A stretch of DNA of 64,000 nucleotides. Origin: an uncultured Planctomycetota bacterium. GTDB lineage: Bacteria > Planctomycetota > Planctomycetia > Gemmatales > Gemmataceae. Positions 1 to 64,000 of the stretch are shown here, piece after piece. A program made the translations under genes and the position numbers. Position 1 is the first letter of the stretch. Each line of letters begins with the position of its first letter. The stretch lies in contig CAWKHF010000002.1 in NCBI GenBank assembly GCA_963849325.1, forward strand, positions 512,001 to 576,000, given 5' to 3'. A model generated the notes under the pieces. That model saw only the letters and a list, made by a program, of their open reading frames with translations, was not told the DNA's origin and ran no database searches.

Positions 1-392
1 GCCCGCGACTCGACCTTCGACCAGTAACGAGGTATTCGCACGAATCGACTGACCCAGTTAGAGCCGAACGATACGGTTCAACAGCTGCCGACTTGGGAGG
101 CCGTTATGCGATGGCGCTGGTGATTGCCTGAAGGGAATTCATGGTATCCCCCATCGTCTCGGACCCACATAACCAGAGTAGCATCCCCTGTTTTCTTCAA
201 CAACTCGCTCCTCGAAGATGGGCAGCGGTGTTGGTTGATCTTCACACCGTTGCTCTCCACCAAGCTCCCATGCCCTTCCTTCTCAAGCATCTCCGTCTTG
301 ACCCGCCGAGACGATCCGGCTAAGGGGCCGCTGGTGGCCCGGCGTGCGCGAAAGCGCAAGCGGCCGCTCGTCTGTTGAACTGAGGATCATTC

Positions 393-3300
393 ATGCGATT
401 TATCCGCACGCTATCAATTCCGTCGATCGCGCTCCTGGCGGCGCTGGTTCCGTCCGTGCGCGGCGCGGAGCTGCGCCACTTCGAGGACGCGGCCCTGCAC
501 GCGATCCAGTTCTGCGACAACCGCGAAGGTTGGGCAGTCGGCGACGAGGGCGTGATCTGGCACAGCATCGACGGCGGCAAGCACTGGGAGCGCCAGCCCA
601 GCGGCGTGCGCGCCTCGCTGCGCTCGCTGTACTTTCTCGATCCCTACACCGGCTGGGTCGTCGGCCGCGAGGAGCTGCCCAACGGCGCCGGCAGCACCGG
701 TGTGGTGCTGTACACCAAGGACGGCGGATTGCACTGGCAGCGCGTCATGCTCAACATGCTGCCCGGACTCAACCGCGTTCGCTTCGTGAACGAGCAGGCC
801 GGCTACCCGGTCGGCTACCTCGTCGGCGACGGCAACGACGCGCATCCGTCCGGCGTGTTCGTGACGGCGGACGGCGGGCGGAGCTGGCAGCCGGTGGCGG
901 GGGGACGCTCGGCCTCGTGGCTGGCGGCGGCGTTCGCCGACAACGGCGAAGGCGCCTGGGCGGCGCCTGGAATCGGCTGGCCACGGTGCGCAAGGACCGC
1001 GTCTTCCAGGTCAACATGGATACCCTCGGCGGCCGTGCCCTGCGTGACCTGCAACTGCGCGGCGACGACGGCCTGGCGGTCGGCCAGGGCGGGTTGATCC
1101 TGCGCAGCGAGCGCACGCGCGGATCGAGTTGGGATTACGTCAAGCTGCCATTGACGAGTGCTGTCCGAGCCGCCTGGGACTTTCATGCTGTCCACGGCGT
1201 CGGATCGCATTACTGGGTGGTCGGCCGACCCGGCTCGGTGGCGCTGCACAGCGGCGATCGCGGCCGGAACTGGGACGTGGTCCGCACCGGCCAACCGCTG
1301 CCTCTCCACGGCCTTTTCTTCACTGACGAGCAGCACGGCTGGGCGGTCGGCGAATTCGGCACCATCACGGCCACGGTCGATGGCGGGAAGACCTGGCAGG
1401 TGCAGCATCGCGGCGGACAGCGAGCGGCGGTACTGCTCGTACACGCCCGCGCCGGCGGCGTCCCGCTGGATGCCGTGGCCCAACTCGGCGGTCAGGAGGG
1501 CTACCTGTGTACCGCCCTCCGCGTCACGGCCTCCGACCTGACGACGGCGGCCCTTTCGCGCTCGGCCGAGGGGACGCGGTTCGCCACCGCCGTGCGGCAG
1601 GCCGGCGGTGCCGCGGCGGAAATGCTGTGGGCGTTCCCCCTGTCGTCGCACCTGCTCCGCGCTCCGCGCCGGACCTGCTCCGCGCCTGGGACACACTGCA
1701 CGGCGATCAGGCCGCCGAACAGCTGCTGCGCCAGCTCGTCCTGACCATCCGCACCTGGCGGCCCGCCGTCGTCCTCACCGATTCGGCCGAGGAGAAGGCC
1801 GATGGCTTCGCCTGCGACGCCCTGCTGGCCGAGGCGGTGCGTGCCGCGTTCGAGCGGGCCGGCGATCCGCATACGTTCCCGGAGCAGGTCACGGCCCTTG
1901 GGCTGGAGCCGTGGCAGGCTGTCAAGGTCTACGCCATTGGCCGAACCGGCGCCGGCCGCGTGTCACTCGACCTGACCGCGATCGCACCGCGCCTGCAATC
2001 GACGCTGCGCGAGTTCGCCGCCGGCCCGGCCGCCCTGCTCGCCGACGGCGCCGTCGCTCTGCCCGATCAGCGCGACTTCGGCCTGCTCGCCGCTCACCTC
2101 AAGGACGCCGCCGGACATCACGATCTGATGCAGGGCGTCGATCTCGCTCCGGGTGGACTGGCCCGCCGCATGCTCGACGAATCGCCCGAGATGCCGGAGG
2201 AGCTGCTCAAGGCCATCCGCCAGCGCACGAACTTGAAGGCGCTGTCCGAGACGCCGCCCAGCGCGCTGACCGATCCGAACCGTCTGCTGGCCCAGGTTGG
2301 TCCCCTGTTGGCCGAGATGCCCGACGACCAGGCGGCGCCGGCCGCGTTCGCCGTCGCCAACCAGTACGCGCGCCTGGGACAGTGGGCCTTGGCCCGCGAG
2401 GCGTTCCTGCTGCTGGTCGATCGCTATCCGACGCATCCGTTGGCGATGGACGGCTATCGCTGGCTGATCCGCCACAACAGCAGTAGCGAGGCCCGGCACC
2501 GCCATGAGGTGGGCCAATTCCTCGTCGTCGAGGAAGTCGCGATACAAAGAGGGCTTGACCCTCGGCAAGCCGGGCGAGCGCGATGCGGACAAACCAGGTG
2601 TTAAGTTACCCGCCTGGAGCAAGGACATGCGCCAACCCCCGGAAATTCCAGAGTTAAAAGTAAAAGATAACTCTCAAAAGTATCTATTCGCCAAGAAGGA
2701 CCAGATTCGCCAGTGGTACCAGAGCAGTCTGGACCTGGAGCCGCGCCTGGCCGCGCTCGGGCCGCTGCTGACGAGCGATCCGTCCATGCAGTTCTGCTTG
2801 CAGTCGGCGCGACGCAACCTCGGCGATTTCCAGACGCCGCACAAGTGGTACACGCAGTTCGTGGCTCGCCAGCCGGACGGACCCTGGCGCGCCGCCGCCG
2901 CCGCCGAGCAATGGCTGAGCCATCGCGCCGGCCCGCCTCCCAAGCCCGTGCTGCCCTGCCGTTACACCGACACGCGGCCCCTGCTCGACGGCAACCTCAA
3001 CGACGCCTGCTGGCAAGTCAAACCGATCGCTCTGCAAAACGCGGCCGGCGACACCGGCAAGGAGTATCCGACAGAGGTCCGCCTGACCTACGACAAGGAC
3101 TTCCTCTATGTCGCCCTCAAGTGCGTCCATCCGGCCGACCGTTACGTCGCGCCGATCAAGCCGCGCACGCGCGACGCCGACCTGCGCGGCCACGACCGCG
3201 TCAGCATCCTGCTCGACCTCGACCGCGATTATTGCACCTGCTTCCATCTGCAGATCGATCAGCGTGGCTGCGTCTGCGAGGACTGCTGGGGCGACAAGAA

Positions 3301-3550
3301 ATGGGATCCGCACTGGTATGTGGCCGTTCACAGCGAATCGACGTGCTGGGTGATCGAGGCGGCGATTCCGCTGCTGGCGCTGACGAGCGACGCCATCACC
3401 TCGGGCAAGGCGTGGGCGTGCAACGTCGTCCGCGTCGTGCCCGGCCGCGGCGTGCAAGCGTGGTCGCTGCCGGCCGAGGTGCCCGAGGAATCGCTGCGAC
3501 CGGAAGGCATGGGACTGCTGCTGTTCTCGCAGGACGAATCGGTGCATTGA
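393..3550 (+). CDS. Large exported YCF48-like (BNR/Asp-box beta-propeller) multidomain protein with C-terminal CBM9/DOMON-like sugar-binding domain; about 3 apparent frameshifts
   Basis: Signal peptide MRFIRTLSIPSIALLAALVPSVRG; repeated 'GWAVGDEG', 'S/TxDGGxxW' motifs. Continues through ORFs 344..1744, 1507..2604 and 2504..3550 (C-terminal 'LDGNLNDACW...TYDKDFLYVAL...WVIEAAIPL'). Confidence 0.8.
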
Positions 3551-3579
3551 GCCGCTTGCGGCCTGGCGAGGACGCCTTT

Positions 3580-3633
3580 TCCGAGCCTGAAGCGTAAGCG
3601 AAGGAAACTCTTCGCTCACGCTTCAGGCTCGGA
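3580..3633. repeat. REP-like palindrome, family A (CCGAGCCxGAAGCG...CGCTTCxGGCTCGG)
   Basis: tccgagcctgaagcgtaagcgaag / cttcgctcacgcttcaggctcgga stem; related copy at 50763-50820. Confidence 0.85.
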
Positions 3634-3706
3634 TGCGTTTTGCCCCCTAGCTCATAGAATAATCGTTTGTCCTTGTGGTCCTGGTCCCCGCGCAGGCGCT
3701 TGCTTC

Positions 3707-4645
3707 ATGGCCGCCGAACCGTACTTGCCTCGATTGACTGCTCGCCTCGCGGACGGCGTGGCTCGTCTGCCGGCCGAGGTCCGTGCTCGTCACGCTGCCT
3801 ACTTGCACGCCGCCCAGAATGAAGACGGCGGTTTCTCCGGCCGCGAGGGCGGCTCGGATTTGTATTACACCGGCTTCGCCCTGCGCGGCCTCGCCGTACT
3901 CGACGCCTTGACGCCGGCGGTCTGCGAGCGAGCGGCGAGCTATCTGCGGGGCTGCCTAACGCAGCAGGCCAGCGTTGTCGATTTCTTCTCCTTGCTCTAC
4001 GCCTGTCTGCTGGTGCAAACGGGCGGCGGTCCCGACGTGCTCGGCGACAGTCCGCCGGACTGGCCCGACCGCGTGGCCCAGACCCTGGAGAGTTTCCGCA
4101 CCTCCGACGGCGGCTATGCCAAGACCAGCGGCGGCATCTCGGGCAGTACCTATCACACGTTCCTCGTCGCCCTCTGCTATCAACTGCTGGGCCGACCGGT
4201 GCCGCGCTGGACCGACGTGGTGGGCTTCGTCGCCTCGCGCCGGCGCGAGGACGGCGGCTACGTCGAGATCGCCCCGATGCGTCGCGGCGGCACGAATCCG
4301 ACGGCCGCCGCCATCGGACTGCTGCAAATGGCGCACGAGGAAATTCCGGGGACACTCGACGAGGTCCGCGATGGTGCGATCGAATTCCTCGCCGGCATGT
4401 CGTCTCCGGAGGGCGGTCTGCGCGCCAACGGCCGAGCGCCGCTGGCGGATCTGCTGTCCACGTTCACGGCGGCGTGGACCCTCGAACAGCTCGGCGGCTT
4501 GTCGCGCCTGGACACGGAGCAAGCGCGGCGCTACGCCACGTCGCTGGAACGACGACAGGGCGGTTTCCACGGCGGACTATGGGATGAGGGATGCGATGTG
4601 GAATACACGTTCTACGGCATCGGCGTCCTGGCGCTCTTCGCGTAA
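3707..4645 (+). CDS. Prenyltransferase/squalene-oxidase repeat protein (geranylgeranyltransferase beta-subunit-like alpha/alpha barrel)
   Basis: Repeats 'QNEDGGFSG...SDLYYTGFAL', 'DGGYAK...STYHTF', 'EDGGY', 'GGFHG...DVEYTFYG'. Confidence 0.85.
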   Translation: MAAEPYLPRLTARLADGVARLPAEVRARHAAYLHAAQNEDGGFSGREGGSDLYYTGFALRGLAVLDALTPAVCERAASYLRGCLTQQASVVDFFSLLYACLLVQTGGGPDVLGDSPPDWPDRVAQTLESFRTSDGGYAKTSGGISGSTYHTFLVALCYQLLGRPVPRWTDVVGFVASRRREDGGYVEIAPMRRGGTNPTAAAIGLLQMAHEEIPGTLDEVRDGAIEFLAGMSSPEGGLRANGRAPLADLLSTFTAAWTLEQLGGLSRLDTEQARRYATSLERRQGGFHGGLWDEGCDVEYTFYGIGVLALFA

Positions 4646-4651
4646 GAGAGG

Positions 4652-4725
4652 TCCGGCCTGCAAGGCAATCCGGCCTGCCCGACTACTCGGCGACGAAGGG
4701 AGCGATTCACGCTTTCACGAAAACG
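4652..4725 (+). pseudogene. Short remnant of a short-chain dehydrogenase/reductase (YxxxK catalytic segment)
   Basis: Translates as SGLQGNP(frameshift)LPDYSATKGAIHAFTKT, a classic SDR active-site stretch, with no start or Rossmann motif around it. Confidence 0.65.
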
Positions 4726-4760
4726 ACGGCGAGCGGAGCTGCCGCCCCCAACAGGCGGAA

Positions 4761-5594
4761 TCAAGCGTTCTGCTTCCGCGTCTTGACGTGGTGGTTCACG
4801 ACATAGTCGAGCAGTTCGTCGGAGGCCAGCTTCGGCAGATCGCCTTTGTGGACCTTGCGCCGTCCCGGCGCCAGGAACAGTTTGACGCGCTCGTTCTTGC
4901 GAAGATGGAACTCGACGCGCGAGCAAATGTCGTGCGCCGTATCGTAATCGAGTTTCACGTCACGCATCAACCGGCGCTCGATGTACTCGTGGGCCACGAT
5001 GAAGGGCAGCTCGCGGTGGTCGAGGCTGTCCTCGATCCAGATCTCGTCGTTGGGCACCCACGGATAGACGAAGCCGTGGCCGCCCTCGGTGTAGTCGGTC
5101 TTGTACAGGCTGCGCACCACGTTGCCGTCCACGATCCAGACCTCGACCGTGGTGCCCTCTTTGTCCGGCAGCGTCGCATAGGGGGAGACGTAGACTTCCT
5201 TGGGCACGCGCTTTTGTGGCCCCGCGCCGCGGAACTGCAGGTGGTTGAGCCGTTCGCGCAGCAGGCGCTCGACCTCGATGCCCCGCGTGTACGCCCGCTC
5301 GTCCGGCGTGCCGCGCGCCTGCTCCTTCAGTTGCGTCAAGGCGTTGGCGATGAAAAACAAACCTTCCTTGTCGATAGTTTGCTCCGCCAGCCACACTTCA
5401 CCCTTGGGGATCAGCGAAGGAAAGTCCTCGGAAGTGGCGAAAGAGCCGAACTCCTCATCGGGCTGCGCTATGTCGCGGACAGCGTAGCCGTTGACCGCGT
5501 AGAAATCGTATCCGTCATGGGTAGCAATGAAGCGCTTGTTGAGCTTCACCCCGCGAGGATTGGGACGTTTCCGGGCGCGGCCATTGTTTGGCAT
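4761..5594 (-). CDS. Hypothetical protein with two tandem homologous domains; the second has an HE...H metal-binding-like motif
   Basis: 277-aa ORF with coding-like composition; 'VNGYAVR...IPKGEVWL' aligns with 'VDGNVVR...VPNDEIWI...AHEYIER...AH'. Confidence 0.75.
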   Translation of the reverse strand: MPNNGRARKRPNPRGVKLNKRFIATHDGYDFYAVNGYAVRDIAQPDEEFGSFATSEDFPSLIPKGEVWLAEQTIDKEGLFFIANALTQLKEQARGTPDERAYTRGIEVERLLRERLNHLQFRGAGPQKRVPKEVYVSPYATLPDKEGTTVEVWIVDGNVVRSLYKTDYTEGGHGFVYPWVPNDEIWIEDSLDHRELPFIVAHEYIERRLMRDVKLDYDTAHDICSRVEFHLRKNERVKLFLAPGRRKVHKGDLPKLASDELLDYVVNHHVKTRKQNA

Positions 5595-5644
5595 AGGGAA
5601 CAGACCTCCGGGAGCTAGCAGGGGGATTCAGGCGGCGCCACCTG

Positions 5645-6820
5645 TCAAGGGCGCAGCAACACCTTCAGGCACTGGTCCTGCTTATCGCGGAACATTGGAT
5701 AGGCGAGCGGCGCCTCGTCCAGAGAGAAGCGGTGCGAGAACACGAAAGCCGGATCGATCTGCCCCTTTTGCCAGTGCTCGAACAGGCGCGGAATGTACTT
5801 TTGGCCGTGCATCTGGCCCATGCGGAAGCGCAGTCCCTTGTTCATGGCCACGCCCAGGGGGAACTTGTCCGCCAGGCCCGAGTACACGCCCATGATCGAC
5901 AGCGTGCCGCCCTTGCGGCAGCAAGCGATCATCTGCCGCACGACGGCCACGCGGTCGTTGACCAGCATCAGGGCTTGCTTGGTGCGGTCGTAGACGTGCT
6001 CGATAAGATTGCTGCCGTGCGCCTCCAGGCCGACCGCGTCGATGCAGGCGTCCGGCCCACGGCCGCCGGTCAGAGAGAGTAACGCCTCGGACACGTCCAC
6101 TTCGTCACTGTTGAGCGGGATGGCCCCGCTCTGCTCGACCGCCAACCGCAGCCGTTCGGGAAGGTTGTCGATGGCGAGGACGTGCGCCGCGCCGAACAGG
6201 GTGGCGCTCTTGATGGCGAACTGGCCGACCGGCCCGCAGCCCCAGACGGCGACGGTGTCGCCGGGCTGGATGTCGCAGATGTCCGCCCCCATGTAGCCGG
6301 TCGGGAAGGCGTCGGAGCAGGCCAACGCCTGTTCGTCGCTCATCGCCTCCGGCACCGGGAAGGCGCCAACGTCGGCGAAGGGCACGCGGAGATATTCGGC
6401 CTGGGCGCCGGCGTAGCCGCCGAACAGGTGCGAATAACCGAAGATCCCCGCCGTGGCCTGAGTGAACAGCTTCTCTTGCATCCAGGCATTGGGGTTACTG
6501 TTGTCGCACAGCGAAAATTCCTGGTTGCGGCAATACCAGCACTGGCCACAGGCGATGATCGACGAGACGACAACGCGGTCGCCCTTCTTGATCTTGTGGA
6601 CTTCTCGGCCGACCTCGACGACCTCACCGACGATCTCGTGGCCGAGGATGTCGCCCTTCTGCATGGTGGCGATGTAGCCGTCGTAGATGTGCAGGTCCGA
6701 GCCGCAGATGGTCGTCACGGCGGTCTTGACGATGGCGTCGCGTGGGGCCAGGATCGCCGGGTCCGGCACCTTCTCCACGTGTACCTTCTTGGAGCCGCAC
6801 CAGCAAACTGCTCGCATCAT
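5645..6820 (-). CDS. Zinc-dependent alcohol dehydrogenase, YbdR / glutathione-independent formaldehyde dehydrogenase-like
   Basis: ICGSDLH, GHE, CGQCWYC...C structural Zn, GCGPVG NAD-binding motif, CIDAVG. Confidence 0.9.
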   Translation of the reverse strand: MMRAVCWCGSKKVHVEKVPDPAILAPRDAIVKTAVTTICGSDLHIYDGYIATMQKGDILGHEIVGEVVEVGREVHKIKKGDRVVVSSIIACGQCWYCRNQEFSLCDNSNPNAWMQEKLFTQATAGIFGYSHLFGGYAGAQAEYLRVPFADVGAFPVPEAMSDEQALACSDAFPTGYMGADICDIQPGDTVAVWGCGPVGQFAIKSATLFGAAHVLAIDNLPERLRLAVEQSGAIPLNSDEVDVSEALLSLTGGRGPDACIDAVGLEAHGSNLIEHVYDRTKQALMLVNDRVAVVRQMIACCRKGGTLSIMGVYSGLADKFPLGVAMNKGLRFRMGQMHGQKYIPRLFEHWQKGQIDPAFVFSHRFSLDEAPLAYPMFRDKQDQCLKVLLRP

Positions 6821-7027
6821 ACGTCCTCCTTCCGTCCATCGGTCTCTCTCCGGATAACGGCGGACGAGTCCAATCCGGAAATCTCCTCCGACTGCCTGTC
6901 GGCATCGAGTAGGGAATTGAATGCAAAAGAGATGCCATTAGAGCTTAGGACCAGGGGAAAGACCCGAGCCACTCATCAAGTCAGCGCGGAAAGGACTACA
7001 CCTTGCGGACGCTGCGAACGGGTCGGA

Positions 7028-7624
7028 TCAAGGTTTCCCACCCTGTTCTTGCAGGATCTCCTGGTTCTCGATGCGCACGGGGACGAAGGGAGGGATAGAC
7101 TTGGGGCTATAGGGGAGGACACGCCGACGGCCGCTAGCGACCTCCTCGCACCAACGAGCGAAAAAGTCGCCCCAGACGGGTGCCTGACCGCGTCGGTGAA
7201 ATTCGCTCAGCGCCTCCAGGTCGGCTCGCATGAAGTTCGTGTAAGCGCACTCCACGTCCGCATGTCCCAACACGCTGAGCAGCCAGACGGCAAACTCCGA
7301 CAACTCGGTCTCGAAAGCCCGGTAGTTTTCGATCGCTCGCTCCAGCCTGGCCGGATCGGTCTCCCGACTCTCCTTGGCGGCGCACAGTTCCTCGAACATC
7401 TCCTGCACGGCCGGCCGACTCTGGCTCCAGCGGACGAGGCTGCCGAGAGCGTGGACCAGGTAGTAGGTGCGCTCCTCCGCCCCGTAGTCGCTGTTCATTG
7501 TCACCGACAGGCCGTCAAACGCGCCCACCTTCTCTGGCTTCAGCTTCTCATGGCGTACTCGGATACCGTGCCCTTCGGCCCACGCCTGCACGTCCTGGTA
7601 GACCTGCTCGAAAGCCGTTGTCAT
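7028..7624 (-). CDS. Hypothetical protein with ImmA/IrrE-like architecture but degenerate HExxH (HALGS)
   Basis: ORF 7028..7663, likely start MTTAFEQ at 7624; 'EERTYYLVHALGS' followed later by 'FETELSEFA'. Confidence 0.6.
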   Translation of the reverse strand: MTTAFEQVYQDVQAWAEGHGIRVRHEKLKPEKVGAFDGLSVTMNSDYGAEERTYYLVHALGSLVRWSQSRPAVQEMFEELCAAKESRETDPARLERAIENYRAFETELSEFAVWLLSVLGHADVECAYTNFMRADLEALSEFHRRGQAPVWGDFFARWCEEVASGRRRVLPYSPKSIPPFVPVRIENQEILQEQGGKP

Positions 7625-7731
7625 GCCGTCTTCACCCTCGTGGGACAGATGACCTCCATTCAACCGGCGAGACGCAAAGCGTGTGCCGAAGATGAAGACA
7701 ACCGCCGAGGGGCAAGGTCGAGGAGGAGAGG

Positions 7732-10700
7732 CTATTTCGCCGAAGCGTCCTCCTTGTCCTGCTCTTCCTCGTCGTCCTCGGCGACGAAGGGATTGGACGC
7801 CCCGAAGTCGCCTTCGACGCGGAGTGACTGTTTATATTCGCTGCCGTCCACCGACAGCACGACGAGGTAGGTGCCGGCCGCGACGGGACGGCCCGGTTGC
7901 TGCGACGGCCGATTGCGGCCGGGACGTGAAGGCCCTCCCGGCCGGCGCTCCGGTGCGTGGGTCAGGTTCCAGATGACCTTGTGCAACCCCGGTTGCGCCT
8001 CGGCCTTCAATTCGCGCACCAGCTTGCCGTCCACGTCCTGCACTTTCAGGCTCACCTTCGACGTTTTTTTATTCAGTGAGTAATAGAGCGGAGCACCGGC
8101 GGGCGGGTTTTCGCCGACGAAACGGCGATTGGTGCGGCCGCGGTTAGGTTGCAGCGGCCAGCGGAAGGCCGTCGTCGGCTTGTACAACCGCGCGTCCGCC
8201 CGCAAGGCCGCCGGCGTCAACTGACGCAGGGCCGTCACATCGAGAATCCACAGACTGCGGCCGTGCGTGGCGGCGACGACCTCGGCGGCCGTCGGATGTA
8301 CGGCGAATTCGTGGACGGCGACCGTTGGCAGGTTGGTGTTCAGCCGCTCCCAGGTGGCTCCGCGATCGAGCGAGCACCAGGCGCCGAACTCCGTGCCGAG
8401 GTAGAGAAGGTTCGGGTTTTCGACATCCTCGCGCAGCACGCGCGTCGATCCCCACGACGGGAGGTTGCCGCGCAGCGATTTCCACGTCTTGCCGAAGTCT
8501 TCCGTCACGAACACATACGGACTGTCGTCGTCAGAGCGGTGGCCGTCGAAGACGACGTAGGCCCGGCTCTCGACGAAGCGCGATGCCTCGATGGAGGCGA
8601 CCCAGCGCAGTCCCGGCAGGCCGACGTTCTTGGTGACGTTGGTCCACTCCCGTCCGCCGTCGCGCGTCAGCCACAGGAAACCGTCGTCGGTGCCGGCGTA
8701 GAGCACGTCGGGGTTGCGCGGCGACTCGGCCAGCGCCGTGGCCGTGCCACGCTCCGTCGCCGCGATCTCCGGCGAAATGACGCGCAGGTCATTGCCGCGA
8801 TCGAGCGAGCGGAAGACGACGTTACCGGCGCAGTAGTAGATGCGTGGATTGCGGTGCGACAGCAAAAAGGGCGTGTTCCAGTTGAAGCGATAACGCCGCC
8901 CCTCCGGCGGGCGAATGGGAGTCGATTCGCCGCTGCGCAGATGCAGGCGGCGCAGGGCGCCGTACTGGGCGGTCGAGTATACCAGGTCCGGGTCGGTCGG
9001 ATCGACGCGGCAGGTGAAGCCGTCGCCGCCGCCGACGCGGAGCCAGTCCTCGTTGACCGGGCCGGTCAGGCTGTGCGTCCGGCTCGGCCCGCCCCAGCTG
9101 CCGTTGTCCTGCAAGCCGCCGTACACCCGGTAATCGCGGCGGTGGTCCACGGCAACGTGATAGAACTGGCCGACGGCCGCGTGGTTGAGCTGGTCCCAAG
9201 CGGCCAGGCGGTCGTAGCTGACGTAAGGACCGCCGTCGGTGCCGACCAGGACGTGTCGCCCGTCGCGCCGGTCGATCCAGAGGGCGTGCTGGTCACCGTG
9301 GATGCCGCGGCCGCCGTCGGGAGAGAACGTCTTGCCGCCGTCGCGCGAGCGGTGCAGGGCGATGCCCAGGACGTAGACGTAACGATCGTCGCTGGGATCG
9401 ACGCGGACCTGGCTGAAGTACATCGGCCGCGGGTTGACACTGTTGACGCGCGTCCACGATTCGCCGCCGTCCGTGGACTTGTACAACCCGCCGTACTGGA
9501 AGCCGTCGGGACCCTGGCGGTCCTGGACGTTCGCCGCCTGGCCGCCGAGACGATCGAGGAATGGCGGGCCGCTTCCGCCGCCTGGGCCACCGCCGCGCGT
9601 GCCGAACGTCAGTTCCAGTTCCTTGACCTCCCGGCCGCGGCGCAGACGCACCTTGACCTTATCTCCGCCCTTGTGGCGACGGATTTCTTCGAGCAAAGCG
9701 GCATACGACGCGATCGACTTGTCGCCGACGGCGATAATCACGTCATCGACGCGCAGGCCGGCGCGGTCGGCGGGGCCGTTCCGGTTGACCTGCGTGATAC
9801 GGGCGCCCTTCTCGCCGTCTTCGCCCTGGATGCCCAGGAAAGCGAGTCCGACGACCTGCCGCGGGCCGCTGCCGATCTTTTCCGACTCGACGAGGGCATA
9901 AACCGTTTGCGGATCCTTGCGATACCAGTCTAGTCCGATGCGGCCGAGCTTGCAGGCCGGCAAGCCCTTGCTGATCTTTTGGAACGTCTTACCGCCGTCG
10001 CGCGTTCGATATAGACCGCTGCCGGCGCCGAACTTCTTGGCCGGATCGTTGTAGTCGTAGCCATCGCGCTGGCGCTCGTAGGTGGCGACCAGCAACGTCT
10101 CCGGGTCGGCAGGGTGCATGCGCATGTCGATGACGCCGGTTTTGTCATCGACGTACAGCACCCTGTTCCAGGTCTTGCCGCCGTCGCTCGTCTTGAACAG
10201 GCCGCGCTCCTCGTTGGGTCCATACAGTCGGCCCAACGCTCCGACGTAAACGACATCGGGGTTTTTCGGATGTACGAGGATGCGGCCGATCTGGAAGGAC
10301 TTTTTCAGTCCCCTGTTCTTCCAGGTCTTGCCGCCATCGGTCGATTGGTAAACACCATCGCCATAGGAGACGGAGTTGCGCGGGTTGTTCTCGCCGGTGC
10401 CGACCCAAACGATGTCTTTATTCGAGGGAGCCACGCAGAACGTCGCCAATGGAGACCGTCGCCTCGCGGTCGAACTGATGCTCGAAGGTGACGCCGTTGT
10501 TCGTGGTTTTGAGCAAGCCACCCGAGGCCGTGGCCAGCCAGTACGTCGTCGGGTCCGCCTCGTAGACCGACAGCGCCACGATACGGCCGCCCATGTTCGC
10601 CGGCCCAATGCAGCGCCACGTCAGTGGTTTGAGCCATTCCGCCGACAGCGTTCCGTCCCTGGGTTTGGACTCGTCGGCGCGGGAGGACAGCAGCGAGATA

Positions 10701-10759
10701 CCGCCCCCAAGAACGGCTAGAAAGAACCAGAACGGTGTTCGGCAGCGTGGAGGATTCAT
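7732..10759 (-). CDS. Exported VPS10/sortilin-like (Asp-box) beta-propeller protein with inserted PDZ domain and C-terminal FlgD-like Ig domain; 1 frameshift near 10440
   Basis: Signal peptide, 'WRCIGPANMGGRI', many 'S/TxDGGKTW' boxes, PDZ 'FLGIQG...GPADRAGLRVDDVI', C-terminal 'GLHKVIWN...GTYLVVLSVDG'. Confidence 0.85.
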
Positions 10760-10789
10760 CGTTCGACTCGTGCGGAGGAAGTAGCATTT

Positions 10790-10838
10790 GCCGCTTGCGG
10801 CTTAGCGAGACAGCGGCGAACGCGAAGCCGCAAGCGGC
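10790..10838. repeat. REP-like palindrome, family B (GCCGCTTGCGGCTT...AAGCCGCAAGCGGC)
   Basis: 14-bp inverted arms; partial or related copies near 3551, 12138, 22190 and 36676-36717. Confidence 0.75.
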
Positions 10839-10854
10839 TTGGAAACAGGTTCTC

Positions 10855-11355
10855 TCAGTCATCGAAGGCGGGTTCAAACCTCTCGACCAACTCCGGCTCC
10901 AGGTGGTAGCGGTGGGCCAAACGTGCGCAGGTGTTCCAGCGCAGCAGGGCGTCGTCGTTGCCGTGCGGCCGCATGGCCTCGGCCTTTTCGTAAAACTCCA
11001 TGGCCCGGCACAGCCATGGGTAGGCGACGCGGCCGCTGCCCGGCCCGCCCTGGCTGAGCCGAGCACTGGCGCGGCGCTCCCAGATCAACCCCGTGTAGTA
11101 GAGTCGATCGTACTCGGACTCGAGGCGCGGCAACATCTCGATCGCGTGCTGAAAACCTTCGCTGTCGCCGTGGCGGAACTGGTCCGTCAGGGCCAACAGC
11201 AGCGAAATCAGGGCTGGCTGGTTGTCCGGGTCGATGGCCAGCACGTCCTCGCAGATGCTCTCCGCCGCGTCCGGCTGATTGAGCAGCCGATAACGCTCCG
11301 CTTTGTCCAGGGCCGCCGGGACCGCCTCCGGGGCGATGTGTTTCAGCTCGAACAT
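10855..11355 (-). CDS. TPR-like hypothetical protein, last gene of the sdh operon
   Basis: 166-aa helical ORF 11 bp after sdhB; 'AERYRLLNQPDAAESICEDVLAIDPDNQ', 'NDDALLRWNTCAR'. Confidence 0.75.
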   Translation of the reverse strand: MFELKHIAPEAVPAALDKAERYRLLNQPDAAESICEDVLAIDPDNQPALISLLLALTDQFRHGDSEGFQHAIEMLPRLESEYDRLYYTGLIWERRASARLSQGGPGSGRVAYPWLCRAMEFYEKAEAMRPHGNDDALLRWNTCARLAHRYHLEPELVERFEPAFDD

Positions 11356-11366
11356 GGTGTCGTCCC

Positions 11367-12119
11367 CTACTTGCCGGGTCGGAAGATGCGGAACAGTTTC
11401 GTCAACGGGTCGTAGTATTCATCGACCACGCGCTCCTTGAGCGGAATGATGGCGTTGTCGGTGATGTGGATGTGTTCGGGGCAGACCTCGGTGCAGCATT
11501 TGGTGATGTTGCAGAAGCCGATGCCTTCAGCGTGTCCTTCAGCATCGGCGAGCGCGGTCCTCGGTGTCCAGCGGGTGCATCTCCAGGGCGGCGGCGTACA
11601 CGAGGAAGCGCGGGCCGATGAACTCGCTCGTGCAGGTGATGGTCGCGCAGGACGTGGCAAACGTCCTGGCACAGGAAGCACTCGATGCACTTGCGGAACT
11701 CCTGGACGCGGTCGACATCTTCCTGGCTCATGCGCCAGGTGCCGTCCGCGGCGTCGGGCTTGCGCGGCTTGAACGGCTTGATCAGCTTCTTGACGCGGAA
11801 GTTCCAGGACACGTCTGTCACCAGGTCCTTGATGAGCGGGAACGCCTGCATCGGCTCGACGATGACGGGCTGCTCCAGCGGCAACGTCGTCGAGGCGCGT
11901 CATGCACATGAGGCGCGGCTTGCCGTTGATCTCGGCCGAGCACGAGCCGCACTTGCCGGCCTTGCAGTTCCAGCGGCAGGCCAGGTCGTTGGCCTGCGTC
12001 GCCTGGATCTGGTGGACGGCGTCGAGCACGACCATGCCCTCGCCGACCTCGGCCTTGTAATCGTGGAACTGACCGCCCTTGGGGTCGCCGCGCCAGATAC
12101 GGAAGGTCGCTTCAGCCAT
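11367..12119 (-). CDS. sdhB: Succinate dehydrogenase/fumarate reductase iron-sulfur subunit (frameshifted)
   Basis: RWNCKAGKCGSC...LMC ([2Fe-2S]); CIECFLCQDVC in ORF 11402..11884; CNITKCCTEVCP. Confidence 0.9.
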   Translation of the reverse strand: MAEATFRIWRGDPKGGQFHDYKAEVGEGMVVLDAVHQIQATQANDLACRWNCKAGKCGSCSAEINGKPRLMCMTRLDDVAAGAARHRRADAGVPAHQGPGDRRVLELPRQEADQAVQAAQARRRGRHLAHEPGRCRPRPGVPQVHRVLPVPGRLPRPARPSPARASSSARASSCTPPPWRCTRWTPRTALADAEGHAEGIGFCNITKCCTEVCPEHIHITDNAIIPLKERVVDEYYDPLTKLFRIFRPGK

Positions 12120-12147
12120 GATGTCTCCCTGCCGTCGCCGCTTGCGG

Positions 12148-13974
12148 CTACTTGTTCTCCTCGATGATCTGTTTCAACTCCGCCGGCATCTCGGGGATGA
12201 GCGTCTCTTCGACCTGCATTCGGCCATCCGTCCCCTTGCGGACGACGACGTTGACCTTGCCGAAATGGCCGTCCTTGTTGGGGTAGTCGTCGCGGAACTG
12301 GCCGCCGCGGCTCTCCTTGCGCTCGCAGGGCGGCGCGGGTGATCGCCTCGGACACGGTCAGCAGGTTGTGCAGGTCCAGGGCGGTGTGCCAGCCGGGGTT
12401 GTACTCGCGGTTGCCGACGACACGCACGCGGCGGGCCCGGTCGCCGCAGCTTTTGCAGCCTTCCAGGGCCCGCAGCATCTCGTCCTCCGTGCGGACGATG
12501 CCGACCAGGTCCTGCATCATCTCCTGCAGATCGTGCTGAATCTGAAACGGGCCCGTCATCGCCGCCCGGCCGGTCGAACGGCTCCAGCGCCCGCCGCGCG
12601 GCGTCCTCGACCTGGTCGGCGTCCGGCACCGCGCCGGCGGCGTGCTCCCTGGCGTAGAGGGCCGCGTATTCGCCGGCGCGCTTGCCGAAAACGAGCAGGT
12701 CGGACAGCGAGTTGCCGCCGAGGCGGTTGGCGCCGTTGATGCCGGCGGCGCACTCGCCGCAGGCGAACAGGCCGGGCACGCGCGACATCTGCGTGTCGCC
12801 GTCCACGCGCACGCCGCCCATGACGTAGTGCGTCGTCGGGCCGACTTCCATCGGCTCGCTGCGTGATGTCGAGGTTGCGCCAGTTCCTTGAACTGGTGGT
12901 ACATGCTCGGCAGCTTCTGCTGGATGTGCTCGGCGGCGTTGGGCATGCTTCTCCTTGATCCAGGAAATATCGAGGAAGACGCCGCCGTGCGGGCTGCCGC
13001 GGCCCTCCTTGACCTCGCGGACGATGCAGCGGGCGACGTGATCGCGCGTCAGCAGCTCGGGCGGCCGCTGGGCGTTCTTGTCGCCCTGGCAGTAGCGCCA
13101 GCCCTCTTCCTCGTCTGTCGGCGGTCTGCTGCTTGTAGTTGTCGGGGATGTCGCTCGAACATGAAGCGCTCGCCGCTGATTGTTCGCAGGACGCCGCCCT
13201 CGCCGCGGACGCCCTCGGTGACGAGGATGCCGCGCACGCTCGGCGGCCAGACCATGCCGGTCGGATGGAACTGGATGAACTCCATGTCGATCAGCTCGGC
13301 CCCGGCGTGGTAGGCGAGAGCATGGCCGTCGCCGGTGTACTCCCAGCTGTTGCTGGTGATCTTGTACGCCTTGCCGATGCCGCCGGTCGCCAGCACGACC
13401 GCCTTGCGCCTTGAAGAGGACGAATCGGCCATGCTCGCGGTAATAGCCGAAGGCGCCGGCGATGCGGTCGCCGTCCTTGAGCAGGCGGACGATCGTACAC
13501 TCCATGTAGACGTCGATGCCGCTGATGGATGCCGTGGTCCTGCAGGGTGCGGATCATCTCCAGGCCGGTGCGGTCGCCGACGTGGGCCAGGCGCGGATAC
13601 TTGTGGCCGCCGAAGTTGCGCTGCAGGATGCGGCCGTCCTTGGTGCGGTCGAAGACGGCGCCCCACGCTTCCAGCTCGCGGACGCGGCCGGGAGCTTCCT
13701 GGGCGTGCAGCTGGGCCATGCGCCAGTTGTTGACGTACTGTCCGCCGCGCATGGTGTCGGCGAAGTGGACCTTCCAGTTGTCGCGCTCATCGACGTTGGC
13801 CAGCGCCGCCGCGATGCCGCCCTCGGCCATGACCGTGTGGGCCTTGCCCAGAAGCGACTTGCACACCAGGCCGACCGAGACGCCGCCGGCCGACGCCTCG
13901 ATGGCGGCCCGCAGCCCGGCGCCGCCGGCGCCGATGACCAGCACGTCGTGTTCGTGAGTCGGATACTCGTTCAT
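12148..13974 (-). CDS. sdhA: Succinate dehydrogenase/fumarate reductase flavoprotein subunit (several frameshifts)
   Basis: DVLVIGAGGAG, AHTVMAEGGIAA (covalent FAD His), QFHPTG, TEGVRGEGG, HYVMGG, GANRLGGNSL. ATG overlaps the upstream stop (ATGA). Confidence 0.9.
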
Positions 13975-14775
13975 CCGATGAGCCTCCAGTCCGTCCATAC
14001 GCCCATGGCGCACAACCGGACGTACAGGTCGGAGAAGGCCACCCAGAACAGGCTGCACCAGGCCCAGAGCATGTGGCGGCTATTGAAACAGCCGACGCAG
14101 TTATACGCCTTGTGCTGCAGCGGATGGCGCGATAGTTGTCGCAGTCTTCCGCCGACGAGGTGGCGCAGCGAATGACAGCCGAGCGTGTATCCGCCCAGCA
14201 GGACGACGTTGACGGCCAATACCAGCGTGCCGACGCCGACGCCGAAGGAGACCTGCGCCGGAAGCATCGGTGAACCAGAGGGCGTGCCAGACATCGAGGG
14301 CGAGGAAGACGAGGAACAGCAGGGCGAGGTAGAGGAAATAGCGGTGGACGTTCTGGATGAGCAGCGGTCCGAAGCGTTCGCCCCAGTAGGAATGGCGCGG
14401 CTCGCCGACGGTGCAGGAAGGCGGATCGGCCCAAAACGCCTTGTAGTAGGCGCCTCGGTAGTAATAACAGGTGACGCGGAAACCGCCCGGTGCCCACAGG
14501 ATGAGCAAGGCCGGCGAGAAAAGCAGCCAGGCCGGCCACCAGGCCGGACGAGGACCGAACCAGCTGTGCGGTGAATCGCCGAACAGCTCCGGCGAGTAGA
14601 AAGGCGATAAATAAGGTCCGTAATAGTAATTCGCGCCCTGGAAGGCCGCCCACGTCGCATAGACGATGAACGCCGACAATCCCAGGAACACCAGCAGCGG
14701 GGTTGTCCACCAGGCGTCTCGGCGGGAAGTCTGGCCGAAGGAACGCAGCGGCAGGCTCAATGGCCCGTGGGACAT
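13971..14775 (-). CDS. Succinate dehydrogenase membrane anchor, Rv0249c/Sdh1-like (1 frameshift near 14260)
   Basis: Multi-TM protein with 'FRVTCYYYRGAYYKAFWADPPSC', 'QNVHRYF', 'YTLGCHSLRHLVGG'; first gene of the operon. Confidence 0.8.
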
Positions 14776-14810
14776 GATGGCCCTCCGAAAAGGGGGGAGC
14801 GATGCGCTCG

Positions 14811-14839
14811 AACATACTCCCGCGCGCGAGGGTTTGCAA
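14811..14839 (-). promoter_or_regulatory. Putative sigma70 promoter of the sdh operon
   Basis: Minus strand TTGCAA-N17-TATGTT about 35 bp upstream of the ATG at 14775. Confidence 0.5.
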
Positions 14840-15087
14840 GGGGCTAGGCGGCGAAATCACGATGTCGAATCCTGGTCGCATCGGAACCAGGGTGGTCCCG
14901 GGGCGATCAGAAGACGCCCGGCTCGCGTGGCCGAGCGTGTGAGAACATCCTGTCTTAACTGCTTGATTCCTTATTAGTTGCGCAACGCCACCATCTTCGG
15001 AGCAGGGCGGCATTCCATTTGCGTTACCACTCGCAGACGAGAGTCCCGTCACGGAACACCAACCCCCACAGTGCAGGAGATCGATTC

Positions 15088-16981
15088 ATGACCGCCCCGA
15101 CCATCCTGCTGGTCGATGACGACGAAGTGCTCAGCCAGGTGCTTCGTCGGGTGCTGACGCGCGACGGCTACACTGTGGTGGAAGCCGGCAGTGTCGCTCA
15201 GGCGCTGGAGCGCGCCCGCGAGCAGCGGCCGACTCTCGGCCTGGTCGATCTGCGCCTGCCCGACGGCGACGGCGTGGAGTTGGCCCAGCAGCTTCAGCAG
15301 CAAGTGGGCCGTTTTCCGCTCATCCTCATGACGGCCTATCCGCTGCGTCTGCGCGATCAGCCCGAACTGGCTCGGGGGTTCGCCCACGTCTTGACCAAGC
15401 CGCTCAACCTCGACGAGCTTCGTCAGGCCATCGAGACTAGCCTGGGCGCGACGGCGCCGGCCCGGCCGGGGAGTGCGGAGAAGCCAGCGCTGCCATCCAT
15501 CACCGAGACAGAAGTGGTTCGGCAGCCGCAACCGGAGCCGAGTCCGGTGAGGACAAGGGAACGGCCGCAGGCAAAGCCGAAGCGGCGCCGCCTGCGCTGG
15601 GCCATCGCCGCGAGTGGGATTGTGGCCCTGGTTGGTTTGGCCGTGGCCGTACCCGCTCTCGGCATGCCCAGCCTGCGGCGCTTCCTCAAGCCGCCGGAAG
15701 CGCGGCCCGTGGTCCCCGGCGGCGACTACCGGGCGCAGCTCGTCTCCGAAACCGAGGACGAGATCGAGTTGCCGCGCGACGTGGTCGAGCGGCTAGGCGT
15801 GACGAGTGAGCCGGTCCTGGAGACGGTGGCGCCGCGGACGCTGGAATTGGCCGGCTCGCTGGCCTTCGACCCCAATCGCCTCGGTCGCGTCCAGGCCCGC
15901 TTCGGCGGCGAGGTCGTCGCCATCGGCACGATGGCCGAACGCCGCGCCGACAACGGCACGACACACGAACGGACCCTGCGCTATGGCGACCCCGTCACCA
16001 AGGGACAGATCATGGCCGTGGTCCTGAGCAAAGATCTCGGTGAGAAGAAGAGCGAGTTGGTCGATTCGCTGGTGCGGCTGTGGTACGACGAAGCGCTGTT
16101 GTCGAGCCTGGACGAGTTGATTCGAGAGGGCCGCACGCCTCCGGCGACCGTCCGCACTCAGCGGACCGTGGTCGGCCGCCGACCGGAACGCGGTCGGACG
16201 GGTCGAACTAACTCTGCGGACCTGGCGCGTGGCCGAGGACGAGATCAACGCCGTCAAGGAAGAGGCCAAGCGGGTCTTCGAGCGCAAGGGGCAGCGCGAT
16301 CTGAAAAAGGAAACCGAGTGGGCCAAGGTCGAGGTGCGGGCGCCGTTCGACGGCACCATCGTCGAGAAGAGCGTGAACCTGGGCAACATCGTCGATACCA
16401 CTTTCGATCTCTTCAAGGTCGCCGACCTGCGCAAGCTCGGCGTACTGGTTCATGCTTACGAGGAAGACCTGCGCGAGTTGCAGACGATGTTGCACGAGCA
16501 GCCCCGAGGCTACCCCTGGCAAGTCCGCACCGGCGCCGACCTCACCCGCCAAGTGCTCCAAAGCGAGGGCATGCAGCAGATCGGACTGGTGGTCGATCCC
16601 ACGCAGCACACCGACCCGATCATGGGGTTGGTGGACAATCGGGACGGCAGGCTGCGCGTCGGCCAGTTCGTGACGGCGACAGTCGATTTGCCGTCGCCGC
16701 CCAACGTCGTCTCCCTGCCGGCGTCGGCCCTGGAGGAGGATGGCGCGGAGAGCATCGTTTTCGTCCAGCCCGATCCGACCAAGCCGCGCTACGTCCTGCG
16801 CCGCGTCCTGGTCGCCATGCGGCTGCGCGACATCGTCTACGTCCGCAGCGAGTTGACCGAGCAGGACCGCAAGAAGGGTCTGCAAGAAGTACGACCCGGC
16901 GAATACGTCGTCACCGAGGGCGTCCTGGAACTCAAGGCGGCGCTCGAGGAGTTGCAAGCAAAAGCAAAAGCCAAAAAATAA
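15088..16981 (+). CDS. Receiver (REC) domain fused to an RND periplasmic adaptor (CzcB/CusB-like MFP); 1 frameshift near 16185
   Basis: REC motifs VDDD, DLRLPDGDG, MTA, KP; Pro-rich linker, KRRR plus TM helix; MFP 'VQARFGGEVVAI', 'GDPVTKGQ', 'VRAPFDGTIVE...GNIVD', 'LRVGQFV'. Confidence 0.85.
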
Positions 16982-17075
16982 GTTCTGAGTTCTGAGTGAA
17001 AGAGACTCAAGCTCTCATTGGCTCATGCGGCAGAACTCACTGAACTCAGAACTCAGAACTCAGAACTCAGAACTG
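16981..17075. repeat. Inverted heptamer-array element (AGTTCTG)n...(AACTCAG)n
   Basis: agttctgagttctgagtgaaaga ... (aactcag)x4; a copy with the same 23-bp start lies at 27381. Confidence 0.85.
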
Positions 17076-17079
17076 AAGT

Positions 17080-20000
17080 ATGGTTCGCAAACTCATCGAG
17101 TGGGCCGTCAACAGCGCCCTGATCGTGCTCCTCCTGGCCGTCGGCCTGGCTGCGTTCGGCGTTTATGCCTTCAATCACGTCAACGTCGAAGCCTACCCCG
17201 ATCCGGCGCCGGCCATCATCGAAGTCATCGCCCAGTATCCCGGCTTCTCGGCCGAGGAGGTCGAGCGACGGGTGACGATCCCGCTGGAGGTCACCCTGGC
17301 CGGCATGCCGGGACTGACGTACACGCGCAGCAAATCGCTGGCCGGCCTGTGCTCACCTGCGCAACCAGTTCGATTACGGCATCGATTACTACGCCGCGCG
17401 CCAGGAAGTCATCAACCGCCTGCAATTCGTGCAGAACCTGCCCAACAGCGTCACCCCGCAACTGTCGCCGTTCACGCCGACCGGCGAGCTGATCCGCTAC
17501 ACCTTGGACAGGCCGAAAAACACGCGCGGCGAGGAAATTTACTCCCTGATCGATCTCAAATCGCTGCAGGACTGGACGCTGGAGCGCGAGTTTCGCCGTA
17601 TCCCGCGCATCGCCGACGTGTCCAGCTTCGGCGGCATGGTCAAGCGCTACGAGATCCAGCCGGACCCGGCTCGGCTCAAGCGCTACGGCATCACGCTTGC
17701 AGCAGTTCCAGACGGCCATCAGCAACAGCAACGCCAACATCGGGGCCGGCTATCTGCGGCAGGGACCGATCGCCATGAACGTGCGCGGCATCGGCCTGCT
17801 CGGCCGCGGCCAAGACCCGATGCAGCAGCGTGCTGGCCATGAAAAGCCCCTACCTGGCCGCTCGCCGCCTGCGCCAGCAGGAAGAAGCGCGCGTGCGCGA
17901 GATCCGCGACGTCGTCGTGGTGACGGTCAACAACGTGCCCATCCGCGTCGAGGACCTCGTCGCCGGCGGGCCGATCGATGAGCACGACGCAGATCGACGA
18001 AGCCGGCCGAGGCGCCGGACCCACTGGTTCGGCAGCGCCTCGGCGAAGGCGGCGCGAAGGCGGCGAACGCAACCGGCAACGAGGGCGTCGTGGTCGGCTA
18101 CCAGCCGCGCCTGGGCAAGGTCAGCGTGTGCCGGCCCAAGTACGACGACGACGGCAACGTGGTCCGCGATGAGCGAGGGCAACGTCGTCTGGGTGGACGA
18201 GGAAGACAAGGTACAGGGCATCGTCCTGATGCGCAAGAACGAGGCCACCCTGCTCGCCCTCAACAAGGTCAAGGAGAAGGTCGAGGAACTGAACGACACG
18301 CCGGGCCGTCTGCTGCCCGGCGTGCACGATCGAGCCGCACTTCGACCTGACCGGCCTCATCCACGTCACCACCGAGACCGTCCGCGAGAACCTGCTTCTG
18401 GGCATGATCCTGGTGACGGTCATCCTGTTCATGTTCCTCAGCAACGTCCGCAGCGCCCTCATCGTGGCCATCAACATCCCGCTGGCGCTGTTGTTCGCCT
18501 TCTCCGTGCTGTTCCTGCGCGGCAAGTCGGCCAACCTGCTGTCCATCGGGGCCGTCGATTTCGGCATCATCGTCGATTCGTCGGTCATCATGGTCGAGAA
18601 CATTTACCGCCATCTCAGCTCCGGCGAGTACGCGGAACTGCCGCTGAAGGAACGCATCATCCGCGCCTGCCACGAGGTCGAGCGGCCGCTGTTCTTCTCG
18701 ACGACGATCATGGTGTTCGCCTTCATCCCGCTGTTCACCATGCAGGGGCCGGAAGGACAAATCTTCGGGCCGATGGCCGACACCTATGCCTTCGCCCTGG
18801 CCGGCGGCCTGCTGCTGGCGCTGACCGTGGCGCCGGTGCTGTGCTTCCTGTTCTTCAAGAACCTCAAGCCGGCGCCGGACAACTGGCTGGTGCGCTGGCT
18901 GAAGCGCAGCTACCTGCACCAGCTGGAACGCTGTCTGAACCACCGCGTCGTGACGCTGACGCTGTTCGGCTCGCTCACGGCCGTCACCGTCGGCATCCTG
19001 CCCTTTCTGGGCCGCGAGTTCATGCCGGAGCTGGAGGAGGGCAACCTGTACATCCGCGGCACCTTCCCGGTCAACGCCTCGCTGGAGGAGGTGGCCGACA
19101 AGACGCGCCGGGCCCGGGCCATCCTCCGCGCGTACCCGGAGGTCGCCCTGGTCGCCTCGCAGGTCGGCCGGCCCGACGACGGCACCGACCCGACCGGCTT
19201 CTACAACGCCGAGTTCTCCATCCCGCTGCACCCCGACAAGCACTGGCCCGCCGTGGTGCCGCGCACGGGCTGGCTGAGCTGGCTCGGTCCCCGCGCCGCG
19301 CACCAAGCCGGAGCTGATCGACAGCCATGAACCAGCAGATGCACCGCGAGCTGATCGGCGTGGACTGGAACTTCTCGCAGTACATCCGCGACAACGTCAT
19401 GGAGTCGCTGTCCGGCGTCAAGGGCGACAACTCGGTCAAGATCATCGGCCCCGACCTCGACGAGCTGGAGAAACTGGCCGACGAGGTCAAGGCCGTGCTC
19501 GACACCGTGCCCGGCCTGGAGAACGTGGCCGTCTTCCGCATCAAGGGCCAGCCGAACCTGGAGTTCACCGTCGATCGGACCCGGTGCAAGTTCTGGAACG
19601 TCAGTGTGGCGGACGTGGAGAACGCCATCGCCATCGCCGTCGGCGGCCAGGCGTGTACGCAGATGGTCGAGGGCGAGAAGACCTTCGACATCACCCTGCG
19701 CTGGCCGGAGCGGCTGCGCGGCAACGAACAGGCCATCCTCGACATTCCCATCGAGGTGGCCAACAACACCGTCACGCCGGGCTATGTCCCCGGCACGCCA
19801 CAGACGCCGGTGACGGGAGCGAGCATCGGCGTCAATCCCATCGGCACCAACGTGCCCATGCCGTCGTTGTGGGGCAACATCTTCAACGCGGCGGTCAACA
19901 ACCTCAGCAGCGTGCCGCGCCTGCGCCTGGGGCAGCTGGTGACGCCGGTCAACGACGAGGGCCGGCCCGACCCGCACGGGCAAGTACCTGCGCTCCGGCG

Positions 20001-20693
20001 CCTCGACGATCTACCGCGAGCAGGGCAAGCGGCTGATCGCCGTCAAGTTCAGCGTGCGCGGCCGCGACCTGGCCGGCGCCGTGGCCGAGGCCCAGGAGAA
20101 GACGGCCGACCTGTTCAAGGCCCCTTACCGGGCCGAGTGGAGCGGCGAGTTTCAGGAGATGCTGGAAGCGGAGCACCGCTTGATGTACATCATTCCGCTG
20201 TCGCTGGCGGCGATCTTCGTGCTGCTGTACCTGGCATTCCACGACCTGGTCGACGCCCTGCTGGTCTTCTCCAACGTCGTCGCCCTGAGCGTCGGCGGCG
20301 TGTGGGCCTTGCTGCTGACAGGGACGAACTTCAGCATCTCGGCGGCGGTGGGCTTCATCTCGATCTTCGGCGTGGCCATCATGGATGGCCTGCTGCTGGT
20401 GTCCTACTTCAACCACCTGCGCGCCGAGGGATTGCCGCTGCGCGAGGCCATCATGCAGGGGGCGGAGAAGCGGGTGCGGCCGGTGATGATGACGGCGCTG
20501 ACGGCCATCTTCGGCCTGCTGCCGGCGGCGCTCTCGACGCGCATCGGCTCGCAGACGCAGCGGCCGCTGGCCATCGTCGTCGTCGGCGGCATGGTGACGA
20601 CGCTGTTTCTGACGCGCTACCTGATGCCGGTGCTTGTACAGCTTCTACGGCCACCGCGAGCCGCCCTCCGGCGGCGGCAGCCTGGCGCACTGA
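17080..20693 (+). CDS. CzcA/CusA-family RND efflux transporter (multiple frameshifts)
   Basis: 'VEAYPD...AQYPGFSAEEVERRVTIPLE', 'SANLLSIGAVDFGIIVDSSVIMVENI', 'GREFMPELEEG', 'RVRPVMMTA...QRPLAIVVVGG'. Confidence 0.9.
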
Positions 20694-20704
20694 CATATCC
20701 CACC

Positions 20705-20763
20705 ACTAGCCCGGAGCGCCAACGACGGGTTGAGACAAATCGTCGCTGGCGCTCCGGGCTTGT
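20705..20763. repeat. REP-like palindrome, family C (AGCCCGGAGCG...CGCTCCGGGCT)
   Basis: Stem-loop just after the RND stop codon; a more perfect copy lies at 53627-53685. Confidence 0.8.
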
Positions 20764-20792
20764 CGAGAAAATGTGTCGAAACCGCCAGTGGC

Positions 20793-20821
20793 TTGGCACT
20801 CCTCTCCGCGGCGCTTATACT
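20793..20821 (+). promoter_or_regulatory. Putative sigma70 promoter of the beta-propeller cluster
   Basis: TTGGCA-N17-TATACT about 95 bp upstream of the ATG at 20917. Confidence 0.55.
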
Positions 20822-20916
20822 GCGAACAGACGGCGTGTCCCGCCGTCGCCTGCCTCCCCGGGCTGCTCTTCCGTTTCATCGGAATGGGTAACACCTACCG
20901 CACGCCGAGGTCTTTC

Positions 20917-22194
20917 ATGAAGACAAAAACGCTGCTGGCAATCACTCTTGTCGCTGTCTGCCTTGCCCCGCTGTCGCTGTTCGCCCTCGATTGGCCACAG
21001 TGGCAAGGCCCCGACCGCACCAACGTCTCCAAGGAGACCGGCCTGCTCAAGGAATGGCCTCAAAGCGGGCCGAAACTGCTGTGGACTTCCGAGGACGCCG
21101 GTATGGGGTACTCGGCCCCGGCCATCGTCGGCGATCGGCTGTACTCGATGGGAGCGCGCGACGGCAAGGATTGGCTGTTCGCCTTGGATGGGAAGACGAG
21201 TCAAAAAAAATGGTCCACGCCGATTGGCGATCAATTCAGCAACAACCGAGGCAATGGTTCGCGTGGCACGCCCACGGTGGACGGCGATCGCATTTACGCC
21301 CTGGGGGGGCAGGGTAATCTCGTCTGCGTCAAGACCGATAGCGGCGAAATCGTCTGGCAGAAGAACCTCAAGCGTGATCTTGGCGGAAACATGCAGAACA
21401 ATTGGGGGTATTCCGAATCGCCCCTGATCGATGGCGCGGTCATCGTCTGCACGCCGGGCGGCAGCAAGGGGACCATCGCCGCCCTGGACAAGAACACCGG
21501 CGAGGTGCGCTGGCGGAGCAAGGGATTGATTGACGCCGCCGCCTACTCCTCGCTGGTGGTCTCGAACGCGGGCGGCGTGCGGCAGTACGTGCAGATGACC
21601 GGCAACAGCGTGACCGGCGTGGCCGCCAAGGATGGCCAGGTCCTCTGGAGTTTCAAACGCCCGAGCAACGTGGCGGCAATCCCTACGCCCATCTGCTTCG
21701 ATGATTCGGTGTACGTTTCCTCCGGCTACGGCACCGGCTGCGCCCTGCTGAAGATCAACAAGGATGGCTCCTCCTGGAAAGCGGAGCAGGTGTATGCCAA
21801 CAAGAACATGGTGAACCATCATGGCGGTGTCGTACACCTTGGCGACCATTTCTACGGTTACTCCGACGGCAAGGGCTGGGTGTGTCAGGATGCCAAGACC
21901 GGGGCGGTGGTGTGGCAAGAGCGGAATCGCCTGGGCAAGGGATCGTTGACCTGTGCGGAGGGTCGGCTGTATTGCTACAGCGAAAAAGACGGCACCGTGG
22001 TGCTTGTCGAGGCATCGCCGGCCGGCTGGAAGGAATCGGGCCGTTTCACGATCCCGCAACAAAGCAAACTGCCCCGTCCGAGCAGTCAACCCCGGAACAA
22101 CATCTGGACGCATCCGGTGGTGGCCAACGGCCGATTGTACCTGCGCGATCAGGATTTGATATTCTGTTACGACGTCAAGGGCGGCGAACGCTAA
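20917..22194 (+). CDS. Exported PQQ-like/BamB-like beta-propeller protein 1
   Basis: Signal peptide MKTKTLLAITLVAVCLAPLSLFA, DWPQWQGPDR, repeated 'SP..xGD.', 'TGEVRW', C-terminal WTHPVVANGRLYLRDQ. Confidence 0.9.
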   Translation: MKTKTLLAITLVAVCLAPLSLFALDWPQWQGPDRTNVSKETGLLKEWPQSGPKLLWTSEDAGMGYSAPAIVGDRLYSMGARDGKDWLFALDGKTSQKKWSTPIGDQFSNNRGNGSRGTPTVDGDRIYALGGQGNLVCVKTDSGEIVWQKNLKRDLGGNMQNNWGYSESPLIDGAVIVCTPGGSKGTIAALDKNTGEVRWRSKGLIDAAAYSSLVVSNAGGVRQYVQMTGNSVTGVAAKDGQVLWSFKRPSNVAAIPTPICFDDSVYVSSGYGTGCALLKINKDGSSWKAEQVYANKNMVNHHGGVVHLGDHFYGYSDGKGWVCQDAKTGAVVWQERNRLGKGSLTCAEGRLYCYSEKDGTVVLVEASPAGWKESGRFTIPQQSKLPRPSSQPRNNIWTHPVVANGRLYLRDQDLIFCYDVKGGER

Positions 22195-22234
22195 CCCGCA
22201 AGCGGCAAACAGGACAATCATCCCCCGGTGAACC

Positions 22235-23530
22235 ATGCGAATCCTCCCGACCGTGTGCGCGGCGGCCCTGGTCTTTGTCCTGTCGGCGGCGGATTGGCCG
22301 CAGTGGCAAGGCCCCAACCGCGACGCCGTCTCGAAAGAGACCGGCCTGCTTGCGAAATGGCCCAAGGACGGACCCGAGTTGGCGTGGACGTTCGACAAGG
22401 CCGGCTCCGGCTACGCCGGTCCCGCCGTCGTCGGCGGCAAGCTGTACACGATGGGCGGCCGCGAAGGCAGCGAATACGTCTTCGCCCTGGATAACAAGGG
22501 CCAGGAACTGTGGAGCGCCAAGATCGGCTCGGTGTACGACTTCGAGGGCAACAACTGGAGCCGCGGCCCCAACGCCACGCCGACGGTAGATGGAGAGCGG
22601 CTCTTCGCACTGGGCAGCCAGGGCGTGCTGGTGTGCCTGGACACCGGCGGCAAGGAGCAATGGCGCAAGGATCTGCCGAAGGAACTCGGCGCCCAGGTCA
22701 GCACCGTCGGCGGCGGGCCGAAGGGCATGGGCTGGGGCTTCTCGTGGTCGCCGCTTGTCGATGGCGATCAACTCATCTGCGTGCCCGGCGGACCCCAGGG
22801 GTTGTTGGCGGCGCTGGACAAGAAGACCGGCGACGTGAAGTGGCGCAGCAAGGCCGTCACGGACCCGTGTCCGTACTCGTCGCCGATTGCGGCGACCCTC
22901 GGCGGCGTCAAGCAGTACGTCCAGGTGGTCAACGCCGGGGTCGTCGGCGTCGAGGCGAAGACCGGCGAGGTACTGTGGAACTTCAAACGCAAGAGACCGT
23001 GGAGCGACGTGCTGTGTCCGACGCCGATCTGCCGGGGTGATTGGATCTACGCGACAGGCACCAAGACGAGCGGCTGCACTCTCATCAAGGTCCACGCCGA
23101 CGGTGGGAAATTCAAGGCGGAGGAAGTGTATTCCAACAAGCTGATCTCGAACTTTCACGGTGGTGTCGTGCTGGTCGGCGATTACGTCTATGGTTATCAC
23201 GCCAACCGCGAATGGGCGTGCCAGAGTTTCGCCGAGGGCGGGGCCAACAAGTGGGAGTCGGACCCCAACGCCCTGGGGGCCGGCGGCTCGGGCGGCTCGA
23301 TCCTCGTCGCCGACGGCCGGCTGTACTGTCTGGCCGATAGCGAGGGCGCCGGCGTCGTCGGCATGATCGAAGCTCGGCCGGACAAATACAGCGAAATATG
23401 CCGCTTCACACTGCCGCGAAAGTCTACCCTGCGCAAAGAGAGCGGCGGCGTGTGGACGCACCCGGTCCTCTCGGATGGATACCTTTACCTGCGCGATCAG
23501 GAATTGATCTTCTGCTACAAGGTGAAATGA
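22235..23530 (+). CDS. Exported PQQ-like beta-propeller protein 2 (paralog of protein 1)
   Basis: ADWPQWQGPNR...KETGLL; WTHPVLSDGYLYLRDQELIFCY. Confidence 0.9.
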   Translation: MRILPTVCAAALVFVLSAADWPQWQGPNRDAVSKETGLLAKWPKDGPELAWTFDKAGSGYAGPAVVGGKLYTMGGREGSEYVFALDNKGQELWSAKIGSVYDFEGNNWSRGPNATPTVDGERLFALGSQGVLVCLDTGGKEQWRKDLPKELGAQVSTVGGGPKGMGWGFSWSPLVDGDQLICVPGGPQGLLAALDKKTGDVKWRSKAVTDPCPYSSPIAATLGGVKQYVQVVNAGVVGVEAKTGEVLWNFKRKRPWSDVLCPTPICRGDWIYATGTKTSGCTLIKVHADGGKFKAEEVYSNKLISNFHGGVVLVGDYVYGYHANREWACQSFAEGGANKWESDPNALGAGGSGGSILVADGRLYCLADSEGAGVVGMIEARPDKYSEICRFTLPRKSTLRKESGGVWTHPVLSDGYLYLRDQELIFCYKVK

Positions 23531-23545
23531 GGAAATGCGCCCTTG

Positions 23546-23609
23546 GTTAGCCGCGACGCGCAGCGGAGCGCGCGACAGACCCGCGCTCCGCTGCGCGTCG
23601 CGGCTAAAC
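23546..23609. repeat. REP-like palindrome, family D (TTAGCCGCGACGCGCAGCGGAGCGCG...)
   Basis: About 26-bp perfect stem; other copies at 51437-51499 and 60018-60081. Confidence 0.9.
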
Positions 23610-23631
23610 GGGAGGTAGAACGGGAGAGGCC

Positions 23632-24955
23632 ATGTTCGCCGCGCCGCGGGATGACATCGCACGGGCGGAGTTGGCCCACTGGCAAATCCAACGCCTGTCT
23701 CTTCTCCTGCGTGACATTCTCCCCGGCAATCGCTTCTACGCTCGCAAGTTTCAGCAAGCCGGGATCGATGTCGCCTCCCTATCCCTACCCGCCGACCTGC
23801 CACGCCTCCCCTTCACGACCAAGTCGGAACTGCTCGATGACCAGGCCCAACATCCTCCCTACGGCGAGATTTTAACGTATCCGGTCGAGCACTACAGCCG
23901 ATTGCACCAAACGTCCGGCACGGCGGGACGGCCGCTGCGCTGGCTGGATACGCCGGAGAGTTGGTCGCGGCTGCTCGACTGCTGGATGACGATGCTCGGC
24001 ATGGCCGGCGTGACGGCGGCGGATCGGCTGTTCTTTCCCTTCTCCTTCGGGCCGTTCCTCGGCTTCTGGACGGCGTTCGAGGCGGCGTCGCGGTTGGGCT
24101 GTCTGTGTCTGCCCGGCGGCGGCCTGAGCAGTTCGGCCCGTCTGCGCTTCCTGCTCGACAACCAGGCGACCGTCATCCTGTGTACGCCCACTTATGCCCT
24201 GCACCTGGCGGAGATCGCGCAGACCGACGGTATCGATTTGGTCGGCTCAACGGTGCGCAAAGTGATCGTCGCCGGCGAGCCGGGCGGCAGCATCCCGGCG
24301 ACGCGCGGCCGCATCGAGAGCGCCTGGGGAGCGCGGCTGTTCGATCACACCGGCATGACGGAAACCGGCCCGCTGGGGATTGAATGTTCCGAGCAGCCGG
24401 GCGGTCTACATCTGTTGGAGACCGAATGCCTGGCGGAAGTGATCGACCCCGAGACCACGCAGTCGGTGCCGGCCGGGACCGAGGGCGAACTGGTGCTGAC
24501 CACATTCGATCGACCAGGCAGTCCGCTGGTGCGCTACCGCACCGGCGACCTGGTGCGCGTCGATCCGCGGCCGTGTCCGTGTGGCCGGGCGCTGGTGCGC
24601 CTCGACGGCGGCATCCGCGGCCGCGTCGATGACATGATTGTCCTTCGCGGCAACAACTTGCATCCCAGCGCCTTGCAGACCATTCTGCATCGTCTCGCCG
24701 AGGTCGCCGAGTATCGCATGGAAGTCGATTACAAAGCCGCGCTGCCGGTCCTGCGCATCGAGGTCGAGCCGCGACCCGGCGTCGCCGGCGACGCCCTGGC
24801 TCGAGCGCGTCGAACACGCCATCCGCACGGAACTGCTTTTCCGCGCCGAGGTGCGGGCCGTTCCGCCCGGAAGTCTGCCCCGCTACGAAATGAAGGCCCG
24901 CCGACTGGTACGAAAAAACGAACCAGGTACTGCAAGCGATCCCTCGAAATCGTAA
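23632..24955 (+). CDS. Phenylacetate-CoA ligase (PaaK)-family adenylate-forming enzyme; frameshift near 24800
   Basis: LPFTTKSEL, QTSGTAGRP, TPTYALHL, GEPGG, HTGMTETG, YRTGD, GRVDDM; C-terminal 'SLPRYEMKARR' in the next frame. Confidence 0.88.
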
Positions 24956-24962
24956 AAAAGCA

Positions 24963-25040
24963 ATCAGCGGTCAGCGATCAGCAGTCAGCAAAACACAACC
25001 GGACGGATCGCTGATCGCTGATCGCTGACCGCTGATCGCT
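24963..25040. repeat. Inverted heptamer-array element (TCAGCRR)n...(GCTGATC)n
   Basis: tcagcggtcagcgatcagcagtcagc ... gctgatcgctgatcgctgaccgctgatcgct. Confidence 0.8.
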
Positions 25041-25059
25041 TACCAAGAGAGCCGATCCC

Positions 25060-27378
25060 ATGAAGCACTGCCTCCCCCTGCTGCTGGTCCTGTTCGGCTG
25101 GACGGCGACGATCCGCGCCGACAACTGGTCGTCCTGGCGCGGCCCGGAACAGACCGGCGTTTCCCGCGACACCGGCCTGCCCGACACCTTCGCCGTCGAG
25201 AAGGACAAGGAAAAGAACATCGTCTGGCGGACGCCGTATGGCGGGATCACCACGCCGGTCATTCAGAACGGCCGGGTTTACGTCATCAACAAGGTCGGCG
25301 AGGACGAGTCGCAGCAAGAGCGCGTCATGTGCTTCGACGCCAACGACGGCAAGGTGCTATGGCAGCACAAGTTCAACGTCTTCCTGACCGACATCGTCGC
25401 CGACCGGCTCGGCTGGACGCAGATGGTCGGCGACGCCGAGACGGGCAACGTCTATGCTCACGGTACGCAGGGCTTTCTCTTCTGCTTCGACAAGGACGGC
25501 AAGATCCGCTGGAAGCATTCGCTGACCGAGGAATACGGTCGCATCAGCGGCTACGGCGGACGCATCACCAGTCCGATCCTGTTCGAGGATCTGCTCATCA
25601 TGCCGCTGGTCAACGCCAACTGGGGCGAACAGACGGTCGGCGGCACGCGGTTGGTTGCCTTCAACAAGCGCAGCGGCGAGGTCGTGTGGTGGTCGTCCAC
25701 GAATTATCGCGTTAAAGACACCTTCGCCTGCATGCCGGTCGTCGCCAAGATCGGCGGACAATGGCTGGTCATCACGGGTGCCGGCGACGGCGGGGTCCAC
25801 GCCTTCAAGGCCCGCACCGGCGAGAAGGTGTGGAGCTATATTTTCGCCGCCGGGGCGATCAACGCCTCGCCGGTCGTGGACGGCGATTTGGTGTACGCCG
25901 GCCACGGCGAGGCCAACATCGACGGCCGACGAACAGGGTCGCGTCATCTGCCTGGACGCCGGCAAGGTCGAGGACGGCAAGCCGAAGCTGGTCTGGAAGG
26001 TGGACGGCATCCGCGTCAAATACGCCTCGCCGCTCTTGCATGATGGCCGGCTGTACGTCTGCAACGTCGTCGGCGAGATGTATTGCCTGGATGCCAAGAA
26101 CGGCAAGCAGCTGTGGAAGTATCAGTATGGCCAAAACACGCGCGGCTCGCCGGTCTGGGGCGACGGCAAGATTTACCTGCCCGAATTGGATTCGCAGTTC
26201 CACATCCTCAAGCCCGACGACGAAAGAGTGCAAGTCGCTCTGTTCGGAGTTTTTCCGCGGCGCCGGCGAGGCGCCGGTGGAGCTGACTGGCAGTCCGGCC
26301 ATCGCCAATGGCCGCCTCTACTTCCTGACCAGCGAGGAACTGCTGTGCATCGGTAAGAAGGACCACAAGGCGGCCGACGCCGGCAAGACGCCGGAGCAGC
26401 AGACGGATCGTCAGGCACCGGCCGACGCCAAGCCGGCGCATCTGCAGGTGGTGCCGGCCGACGTGGCCCTGACGCCGGGCCAGAGCGTCAATTTCAAGGC
26501 GCTGGCCTACGACGACCACGGCCGACTGATCGGCGAGGTCAAGGCGGATTGGTCGCTGGCCGGGCCGCTGCCTCCCGTGTTTCCCATCGGCATGCCGACG
26601 CCGCCGCAGCCCAAGTCGCCGCCGTCTCCGCCGCCGCCCATGAACGGCAAGCTCAGTCACGACAGCGGTACGACCACCAAGCTGACCGTCGGCAACGCCG
26701 CCGCCGGCGCAGTTTGGCCGCGTCGTCGCCAAGGCGAACGGCCTGACCGCTTCCGTCCGCGTGCGCGTGGCGCCGCTGTTACCCTACGCCATCGACTTCG
26801 CCAAGGTGCCGCTCGGCCGCACGCCCGGCGGCTGGGTCAACTGTCAGGGCAAGTTCGCCGTCGCCAAGATGAAGGACGGCACCGTCGCCCTCAAGAAACG
26901 CAACGACGCGCCCAGTCCTCTCGTGGCGCGGGCCCGCACCTACATCGGCATGCCCGACCTGACCGACTACACCATCGAGGCCGACATGCAGGGCACCAAA
27001 CGACAAGCCGACATGCCCGACATGGGCATCGCGGCCAACCGCTATCGCCTCGCTCTGATCGGCAACGCCCAGCAATTACGGCTGGTTTCCTGGGACGCGC
27101 TGCCGCGTATCGACAAATCCATCGCCTTCGCGTGGAAGCCCGACGTCTGGTATAGCATGAAACTGACCGTCGAGGTCCAGGGCGACAAGGCCATCGCGCG
27201 CGGCAAAGTGTGGCCGCGCGATCAGCCGGAGCCGAAGGCGTGGACGCTCACGGTCGAGGATACCACCCCCAACCGCGAAGGCGCTCCCGCCCTGTACGGC
27301 AACTCCACCGGCATCCAGGAGAAGACGCCCGGCACGGAAATCTACTACACCAACGTCAAGGTCACGCCGAACAAATAA
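25060..27378 (+). CDS. Exported PQQ-like beta-propeller protein 3 with C-terminal Ig-like and concanavalin/lectin-like domains (3 frameshifts)
   Basis: Signal peptide, NWSSWRGPEQTG, propeller repeats across ORFs 25060, 25655 and 25761; ORF 26761 'YTIEADM...WYSMKLTVEV...RGKVWPR'. Confidence 0.8.
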
Positions 27379-27380
27379 AC

Positions 27381-27436
27381 AGTTCTGAGTTCTGAGTGAA
27401 AGACATAGAACTCAGAACTCAGAACTCAGAACTCAG
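27381..27436. repeat. Inverted heptamer-array element (AGTTCTG)n...(AACTCAG)n
   Basis: Same family as 16981; ends just before the ATG at 27439. Confidence 0.85.
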
Positions 27437-27438
27437 GA

Positions 27439-29113
27439 ATGTCATCCATGCAATCCCTCCCGAATCTGCGCCGTGTGGTATCGCTGGCCGGGACCGCGCT
27501 GGTGTTCGTCGTGGTCCTCGTCGTGGTCGGACTGCAATCGTCGTCGCCGGACGCCTCCTCGGCCAAGGCCGACGCCGGCAAGGACGACCGCCGCGATTGG
27601 CCGATGTACGGCGGCACCCTGTCGCGCGATCTCGTCAACCTCCACGACAAGGGCATGCCGACCAACTGGGACGTCACCGAGGGGCAGGAGAAGAACATCA
27701 AGTGGAGCGTGCCCCTGGGCGACAAAGCCTACGGCGGACCCATCGTCGCCGGCGGCAAGATTTACGTCGGCACCAACAACAAAAACCCGCGCGATCCGAA
27801 AATCAAGGGCGACAAGGGCATCCTGCTGTGCTTCCGCGAGTCGGACGGCGAGTTCTTCTGGCAGGCGGTCCACGACAAGCTGGCGGCCGGCCGCGTCAAC
27901 GACTGGCCCGGCGAGGGCATCTGTTCCAGCCCTATCGTCGAGGGCAATCGACTGTACTACGTCAGCAACCGCTGTGAGGTCATTTGCGCCGACGTGGACG
28001 GCATGGCCAACGGCAACCAGGGCGAGCAGGACGAGAACTACAAGGGCGACAAGGACGCCGACATCATCTGGCGGCTGGACATGATCGGCAAGCTGGGCGT
28101 TTTTCCGCACAACCTGGCCGTCTGTTCGCCGTTGATCGTCGGCGACACGCTATTCGTCATCACCGCCAACGGCGTGGACGAGGGACACATCAACATTCCC
28201 AACCCTGCCGCGCCGAGCTTTTTGGCCATCGACAAGAAGACCGGCAAAGTGCTGTGGAAGGACAACGCGCCGACGCGCAGCCTGGTCGAGGCCCAGAAAG
28301 CCGGTGCGGCCGTCAACATCCGCAAGATGGTCAACGCCGGTCAACTGTTGATGCACGGCCAATGGTCCAACCCCGTCTACGCCGAGGCGAACGGCAAACC
28401 GATGATCATCTTTCCCGGCGGCGACGGCTGGATTCGCGCCTACAACCCCAAGGACAGCTCGCTTTTGTGGAAGTTCGATTGCAATCCCAAGGGCACCAAG
28501 TACGTCCTCGGTCCGGCGGCCACGCGCAATGACTTCGTTGGTACGCCGGTCGTCTGGGAGAACAAGCTGTACATTGCCGTCGGCCAGGATCCCGAGCACA
28601 AGAAAAGTGTCGGTCATCTGTGGTGCATCGACATCACCAAGCAGCCGAAAAACGAGGACAAGGATCTCACGCCGGTCAAGAACAACTTCGATCCCAAGGC
28701 GGCGGTCAACAAGGATTCCGGCCTGGTCTGGCATTACGGCGGCAAGGCGCCGCCGGGTGTCCGCCGCAATTACTCGTTCGGACGTTCGATGAGCACTTGC
28801 GCCGTCCACGACGGCCTGTGCTACGCCGCCGACTTCGATGGCTATTTCTACTGTCTCGATGCCAACACTGGCGAGAAATACTGGGACGAATCCTGGGCGC
28901 CGACACCTGGAGTTCGCCGTATTGGGTGGACGGCAAGATTTACATCGGCAGCGAGAACGGCACGATGCACGTCTTCCAGCACGGCAAGAACAAGAAGGCG
29001 CAAGTAAGATCGACATGCAGGCCGACGCCATCCGCGCGACGCCCGTGGCGGCCAACGGCGTGCTGTACACGATCACCGAGAACCCGTGCAAGCTGTGGGC
29101 GATCAAGAAGTAG
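27439..29113 (+). CDS. Exported PQQ-like beta-propeller protein 4 (frameshifts near the 3' end)
   Basis: N-terminal TM/signal, DWPMYGGT..R, NIKWSVPLG...YGGP, HGQWSNP, FPGGDGW, WKFDCNPK. Confidence 0.88.
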
Positions 29114-29141
29114 CCGGGCATTACGAGGGAGGGCGGACGGG

Positions 29142-30702
29142 ATGCGCTGGACAACGGGTTTGCGAATGGGGCCGGCTGCCGGGGTGTTCCTGGTGTTGCT
29201 GGGCATGGCCTGTTCCGGCCGCTCGCCGTCCGGCGCGGACAAGGCGGAGCCGTCCGGCGCGGACAAGGCGGAGCCGTCCGCGCAACCGCAGGCCGGGCGC
29301 ACTCGTGGCCGATGTTCGGCGGCACCGTCCAGCGCAACCTGGCCAACACGACGGACACCAACCTCCCCAACGAATGGAGCATCAAGAAGGGCAAGGAGAA
29401 GAACGTCAAGTGGACCGCCAAGCTGGGCAGCAAGGGACTCGGCGGTCCCGTCGTGGCCGATGGCCGGATCTTCATCGGCACCAATAACGCCGAGGGCGAC
29501 AAGGGCGTCCTGAAATGCTTCCGCGAGTCGGACGGCAAACCCCTGTGGGAAGCGGTCCACGAAAAACTCGACGACAACAGCGGCGCGCAAAGCTACGGCA
29601 TCGTCTCGACGCCGTGCGTGGACGGCGACCGCCTGTACTACGTCAACAACCGCTGGGAGGTGATTTGCGCCGACGTCGCCGGGGAGGGCGGCAAGGCCAA
29701 GATCGTGTGGACGCTCGACATGGTCAAGGAGCTGAAAGTCTATCCCGGCGGCATCCAGGGCAGTTTGTCGATCTGTTCGCCGCTGGTCGTGGAAGACCTG
29801 GTGTTCGTGGTAACGGCCAACGGGGCGGACGCGATGGGCAAGGTGCCGGCGCCGGCGGCGCCGAGCTTTCTCGCCCTGGACAAGAAGACGGGCAAGGTGG
29901 CCTGGCAGGACCATTCGCCGGGCAAAAACATCATGGATGGCCAGTGGGGCAATCCGGCGGCGGCCCGCGTCAACGGGCGATGGCAAGTCCTCTTCCCCGG
30001 CGGCGACGGCATGGCTGTACGGCTTCGAGGCGAAGACGGGCAAACTGCTGTGGAAGTTCGATTGCAACCCCAAAGGGGCGGACTTCAAGGCCGGCGGCCG
30101 CGGTACGCGCAACTACATCGTCTCGGCCCCCGTCGTCTGGGACAACAAGGCTTTACGTCGCCACCGGCCGCCATCCCGATGAACCGCACGGCGAGGGCCA
30201 TCTGTGGTGCATCGACCTCACCAGGGAGCCGAAGAACAAGGACAAGGATTTGTCTCCCGTCAACAACAACTTCGATCCCAAGGCCGAGGCCAACAAGGAC
30301 TCCGGTCTCATCTGGCACTTCGGCGGGTCCGTCATGCCCAAACCGGAGGGCGCTGGACGGGAATATGTCTTCGGCCGCAGTGTCAGCACGGTCGCCATCC
30401 ACGACGGCCTGCTCTACGTCGCCGACCTCGCCGGATACTTGTACTGCCTGGATGCCGGCACGGGCCGAAAGCTCTGGGATGCCGATCTCAAGGCGAGCGT
30501 GTGGGCCTCGCCGTTCTACGCGGACGGCAAGGTCTACATCGGCACCGACGACGGCAGCCTGTTCGTGTTCCCGCATGGCAAGGAAGCGAAGAAGCCGGCT
30601 AAGATGGACATGGAGGAGGCGCTGCTCAGTCCGGTGATGGCGGTCAACGGCGTGCTGTACGTCAGCAACGGTTACAACCTGTACGCCCTCGCCGCCAAGT
30701 GA
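29142..30702 (+). CDS. Putative lipoprotein PQQ-like beta-propeller protein 5 (paralog of protein 4; 3 frameshifts)
   Basis: LVLLGMA-C lipobox-like site, WPMFGG..QRN, NVKW, DGQWGNP, HLWCID...NNFDPKA..NKDSGL shared with protein 4. Confidence 0.85.
29225..29280 (+). repeat. 24-bp tandem repeat (2.3 copies) encoding a PSGADKAE linker
   Basis: gccgtccggcgcggacaaggcgga x2 plus gccgtccg. Confidence 0.9.
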
Positions 30703-30777
30703 CGATTTACCCCAAGTCGTTTCGCGGCGGCTCGCCGATCCGACGCGAAACACCGATCGACAACCGAGGAACTTTCC

Positions 30778-31879
30778 GTGTCCGCTACCGCCAACGCCGA
30801 CCAGGTCCGCCAGGCCCGCGAAAAGCTCGATGCCCATGTCTGCGACATCGTCGCCTGGCATTTCAGCCCCGACACCGGCACGCCGTTCTGGCTCGAACGC
30901 GCCAAGTCCTTTCAGTTCAACCCGCTCAAGGACGTGCAGGGTTTCGACGACTTGAAGCTGTTCGGGCTTTTCGAGGACGAATGGCTTCGCGGCGGCCCGG
31001 TGCGGCGCTGGGTGCCCAAGGCGCTGCACAACAAGCCGACTTACGTTTTCGAGACCGGCGGCACTACCGGCATCCCCAAGAGCCGCGTCGTCCAGGACGA
31101 CTTCCGCATCGACTACGAGATGTTCAGCGACACTCTGCCGGAGAAGTATTTCCCCAGAGGGTCAAACTGGCTCATGCTCGGTCCGTCCGGCCCGCGGCGT
31201 CTGCGTCTGGCGGTCGAGCACCTCTGCCAATACCGCGGCGGCATCTGCTTCTGCGTCGATCTCGATCCGCGCTGGGTCGTCAAGCTCATCAAGAAGGGCT
31301 GGATGGAGCACCTGAAGGCGTACCAGGAGCACGTCATCGACCAGGCGCTGACGGTGCTGTCGGCCAACCACGAAATCAAGTGCATGTTCACGACGCCGAA
31401 GCTGCTCGACGCCCTGGCGACGCGGCTGGAGAAGGACGGTTCGAGCATCGCGCAAGCAGGGCATCATCGGCATCTTCTGCGGCGGCACCGAGATGACCTC
31501 GCAGTGGATTCGCTTCGCCATCGAGGAATTGCTCGGTCCCAGCGTGTACATCGCTCCTACCTACGGCAACACGCTGATGGGCCTGGCCGCGGCGGAGATG
31601 CCGACGGCGGAACAGAACTACAAGATCGCCTACTACGCTCCGCAGCCGCGCGCCGTCGTGCAGGTGGTGGACTTCAAGGATTACGACAAGGTCGTGGACT
31701 ATGGCCAGACAGGCCGGGTGATGCTGACGACGTTGACGAAGGAATTTTTCGTGCCGCGCTTCGCCGAGCGCGACGAGGGCGAGCGCGAGCCGCCCAGCGC
31801 GAAGTATCCGTGGGACGGCGTCAGCGGCGTGCGGCCGTTCCACGAATTCGCCGCGAGCACGACGGTCGGAGTGTATTGA
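30778..31879 (+). CDS. Short atypical ANL adenylating enzyme, EhpF/LuxE (acyl-protein synthetase)-like; frameshift near 31455
   Basis: 'WHFSPDTGTPFWLERAK' N-terminus, P-loop ETGGTTGIPK, PTYGNTLMG, 'GRVMLTTLTKEFFVP..ERD'; about 367 aa, lacking the small C-terminal ANL domain. Confidence 0.75.
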
Positions 31880-31897
31880 CCGACGAGGAGACAAGCG

Positions 31898-32686
31898 ATG
31901 CCATCACCGTTTCCAGGGATGGACCCGTATCTGGAAGATCCCTGGATCTGGCCGGACTTCCATCTGACCTTTGCGGTTGGGCTTCGTACGGAGTTGAACC
32001 GTCGGCTGCCAACCGGCTACGTTGCTCTCGTTGATCGCTACGTTTGGGCCTGGGAGCCGGAGACGGAAGAACGTAAGCGTTTGGGCAAGCTCGACGTGTT
32101 CTTTACAGGAGAGGGTGAATCGAGAGCGCCTGCCGCCGCAGCCGTCGCTGCTCCGGTGGAGATCGTCTTGCCCTCGGTGACCGAGAAAGGCACGCCGTAT
32201 GTGAAGATCGTGGACCGGGCCTATCGCCGATTGGTCACGGTCATCGAACTGTTAAGTCCGGCCAACAAAACTCCGGGCAAGGACCGAGACGCCTACTTGA
32301 TGAAGCAACGGGAGTATCTGGCCACGGACGTGAACGTGGTGGAAATGGACTTGCTGCGCAAGGGGGAGCGCTGGTCCTGGATGGCCCCTTCCGTGGTGGC
32401 ATCCGCTTATTATGTGATGGTGAGTCGGGCCGCAGAGCGTCCTCGAGGCCACGCCTGGCCATTCTCCGTGCGGGATTCTCTACCCACGATCGCCGTCCCT
32501 CTCACCGTGCGGGATGGCGACGTCGCCCTGGAACTCCGCCTGTGGATGAACCAGGTTTACGATAGTGCCGGCTATGACCGCGAATTGGACTACACGCAAC
32601 CTCCGAATCCTCCGCTCGACGAGTCGGACGCCGTCTGGGCGCGCGAGTTGTTAGATAATCGAACATCCCAAGGGAACCAATCATGA
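31898..32686 (+). CDS. DUF4058 family protein (PD-(D/E)xK nuclease-like, expanded in planctomycetes)
   Basis: MPSPFPGMDPYLE..W.DFH, VTVIELLSPANK, VEMDLLR, LDYTQPPNPPL. Confidence 0.9.
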   Translation: MPSPFPGMDPYLEDPWIWPDFHLTFAVGLRTELNRRLPTGYVALVDRYVWAWEPETEERKRLGKLDVFFTGEGESRAPAAAAVAAPVEIVLPSVTEKGTPYVKIVDRAYRRLVTVIELLSPANKTPGKDRDAYLMKQREYLATDVNVVEMDLLRKGERWSWMAPSVVASAYYVMVSRAAERPRGHAWPFSVRDSLPTIAVPLTVRDGDVALELRLWMNQVYDSAGYDRELDYTQPPNPPLDESDAVWARELLDNRTSQGNQS

Positions 32687-34112
32687 TTCACATCCCCGTC
32701 CTGCGCTGGGGCGAGCCGTACAAGAGCCTGGACGTGGACAAGGTGGTCCACTTCGCCACCGGCGAGCCGTTGGCCGAGGTCGGCCGGGCCAACGCCGGCC
32801 TCGTCGAGCGCGACATGCGCCACGCCCAACGCGCCCGCGACGTGCTGCGCGACATCCCCATCGCCGATCTGCTGCAGATGGTCAAGAAGGCGGCCGATCT
32901 GTACACGCAGGCGGAGCTGCCGCTGGGCGACGGCACGCAGACGCCGGAGCAGTTCGTGCGCATGCAGTCGGCGACGACCGGCCTGCCCGAACACATGTGC
33001 CGTTTCAACATGACGAAGAACCACTTCGTGTTGAACCAGATGGACAAGATCCTCGAAGCGCTGACGCGCGGCCTCGACCTCAACGTGTTGTCGCGCGGCT
33101 ACGGCGTCGAGCGCGGCGTGCCGATCAGCTATCAGGCGCAGTCGCCAGTGCTGGGGCTGGTGCTGCCGAGCAACTCGCCCGGCGTTCATACCCTGTGGCT
33201 GCCGATCATCCCCATGCAGATGGGTTTGGTGCTCAAGCCGGGACCGCAGGAGCCGTGGACGCCGTACCGCATGACGCAGGCGTTCGTGCAAGCGGGCGTG
33301 CCGAAGCAGGCCATCGCCATCTATCCCGGACTCGGCGACGTGGGAGCGGCGGTGCTGGCGCACTGCCCGCGCAGCCTGATCTTCGGCGGCACCGCCACCG
33401 TCGAGCAGTACAAGGGCAATCCGCGCGTCCAGGCCCACGGGCCGGGCTTCAGCAAGATCCTGCTCGGCGACGACGTGGTCGATAACTGGCGGAAGTATCT
33501 CGACCTCATGGTCGATAGCGTGCTGATCAACAGCGGTCGCGGCTGCATCAACTGCTCGGGCATCTGGGCGTCGCGGCATACCAAGGAGATCGCCGAGGCG
33601 CTGGCCGAACGCATGGGACCGATCCAGCCTTTGCCGCCGGAAGACCCCAAATCGGCCCTGGCCGCCTTCACCGTACCCGGACAGGCCGACGCCGTCTCCG
33701 CCGACATCGACCGCGATCTCAAGGACGCCGGCGCCCACGACATGACGGCGAAGTACGGGCCGCGGCTGGTCAAGAAGGAACGTTACGATTACCTGCGGCC
33801 GACCGTCATCCTCTGCGATTCGCCGGCCACGCCGATCGCCAAGAAGGAATACATGTTCCCCTTTGTAACGGTCGTGCAGTGTCCGCAGGAGAAGATGCTC
33901 GAAGCGATCGGGCCGACGCTGGTTTGCACGGCCATCACGCGAGGACAAGAAGTTCCAGCGTGCTCTGCTCGACGCCACGCACATCGATCGGCTGAACCTG
34001 GGTCCGACTTCCGACGATCAAGCTGAACTGGTTGCAGCCGCACGAGGGTAACATCGTCGATTTCCTGTTCCGGGCACGGGCATTCCAGTTTGAAGGAGCC
34101 TTGCCCTCGTAA
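32683..34112 (+). CDS. Aldehyde dehydrogenase-superfamily protein, atypical (LuxC/EhpG-like acyl reductase candidate); frameshifts near the 3' end
   Basis: VLPSNSPG, LKPGPQEP, NSGRGC (catalytic Cys), EYMFPF; 'AHGPGFSK' in place of ELGGK; C-terminal 'WLQPHEGNIVDFLFRARAFQ'. Confidence 0.82.
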
Positions 34113-34122
34113 GGCCCTTGTC

Positions 34123-34131
34123 TGGTATAAT
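34123..34131 (+). promoter_or_regulatory. Extended -10 element (TGnTATAAT), possible internal promoter for the Fe-ADH gene
   Basis: tggtataat in the intergenic gap of an otherwise GC-rich sequence. Confidence 0.45.
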
Positions 34132-34217
34132 GCAGGTACCCTCCACGGCTCCGGGCGTCTCCGGCTCGGGGCCGTCTTCCTATTTCGGCCCCACCCCGGA
34201 GACGCTGGGACCACCGC

Positions 34218-35423
34218 ATGACGGCATCCACGTTACCAACCCCTGCGCGCGCGTCCCGGCAAATCGCCGCTGCCGCACCCGCTGTTCGATTACCACCCGC
34301 TGACGCGCGTGGTGTACGGACCCGGGACGCTGCAACGCCTGGGCGAGTTGGTCCGCGAGCTGGGCGGCGCACCGGCCGCTGCTCGTCACCGATCCGGGGT
34401 TGTGGGCGGCCGGCCATCCGCAGCGGGCTCTGGCATCGCTGCGCGAGGCGGACCTGGAACCGATCCTGTTCGACGGCGTCGAGGAGAACCCGACCAGCCG
34501 GCACGTCGAGGCCGGCGTGGACGTGGCCCGGCGCGAGCGCATCGATTTCCTCATCGCCGTCGGCGGCGGCAGCTCGATGGACACGGCCAAGGGCATCAAC
34601 TTCCTGCTGACCAACGGCGGGCAGATGTCCGATTACAAGGGCTTCGGCAAGGCGAACACGGCCGATGCTGCCGTCCATCGGCGTGCCGACGACAGCGGGC
34701 ACCGGCAGCGAGGCGCAGTCGTTCGCGCTGATCGCCGACGAGAAGACGCACCTGAAGATGGCGTGCGGCGACCGCAAGGCCGCCTTCCGCGTCACCATCC
34801 TCGACCCGGAAGTGACCGTCTCGCAGCCGCGCACCGTCACCGCCGTCACCGGCATCGACGCCCTGTCGCACGCCCTGGAGTCCTACGTCTCGACGCGCCG
34901 CAACCCACTGTCGCAGGCGTTCGCGCGCGAGGCATGGCGGGCGCTGGAGCAGAACTTCGACACGGTCCTGCGCCGACCCGACGACCTGGAGGCGCGCGGC
35001 GCCATGCAGCTGGGGGCGCACTTCGCCGGCGCCGCCATCGAGAACTCGATGCTCGGCGCCTGCCACGCCTGCGCCAATCCGCTGACGGCTCATTACGGTC
35101 TGACGCACGGCATCGCCATCGGCATCCTGCTGCCTCACGTTCTCCGCTTCAACAGTTCGGCCGTCGGCACCCTGTACGGCGACCTGGCCCACGATGTCGG
35201 TCTGGTCAACGGCGACACGCTGGCGGCCGGCGAAGTGCTGGCGCGGCGCGTCGAGCACTTCATGCAGACGGCGGAACTGCCCACGCGGCTGTCGGAATGC
35301 GGCGTCAGCAGTGGCATTTTGCCGGTGCTGGCCGAGGAAGCCGCCCAGCAGTGGACCGGACGCTACAACCCGCGCCCCGTCAGCGAAACGGAGCTGCTGC
35401 AACTCTACGAGACGGCGTACTAA
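34218..35423 (+). CDS. Iron-containing alcohol dehydrogenase (frameshifts)
   Basis: RVVYGPG, VEENPT, GGGSSMDTAK, VPTTAGTGSE, GIDALSHALESY, HACAN...HGIA metal ligands. Confidence 0.9.
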
Positions 35424-35426
35424 AAT

Positions 35427-35558
35427 AGAACTAACCACAGAGTCACAGAGAACACAGAGAAAAAAAGAGAATAAAGCATGAACCGGCTTCCTTGCACCTG
35501 GGTTCGATTTTCTCTGTTTTGTCTTCTCTGTGCTCTCTGTGACTCTGTGGTTAGTTCT
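35427..35558. repeat. Inverted element (AACCACAGAGTCACAGAG...CTCTGTGACTCTGTGGTT) whose right arm lies in a signal-peptide coding region
   Basis: 35-bp arms at 35427-35461 and 35524-35558 with one mismatch. Confidence 0.88.
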
Positions 35559-36609
35559 TCTTCTTCGGCCGCGGATGATTGGCCCGTCTTCCGCGGCAAC
35601 GCCGAACAGACCGGCGTATCCCCCGTCGCGCTGCCGGACAAGCTCGACGTGCTGTGGAAGTTCGCCACCAAGGACAGCATCGAAGGCGCCCCCGCCATCG
35701 CCGACGGCGTCGTCTACGTCGGCTCCTTCGACGAGTATCTCTATGCCCTCGACCTGATGACCGGCAAGGAGAAATGGAAGTACAAGGCGCGGCCCCATCA
35801 AGGCGTCGCCGGCCGTGCGCGGCGGGGCCGTCTACGTCGGCAACTCCGATGGCATCTTTCACTGCGTCGATGCCGCCAAGGGCGAGAAACGCTGGACCTT
35901 CGAGAGCGGCGGCGAGATCACGTCCGGGGCCAACTTCGCGGGTGAATTCGTGCTGTTCGGCTCCTACGACGAGACGATGTATTGCCTGACGAAGGACGGC
36001 AAGAAGAAATGGGAGTTCAAGACGCAGGGGCCGGTCAACGGCTCGCCGGCGGTGGCGGCGGACCGGACCTTCGTGGCCGGCTGCGACAGTGCCCTGCACG
36101 TCCTCGACATCGCCACGGGCAAGGAAATTCAGTCCGTCGATCTCGGCGGCCAATCCGGGGCGACCGGCGCCGTCCTCGGCGATCATCTCTACGTCGGCAC
36201 CATGACCAACCAGTTCGAGGCCATCGACTGGAAGAAGGGCGTCATCGCCTGGACCTTCCAGGCCGGCGAGCGTGCCCAGCCGTTCTACGCCTCAGCGGCG
36301 GTGACCGAGGAGTTCATCGTCGTCGGCAGCCGCGACAAGCGCATCCACGCATTGGAGCGCAAGACGGGCAAGGAGGCGTGGAGCTTCGCCACGGAGGGGC
36401 GCGTGGACGCCTCGCCGGTGATCGTCGGCAAGCGCGTCTTCGCTCCGTCGCTGGACGGCAACCTGTACGTCCTCGACCTGGCCAACGGCAAGCAACTCGA
36501 CAAGATCGAGTTGGACGGCCCGGTCGCCGGCTCGCCGGCGGTCGCGGCGGGACGGCTGATCCTCGGCACCAGCAAGGGCACCGTCTACTGCTTCGGCGCG
36601 AAGAAGTGA
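35478..36609 (+). CDS. Exported PQQ-like/BamB-like beta-propeller protein 6 (frameshift near 35790)
   Basis: DWPVFRGNAEQTG, regular blades 'SPAV..G.VYVGS.D..LYALD..TGKEKW'. Confidence 0.9.
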
Positions 36610-36739
36610 TTCACCTGCGGCCGGACACTCGTTTTTCCACGGGGATTTGCTAGAAACAGGCGTAGCAACGACCGAGCCGCTGGCGGCTTAGCACGTTGCG
36701 CGAAGCCGCCAGCCGCGCCGTTCCCCTTCGAGGTGTTCC

Positions 36740-39695
36740 GTGCCGCGCTCCCCCGTGTTGATGCTGCTCATTTTCGCTTTCACGCTGTTCACTAGCGCCA
36801 CGCTGCTGTTCCTGGTCGAGCCGATGGTCGGCAAGATGATCCTGCCGCTCCTGGGTGGAACGCCGGCGGTGTGGAACACCTGCATGGTCTTCTTCCAGGC
36901 TGTACTGCTGCTGGGTTATCTCTACGCCCATCTCAGTACGTCGTGGCTGGGCGCCCGCAAGCAAGCGGTGCTGCACGTGTTCCTGCTCCTGCTGCCGTTC
37001 CTGTTCTTGCCGGTGGCCGTCAACCGGGAGCTCATCAAGGGAGACGAAGATCCGGTCGTGCTCGTGCTGCTCTTGCTGTCACTGTCGGTCGGCCTACCGA
37101 TGTTCGTGGTCAGCGCCAGCGCGCCGTTGTTGCAGAAATGGTTCGCCAGCACGTCGCATCCGGCGGCGAAAGATCCGTACTTTCTCTACGGCGCCAGCAA
37201 CCTCGGCAGCATGTTGGCGCTGGTGGCGTATCCGACCGTGGTCGAGCCGTTCCTGCGGCTGAGGCAGCAGAGCATGGACTGGTCGATCGGATACGGCCTC
37301 CTCGTGACGCTGACGGCGGTCTGTGCCGTGTTCCTCTGGCTGTCGCCGCGGAACGTCGAGACCGGCGACAAGACGGCGGGCGCGGCGTCCGGGAGCGTAC
37401 CCGCGTCGAAGGAGTATTCCTCCGAGTCCATCCAGCCGAGCAAACAGGGCATCCGCGCCGGCAAACGGCCGAAGTCGAGCACACCGGCCGATGTCTCGAT
37501 CAGCCACACACTCACGGGGGCCGTGACGTGGCTGCGCATGCTGCGCTGGGTGGCGCTGGCGTTCGTGCCATCGAGCCTGATGCTGGGGGCCACCACCTAC
37601 ATCACCACGGACATCGCCGCCATCCCGCTGTTGTGGGTGGCGCCGTTGGCACTCTATCTGCTCAGCTTCATCCTCGTCTTTTCTCACATTCCCTCCTGGT
37701 TACAGAGACTAATGGTGATTGCCGGCTGCGCGGCAATCAGTCTATCGCTCGGGATCCTCTTCTGGCACCTGGGTACACAGGCTAACAGCGGCCTCGTTCA
37801 ATTGGCATGCCGACTATTGGCGATTCTGATATGCGGAGGCGGCGCCTATGGGTGCTGGCGAATTTGGACAATCCACTCCAACAACCTTCTTCACCAAGTC
37901 TTGATTCTCCTTCTACCGCTGTTAGTGCTGGGGCTGCTGTTCATTATGCTGTCGGAACTGAAGATCAAAATCGCCTGGAGCCTGGGTCTGCATCTGACGA
38001 CGATGTTCGTCGTCTCGATGGTCTGCCACGGCGAACTGGCCCGCGACCGGCCGGCCCCGAAATACCTGACCGGCTATTTCCTGTGGATGTCGGTGGGCGG
38101 TGTTCTGGGTGGATTGTTCAACGGCCTGGTGGCGCCGCTGATCTTCAATGGCATCGCCGAGTACGAGCTGGCGATGATGCTGGCGTGCTTCCTGACGCCG
38201 CCGTTGGGGACCACCGGAGAGAGTTCCTGGGGTCGGCGTGCCGACCTGGGGCTGGCCGGCCTGTTCGCCGGCATCGGTGTCCTCCTAGCCTTGTTGCGGC
38301 TGCGCGATCGCAACTTGCCCTGGGACGTGCTGGCGAGCGGTCCCTGGCCGTGGGAGCTGGCCGCCCTGGTCCTGGGCGTGGTCCTCGGTGTTGTCGTCGC
38401 CGTCCGTGCCCGCGACAAAAAGTTCGACCACTGGATGGACCTGCTACTGCCGGTGTGTCTGGGACTGCTGCTGATTGGTCTGTCGTGGGGATTGTGGGCG
38501 TCCGCCGTAACGCTGCGCGTGCGCAAGATCGCCGAGGTGGTGCATGTGGAGAGCACCTATTTCCGCCGCCTCCTCACCTACCTCGTGCCGGTCGTCCTCT
38601 GTTACACGTTCGTCGAGCGCTCGCTGCGTTTCACCCTCGGCGTAGGCGCGGTCCTGTTGGCGAGCGGCTTTTGCGGCATCCTCGATGATAGCGTGCTGCA
38701 CCAGGAACGCAGCTTCTTCGGCGTCCTCAAGATCGAGCACGAGGCCGAGGAATTCCACGAGGAACTGTTCGTCTTCCGCCGCCTCGTCCACGGCACGACG
38801 CTGCACGGCGTCCAGCTCCTCAACGAGGACCGACACGATGAGCCGCTGACGTACTACCATCGCACCGGCCCCATCGGCCAGCTCATGCTGGCGTACAACC
38901 CCGATACGCGGCGCAACCTGGCGGTCATCGGCCTGGGCACCGGCACCATGGCCTGCTACGCTCGTCCCGGCCAGCACTTGACCTTCTACGACATCGATCC
39001 GGTCGTGCGCCGGCTCTCCTTCGACGAAGGCGACCCGTATTTCAGCTTCGTCAACGATGCCCGCCAGCGCGGCGTCAACCTGGACCTGGTCATGGGCGAT
39101 GCCCGCCTGACCATGGAGCGCAAGCAACTTCAGGAATCCGAGAAGTATGGAATTATGATCGTCGATGCCTTCAGCTCCGACGCCATCCCGATCCACCTCA
39201 TCACGCGCGAAGCGATGCAGGTCTATCTCGACAAGCTGACCGACGATGGACTGCTGGCGTTCCACGTCTCGAACCGTTATCTCGACCTGCGGCCGGTGCT
39301 GCTGAACCTGGCGCGGAGCGCGGCCTGTCCGCCGTGTATCAAAGCGACGACCGCGAGAAGGATCCTCGCTCCACCGCTTTCCTCGGCAAGACCAGCTCGA
39401 CGTGGGTGGTGCTGGCCCGCAAGAGCGAGTACCTGGATGGACTGCGCGAGATGAACGACTGGGAGGACCAGCGCAAGGACCTGCGCCGGAGCTGCTGCCG
39501 CTGGCGGTGTGGCCGGACAACGGCACCGGCCTGGCGGCGCAAGCGACGTTGCTGCGCAATCTCCTTGATGAGGAGATATGCAAGCGGCCGGCGAAGTGGA
39601 AAGAACTGGAGCCGGACGAGAGTTGGCCGGACATCGGCAAGGTCGGCGTGTGGACGGACGATTACTCGAACCTGCTGAGCGTCTTCTGGTGGTAA
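36740..39695 (+). CDS. Fused multi-TM membrane domain / spermidine-synthase-like SAM-dependent transferase (frameshifts near the 3' end)
   Basis: 'LLFLVEPMVGK..LPLLGGTPAVWNT', 'DPYFLYGASNLGS', HGTTLHG, VIGLGTG, YDIDP, GDAR, VDAFSSDAIP.HL, WTDDYSNL. Confidence 0.88.
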
Positions 39696-39708
39696 TGTTG
39701 CGCTGCCG

Positions 39709-41439
39709 TCATTCGCCCTTGAGGATGGCCTCGGCCTGCTTGTCTCCGCGATAGAGTTCCTTCAGCGCCCTCCGCAGGGCGTCCGCCTCTTTCTCCTTGC
39801 CCTGCTGGCGCAGCTCGCGTGAACGGCGTACCGCTTCGTTCACCGGACCCCATTGACGCGGCGCCGCGCGGTCGGCCGGCCGATCCAGCTCCTTCTCGGC
39901 CAAGCTGCACCCACGGTTCCTCCGAAGGTACGTCCTGGAACGCTCGCACCAACGCCCTCCACTGGCGCTGTGCCGCGTCCTCCTCACCCCGCTGGCGCAG
40001 CCGCAGTCCTTCCTGGTAGAACCACTGCGCCTCGCTCATCGGACCTGCCTGCCGCGCCGTGCGGCGCGCTTGACGCACGTCTCGGGCCGCCTCGTAAGAA
40101 CGGCGATACTCCTCGATCTCCGCGCGGTGCGGCGTGTCGGGATGCTTGGCCAGCAGCGGACCGAGATACGTCTCCCAGGCCGTCTCCCAGTCGTCGGGGT
40201 TGTCCGACTTCATCAGGACCGCCCCACGCTGGTACATGGTCTCGGCGCTCAGCGGCCACAACGCCCAGGCGATCATTCCCACGGTCAGCGCCAACAGCAC
40301 CGCGATCACCAGCGGCCGGTTGAAGAACTGACGAACGGGACCGCCGCTCTTCTCGCGTTCCAGTTCTCGGCGCATGAGCCGGCTCATCAGCGTGGCCGGT
40401 CCTTCCACGTTGCGGTGGTCGCCAGTCGTCGCTTGGGCGGCCGTGTATTCCGCCGTCTTCGCGTTGGCGTGGGTCGCCCGGTAAGCGAGCTTGCGCTTGA
40501 GACTGTCGAGTCCGCGGAACAGCACCATGGCGTCGCCGGGCCGCTTGGCGGGATCCTTCTCCAGAAGCTGGCAGATCATGTCATCAAGTTCGTGCGGGAC
40601 CTCCGGCACCAGCCGAGAGGGCCGGTCGAACTGGGCGAAGCGGTGCTTGTGCAAGAGATCGAGCGGTTCGCCCACGAACGGCGTGCGGCCGGTCAGCAGC
40701 GTGTACAGGACGACGCCGAGCGAATACAGGTCGCTGCGGCGCGTCACCGGCTTGCCCGCCGCCTGCTCCGGCGACAGGTATTCCGCCGTGCCGACGACGC
40801 CGCCCGTCACCGTCAAGTGCGGACTGGCGAACAGGCTGGCGATGCCGAAGTCGGTCAGCTTGACCAAAGGAGTGGCTAGTGGCCAGTGGTCAGTGGCTAG
40901 GGAAGACGCTTTTCTCTTCCCTAGCCACTGACCACTGGCCCCTAGCCACTTCCTTCCGAGGCTCGCAGCAGGTTGGACGGTTTCAGGTCGCGGTGGATGA
41001 TGCCGCGGTCGTGAGCGTGCTTGAGGGCCGGAGCGATCTGCCAGGCCAACTCCAACACCTCCGGCCACGGCAGCCGACCCTGCCGGGCCAGCACGGTCTC
41101 GTAACTCGGCCCCGCCACGTACTCCATGACAAAGTAGGAATGGCCGTCCTGCTGGCCGGACTCGCGGAAACGCACGATGTTGGGATGGTCGAGCTGGCGC
41201 AGAATGTCGATCTCGCGCTGGAAACGGGCCACGAAACCGGACTCGACGGCCAACTCGGCGGCGAGTACCTTGATGGCCGATTGTTCGACGCCGTCCGCTC
41301 CCCCCTCACCCTTGCCCTCTCCCCCCCTGGGGGGAGAGGGTAGGGTGAGGGGGGAGCGATGGGCCAGGTAGACGCGGCCCATGCCGCCGCGGCCAAGTTC
41401 CTTGTCGATGATCCAGGAGCCGAGTCGAGTGCCGATCAT
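39709..41439 (-). CDS. Membrane-anchored Hanks-type Ser/Thr protein kinase with two palindromic insertions (frameshifts near 40960 and 39900)
   Basis: LGRGGMGRVY, AIK, HPNIV, HRDLKPSN, DFG, GTAEYLSPE, DLYSLG, TM helix, helical C-terminal domain. Confidence 0.9.
40870..40950. repeat. Inverted heptamer-array element (AGTGGCY)n...(RGCCACT)n inside the kinase gene
   Basis: agtggctagtggccagtggtcagtggctaggga ... ccctagccactgaccactggcccctagccact. Confidence 0.9.
41298..41358. repeat. Palindrome CCCCTCACCCT.GCCCTCTCCCC...GGGGAGAGGG.AGGGTGAGGGG inside the kinase gene
   Basis: Near-perfect hairpin; translated in frame as SPLTLPSPPRGGEGKGEGG. Confidence 0.9.
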
Positions 41440-41555
41440 GAGAGGTCACTGCCCACGGCGCCAACAAGGGGAATCCCCTGATAAGCATATCGCGGACAAG
41501 ACAGGCTTCCTACTACAATGAGAAGGACTTCGTGCGCTTGCCAGGAGATGCCCTC

Positions 41556-41988
41556 GTGAAGACGGCCCTGTTGCTCATCGCCCACGGCAGCCGACAGGAG
41601 GAAGCCAACGCGGACCTCCATCACGTTGTCGCGGAGTTACACGCGCGAGGCGCGGCCATTGTCGAGGCGTCGTTTTTGGAGCTGGCCGAGCCGGACATCG
41701 ACGAGGGGGGCCGCCGCTGCGTGGCCCGAGGGGCCGAGCGCGTCGATTCTGCTGCCGTATTTTCTGTCGGCCGGCGTCCACGTTCGCCGCGACCTGGCCG
41801 AGGCGCGAGCGAAGCTGGCCGAACGCTTTCCGGCGGTGGAATTTCGCCTCGCCGAACCGCTGGGCCGACATCCGCTGCTGCTGGACGTGGTGGCCGAACG
41901 AGCGCGAGGCGGGCGCGTAAATGTTGGAGATTTCCGCGACCGTGGCTCGATGTGGAGCCGCGGCCAGTCACACAGAACCTTGGGATGA
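41556..41988 (+). CDS. cbiX: Short CbiX/SirB-family sirohydrochlorin chelatase (frameshift near 41745)
   Basis: LIAHGSR, FLELAEP, PYFLSAGVHVRRDL, EPLGRHP. Confidence 0.85.
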
Positions 41989-41999
41989 GTTAATCGACC

Positions 42000-42952
42000 A
42001 TGCGATTCGATGAGTTCTATAGCCGGATGACCGGGCCGCACATCTCCTTTGAGGTCTTCCCGCCGAAGACCGACGCCGCCATGACGTCGCTGCGCCGCGT
42101 CGTGCCGGAGTTGATCGAACTGGGGCCCAGCTACATGACGGTGACGTACGGCGCGCTCGGCTCCACGCGCGAGCGGACGCTGGAGATCGCGGCGCTGCTC
42201 AAGCGCGAGTACGGCATGGAGTCGGCCTGCCACCTAACCTGCGTCGGCTCCAGCCGCGCCGACCTCGACCGCCTGCTCGACGACATCCGCGGGGCCGGCA
42301 TCGAGAACATCGTCGCCTTGCGCGGCGACCCGCCGCGCGGCGAGACGGCGTTCGTGCCGCCGCCGGACGGCTACGGTCACGCCAACGAATTGGTCGCGCA
42401 CATCCGCCGCCGTCACGGCAACGGCACGAACGGCTTCGGCCTGGCCGTGGCCGGCTATCCCGAAAAGCACATCGAGTCGCCCGACCGCGACAGCGACCTG
42501 CGGCATTTCAAGAACAAGGTGGACGCCGGCGCCGACATCGTGATCACGCAGCTCTTTTACGACAATGCCGATTTCTTTTCCTTCGCGGATGCCGCGCGCG
42601 AACTGGGCGTGACCAGGCCGATCGTACCGGGCCTGTTGCCGGTGTTGTCGGCCAAGCAGGTATGCCGCATTACCTCGCTGTGCGGTGCGAAGATCCCGCC
42701 GGCGCTGCGGGCGAGCTGGAAAAGGCCGGCGACGACGATGGCCATGCCGAGGAGATTGGCATTCGCCAGTGCGTGGCCCAGGCGACCGAGTTGCTGCGCC
42801 GCGGCGTGCCCGGCATCCATTTTTACGTGCTGAACAAGTCGAGCCACATGCGGCGCATCATGGAGGCGCTTCGCCCCGTGATCGCCGAGGTCCGCCAGAA
42901 GCGCCCGGATGAGAGACCCGGACGCCGAACACCGAGAGGAAGACGTCTGTGA
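42000..42952 (+). CDS. metF: 5,10-methylenetetrahydrofolate reductase (frameshift near 42710)
   Basis: SFEVFPPK, VTYGA, HLTC, ALRGDPP, AGYPEKH, KVDAGAD..ITQLFYD, HFYVLN. Confidence 0.93.
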
Positions 42953-43906
42953 AAACGCCCTGGTTCCTCGTCTGTGCCGTCGGGATCGGCAGTGGTGCCG
43001 TCGTTCGCGCCGAGGAGGCGTATCCGCTCTCGATTCCCGTTCCTCCCGGCCGTCCCGCTCCCGTCTACAAGCGTCTGGACGTGCAAGGCCGTGACGGGGT
43101 CAAGCTAATCGTCCACGAATGGGCGCCGCCGAAGCCCATCGCCGGCAAGCCGGTGGCCCTCTTCCTCCACGGCATCGGTATGCACGGCGAACCTTACGGC
43201 GCCGTCGCCGCCGGCTTCACGTCGCACGGTATCGCCTTCGTCGTCCCCGACCTTCGCGGGCATGGCCGCTCCGGCGGCACGGCGCGGCGAACTGGCTCCG
43301 CCGCACGTGCTCCGCGCCGACATCGGCGCCGTGATCGACCGCATCCACCAGCGTTATCCCGGCTCTCCGGTGGTGCTGCTCGGCGACAGCATGGGCGGCG
43401 TGCTGGCGACGGACTACGCCTGGCGCGGCGAGCAGCGCCTGGCGGGCCTGGCCCTGCTCGTGCCGGCCTTTGGGCTGAACAAGTCCCAATGGGACAAGCC
43501 GGGCGACGATCTGACGCACCTTCTCTCGAAGGGCACCGTCGCGCTGGGCACGGAAGCCAAGATCGGTCCCAGCACGCAATCGAAAGGGTTTCTGCAGGCG
43601 CGCCTGGCCGACCCCCTGGCCTTGCGCGAGGTCAAACTGTCCTATCTGACGACGATCGCCGAGATGCAGACGGCCTGGCCGCGCGCCGCCGCCGAGATCG
43701 AGCTGCCCCTGTTCGTCTGCGTTGGGAGCAAGGACCAGGTCATCGACAACGCACTCGCCCGCCGCTTCTTCGATCGCGCCGCTACTCCGAAGGAAGACAA
43801 AACCTGGCGAAAGGTGGACGGCGCCTATCACACCGTTTGCTGGGATCCCAGCACGCCCGAGCTGATCGCGGAGCTGGCGCAGTGGATTCTTCAACGCTCG
43901 AAGTAA
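42949..43906 (+). CDS. Exported alpha/beta hydrolase, lysophospholipase/monoglyceride lipase-like (frameshift near 43280)
   Basis: HGIGMHG, DLRGHGRSG, GDSMGG, GSKDQV, GAYH catalytic triad motifs. Confidence 0.88.
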
Positions 43907-43944
43907 CATCCGACCTCTTGCTAAACCGCTCTTGTTTCTTTTCG

Positions 43945-43975
43945 TCAACTGTATTAAGAGTCGTCATACAGTTGA
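43945..43975. promoter_or_regulatory. Putative GntR/YtrA operator
   Basis: Perfect 10-bp inverted repeat TCAACTGTAT-N11-ATACAGTTGA, 30 bp upstream of the GntR start. Confidence 0.75.
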
Positions 43976-44004
43976 ACGACTGGGCTGGCGTGGAGGAGCG
44001 AGGC

Positions 44005-44403
44005 ATGAGTTGGCACATCAGCACCGCGAGCCGGCTGCCGATCTATCAGCAGCTGGTGCAGCAGATCCGCGAAGCGATCGCGCGCGGCGAACTCCAGCCC
44101 GAGGCCATTCTGCCGTCTGTGCGGCAACTTTCACGCGAGCTGATTGTCAACCCGAACACTGTGGCCCGCGCCTACACGGAGCTGGAACGCGAAGGCTTGC
44201 TCGTGAGCCGGCCCGGACGCGGCATCTACGTCGCGCAGCCGCGCAACGACCTCACCCGGGCCGCGCGCGACCGGCGCTTGCTCGAACAACTTGATCGCTG
44301 GTTGACCGAAGCCGTCCACCTCGGCTACGCCGCCGACGAGGTGCTCGGGCTGGTCGCCCGCCGCGTGGGCGAATTCCAATGGCAGAGCGATGGAGCGGCG
44401 TGA
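44005..44403 (+). CDS. GntR family regulator, YtrA subfamily
   Basis: PIYQQL..QI, LPSVRQLS.EL.VNPNTVARAY.ELE, GRGIYV; short C-terminal domain; followed by ABC genes. Confidence 0.92.
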   Translation: MSWHISTASRLPIYQQLVQQIREAIARGELQPEAILPSVRQLSRELIVNPNTVARAYTELEREGLLVSRPGRGIYVAQPRNDLTRAARDRRLLEQLDRWLTEAVHLGYAADEVLGLVARRVGEFQWQSDGAA

Positions 44404-44414
44404 AAGGAGGACTA

Positions 44415-45387
44415 ATGGTCATGGACGACGCGATCCGGACTCATCGGCTGACCAAGTACTACGGCAGTCGAAAGGTGGTGGACGGACTCGATCTACGCAT
44501 CCCGCGCGGCTGCGTCTACGGCTTGCTCGGCCGCAACGGTGCCGGCAAGTCCACCACGCTGAAAATGATTACCGGAATGGTCCGGCCCGATTCCGGCCAG
44601 ATCGAGCTACTCGGCGAGGACATCGAGGCGCTCTCTCCGGGAACGCGCGCCCGCATTGCCTACCTCGCCGAGGGCCATCCGCTGTACACCTGGATGACGA
44701 TCCGCGAGGCCGTCGCCTTCGCCACGTCGTTCTACGCCAATGCGGATCGAGCATTGGTCGAACAAATCCTCGATCATTTCGCCCTGTCCCCGAAGGCGAA
44801 AATCGGCCGACTGTCCAAGGGGCAGCGCGCAAGTGTCGCTGGCGCTGGCCCTCGCCCCGGACCCGGAGCTGCTTATCCTCGACGATCCGACGCTCGGACT
44901 GGACCCGAACGTGCGCCGCGATTTCCTGGAATCGATGATTCAAATCATCCAGCGCCGCGGTCGAACCATTCTGTTCAGCTCGCATGTGCTGGGCGACGTG
45001 GAGCGCATGGCCAACCGCGTCGGGGTGATGATCGACGGCGTCCTGCGCGTCGATTGTCCTGCCGAGCACTTCAAGCGTTCGGTGCGCAAGGTAGTGGCGG
45101 AGTTCGACCGTGAGCCGCCGACGCTGCCGGCGTGTGCGGGATTGCTGAGCGATTGGCGCGTCGGCACGCGGCGCGAGCTGGTGTTCGTCGGCTACGGACC
45201 GCAACAGCGGGCCGCCGTCGAGGCGCTGGCGCCGCAGCGCGTCGAGGTGATGGAGCTGAACCTGGAGGATGCGTTCATCGAGTACACGCGCGGCCGGCGG
45301 CGGCCGCTGCCGACTTTCTCGGGAATACAGGCCGATGGTCAAGGAGGACGGAGCGATGAAAGCGCTGGTGCGCAAGGAGCTGCGTGA
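44415..45387 (+). CDS. ABC transporter ATP-binding protein, YtrB-like (frameshift near 44830)
   Basis: GRNGAGKST, LSKGQ, LILDDPTLGLD, SSH. Confidence 0.9.
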
Positions 45388-46018
45388 GGTGTTGGGGCTG
45401 GCGGCCATCGCGTTGACGTGTTACTTCGTCCTGGTGGTCAGCGCGATCGGCGCGAGGGTGTTCTTCTGGGTGCCTGGACTGCCGCATGGGCCGGAGGATG
45501 TGCCGTTCATCAGCGGCGGCTTCCTGGGAGGGTTCACCCTCGTCTCGGTGGTGTTCGCCGCGGCGCTGGGTTTCCGGCAGTCGGCGTGGGAGTCGGGGCG
45601 GGGGACGTACCTGTTCCTGCTGCACCGGCCGATGCGGCGCGACACGATCTTTTGCACCAAGCTGGCGACCGGGATTGGCGTCTTTGTACTCTGTGCCAGT
45701 CTGCCAATCGTGGTTTATGCCGCCTGGGCGGCGATGCCGGGCCATCACGCGGGACCGTTCGAGTGGTCGATGACCGGGCCGGCCTGGCAGCTCGTCTTTC
45801 TGATGCCGTTGTTGTACCTGGGCGCCTTTCTCAGCGGTCTGCGGCCGGCTCGCTGGTTCGGTACGCGCTTGCTGCCGCTGGCTGCCTCGGTGGCGCTGCT
45901 GGTCCTGGTGTACTCGTTGCCGTGGTGGTGGTATCTCCGTTTTCCCCTGGCGTTGGTGCTGTATGCGCTGCTGGCGGCCACAGTCTGTCACGTGGCGCGG
46001 CTGCGGGATTACGCTTAA
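45356..46018 (+). CDS. ABC-2 type permease
   Basis: MKALVRKELRE, about 6 TM segments, 'E.GRGTYLFLLHRPM.R..I...K'. Confidence 0.82.
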   Translation: MKALVRKELREVLGLAAIALTCYFVLVVSAIGARVFFWVPGLPHGPEDVPFISGGFLGGFTLVSVVFAAALGFRQSAWESGRGTYLFLLHRPMRRDTIFCTKLATGIGVFVLCASLPIVVYAAWAAMPGHHAGPFEWSMTGPAWQLVFLMPLLYLGAFLSGLRPARWFGTRLLPLAASVALLVLVYSLPWWWYLRFPLALVLYALLAATVCHVARLRDYA

Positions 46019-46035
46019 CAGGAGTGCAAACTGTC

Positions 46036-47521
46036 ATGACGAACAAGGGATTGTTTCCGCGCCTCGTGCTGGCCACGGTCCTGGCCGTCGGCTTTCTGTG
46101 TGTCTGGGGCGTGATCGGCGTATGGGCGGTCGAGGTCTGGCAGGTCCTGTCCTTGGTATACGCCGAGAGAGAGAATCTGTCGTTTCGGACGGAGGGGACG
46201 GCGGTGCGGATACAGCATGACGGCCGAGGAAACACGCACTATCGAGACCTGGAGGGCAACCTCGTGACGCTGCCCGAAGACAAGGCGGAGGAATGGCTGC
46301 ATGGAACGCGATTGCCGGCGTCGCTGCCGTTGTCGGTGAGGGTCGGCGACATCGCCTGGGAGGACCGTATTCGCTCCTTCGACGATGGCCGAAGGCCGGC
46401 TGTTCGATGGCACTTCATCGGCGACGGCCAGCCACGGGGGGAGGCCTACTTCGTCGGCTACGACAGCCAGAGCAAGGAGTGTGTCGGCTACCTGGGCACG
46501 ACCGGCTTTCGCGGGGAGATGCCCACGGCGGACGAGCGTTTCCCCTTCGCCGGCGCGATGTCGGGACGCTATACCCGCGTGTTCTGTCCCGAGCGCAAAC
46601 CGGGTCAAGAGCACACGGTGAACCCGCGCGACGACAGCACCGTTGAGGGCGCGTTATCGCCGTAGATCGTGTACGTCCTCGGCCACGACCAGAGGTTGTA
46701 CGAGGCGGATCTGCGAAACGCACGGTGCGGATCGTCCTCGATGAGCCGCGTCTTCGCTCGGTAGCCCTGGTCGGCGACTCACCGAGGCAGGCACGGGCCG
46801 AGTTCCATCGCCTGGCGGCGCGGATGGATGAGGAGATACTCGTGCTGGACGATCGCCAGCGAGTAGCGCGGCGCTATCCGATCCCTCCGGTGCTGCGCGA
46901 AGAAACATTCCTGTTCGCGGAAACGACGGCTGGCGAGGCGTTGATGTACCGCGAGCGCATGGAATCCTTCCTGGGGACGGAAGCGAATTACCGGATCTGC
47001 TGGGTCCGAGCCGACGGTTCGATCCGCGAGGCGGAAGTCCATCTATCGTGCGGCCACGTCGATGCGGCCACGCGCCCGGCGAGGTGGTTTTGCCTTCTCT
47101 GCTGGTGGGACCGGTTTTCCCGTCTCCCCTGGTGCTCAACGTGGTCCTTGGCATCTTCTTGCCCCGGGATCTACTTGAGGAAGGCCGGGCCGCGACGTTC
47201 CCCGAGGCGCTGGCTCGGACGCTGACGGAGTTCTGGCCGGCGTTGACGATTGCTCAACTGCTGGCCGCTGGATTGGCCGTACACTGCCATCGTCGGCAGG
47301 TACGTTACGGGGCCAGCGGGCGCGAGCGCGTAGCCTGGCCGCTGTTTGTGCTGCTGCTCGGTCTGCCGGGCTGGATCGGCTATCGTTTCGGGCGCTCGTG
47401 GCCGGTGCTCGAAGCGTGTCCGACGTGCGGGGAGGGAGTCCCGCGCGACCGAGGCGACTGCACCCGCTGCCGCGCCGAATTTCCGAAGCCGGCGCTCCAG
47501 GGCGTCGAGGTGTTCGCCTGA
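46036..47521 (+). CDS. Membrane protein with large extracytoplasmic domain and C-terminal zinc ribbon; interrupted by in-frame TAG (46663) and frameshifts
   Basis: N-terminal TM, 'YFVGYDSQSKECVGYLG'; continues in ORFs 46725 and 47048 ending in TMs plus CPTC...CTRC. Confidence 0.65.
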
Positions 47522-47596
47522 TCCGGCGGCGAATCTTTCATTTGTCCTCGTGGAGCGGTATGATGCCTTCGGGTTTCTCCCGCGAGTGCAGATGTC

Positions 47597-49360
47597 ATGA
47601 GTCTTTCGCTTCGATTGCAGCCAAGTGTCCCGCTGTGGTCTTCGGCCGTAGTCATGTTCCTGCTGATGTCGCTTGTCGTGCTGCTCGGCTGCTCCAACTC
47701 GACGAACCCAACTCAGCCGGCCGTCAGCGCCGAGGAGACAAGCGGCCAGGACTGGTTCGAGGACGTCACCGAGTCCGCCGGACTCGACTTCGTTCACGAC
47801 CCCGGACCCACCGGGACTTTCTTCCTGCCGCAGTCGATGGCTTCCGGCTGTGCTTTCTTCGATTGCGACGGCGATGGCTTGCTCGACATCTATCTGCTGC
47901 AACACGCCGGGCCGAACTCGAAGTCGGTCAACCGCCTTTACCGGCAAGGTCCGGTTGGAAAATTCCGGGACGTGACAGAGGGTTCGGGGCTGGGCGTGGC
48001 GGGCTACGGCATGGGGGTGGCCATCGGCAACGTCAACAACGACGGCCGGCCCGACGTGCTGCTGACCCAGTACGGCTCTCTCAAGCTCTTCCTCAACCTC
48101 GGCGGTGGACGCTTCCGCGACGTCACCGAGGCGTCTGGCCTGCTCAATCCTCTGTGGGGCGCCTCCGCCGCTTTCCTCGACTACGACCGCGATGGCCGGC
48201 TCGACCTCGTGGTTGTCAACTACCTCGATTGCGATCCGTATCGAGATTGTGAATCGCCCGACGGCAAGAGAGACTTTTGCGGTCCCAATCAGTTCCTTGG
48301 CACTTGCAGCAAGTTGTTCCACAACCGCGGCCCCGCACCGGAGTCGGACGGCAAACCCGCGACGCCGGTGCGTTTCGAGGACGTGAGTTTCGCCTCCGGC
48401 ATTGGTCGGCTGCCGGGTCCGGGACTGGGCGTGGCCTGCGCCGACTTCGACGGCGATGGCTGGCCCGACATCTTCGTCGCCAACGACGGCCAGCCCAATC
48501 GTCTCTGGATCAACCGCCACGACAGCACCTTCGTCAACGAGGCCGTTTCGCGCGGCCTCGCCTACACGTCGATGGGCAAGGCGTTCGCCGGCATGGGCGT
48601 CGCCGTCGGCGACGTCGATAACGATGGTCTGCTCGACCTGTACGTCACCCACCTGGGCAGCGAGACGAATACGCTATGGCGTCAGGGTCCGCGAGGCGAG
48701 TTTCGCGATGAGACGCGGCAGTCGGGGCTGGCCTCGCCGCGCGGGCACGGCACCGGCTTCGGCACCCTCCTGGCCGACTTCGACAACGATGGCGCCCTCG
48801 ACCTTGCCGTCGTCAACGGCCGAGTCCTCAATGGCGGCCCGGCGAAGGATCCTCGCCTGGGCTTTTGGGAGCCTTACGCCGAGCGCAACCAACTCTTCGC
48901 CGGCGATGGCAAGGGCGGCTTCCGGGACATTTCGCCGTCCAACCCGGTACTGTGCGGTCCCTGGAACGTGGCCCGTGGCCTGGCCCGCGCCGACTTCGAC
49001 GGCGATGGAGCGCCGGACCTGCTTATTAACATCACCGGCGCACGGGCGCGGCTGTTGCGGAACGTGGCACCTAACCGGGGGCACTGGCTGGCGGTGCGGG
49101 CCATCGATCCCAGGCAGAAGCGCGACGCCTATGGCGCCGAGGTGCGCGTGCGGGCCGGCAAGAAGGAGTGGATGCGATCGATCAACCCGGCCGAGAGCTA
49201 CCTCAGCAGCAGCGACCCGACGGCCCACTTCGGACTCGGAGAGGCGGCGCGTTTCGACGCCATGGTCGTGACCTGGCCCGACGGCGTCCGTGAGCGCTTC
49301 GACGGCGGCGCCGCCGACCGCGCCGTCCCGTTGCGGCGAGGGGAGGGACGCACGCCATGA
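47597..49360 (+). CDS. CRTAC1/ASPIC-UnbV family FG-GAP repeat lipoprotein
   Basis: LLGC lipobox, repeats DCDGDGLLDIY, DFDGDGWPDIFVAND, C-terminal AYGAEV...SYLSS....HFGLG. Confidence 0.92.
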   Translation: MSLSLRLQPSVPLWSSAVVMFLLMSLVVLLGCSNSTNPTQPAVSAEETSGQDWFEDVTESAGLDFVHDPGPTGTFFLPQSMASGCAFFDCDGDGLLDIYLLQHAGPNSKSVNRLYRQGPVGKFRDVTEGSGLGVAGYGMGVAIGNVNNDGRPDVLLTQYGSLKLFLNLGGGRFRDVTEASGLLNPLWGASAAFLDYDRDGRLDLVVVNYLDCDPYRDCESPDGKRDFCGPNQFLGTCSKLFHNRGPAPESDGKPATPVRFEDVSFASGIGRLPGPGLGVACADFDGDGWPDIFVANDGQPNRLWINRHDSTFVNEAVSRGLAYTSMGKAFAGMGVAVGDVDNDGLLDLYVTHLGSETNTLWRQGPRGEFRDETRQSGLASPRGHGTGFGTLLADFDNDGALDLAVVNGRVLNGGPAKDPRLGFWEPYAERNQLFAGDGKGGFRDISPSNPVLCGPWNVARGLARADFDGDGAPDLLINITGARARLLRNVAPNRGHWLAVRAIDPRQKRDAYGAEVRVRAGKKEWMRSINPAESYLSSSDPTAHFGLGEAARFDAMVVTWPDGVRERFDGGAADRAVPLRRGEGRTP

Positions 49361-50754
49361 CCCTGTCGATTCCCACGGGAAGACCATCGACAAGCGGCCG
49401 GAGACGATGGTCTCTCCTCGGTGTCCTTCTCTTGCTGCTGGCCGGCGCTGTCGCCGGTGTCTGGTGGTGGTTGCGGCCGTCCGCGGCCGTCCCCGCCGAC
49501 CCGCCGATGCCCCCCGACATCCAGGACGCGGAGGTTCGGCACACCATCGAACGGGCGCGGCAGAAGATCCTCGACAATCGACACTCCGCCGACGCCTGGG
49601 GACAGCTAGGCATGGTGCTGCTGGCCCATCTGTTCGATAAGGAGTCTGATCGCTGCTTCGCGGAAGCGGCCCGCCTTCATCCGACCGACCCGCGCTGGCC
49701 TTACGGCCGCGCCCGAATCGCCCTGAAACGCGATCCCGGTAACGCCTTGCCCTTGCTGCGGCAGGCGGCGGCGGCCTCCGACCCGCGGTCGTCTCAAGAG
49801 TCTTGCTATCGCCTGGAGTTGGCCGAAACCCTGCTGGACCGACAGCAACTCGACGAAGCCGAAAAGTTGTTTCGAGAGGAGCGGCGCCGCCATCGAGCGA
49901 ACCTGCGGGCCGCGCTCGGCCTGGGGTTGGTGGCGCGAGCGCGGGGCGATCAGCGGGCCGCCGCCGACTTCCTGACCGCCGCACGGGCCAGCCCTCATGC
50001 CCGCAAGTTGGCGACGGCCCAGCTGGCCGCACTCGCTCGCGCTCGCGGCGATACGGCGGCAGCCGATGCCTATGAAAGAGAAGCCGCTGCCCCGCCCGAC
50101 GATACGACGTGGCCGGACCCGTTCCTCGACCAGATCATGCAGTTGCGCGTCGGTCACCGCCGAAGCGAACGAGAAGTGAGCGACCTGGAACGGGAGCACC
50201 GCTACACGGAGGCGGCGCAACGGTGGCTTCAGCTGCTTCAGGAACATCCGACCCCGGACGCCTATGTCGGGGCCGGTATCAACCTGGCCCGCATCAAGGA
50301 CTACGAGAAGGCCCTGCCGCTGCTGCGGGAGGGCATGCGACTGGACCCGAACAACGCCAAGGCCCACTACAGTCTCGCCGTGGCGCAGTTCAGCCGCGCC
50401 GAGGAGGAGTGGCAGCAGTCGCCCGGCTCCGCCCAGGCCAAGGAATGGCTGGGCGAGGCGGTAACGCATGCGCGGCGAGCGACGGAGCTGAAACCCGATC
50501 ACGCTTTCGCGTACCTGATCTGGGGACTGGCCCTGAAATACCTGGATCAGCCCGCCGCCGCTGTCGTCCCTCTGCGCAAGGGCGTTGCCTGCCGCCCGGA
50601 GTCCCTGGAGTTGCAACTGGGGCTGGGCGAGGCCTTGCTGGAGTCGGGGCAGGACCGAGAGGCAACGACCCATCTGGAGAATGCTCGCCGTCTGGATCCC
50701 AACGACACGCGGCCCATCCGCGACCTCGAGCGACTGCGGGCCAAGAAAGGTTGA
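49357..50754 (+). CDS. Membrane-anchored tetratricopeptide repeat protein
   Basis: N-terminal TM, multiple TPRs; ATGA overlap with the CRTAC1 gene. Confidence 0.88.
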   Translation: MTLSIPTGRPSTSGRRRWSLLGVLLLLLAGAVAGVWWWLRPSAAVPADPPMPPDIQDAEVRHTIERARQKILDNRHSADAWGQLGMVLLAHLFDKESDRCFAEAARLHPTDPRWPYGRARIALKRDPGNALPLLRQAAAASDPRSSQESCYRLELAETLLDRQQLDEAEKLFREERRRHRANLRAALGLGLVARARGDQRAAADFLTAARASPHARKLATAQLAALARARGDTAAADAYEREAAAPPDDTTWPDPFLDQIMQLRVGHRRSEREVSDLEREHRYTEAAQRWLQLLQEHPTPDAYVGAGINLARIKDYEKALPLLREGMRLDPNNAKAHYSLAVAQFSRAEEEWQQSPGSAQAKEWLGEAVTHARRATELKPDHAFAYLIWGLALKYLDQPAAAVVPLRKGVACRPESLELQLGLGEALLESGQDREATTHLENARRLDPNDTRPIRDLERLRAKKG

Positions 50755-50762
50755 GCCGTTTA

Positions 50763-50820
50763 TCCGAGCCGGAAGCGGAAACGAAGGTTGCCGTTCCTTC
50801 GCTCACACTTCCGGCTCGGA
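50763..50820. repeat. REP-like palindrome, family A
   Basis: tccgagccggaagcg...cacttccggctcgga. Confidence 0.8.
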
Positions 50821-50834
50821 GGAGAAGAGTGATC

Positions 50835-51443
50835 ATGGACCCGATACTGGTCGTTGGCTCACGCAATCGCAAGAAGCGCGAGGAGATCGTCGAGATCCTC
50901 GGCGACCTCGGCCTGGACCTGCGCGATCTGACCGGATGGCCGGACGCGCCGGAGGTGGTCGAGGACGGCGCGACGTTCGCCGACAACGCTCGCAAGAAGG
51001 CGGTGGAGCTGGCGCGGCACCTGGGGCAGTGGGTGCTGGGCGAGGACAGTGGACTGGTGGTGCCGGGACTGAACGGACGGCCTGGCGTCTACTCGGCGCG
51101 GTATGCCGGCACGCAGGGCGATGATGCAGCCAACAACGCGCGACTGCTGGCGGAGCTGGCACCGCTGCCCGAAGATCGCCGCGCCGCTTACTACGTCTGC
51201 ACCGCCGCCTTGGCCGACCCGCGCGGCGAGGTCCGCGCCGTGGTCGAGGGTCGCTGCCACGGCGTCATCGTCCGCGAGCTGCGCGGCAGCGGCGGCTTCG
51301 GCTATGATCCCCTCTTCCTCATCCCCGAGTATCATCGTACCTTCGGCGAGCTGAGCGGGCACGTCAAGCACGCCCTGAGCCACCGCGCCCGCGCACTGGC
51401 CCAAATCCGGCCGGCGCTGCGCCAACTCGTGATCTCCGTTTAG
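50835..51443 (+). CDS. rdgB: Non-canonical purine NTP pyrophosphatase (RdgB/HAM1)
   Basis: SRNRKK..E, E.G.TFADNA..KA, EDSGL.V..LNGRPGVYSARY, GFGYDPLF, K..LSHRARA. Confidence 0.95.
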   Translation: MDPILVVGSRNRKKREEIVEILGDLGLDLRDLTGWPDAPEVVEDGATFADNARKKAVELARHLGQWVLGEDSGLVVPGLNGRPGVYSARYAGTQGDDAANNARLLAELAPLPEDRRAAYYVCTAALADPRGEVRAVVEGRCHGVIVRELRGSGGFGYDPLFLIPEYHRTFGELSGHVKHALSHRARALAQIRPALRQLVISV

Positions 51444-51499
51444 CCGCGACGCGCAGCGGAGCGCGGCAGCCGCGCTCCGCTGCGCGTCGCGGCTAAACG
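51437..51499. repeat. REP-like palindrome, family D; supplies the rdgB stop codon
   Basis: Perfect ~30-bp stem cgtttagccgcgacgcgcagcggagcgcggc; the TAG is at 51441-51443. Confidence 0.9.
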
Positions 51500-51704
51500 A
51501 AACACGATCACGCCGCATGTACGCCGGGGGTGTTGCCTGCCTTATCCTTCCCCTCAATTCCCCAGCTCCCGAATTATCTCCCACCACTCAAGCCACACCG
51601 GCGAAATCACCGATACTTTCAGCACGGGCGAAACAACCGCTCCCACCGTCGCGGCTGTCCGGGTAAGCCGGGCAAAGCGATGAGGTCTGGAGGAGGTAGC
51701 AATC

Positions 51705-53606
51705 ATGATCCTTGGTTCGGCCCTTCGCGGGGCGGCGCGGTTTGGCCGAGACGGTGCGAGCCATCGCTCCCGCGCCGCGCGTGTCTTCCGCAACGCGGGT
51801 GTGCTGCTCCTGGCTGCGGTCGGCGTGGTTGCCGCAGGCGATCCCTCCGATTCACTGCCGGCCGTCACCACCAAGACCGAGCCAGCGGCCCCGCAATATC
51901 TGCCCTCGTATCCACCGCCCGGAGGCCAATCCGCCGACGCGGTACTCCCCGATCCGGGACAGGTGCTGAAACCGCGCCCGCCGTTGGCCGGCCCGTCGCC
52001 CAACTCCGTCGTGCTGCCGCCCATCCAGTCGCTTCCCAACGAGAGCAAGGGAAGTTCCTCCTCGGCTCGGCCCTCCGGCAAACCATCCGCAGACGACCGC
52101 TCCCGCTCACCCTCGCTCCTGGAGCCGCCGCCCCCCCTTGGCGATTCGCAGTCCATCCCAACCAATCGCAAGGATCCCGGCCGCGAGAAAGCATCCGAAA
52201 CCACCGCCGAGTACACACTGGATGTCGTCATCGGACAGCCACGGTTGCTGGCCTTCCCCGACGTGCCGCAGCGCGTCGTCCTGACCGTGGACGAGAACGA
52301 TCCCGTCGCCAGCCTCCGCGAGGTGCCGCGCAAGAACCGCGAGTGGTATCTGGTAGGCAAGAAGCCGGGCACCGCGTTCCTCGACATCTGGCTGGCCGAC
52401 CCGACCAACGCCACCTCGCGCCGCGTGCTGCACTACACCATTCACGTCCTCGGCGACCCCGAGAACAAGGAGCAGCGCAACACGGTCTACCAGACCCTCG
52501 AGCGCGAGATCAACCGGACCTTCCCCGGCAGCGTCGTCCGCCTCAAGCAAGCCGGCGATAGCCTGGTGGTGTCCGGCTACGCCCGCAACGTCTTCGAGGC
52601 GACGCGCATCCTCTTGATCGCCCGCGAGAACGCGCCGGGCGCCCGCCGAGGAGCGGGCGACAAGACCAACTCGGCGGACGCTTCGCTCCGGCGCACGTCG
52701 CCGTCGCTGCAAGCGACCCTCGACGATTATCAAAACGCCGGCGGGCCGCACGTCATCAACCTGCTGCGCATTCCGGGCGAGCAGCAAATCATGCTGCGCA
52801 TCGTCGTCACCGAGGTGAACCGAGCGGCGGCGCGCAGCCTCGGCGTGGACTTCGGCATCGGCGAAAAGCAGGCGACGATTTTCCGCGACCGCCCGGCCAC
52901 CGCGGACGGTTCGTCCACGCTGGTGGATAACGGCTGGATCGCCCAGGCCATCAAGACGTTAGAAGACCTCCATTATGCGCATCCGCTGGCCGAGCCGACC
53001 TTGACGACGCTGAATGGGCAGACGGCGCGCTTCCAGGCGGGCGGCGAATTTCCGGTGCCGGTCGTGACGCCGTCGCCGTCGGGGGCGGTGCAAGGCATCT
53101 CGTTCCGGCCCTACGGCGTGCAGCTGAGCGTGCAGCCGGTCGTCGCCGACACCGACCGCATCCGCCTCACCGTATCGGCGGACGTCAGCGCCACCGACCC
53201 GGCGGCCGGTACGATGGTGGGCAACACGGCCATCCCCGGCATGAAGGTGCGCAATTTCCAGTCCACCGTCGAACTGCGCGAGGGCGAGACGTTGGCAGTG
53301 GCCGGCCTGATTCGCAGTCCCGGCGGCGACGCGCCTCCGCCGGGCGTAGCGCCGCAGGCCGGACCTGGGCCGGCCGATCAGGAGTTGGTCGTGCTCGTCT
53401 CGCCGCTGCTGCTCCGTGCGCCCGGCCCGAACACGCGCACGGTCAGCCGCCAGGCCGAGCCGGTCGTCAATCCGCTCAACCCGCGCGACATCGAGATGTA
53501 CCTGCGCAGCGGCGGCTCGCACGTACCGCGAGGCGACGCGATGTACCTGTTTGGACCGCAAGGGTACGCCGAGGATGTGCGGCAAGGATCGGCGCCGAGG
53601 CGTTGA
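51705..53606 (+). CDS. cpaC: Tad/Flp pilus secretin CpaC/RcpA-like
   Basis: 'VINLLRIPGEQQIMLRIVVTEVNR', 'LAEPTLTTLNGQTARFQAGGEFPVP', 'STVELREGETLAVAGLI', 'ELVVLVSP'. Confidence 0.85.
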   Translation: MILGSALRGAARFGRDGASHRSRAARVFRNAGVLLLAAVGVVAAGDPSDSLPAVTTKTEPAAPQYLPSYPPPGGQSADAVLPDPGQVLKPRPPLAGPSPNSVVLPPIQSLPNESKGSSSSARPSGKPSADDRSRSPSLLEPPPPLGDSQSIPTNRKDPGREKASETTAEYTLDVVIGQPRLLAFPDVPQRVVLTVDENDPVASLREVPRKNREWYLVGKKPGTAFLDIWLADPTNATSRRVLHYTIHVLGDPENKEQRNTVYQTLEREINRTFPGSVVRLKQAGDSLVVSGYARNVFEATRILLIARENAPGARRGAGDKTNSADASLRRTSPSLQATLDDYQNAGGPHVINLLRIPGEQQIMLRIVVTEVNRAAARSLGVDFGIGEKQATIFRDRPATADGSSTLVDNGWIAQAIKTLEDLHYAHPLAEPTLTTLNGQTARFQAGGEFPVPVVTPSPSGAVQGISFRPYGVQLSVQPVVADTDRIRLTVSADVSATDPAAGTMVGNTAIPGMKVRNFQSTVELREGETLAVAGLIRSPGGDAPPPGVAPQAGPGPADQELVVLVSPLLLRAPGPNTRTVSRQAEPVVNPLNPRDIEMYLRSGGSHVPRGDAMYLFGPQGYAEDVRQGSAPRR

Positions 53607-53626
53607 GAGAGCTAACCGAATGAGCT

Positions 53627-53685
53627 ACGAGCCCGGAGCGCAAGCGACGGGTTGTACAGACCCGTCGCTTGCGCTCCGGGCTTGT
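53627..53685. repeat. REP-like palindrome, family C
   Basis: agcccggagcgcaagcgacgggt...acccgtcgcttgcgctccgggct. Confidence 0.88.
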
Positions 53686-53713
53686 GGGCCAAGCGAGTTC
53701 TTGAGGTGAACCG

Positions 53714-55789
53714 ATGAGAGGTCGTCACGGCTGCACGTGGGTGGCGATGGGGCTGGGACTGCTGGCCCCGCTGGGCTGTTCGTCGTGGAGGCCGGGCGGG
53801 ATCGAGTTGGTGAGCGAGACGGTGCTGCCGGCCCAACCCGCCGCGCCGACCCAACCCGCCGCGCCGAAGCCGAGTGAGCTATCTCCCCAGCAGTCCGCCC
53901 AATTGTGCCTGGCGGCCGCCGACGCGCTGGAGAAGAAGGGCTACGTCGCCGAGGCCGTTCGCCAGTACGAGAACGCGCGAACGCACGATCCGCACGCGAC
54001 ACTGGTGTCGCGCCACCTGGCCGTCCTTTACGATCAGCAAGGCGACGCCGCCCGCGCCGAGGCCGAATACCAGCGTGCCCTGCGCGAGCAGCCCGGCGAC
54101 GCGGAGCTGCTCAACGACGTGGGATATTTCCATTATCGGCACGACCGCGCAGGCCGCCGAGACCTGGCTGCGCAACGCCGTCACGGTCGATCCCAACTGC
54201 CGCTGTGCCTGGATCAATCTTGGCCGGGTGCTGGCCCAGCAGCAGCGTTTCGACGAGAGCTATCAGGCGTTCGCCCGTGTGCTAAGTCCGGCCGAGGCGC
54301 ACTCGAACCTCGGCGTCTTGCTGGCCAAGCAGGGCCGCATCGGCGAAGCGCGGACGGCGTTCCAGCGGGCGTTGTCGCTCGATCCCACGCTGAAGCAGCC
54401 GCAGGCGTTTTTGAACGCCCTGCCGCGAACTCCGTCGCTGTTGCCGCCGGGCATCACCCAGCATTCTCCATCGGCCCCGCCGAACGAAACGAGCACGGCG
54501 CCTCCGCCGGTAATTGTGTCCGCGCCGCCGCGTCCAACGATCGTCCCAGGGGTCGCGCCTCCGGCGCTTCGGACGGCGGCCTGTACCGCTCCATCGCCTT
54601 CGCCGGCTGCCAGCGTCACGCTGCCGGTGGTCTCAGGCGCTCCCACTGCGTTGACGCAAGCGCCGGTAGTGCTCCAACCACGGCTCATGCCGATCGCCGC
54701 GCCCCAGGCGCTGCCCGTGCGGACCCTCACCGGCGCTCTGCCTCCTCCTCCGCCCCAGCCGGCCGTCGTCCTTCAACAGCTGCCCGCGCCGATGGCCTCG
54801 CCCCCGCCGCGCGTCGCCGCCGGAGCCATGGCGCCGGCTCCCGCGGTCCTCTACGCCCCGTCGCCGGCCGCCCCAACCGCTCCGCCTTCTCCGCTGCCCC
54901 TGCCGGTCATCGTCTCTCCGCCCTCGCCGGCCGCTCAAGCGCGCCGCCGGTTTGTCCGGCTCCGCCGTCCGTCGCCGTCTCTCGACCGGACGTCCCGGCA
55001 GTCGGTTCGCCCGAGGATCTGATGGCTCGGTGCCAGGCGGCTTGGAAAAGCTGGGATTCCTTGCACTCGCAGGCGCTTGCCAGCCAATCTCCGGTGGCGG
55101 CCGCTTCGCCGGCGACGACCACTACCGCCCCGAACGCCGCCTCTACTTCGGTGGATGCTGCCAGCGGGCGAACGGCCCCCTCAACGGCCGTCGCCAGCGC
55201 CCCGCCGGTTCGGAGTCCAGCCTCTCCGTCACCGACGGTCGCGTACTCCCCACCGCCTCCCGTGGGCACGATGAAGCCCATGCCGGCCGGCGAGGGCAGT
55301 CCGCTCCCTGCGATTCGGACCACTCCCGCAGTCCCATCCTCGCCGACGGCACTTCGCGCCGCGCAGGCGGGGCCGACCCTGGCCTGCTCCCCGCCGTCTC
55401 CGCCGACCGCCGCCCCGGACGGACCTCCGCTCTTGCCCCTGCCGGCCGTCTCGACCGCGCCGCCCGCCGCCGCGAAGAGTACGCCGCCGGCGCCGATGAT
55501 CGTCAAGGCCAAGCAGCCTTCTCCTTCGCCGTCCCTCGCATGTACACCATCGTCCTCCCCGGCCCTGCCGGCACTGTGTGCCCTGCCGATACCGCCGCCG
55601 GCGCTGCTGTCTCGGAGTGTCCCTAACACCGCACTGCCGCAGCTGCATGCAGCGGTCTCACCCGCCGTCGAGGGCGCCGCTCCGGCAGAGAGCCGGCCGC
55701 CGAAGGTCATTCTCGTCGATTGCGAAAGCGATGCGGAAAAACGCGCCGGAGACAAAACCGAGGTGCGACCATCCGAGCCGCGACCGTAA
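53714..55789 (+). CDS. TadD-like TPR lipoprotein with long Pro/Ala/Ser-rich tail (2 frameshifts)
   Basis: LAPLGC lipobox; TPRs 'HLAVLYDQQG', 'LLNDVGY', 'AEAHSNLGVLLAKQG'; low-complexity tail from about 54420. Confidence 0.75.
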   Translation: MRGRHGCTWVAMGLGLLAPLGCSSWRPGGIELVSETVLPAQPAAPTQPAAPKPSELSPQQSAQLCLAAADALEKKGYVAEAVRQYENARTHDPHATLVSRHLAVLYDQQGDAARAEAEYQRALREQPGDAELLNDVGYFHYRHDRAGRRDLAAQRRHGRSQLPLCLDQSWPGAGPAAAFRRELSGVRPCAKSGRGALEPRRLAGQAGPHRRSADGVPAGVVARSHAEAAAGVFERPAANSVAVAAGHHPAFSIGPAERNEHGASAGNCVRAAASNDRPRGRASGASDGGLYRSIAFAGCQRHAAGGLRRSHCVDASAGSAPTTAHADRRAPGAARADPHRRSASSSAPAGRRPSTAARADGLAPAARRRRSHGAGSRGPLRPVAGRPNRSAFSAAPAGHRLSALAGRSSAPPVCPAPPSVAVSRPDVPAVGSPEDLMARCQAAWKSWDSLHSQALASQSPVAAASPATTTTAPNAASTSVDAASGRTAPSTAVASAPPVRSPASPSPTVAYSPPPPVGTMKPMPAGEGSPLPAIRTTPAVPSSPTALRAAQAGPTLACSPPSPPTAAPDGPPLLPLPAVSTAPPAAAKSTPPAPMIVKAKQPSPSPSLACTPSSSPALPALCALPIPPPALLSRSVPNTALPQLHAAVSPAVEGAAPAESRPPKVILVDCESDAEKRAGDKTEVRPSEPRP

Positions 55790-55835
55790 GGGAGCGATGG
55801 AAACCCGCGCTCCCTTACGGTCGCGGCTCGGATGG
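55769..55835. repeat. REP-like palindrome, family E; contains the stop codons of both convergent genes
   Basis: Perfect 28-bp stem ccatccgagccgcgaccgtaagggagcg with an 11-nt loop. Confidence 0.92.
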
Positions 55836-57961
55836 CCTCAGCCGCCCCATCCACAGCCCGCCCACCATGCCGCCCAGCGCCGCCGCCGCCAGCCACGACA
55901 GCGGCAGGTGCTCCGAGGCCGCTACTCCGCCGAGTTCACCCAGGCGCGGCTGATAATAGCCGAGCAGAACGAGGCTGCCATTGTGCAAAGCGTGCAGCAG
56001 CACGCCCGGCCAAACGCTGCCCGTCTGCCAGCACGTCCAGCCGAGAACGAGGCCAAGCAGGAAACTCGGCACGAAGCGCTCGACGACCAACGTGCCGGCC
56101 AGGATCAGGTGGAATAGGGCAAACAGAAGCGCCGAAACCAGGATGGCCGCCCCCGGCCGCAAGGCGCTGAGCAAGGCGCCGAAAAGATAGCCACGGAAAA
56201 AGAGTTCCTCCAGCACGGCCGGCAGCACGGCGACGACGAGCAGGACGAACGCCGGCGGCAGCGTTTCCCACTGCCGGAGCATCGCTTGCACGCCCTCCAG
56301 CTGCTTCGCCGACAGGGTCGTCACGCCGGCGTTCCGCAGCAGCCGGGCCATCTCGTGGACCCACGGCCACAGCGACAAGCCGAGCAGCGCCGACGCCCCG
56401 CAGGCCGACCAACTCGGCCGACCCAGGCGAAAGGCCGACGACAACCAGAGCCGCCCCCACCACGCCGCCACGAGCGGAAAGCCGCCGAACAGCAGCACGT
56501 TGGCCAGGGCCAGGCACAGAAGCAGCGAAGCGATCGACCCCTCTTCCCAACGGGCCAGCAGACCGTGGGTGACGAAGGCGGACGGAAACAACAGCGCCAC
56601 GCACAGCAGGGCCGCCGAGGGCGTAGCCGTGGCGTGTTGTTCGTGCGGCCGGCGCACCAGGTCAGCCCAGCCTCCCGGCTGGCTGTACAACACGGCCTCG
56701 GCGGTAAAGACGCGGGCCGCCACGGCCAGCGCGGCCAGGGCGTACAACAAGGTCGCCGCCACCACGACGACGGCCAACACGGGGTTGGCCTCGCCCTCCA
56801 GCAGATCGCGCGTCAGCAGGGCGATGTTGATAAGGGGGGCCACGGCCAGCGGTCCTTGCAGCCGCACGCCTGGCACCAGACTCAGAATGCCGGGCATCAG
56901 GGCCAGCAGCATGAGCGGCACCAGGTACGCCTGCGCCTCCTTGAAGCTGCGAGCGAAGCTGGTCAACACCAGCAGCACGGCGGAGAAGAACGCCGCGAAC
57001 AACAGCAGCAAGGCCAGCACTTCCACGAACACCAGCGGCGAGAGGACGTCCTTGCCGAACAACACCTCGCCCACGCCGGTGAGGTAAAGAGTGACGCTCA
57101 TCGTGCCGAGGTTGACCAGGGCTGTCAGCATGGCCACGGTGAGGACGGCGACATACTTGGCGAACAGGATGCTCAAACGCGGCACCGGAGCGGCGGCCAG
57201 GATCTCCAGCGTGCCGCGCTCGCGTTCGCCCGCCGTCACGTCGATGGCTGGGTAAACCGCCCCCGTGATGGTCATGAGGATGAGGATGAGTGGCACCAGC
57301 CCCGGCAGCAGCGCCGGCCGATGCGGCCGCGGATCGTGCAGGGCGATCGGTCGCGGCAGCACCGGCGCGTCCCTCTGACGGATGCGCAGCCAGAACAAGC
57401 GCGTACTGAGAAAACGGGCGTTGGCCGCGGCGCACACCTTCTCCACATAGCGCATTGCCTCCAGGGCGTTGGCGGAGTCCTCGCGGTAAAGCACCTCCCA
57501 GTCCACGGCCAAGTTGTGGTCCGGGTGAAGACGGAAAGGTCCGGGCGGTCGGACACGGATGGCCACATCCACTTGTCCATCCATTACTTCCTTTTCGGGG
57601 TCTTCTAAGTATTCAAAGCGCAATTCGGGTTCCGGCTGCTCGTGGGGTGCCGGCGCCGTCTGGCCGTCGTCGCGTTCGGACGGCGTCTTTCGCTGCTGGA
57701 GAAGCAACTGACCCAGGCGCAGATACTCCCTCACCGAGCCGCCCTCGTCGCCTGGTTGGACGGCGACGAGGTAGACCGTCTGTCCCGGCTGGGTCAGGTT
57801 ACTCAGCAGGAACGTCCGCAGGGCGACGCCCAGGAGCGGGTACAACAGCAGCGGCATCAGCACCAGCGTGAGGATCGTGCGGCGATCGCGCAGGACCTCG
57901 TTCAGCTCCTTGCGCACCAGACGGCGCAGCAAGCCCAGGCGGGGGAAGAGCGACGCGGTAC

Positions 57962-57965
<4 letters not shown>
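55815..57965 (-). CDS. NatB-like ABC permease fused to a CPBP (Abi/CAAX) intramembrane protease
   Basis: KELNEVLRDRRT, AGERERGTLE, ARSFKEAQ; CPBP motifs EELFFRG, FALFH, HALHN. Confidence 0.9.
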
Positions 57966-58735
<770 letters not shown>

Positions 58736-58837
58736 CACGGGGCCTTTCGTCAGGAGACGGCGCGGCTTCTTCCCTTTCCATTCTATGTGGTGCCGCCGTC
58801 CGTTCGCCCTGCGGCAAGCCACCCGGAGACCCTTGCG

Positions 58838-60079
58838 ATGGACGCGACGCCCTTCTACAGTGACGGCATGCTCGTCGTCGCGTGGACCGTGTTTCTGCTC
58901 GTCATGCTGTTTCTGCTGGGCAGCTGCGTCGGCAGTTTTCTCAATGTGTGCATTGTTCGCCTGCCGCAAGGCCGCAGCCTGATGCACCCCGGCTCGTGCT
59001 GTGGAAACTGCCACAAACCCATCCGCATCAAGGACAACTTGCCGCTGCTCAGTTATTGGCTTCTCCGAGGCCGCTGCCGCGCCTGCGGCGCACCGTTCTC
59101 GATGCGCTATTTCTGGATCGAGTTGCTGACCGGACTCGTCTTCGTGCTGATCTATCACCTGGAGATCGGCTGGAACGTCCACCACCTCGACCTGTGGCAC
59201 GGCAGCGGCTACGAATATCTGGAAGCGGGCAACTTTCCGCCCTACTCGTGGTCGCTCTTCATCATTCACGCCGTCCTGGCTTGCTTTCTGATCGTGGCGA
59301 CGATGACGAACCGGGAGCAGCACCAGGTGCCGCATTCCGTGACGTATCTCGGCGTCCTGTCGGGATTGGTTGCGGCGCTGCTCTGTCCGTGGCCGTGGCC
59401 CAACCTTCCGGCCCAGGCCGTCACAGGGCCGACCGATGGAGGGCCGATCTTCGGGCGCGTGAACAAACCGTATGTGTGGGGGCCGCACGTCGGGGCCATG
59501 CCCGCCGACAGCCCGTGGTGGCAGGGTGACGTTACGCCGCAGGCCGGCCTGTATCCCTGGCCGGTCTGGGGTCCGCTGCCGGACGGGCTGCCGCCGGGGG
59601 GTTGGCGATTGGGCGCGATGTCCGGCCTGGCCGGCGTTCTTACCGGGGCGATCCTCATGGTACTGGTTCGGCTACTGTTCAACACCGGCTCCGGCGCCAC
59701 GGTCGTGGGATGGGGCGAAACGAGCCTGATGATGATCGCCGGCGCCTTCCTGGGCTGGCAACCTGTGGTCGTCGCCGTGCTCGTCGGCCTGGTTCCGGGG
59801 TTGATCGCCGCCGGGGTGCAAAGGGTCGTGCGGAGACGGTCCCAGGTAACGTTCAGTCTTTGGATGGCGCTGGCGGTCGCGGCGGTCTGCCTGGGCTGGT
59901 ACTGGATCGGCCCACTCGTGCAAGGGTTGTTCTTCCATGCGAGCCGGCTGCTGCTGTTGACCGTGGGCTATGGGGTGGGGCTTGTGACGTTCGCTCTCTG
60001 CCTGCGGGCGTTCGCTACGTTTCGTCGCGACGCGCCGCGGAGCGTGGCCGTCCCGCGCTCCGCGGCGCGTCGCGGCTAA
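58838..60079 (+). CDS. Prepilin peptidase (A24) homolog with intact N-terminal Zn domain but substituted catalytic Asp residues
   Basis: GSFLNVCIVRLP...S.CGNC...DNLPLLSY..LRGRCRAC...RYF.IELLTG; 'TMTN..HQVP' and 'GWGE' in place of D and GxGD. Confidence 0.85.
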   Translation: MDATPFYSDGMLVVAWTVFLLVMLFLLGSCVGSFLNVCIVRLPQGRSLMHPGSCCGNCHKPIRIKDNLPLLSYWLLRGRCRACGAPFSMRYFWIELLTGLVFVLIYHLEIGWNVHHLDLWHGSGYEYLEAGNFPPYSWSLFIIHAVLACFLIVATMTNREQHQVPHSVTYLGVLSGLVAALLCPWPWPNLPAQAVTGPTDGGPIFGRVNKPYVWGPHVGAMPADSPWWQGDVTPQAGLYPWPVWGPLPDGLPPGGWRLGAMSGLAGVLTGAILMVLVRLLFNTGSGATVVGWGETSLMMIAGAFLGWQPVVVAVLVGLVPGLIAAGVQRVVRRRSQVTFSLWMALAVAAVCLGWYWIGPLVQGLFFHASRLLLLTVGYGVGLVTFALCLRAFATFRRDAPRSVAVPRSAARRG

Positions 60080-60081
60080 AC
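60018..60081. repeat. REP-like palindrome, family D (degenerate); encodes the C-terminus and stop of the A24 gene
   Basis: cgtttcgtcgcgacgcgccgcggagcg...cgctccgcggcgcgtcgcggctaaac. Confidence 0.82.
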
Positions 60082-60097
60082 TTAGGGGGTACAGATC

Positions 60098-61477
60098 ATG
60101 AGCCAGAAAACCTGGGGCGGCCGTTTCAGCGGCGACACGGACAACCGCGTCGAGGCGTTCACCGAATCCATCAGCCTCGATCGTCGCCTCTACCGGCACG
60201 ACATCCGCGCCAGCCAGGCCCACGCCCACATGCTCGCCGAGGTCGGCCTGCTCGGCGCCGACGAGGCCGCCGCCATCGTCGCCGCGCTCGACGCCATCGG
60301 CACCGACATCGAGCGCGGCGCCTTCACTTTCTCCGTCCAGCTCGAAGACATCCACACCCACATCGAACGCGCCCTGATCGAGCGTCTGGGCGATGTCGGC
60401 CGCAAGCTGCACACCGGCCGCAGTCGCAACGACCAGGTCGTCACCGACGTCAAATTGTGGCTCCGCGACGCCCTCGACGGCATGGACGGCCAACTGCGCG
60501 AGCTGCAAGTCGCCCTGCTCGGTGCCGCCGAGCGCAACCGCGATCTTGTGCTGCCCGGCTACACTCACCTGCAGCGCGCCCAGCCGGTGCTGGCGGCGCA
60601 CTACTTCCTCGCCTACATCGAGAAGTACCAGCGCGACCGCGACCGCCTGGCCGACTGCCGCCGCCGCGTCAACGTGCTGCCGCTGGGCGCCGCCGCCCTG
60701 GCCGGCACGTCGCTGCCCATCGACCGCGACAGCGTGCGTCGCCGCCTCGGCTTCGACACCCTGGCCGCCAACAGTCTCGACATCTCCAGCGACCGCGATT
60801 TCCTGCTTGAATTCGTCTTCGACTTATCGGTCGTCGCCCTGCATCTGAGCGGTTGGGCCGAGGAGTGGGTGCTGTGGACGACGACGGAGTTCGGCTTTCT
60901 CGACCTGCCCGACGCCTTCTGCACTGGATCGAGCATCATGCCGCACAAGAAGAACCCCGATGTGCTGGAGTTGATCCGCGGCAAGGCGGCGCGGGTGGTG
61001 GCGGATTTGCAGCAACTACTGATCCTGGTGAAAGGGCTGCCCCTGGCTTACAATCGAGATTTGCAGGAGGACAAGGCCGCCCTGTTCGATGCCCATGACA
61101 CAGTGTCGGCCTCGCTGGAGCTGGCTGCCGCCCTGGTGCGCGAGAGCCGCTTTCGCGCCGACGCGATCGCCGCTCGCCTGGAGGACGGCTATCTCGACGC
61201 CACGACGCTAATGGAGTTTTGCATCGCGCAGGGTGTGCCGATGCGAGCGGCGCACGAGGCAGTTGGCAAGCTGGTGCGTCTGTGTGAGGAACGCCGCTGT
61301 CGCCTGGCCGAATTGCCGCCCGAGGTCTATGAAAGTGTGTGCTCCGGCCTGTCCGCCGGGGTATACAAGGTATTAGGGGTCGCCAACGCCCTGGCCGCTT
61401 TCCGAAGCGCCGGTTCGACGGCGCCGGCGGAAGTCGATGGCCAGCTAGTCCTGTGGCGACAGAGACTATCGCCGTGA
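60098..61477 (+). CDS. argH: Argininosuccinate lyase
   Basis: [54 protein letters not shown]. Confidence 0.97.
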
Positions 61478-61517
61478 GAATGTTCACGGAAGGGAGTAGA
61501 CGTTCTCGTGGCTTTTC

Positions 61518-62081
61518 GGTAGCCCAGCCCTTCAGGGCTGGGACGGAGAAGAGGGGTTATCTTCATGGGATTGCCGCTTCAGCGGCTCCGTGCGGGCTTC
61601 AGCCCGCGCCGACGTGGAGAGCCTCTCATGTCTCACGTGTTTCATCAGTTGTACTACCATTTTGTTTGGGCGACCCATGATCGGCAGCCTTTGCTGGTTC
61701 CCGATCTGCGGCCGGACCTGCTGCGAATACAGGCCGAGGAGGTCGCCCATCGCGGCGGCATCCTGATTCGCCAAAACTGCGTCACGGACCACATGCACTT
61801 GCTCGTTCGCCTGACCCCGAACATTCTGGTTTCCGACTTTATTGGACAGGTCAAAGGGGCCGCGTGTTATCGCTCAAGGCTTTGCAACGCGATTCCGGAA
61901 AGTGGTAATGCTGGTCCGAAGCTAGCGTGACGAAGTGGAATTCCGTATTCACAGGCGCACACATCGCACATTTGCGTGCTGGAGATGTTAGCGATTGCAG
62001 AAGCGGGCTGAAGCCCCTGAAGCCGCTAAAGCGGCTAAACGAAGAGAAAATTGCCGTCCCAGCCCTGAACTCCGGGCTGCC
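61518..62081. mobile_element. Degenerate IS200/RAYT-like element bounded by mirror-image triple-hairpin (REP) ends
   Basis: Left: GTAG-cccagcccttcagggctggg, gccgcttcagcggc, gcgggcttcagcccgc. Right: the same three hairpins in reverse order and orientation (62003-62081). Confidence 0.8.
61628..61930 (+). pseudogene. tnpA: Truncated IS200/IS605-family (Y1 HUH) transposase / RAYT
   Basis: LYYHFVWAT..R, DHMHLL (HUH), FIGQVKG; the ORF then stops with no WQxGY or catalytic Tyr helix visible. Confidence 0.8.
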
Positions 62082-62112
62082 ATTTTTACCATCGGAAAGC
62101 GTTGATACGGTC

Positions 62113-63397
62113 ATGGATCACTTTCACTACCGCAACCGCATACTTCACTGCGAAGACGTGCCCGTCCGCCAGCTGGCCGACCTCTACGGCACGCCGCTGT
62201 TCGTCTACAGCAAGGCGACGCTGTTGCACCATCTCCGCCAGTTGCAGAAAGCCTTCGCCGTGGTTGAGCCGCTGATCTGCTACAGCCTCAAGACCAACGG
62301 CAATCTGCACCTCTGCCGTACTCTGGCCGACTCCGGCGCCGGCTTCGACGTGACCAGCGGCGGCGAACTGTATCGGGCGCTCCACGCCGGCGGAGTCGGC
62401 GAGAAAATCGTCTTCGCCGGCGTCGGCAAGACCGACGCCGAGATTCGCTACGCCCTGGAAAACAACGTCTTTCTCTTCAACGTCGAGAGCGAGGAAGAAC
62501 TGCACAACCTCGCCGAGGTGGCCCGCGGCGTCGGCAAGACTGCCGGCGCCGCCCTGCGCGTCAATCCCGACCTGCCGCCCAAGACGCACGCCAAGACCGA
62601 CACCAGCGTCAAGGGCGTCAAGTTCGGACTCGACATCGACACCATCCTGGATGCGGCCCAGGGCGTCGTCGGCAACCCGCACGTCCGCGTCATCGGCCTG
62701 CACATGCACCTCGGCTCGCCCATCCTGAATACGAAGCCCTATCAGGAAGGCGTGACGAAGGGACTGAGCCTCATCGAACGCCTGCGCGAACAGGGACATC
62801 CGATCGAGCGTCTTGAACATGGGCGGCGGTTTCGGCATCCACTATCGCAAGCAGGAGGCGCAGCCGGCCCAGGCGTTCGCCGATGTCATCGTGCCGGCCG
62901 CACAGAAGGCGAAGTGCCGGCTGGTGCTCGAACCAGGCCGCTTCCTCGTCGGCAACGCCGGCGTCCTGGTCAGCCGCGTGCTCTTCACCAAGGAGTCGGG
63001 CGGCAAACATTTTCTCATCCAGGATGCCGCCATGAACGATCTGATTCGTCCGACATTGTACGATTCGTTCCACCGTATCTGGCCGGCCGAGCCGCCCGAG
63101 GGCGTGCCGGCCCCGCCGGACGATTACGAAGCCGACATTCCCAACACCCTCAAGCAGGACGTCGTCGGACCTGTGTGCGAGTCAGGCGACTTTTTGGCCA
63201 AGGAACGGCGTCTGCCCGGCCTGAAGCGCGGCGACGTGCTGGTCACGTTCAGCGCCGGCGCCTATGGCATGGCGATGAGTTCCAACTACAACAGTCGGCC
63301 GCGTGCGGCCGAGGTGCTGGTCGATGGTGGCCTGCATCGGCTGATCCGTCGCCGCGAGACTTACGAAGACCTGGTGCGACCTGAGATCGAGGTATGA
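62113..63397 (+). CDS. lysA: Diaminopimelate decarboxylase (frameshift near 62810)
   Basis: [15 protein letters not shown] (PLP Lys), [36 protein letters not shown]. Confidence 0.95.
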
Positions 63398-63398
63398 T

Positions 63399-63463
63399 GG
63401 CGAACGGCCGGCGTAAACCGGCTGGTCAGGCACCCACCAGCCGGCTTACGCCGGCCGTTCGCC
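63399..63463. repeat. REP-like palindrome, family F, after lysA (possible terminator role)
   Basis: ggcgaacggccggcgtaaaccggctggt / accagccggcttacgccggccgttcgcc, 28-bp stem with one mismatch. Confidence 0.85.
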
Positions 63464-63483
63464 GACGAAGAAGAGGCCCCATC

Positions 63484-64000
63484 ATGCGATCCTTTCTCCG
63501 GCCTATTGGCCTGGCGCTGTTCGTCGCGGTCGTGCTCCTCGCCCACGTTCCGGCGCAGGTGGACAAGGCGCAGCCGAAGCCTGTCGCCGCGCCCGCCGGC
63601 GGGGCCGGCCCGGACGAGGAGGATTACCGCCAGTTCTTCAAAAAACCGACCAACACGGCCGAATACTGGAACGCCATGCAGTTCGAGATCGACGTCGGCA
63701 AGTACGAATTGGCGGCCAACCATCTGCGCGGTCTGCTCAACTACAAACCGAGCGACGCCGACCTGGTGAAGCTGGCCGACGATTTTGGCGTCGCCGCCTT
63801 TTTGAAGCTGCGCAACATCCCACGCTGGTCCGACAATCCCAAGATCAACAAGGAAGCGACGGCCAACGTCGAGCAGCTCATCCAGCGTGTTACCGAGGCT
63901 GTCAAGAAGGTCCGCAGCGACCCCGTTCGCATCCAGAAGTACATCCAAAACCTGAGCGCCAGCCCCGAGGAGCACGACTACGCGCTGAAGGAACTGTACA
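63484..64000 (+). CDS. Exported helical (HEAT-repeat-like) protein, 5' part; runs off the window
   Basis: Open frame from ATG 63484: signal peptide MRSFLRPIGLALFVAVVLLAHVPA, then 'FFKKPTNTAEYWNAMQFEIDVGKY'; no stop before the window end. Confidence 0.75.
   Translation, partial: MRSFLRPIGLALFVAVVLLAHVPAQVDKAQPKPVAAPAGGAGPDEEDYRQFFKKPTNTAEYWNAMQFEIDVGKYELAANHLRGLLNYKPSDADLVKLADDFGVAAFLKLRNIPRWSDNPKINKEATANVEQLIQRVTEAVKKVRSDPVRIQKYIQNLSASPEEHDYALKELY

Follow-up and report, generated by a model that had tools for sequence, protein, structure and literature searches.

The LuxE/LuxC system pairs an adenylating enzyme with a reductase of the aldehyde dehydrogenase (ALDH) superfamily and converts an acid to an aldehyde. 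For EhpF/EhpG, reduction via an adenylate was reportedly proposed by Bera et al. in 2010. The genes ehpF (1062 nt) and ehpG (1371 nt), as listed in a table of PMC11278526, belong to the D-alanylgriseoluteic acid phenazine cluster of Pantoea agglomerans, and griseoluteic acid, as described in PMC3175449, carries a hydroxymethyl group where PDC carries a carboxyl. For GriC/GriD of the grixazone system of Streptomyces griseus, PMC10179220 and its reference 37 describe adenylation of 3,4-AHBA and its subsequent reduction.

Here we analyzed a locus in a 64,000-nucleotide stretch of DNA (the window) from an uncultured member of the Gemmataceae, in which a predicted enzyme pair of this kind lies among exported propellers. 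The gene set has stayed together in bacteria from soil and water that represent three phyla, and our literature search found no paper describing this gene system. We favor, with a probability of roughly 0.55, the reading that the locus represents, for the Gemmataceae, a conserved multi-phylum system that combines a predicted acid reductase and iron-containing alcohol dehydrogenase (Fe-ADH) with exported propellers and envelope machinery.

Organization of the locus

Twelve genes, here called A to L, lie on the plus strand between 20917 and 39454 with intergenic gaps of at most 170 nt, which bears out the co-oriented and tightly packed arrangement originally predicted. The ATG of A, at 20917, overlaps the stop codon of an upstream AcrB gene. 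Six of the genes encode exported propellers that represent, as anticipated, four types (A/B, D, E/F and K); all six match the PQQ_2/BamB-like Pfam family PF13360, and in each a W-P-x-[WF]-[RG]-G motif comes after the N-terminal signal peptide or anchor. A (20917..22194; PQQ_2, 134.7 bits) is BamB-like, occupies a single frame and starts with the signal peptide MKTKTLL..., and the BamB-like B (22235..23530) is 48-49% identical to it. D (25060..27378) consists of a propeller, a linker and a ConA-like lectin/CBM-fold C-terminal domain (26686-27378), whose model (pLDDT 91) is a ConA-like, CBM66-like jelly roll. E (27439..29113) is an 8-bladed BamB-like propeller with an N-terminal anchor; F (29142..30702) is its paralog, a duplication observed in this family. 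K (35478..36609) is of the ACSF4 type and scores 167 bits against PF13570 (cut-off 133). Of the ~30 propeller genes in the 8.16-Mb genome, six lie in this 19 kb; propeller-like regions number 27 genome-wide, three of them within the 19 kb. The lectin fold of D is the only ligand or catalytic clue that the propellers offer.

The other members of the predicted set are all present. C (23632..24955) encodes a PaaK-like (F390-synthetase-like) acyl/aryl-CoA ligase, which scores 221 and 192 bits against the PaaK equivalog models (cut-offs 700 and 646). G (30778..31879) encodes a short ANL enzyme, H (31898..32686) a DUF4058 protein (223.7 bits, cut-off 25) that is a variable multi-copy insert, I (32683..34112) an ALDH-fold protein and J (34215..35423, start approximate) the Fe-ADH. 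The membrane transferase-like gene L (36740..39454) encodes a 904-aa protein that crosses the membrane several times and ends in a spermidine-synthase-like part, and in a profile search L reaches 41 bits against NF037959 (cut-off 40).

A sigma70-like promoter had been proposed upstream of A. The hexamer pair exists (TTGGCA-17-TATACT, plus strand, 20793..20821, 10/12 matches), but it falls within the 3'-terminal part of the AcrB gene, and as the sole site detected, against 2.0 expected in shuffles, it is no better than chance. A single transcript for all twelve genes appears doubtful because strong hairpins are predicted on the plus strand at C/D (24958..25041; inverted heptamer arrays AGCGATC / GATCGCT; -55 kcal/mol, z -8.7), D/E (27381..27426; inverted heptamer arrays AGTTCTG / AGAACTC; -29.7 kcal/mol, z -5.1) and J/K (35430..35555; a long hairpin of inverted CACAGAGA arrays with the start codon of K inside; -66.7 kcal/mol, z -9.65). 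A weaker hairpin, rich in G+C and with a T-rich run after it, lies at I/J (34145..34175; -25.3 kcal/mol, z -1.9). A hairpin related to that at J/K is found in a contig of the same genus (L013, z -3.5).

A predicted carboxylate reductase pair

G and I are best read as a predicted two-protein carboxylate reductase of the EhpF/EhpG (GriC/GriD) type. A G ortholog matches the EhpF structures 3hgu and 3l2k over its full length (E 1e-45), residues 24-370 aligning to EhpF 12-356 of 369. G orthologs are 362-398 aa long, and the T-G-G-T-T-G-x-P-K (A1) motif is invariant in their alignment; as in EhpF, the C-terminal ANL subdomain is missing. I aligns over ~440 aa, including the C-terminal motif, with the ALDHs that adjoin EhpF homologs on a Pantoea plasmid (E 3e-28) and on a Halalkalicoccus plasmid (E 2e-35). 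Comparison with the PDB ALDH 4o6r showed that the catalytic Cys and the Asn are preserved in I, but that His replaces the Glu of ELGGK. Moreover, I adjoins G in 60 of the 65 loci that extend at least 1.6 kb downstream.

The original prediction had likened the pair to the LuxE/LuxC type. This comparison does not hold: a profile search at E<=0.01-0.1 gave no match to the LuxE or LuxC Pfam families, and the nearest relatives are EhpF/EhpG. The proposed route from acid to aldehyde to alcohol, on the other hand, agrees with homology, since the carboxylate reductase-like G/I would be followed by the Fe-ADH J. The acid is probably aromatic, as suggested by the known relatives and by the NCBI name 'arylcarboxylate reductase' of G homologs on Streptomyces plasmids (31-35% identity). 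One Streptomyces G homolog lies among mqn genes and has no ALDH partner.

Association of the reductase pair with exported propellers

The order C-D-E/F-G-I-J(-K) recurs through the order and class to which the window belongs, and among 16 fetched loci C was present in 12, D in 10, G in 15, I in 16 and J in 14. The predicted linkage of propellers and enzymes extends to other genomes, because orthologs of D, E and K adjoin G-I in Gemmatales, Opitutaceae and an acidobacterium, in differing orders (K, J | G, I | E, D in Opitutus locus L053; K | G, I | E, D in Acidobacterium locus L080). Identity to Opitutus is 74% for G and 70% for I but only 30-46% for C, D, E, J and K, which makes it unlikely that the cluster was transferred recently as a whole. 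The conserved partners of G/I are propeller types D, E/F and K only. A/B, the DUF4058 protein H and L are lineage-specific local riders that are not conserved beside G/I, and L occurs near the cluster only in one other contig, from the same genus (L013, identical to L032).

The system was originally set out as lying within the window. Most of the gene set is indeed there, but further members lie elsewhere in this genome, namely a HemN/ChuW-like radical-SAM (rSAM) gene, a GT4 glycosyltransferase, a 4HBT thioesterase and ABC/giant FtsX genes, the last occurring with GT4 at 832-837 kb of contig C6 and 648-652 kb of contig C2. In Vicinamibacterales, Opitutus and an acidobacterium, an ABC ATPase, a giant duplicated FtsX permease (~1100-1200 aa) and GT4 accompany the reductase.

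Phyletic profiles were drawn from one sample of 151 Planctomycetota genomes, which belong to a single phylum and are related rather than independent, with thresholds picked after the score gaps were visible. A G ortholog (E<=1e-100) was found in 30 of the 151. The C-terminal domain of D (E<=1e-25) was present in exactly these 30 genomes and in none outside, and J and the HemN-like rSAM gene (both E<=1e-70) gave the identical 30. E occurred in all 30 holders and 4 other genomes, GT4 in all 30 and 14 others, the giant FtsX in all 30 and 16 others, and K in 28 of the 30 and 13 others. C is a weaker member of the system, with top-tier orthologs in just 20 of the 30 holders. The shared pattern of G, D and J persists in patchily holding families (1/3 genomes in f13, 3/7 in f14), and in family f4 7/7 complete genomes retain the genes even though megabases can separate them.

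These observations bear on a different explanation, in which two unrelated modules are present and general envelope propellers lie near the reductase in Gemmatales only through shared ancestry. Physical linkage is lineage-dependent: in the 35 loci that extend 6 kb or more on either side of G, a propeller within 8 kb of G was scored in 8/9 Gemmatales-like, 8/14 other Planctomycetota and 2/10 Acidobacteriota loci, so that 6/14 and 8/10 of the latter two groups lack one. The propellers, moreover, have generic BamB-like folds, and planctomycete genomes are rich in such genes. We nevertheless consider two unrelated modules unlikely, given the exact match of D and J to the pattern of G, the near match of E, the persistence of the pattern in part-holding families and with distant genes, and the return of orthologous propellers, reordered, beside G-I in Opitutaceae and an acidobacterium. 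In addition, five genomes without a D/E-type propeller near G-I (three Vicinamibacterales, one Thermoanaerobaculia and Schlesneria sp. T3-172) were tested, and 5/5 encode the D-E pair and a J ortholog elsewhere. That propellers D, E/F and K belong with the reductase enzymes is therefore supported.

Proposed function and comparison with known systems

In the conserved-system reading, G would form an acyl-AMP from a probably aromatic acid, I would take the acyl group onto its Cys, from which NAD(P)H would free the aldehyde, and J would convert the aldehyde to the alcohol. C may act on this acid, or on one related to it, in CoA-thioester form. The weakest steps are the last ones, in which the reduced product might be methylated, glycosylated and passed to the envelope, where the propellers, acting with the FtsX machine, might bind or process it.

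Alternatively, the pathway could be catabolic and run in reverse, with the Fe-ADH and ALDH converting an alcohol, imported or oxidized in the periplasm, to an acid that the ANL or PaaK-like enzymes would activate for degradation. Although Fe-ADHs are reversible and C is PaaK-like, I has a His in place of the hydrolytic Glu of ALDHs, G lacks the ANL subdomain used for thioester formation, and the characterized relatives GriC/GriD are described as reductive in the sources cited above. The Opitutus and acidobacterial loci contain TonB-dependent receptors and an SSF symporter, and an enoyl-CoA hydratase lies downstream in another locus (L015), which would fit this direction; GT4, the FtsX transporter and the HemN-like rSAM are, however, non-degradative genes. 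Periplasmic oxidation also fits poorly with the model of E, for which BamB chains head the PDB matches (E about 1e-21, target TM 0.74-0.81) and PQQ dehydrogenases come only at rank 47, and with the rarity of pqqC, found in 2/151 sampled Planctomycetota genomes as against 30 system holders. We regard the catabolic direction as improbable.

The boldest form of the original prediction was that the cytoplasmic enzymes make a new cofactor, which is loaded into six 'empty quinoprotein-like' propellers. The strict co-occurrence of the enzymes with propellers D/E and the presence of exporters in the wider system would accommodate this idea, and the propellers do match the 'acido-empty-quinoprotein' model TIGR04528, weakly (18-52 bits, cut-off 650). 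They nevertheless fall far below all quinoprotein models (at most 58 bits against TIGR03075, cut-off 480), E models as BamB-like, K, GT4 and FtsX are present without the enzymes in 13-16 genomes, and A and B are not conserved partners. A product serving as propeller cofactor is thus not supported, and we consider this version quite improbable. Against the BamB equivalog, the propellers score 20-130 bits (cut-off 285). A tie to PQQ is likewise not supported, E being closest to BamB and pqqC rare among holders; the statement that no pqq gene is present holds for the window, but the genome itself has pqqC and pqqE on contig C6.

Eight of the twelve genes are frameshifted in the assembly, as mapped by aligning intact orthologs to the window, which they match in two to four frames. 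The shifts lie in C (~24801), D (~25926, ~26226 and ~26700), E (~28890 and ~29006-29036), F (~30011 and ~30150, with a probable third at ~29270 in the signal-peptide region), G (~31455), I (~33940 and ~34008), J (~34366 and ~34654) and K (~35790). They are technical errors of the assembly, because rpoB of the same genome is also split into four frame pieces. The upstream AcrB gene lies in at least four pieces, a kinase gene in the window is broken as well, and another few-contig relative (G002) has breaks of a similar kind, whereas orthologs of the broken genes are single ORFs in short-read relatives; D orthologs are single ORFs of 766-817 aa. A decaying locus with real frameshifts and pseudogenes, which the 14-15 shifts within 11 kb beside intact A, B, H and L might suggest, is highly improbable in view of these other broken genes, the preponderance of +1 steps (12/14), a third-position G+C that stays high in the correct frame on either side of every shift, frame pieces that are 53-94% identical to intact orthologs without in-frame stops where aligned, and a marker completeness of just 84.7% in only 14 contigs.

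The 418-aa protein originally assigned to ORF 30778-32034 is consequently a chimera; the true G starts at 30778, changes frame at ~31455 and ends at 31879. Taken together, the twelve genes and six propellers first observed are confirmed, eight of the genes are broken in the assembly and the promoter-like site is no better than chance, and of the interpretation the enzyme reading and the propeller link are supported but the LuxE/LuxC type and the cofactor are not.

Among described systems, EhpF/EhpG comes closest to the predicted reductase: it likewise consists of an adjacent ~370-aa ANL protein without the C-terminal subdomain and a ~470-aa ALDH-family protein, and both I and the ALDH in the EhpG position lack Glu at the ELGG position. 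Identity to the pair described here is, however, just 25-33%, and no phz/ehp core genes are present at this locus. Across three phyla the pair here retains 70-74% identity, a conservation far above that of an ordinary tailoring enzyme, and it is associated with exported propellers, a HemN-like rSAM gene, GT4 and an FtsX/ABC transporter, all of which the ehp cluster lacks. GriC/GriD, likened here by description, follows the same logic, with an AMP-forming enzyme and a separate reductase that take an aryl acid to an aldehyde, but its genomic context is wholly unlike this locus. LuxE/LuxC shares the combination of an adenylating enzyme with an ALDH-superfamily reductase and differs in that the Pfam match, luxD and luciferase genes are absent at this locus. 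The MacB/FtsX-type (type VII) ABC transporters together with GT4 form a 'base module' that is present in 30/30 holders and also occurs without the reductase. Finally, BamB/PQQ_2 propellers are likewise 8-bladed and exported; in comparison with BamB, D has Ig-like and lectin-fold domains in addition, an N-terminal helix takes the place of a lipobox in E, and the propeller genes here co-occur with cytoplasmic enzymes rather than with bamA.

Twelve genes in a frameshifted assembly

The genome (8.16 Mb in 14 contigs, 65% G+C, marker completeness 84.7%) contains 27 propeller-like regions, three of which, with six genes, lie in the locus studied here. On the plus strand, positions 20917-39454 hold twelve genes, A to L, with intergenic gaps of at most about 170 nt and a 4-nt overlap between H and I. 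A, B, D, E, F and K encode propellers, C a PaaK-like ligase, G a short ANL enzyme, H a DUF4058 protein, I an ALDH-like protein, J an Fe-ADH and L a membrane protein with a spermidine-synthase-like end. The twelve-gene set named in the original prediction is therefore real, but its gene models are compromised by the assembly. A plot of third-position G+C revealed that the coding frame jumps within genes of the window, and intact orthologs from relatives align onto it in two to four frames. There is one shift each in C, G and K, two each in E, F, I and J, and three in D, a total of 14, or 15 with a further one in the signal-peptide region of F. A, B, H and L are unbroken, with no shift in 6 kb against 14 in the 11 kb of the remaining genes. 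Twelve of the 14 shifts are of the +1 kind; at these places, the window has single surplus bases when aligned at the nucleotide level with several relatives.

Such breaks could mark a decaying locus; however, rpoB of the same genome (contig C1, 334967-338611) is likewise in four frame pieces, the neighboring AcrB and Ser/Thr kinase genes (window 17318-20917 and 39662-41445) are in at least four and two pieces, respectively, and the orthologs in many-contig relatives are single ORFs, so that the frameshifts are read as assembly errors rather than gene decay. The orthologs in a few-contig relative (locus L014) are broken too, and the ORFs between 47 and 62 kb of the window are long and intact. 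The true end of G is at 31879, and the 418-residue "30778 protein" of the original prediction is a chimeric ORF. Near the extra frameshift of F, the signal-peptide/linker region (29225-29280) carries a perfect 24-nt tandem repeat of 2.3 copies, which encodes repeated SGADKAEP.

The proposed promoter, a sigma70-like site at 20793-20821 that matches at 10 of 12 positions, lies within the 3' end of the AcrB gene, whose stop overlaps the ATG of A (ATGA at 20917). It is the sole such site in 19.6 kb, as against 2.0 in shuffled sequence, and we do not retain it. Strong hairpins, built from inverted tandem arrays with a unit of 7-9 nt, occupy three gene borders: C/D (24958-25041, -55 kcal/mol, z -8.7; arrays AGCGATC/GATCGCT), D/E (27381-27426, -29.7 kcal/mol, z -5.1; AGTTCTG/AGAACTC) and J/K, where the start codon of K is enclosed (35430-35555, -66.7 kcal/mol, z -9.65; CACAGAGA/TCTCTGTG). 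The stem-loop at the I/J border is weak (z -1.9). Comparable hairpins of different sequence occur in two related loci, L013 at J/K (z -3.5) and L015 at D/E (z -5.8); none was found at C/D of L015 or at two further junctions examined. Because of these border hairpins, one transcript spanning all twelve genes is doubtful. Among RNA datasets, no match to this DNA was listed, and soil metagenome contigs share only 5-7% of words with it.

An RND efflux pair (HlyD-like and AcrB-like, window 16121-20920) lies directly 5' of A. The pump was considered as a member of the system and rejected, since HlyD and AcrB do not adjoin the cluster in 16 loci and the best 80 of at least 595 other loci, among which a single weak AcrB-like match occurs, on the opposite strand of locus L035. 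The arrangement is local. Sortilin/BNR-repeat proteins at 384-1094 and 7735-10620 of the window (one of 962 aa with a PDZ domain) and a prenyltransferase-like alpha-toroid protein at 3551-4642 have no relation to the finding.

A putative two-protein carboxylate reductase and its partner enzymes

The intact ortholog of G in L015 (382 aa) aligned to the EhpF crystal structures with an E value of 1.1e-45, residues 24-370 pairing with 12-356 of the 369-residue chain; the next PDB matches cover merely a 28-residue stretch of 4-chlorobenzoyl-CoA ligase. At 362-398 aa, orthologs of G are too short for the C-terminal ANL subdomain, which EhpF also lacks. In the Pfam scan of the G ortholog, AMP-binding was matched at profile positions 248-373 only and AMP-binding_C was not matched, and the same scan found AMP-binding_C_2 in C. 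Residues T109, G110, G111, T112, T113, G114, P116 and K117 of G are invariant across 14 sequences; they make up a T-G-G-T-T-G-x-P-K motif, which we take to be the phosphate-binding loop.

Plasmid homologs of G (31-36% identity) are annotated as AMP-binding protein, phenazine biosynthesis protein or arylcarboxylate reductase. On a Pantoea plasmid, the homolog sits inside a phz/ehp cluster, immediately 5' of an ALDH-family gene, and on a Halalkalicoccus plasmid it is flanked by a sodium:solute symporter and an ALDH. I aligned end to end with both of these ALDHs (Pantoea, 25% identity over 440 aa, E 3e-28; Halalkalicoccus, 27% over 453 aa, E 2e-35) and has a C-terminal P-H-[ED]-G...F-L...R motif in common with them, whereas ordinary ALDHs in the PDB align to I at residues ~157-410 only. 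Relative to PDB 4o6r, the catalytic Cys and Asn are kept and a His replaces the Glu of ELGGK: the Cys of NSGRxCIN pairs with that of NQGQACIA, and the His with the ELGG Glu. Neither Cys294 nor His258 of I varies among 20 orthologs, which span three phyla; EhpG has Gln at the ELGG Glu position. Among the matches listed, I adjoins G downstream in 60 of the 65 loci with at least 1.6 kb of downstream sequence, and in the window the DUF4058 gene separates the two.

On these alignments, G and I are predicted to be a two-protein carboxylate reductase of the EhpF/EhpG (GriC/GriD) type. A LuxE/LuxC-type pair, as originally predicted, gives way to this assignment, as neither LuxE (PF04443) nor LuxC (PF05893) gave a Pfam match at E<=0.01 or E<=0.1. 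Neighboring rows of a table in PMC11278526 describe the product of ehpF as AMP-binding and that of ehpG as a member of the ALDH family. A passage of PMC3175449 gives griseoluteic acid as a 6-hydroxymethyl compound made from phenazine-1,6-dicarboxylate via EhpF-O, and one in PMC10179220, citing Suzuki et al. 2007, states that GriC forms the acyl-AMP of 3,4-AHBA and GriD reduces it to the aldehyde.

Three other leads were set aside. ProA (gamma-glutamyl phosphate reductase), an early guess for so nearly universal an ALDH, was dropped because no ProA model matched I in NCBIfam. On plasmid p1 of Streptomyces angustmyceticus (locus L031, 425529-426611), a G homolog annotated "arylcarboxylate reductase" lies, without an ALDH partner, among futalosine-pathway menaquinone genes (mqnC, mqnE, 1,4-dihydroxy-6-naphthoate synthase); nothing in the planctomycete loci favors a menaquinone link. 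The planctomycete preprint 10.1101/723874 names a chorismate lyase and a brominase in connection with dibromo-anisic acid, and neither of the genes named there was seen in the window. The genome also carries a second, distant EhpF-like gene (contig C12, 1264285-1265356; 29-37% identical to G), beside which the query used found no EhpG-like match.

J is represented in relatives by an intact, complete Fe-ADH (PF00465, 165.8 bits; PF25137, 134 bits; both over the Pfam cut-offs), for which the nearest named model, ErcA, reached 289.7 bits against a cut-off of 550. C scored 192-221 bits with PaaK equivalogs, against cut-offs of 646-700, and resembles PaaK at the subfamily level only. H matches DUF4058 (PF13267, 223.7 bits against a cut-off of 25) and is one of seven copies in the genome (31-41% identical; window 31898-32686 and contigs C5, C9 and C12). 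Only some Gemmataceae loci have such a gene inserted 5' or 3' of I (2 of 16, and 8 of the best 80 of at least 595), and in L043 two copies flank I; DUF4058 behaves like a mobile or selfish gene. L recurs in 1 of the 16 loci of the same order and class. Membership of all twelve genes is therefore not borne out for H and L.

Exported propellers and a shared phyletic pattern

All six propellers match PQQ_2. The N terminus of each is a signal peptide or a long hydrophobic anchor, and a W-P-x-[WF]-[RG]-G motif comes next. K passes the ACSF4-propeller model (167 bits against 133). The quinoprotein models TIGR03075/TIGR03074 (PQQ-dependent dehydrogenases) gave at most 58 bits against 480, and the BamB equivalog TIGR03300 gave 20-130 bits against 285. 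For E, the one full propeller compared by structure, a model folded from 13 sequences (pLDDT 79) has eight propeller blades and, at residues 4-30, an N-terminal helix; it matched BamB chains first (E about 1e-21), with the PQQ alcohol dehydrogenase PedH first appearing at rank 47. Thus, with the fold of E nearest BamB and the quinoprotein models far below their cut-offs, the propellers are BamB-like exported scaffolds or binders. Intact orthologs of D (about 770-817 aa) have a linker after the propeller and then a C-terminal domain of 230 aa, which was folded from 12 sequences as a ConA-like jelly roll (pLDDT 91.4). The best matches of this model were a PL14 alginate lyase, CBM66, legume lectins and comparable modules that bind sugars (E about 1e-6-1e-4, TM about 0.5), and D probably binds a sugar-containing ligand.

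A new cofactor was weighed as the role of the product, and the use of the product as a propeller cofactor is unproven; neither the profile scores nor the models of E and of the D domain indicate a cofactor in the propellers. As for PQQ itself, contig C6 (739109-741190) carries genuine pqqE and pqqC, both with scores above the NCBIfam cut-offs. As a general explanation PQQ was rejected, since pqqC occurs in just 2 of 151 sampled genomes and 5 of 41 relatives, as against 30 of 151 and 41 of 41 for the system. This rarity indicates that the system is independent of PQQ synthesis by its holder, which may still take up PQQ.

Further members lie outside the window. A 1006-aa MFS-GT4 fusion, beside a 4HBT thioesterase (contig C2, 648.4-651.9 kb), is a single minus-strand ORF (L112:6923-9940, corresponding to C2:648922-651939); in other phyla, GT4 is a separate gene next to an ABC/FtsX or SSF transporter. 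A frameshifted HemN-like gene is at C2:658.7-659.8 kb, the nearest models for its protein being ChuW/HutW, STM4012 and HemN, with every score under cut-off. An ABC ATPase, a giant FtsX protein and a homolog of a 173-aa unknown protein are encoded at 832-837 kb of contig C6.

The order C-D-E(/F)-G-I-J(-K) recurs in 16 fetched loci of 10-20 kb from the same order and class, with C in 12, D in 10, G in 15, I in 16 and J in 14. An ortholog of I was found in all 41 relatives (this genome and 40 others), in two of them merely fragmentary or weak. A G alignment scan with one genome per species gave at least 599 stretches, of which at least 595 were confirmed; the best 80 of these include Gemmataceae, Pirellulales, Planctomycetales, Opitutaceae (74-75% identity) and Vicinamibacterales/Thermoanaerobaculia (70-74%). 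In Opitutus (L053), a rearranged locus reads ABC ATPase, PaaK-like ligase, the 173-aa protein, 4HBT thioesterase, GT4, HemN-like rSAM, K, J, G, I, E, D, an A/B-type propeller and a TonB-dependent receptor; in an acidobacterium (L080), the order is FtsX, ABC, GT4, SSF symporter, TonB-dependent siderophore-type receptor, K, G, I, E, D. Between L015 and Opitutus, identity is 74% for G and 70% for I, as against 30-46% for C, D, E, J and K, which argues against recent transfer of the whole cluster and suggests that G-I is under unusually strong constraint. A midpoint-rooted FastTree phylogeny of 78 G sequences, drawn from the best 80 of at least 595 loci and thus biased to best matches, placed the 19 Gemmatales in one clade (support 0.43), the three Opitutaceae in one clade and 11 of 13 Acidobacteriota together; with this low support and sampling, it gives no sign of recent transfer.

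Physical linkage was scored in the 35 loci, among the matches listed, with at least 6 kb on both sides, counting a propeller up to 8 kb away. Such a propeller was present in 8 of 9 Gemmatales-like loci (three or more in six of them), in 8 of 14 from other Planctomycetota (one each), in both from Opitutaceae and in 2 of 10 from Acidobacteriota, so that the linkage is strong in the order of the present genome and patchy in other groups. Five genomes in which no D/E-type propeller was seen near G-I were examined (three Vicinamibacterales, one Thermoanaerobaculia and Schlesneria sp. T3-172, locus L098), and each holds one D-E pair and a J ortholog elsewhere.

The patchiness would suit unrelated modules that happen to be neighbors in Gemmatales, but co-occurrence is strict. 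We ran eight gene families and pqqC over one set of 151 Planctomycetota genomes, sampled evenly and each with a completeness of 85% or more; this set covers one phylum, its related genomes are not independent, and the thresholds were set after gaps in the score lists had been viewed. G orthologs (E<=1e-100, at least 52% identity) occur in 30 genomes, and eight more have only paralogs of 33-40%. Exactly these 30 hold the C-terminal domain of D (E<=1e-25), J (E<=1e-70) and the HemN-like rSAM (E<=1e-70); E (E<=1e-50) adds 4 genomes, GT4 (E<=1e-60) adds 14 and the giant FtsX (E<=1e-60) adds 16, each on top of all 30. K (E<=1e-45) is found in 28 of the 30 and 13 others, and C in 20 of the 30 and none outside at E<=1e-110, or in 22 of the 30 and 14 others at E<=1e-60. 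I was judged by its adjacency to G and by the 41 relatives. G, I, J, the HemN-like rSAM and exported D thus share one presence/absence pattern across the sampled phylum, with E the same plus 4 genomes.

In the two families that hold the system in part (1 of 3 and 3 of 7 genomes), all members occur in identical genomes. In the complete genomes of another family, the members are scattered yet kept in 7 of 7; in G108, C lies at 0.77 Mb, K-J at 2.00 Mb, E-D at 2.04 Mb and G at 3.96 Mb. The surplus genomes for K, GT4 and FtsX largely coincide (13-16 without the reductase), and in these K and GT4 are often adjacent, as in G046, G055, G134 and G186. In G124, which is incomplete (88%), E, K, GT4 and FtsX are present and G is absent. 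Within the limits of this sample, the picture is of a nested system: a base module of ABC/giant FtsX, GT4 and K in about 44-46 genomes, and an add-on of G, I, J, the HemN-like rSAM, D, E and often C in 30, never without the base. Co-occurrence thus shows that the enzymes belong to one system with exported D and E, the HemN-like rSAM and the base module.

Taken together, the shared phyletic pattern and the rearranged Opitutus and acidobacterial loci uphold the core of the original prediction, that an acid-reducing enzyme set is tied to exported propellers, and the predicted linkage across genomes holds by co-occurrence and, by position, chiefly in Gemmatales.

A possible small-molecule-dependent envelope system

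By homology to the carboxylate reductases and alcohol dehydrogenases, G would convert an acid to its acyl-AMP, which would pass to a thioester on the Cys of I and be released as an aldehyde, for reduction by J to the alcohol. The acid is probably aromatic, given the known relatives, the PaaK-like ligase and the 4HBT thioesterase. We also weighed a catabolic direction for these enzymes; GriC and GriD are described as working towards the aldehyde. In the reductive direction, the alcohol might then be methylated and glycosylated, exit the cytoplasm and meet the propellers, and the lectin-fold domain of D could bind its sugar part.

A bolder reading, with a chance of roughly one in four, is a dedicated envelope system of PVC bacteria and Acidobacteriota. 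Here, the acid reductase, the Fe-ADH and a ChuW-like rSAM would make a small methylated aryl alcohol, GT4 would glycosylate it, a type VII (FtsX) ABC machine would transfer it, and a fixed set of three exported propellers, of which one bears a lectin domain, would require the product as ligand, cofactor or covalent decoration. If this is true, the genes would encode a new small-molecule-dependent periplasmic machine, not an antibiotic cluster.

G and I each keep about 70% identity across Planctomycetota, Verrucomicrobiota and Acidobacteriota, as against 30-46% for their neighbors. Such constraint is unusual for a tailoring enzyme and points to a cellular function, conserved but as yet without a name, in bacteria that abound in soil and fresh water. 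For the many orphan BamB-like propellers of planctomycetes, the system is a concrete point of entry. It also takes two-protein carboxylate reductases, a little-studied group of biocatalytic interest, past antibiotic pathways, and is probably invisible to standard BGC rules. The outcome is a short, testable gene list and a sequenced holder, Schlesneria sp. T3-172.

In the literature searched, we found no paper on a propeller-coupled reductase system, and no described system that matches the propeller/rSAM/ABC-GT4 coupling, the near-invariance across phyla and the strict phyletic pattern. The reductase pair itself would be a further member of the EhpF/EhpG-GriC/GriD kind; what sets it apart is that exported propellers, a ChuW-like rSAM and an ABC/GT4 machine of type VII are coupled to it.
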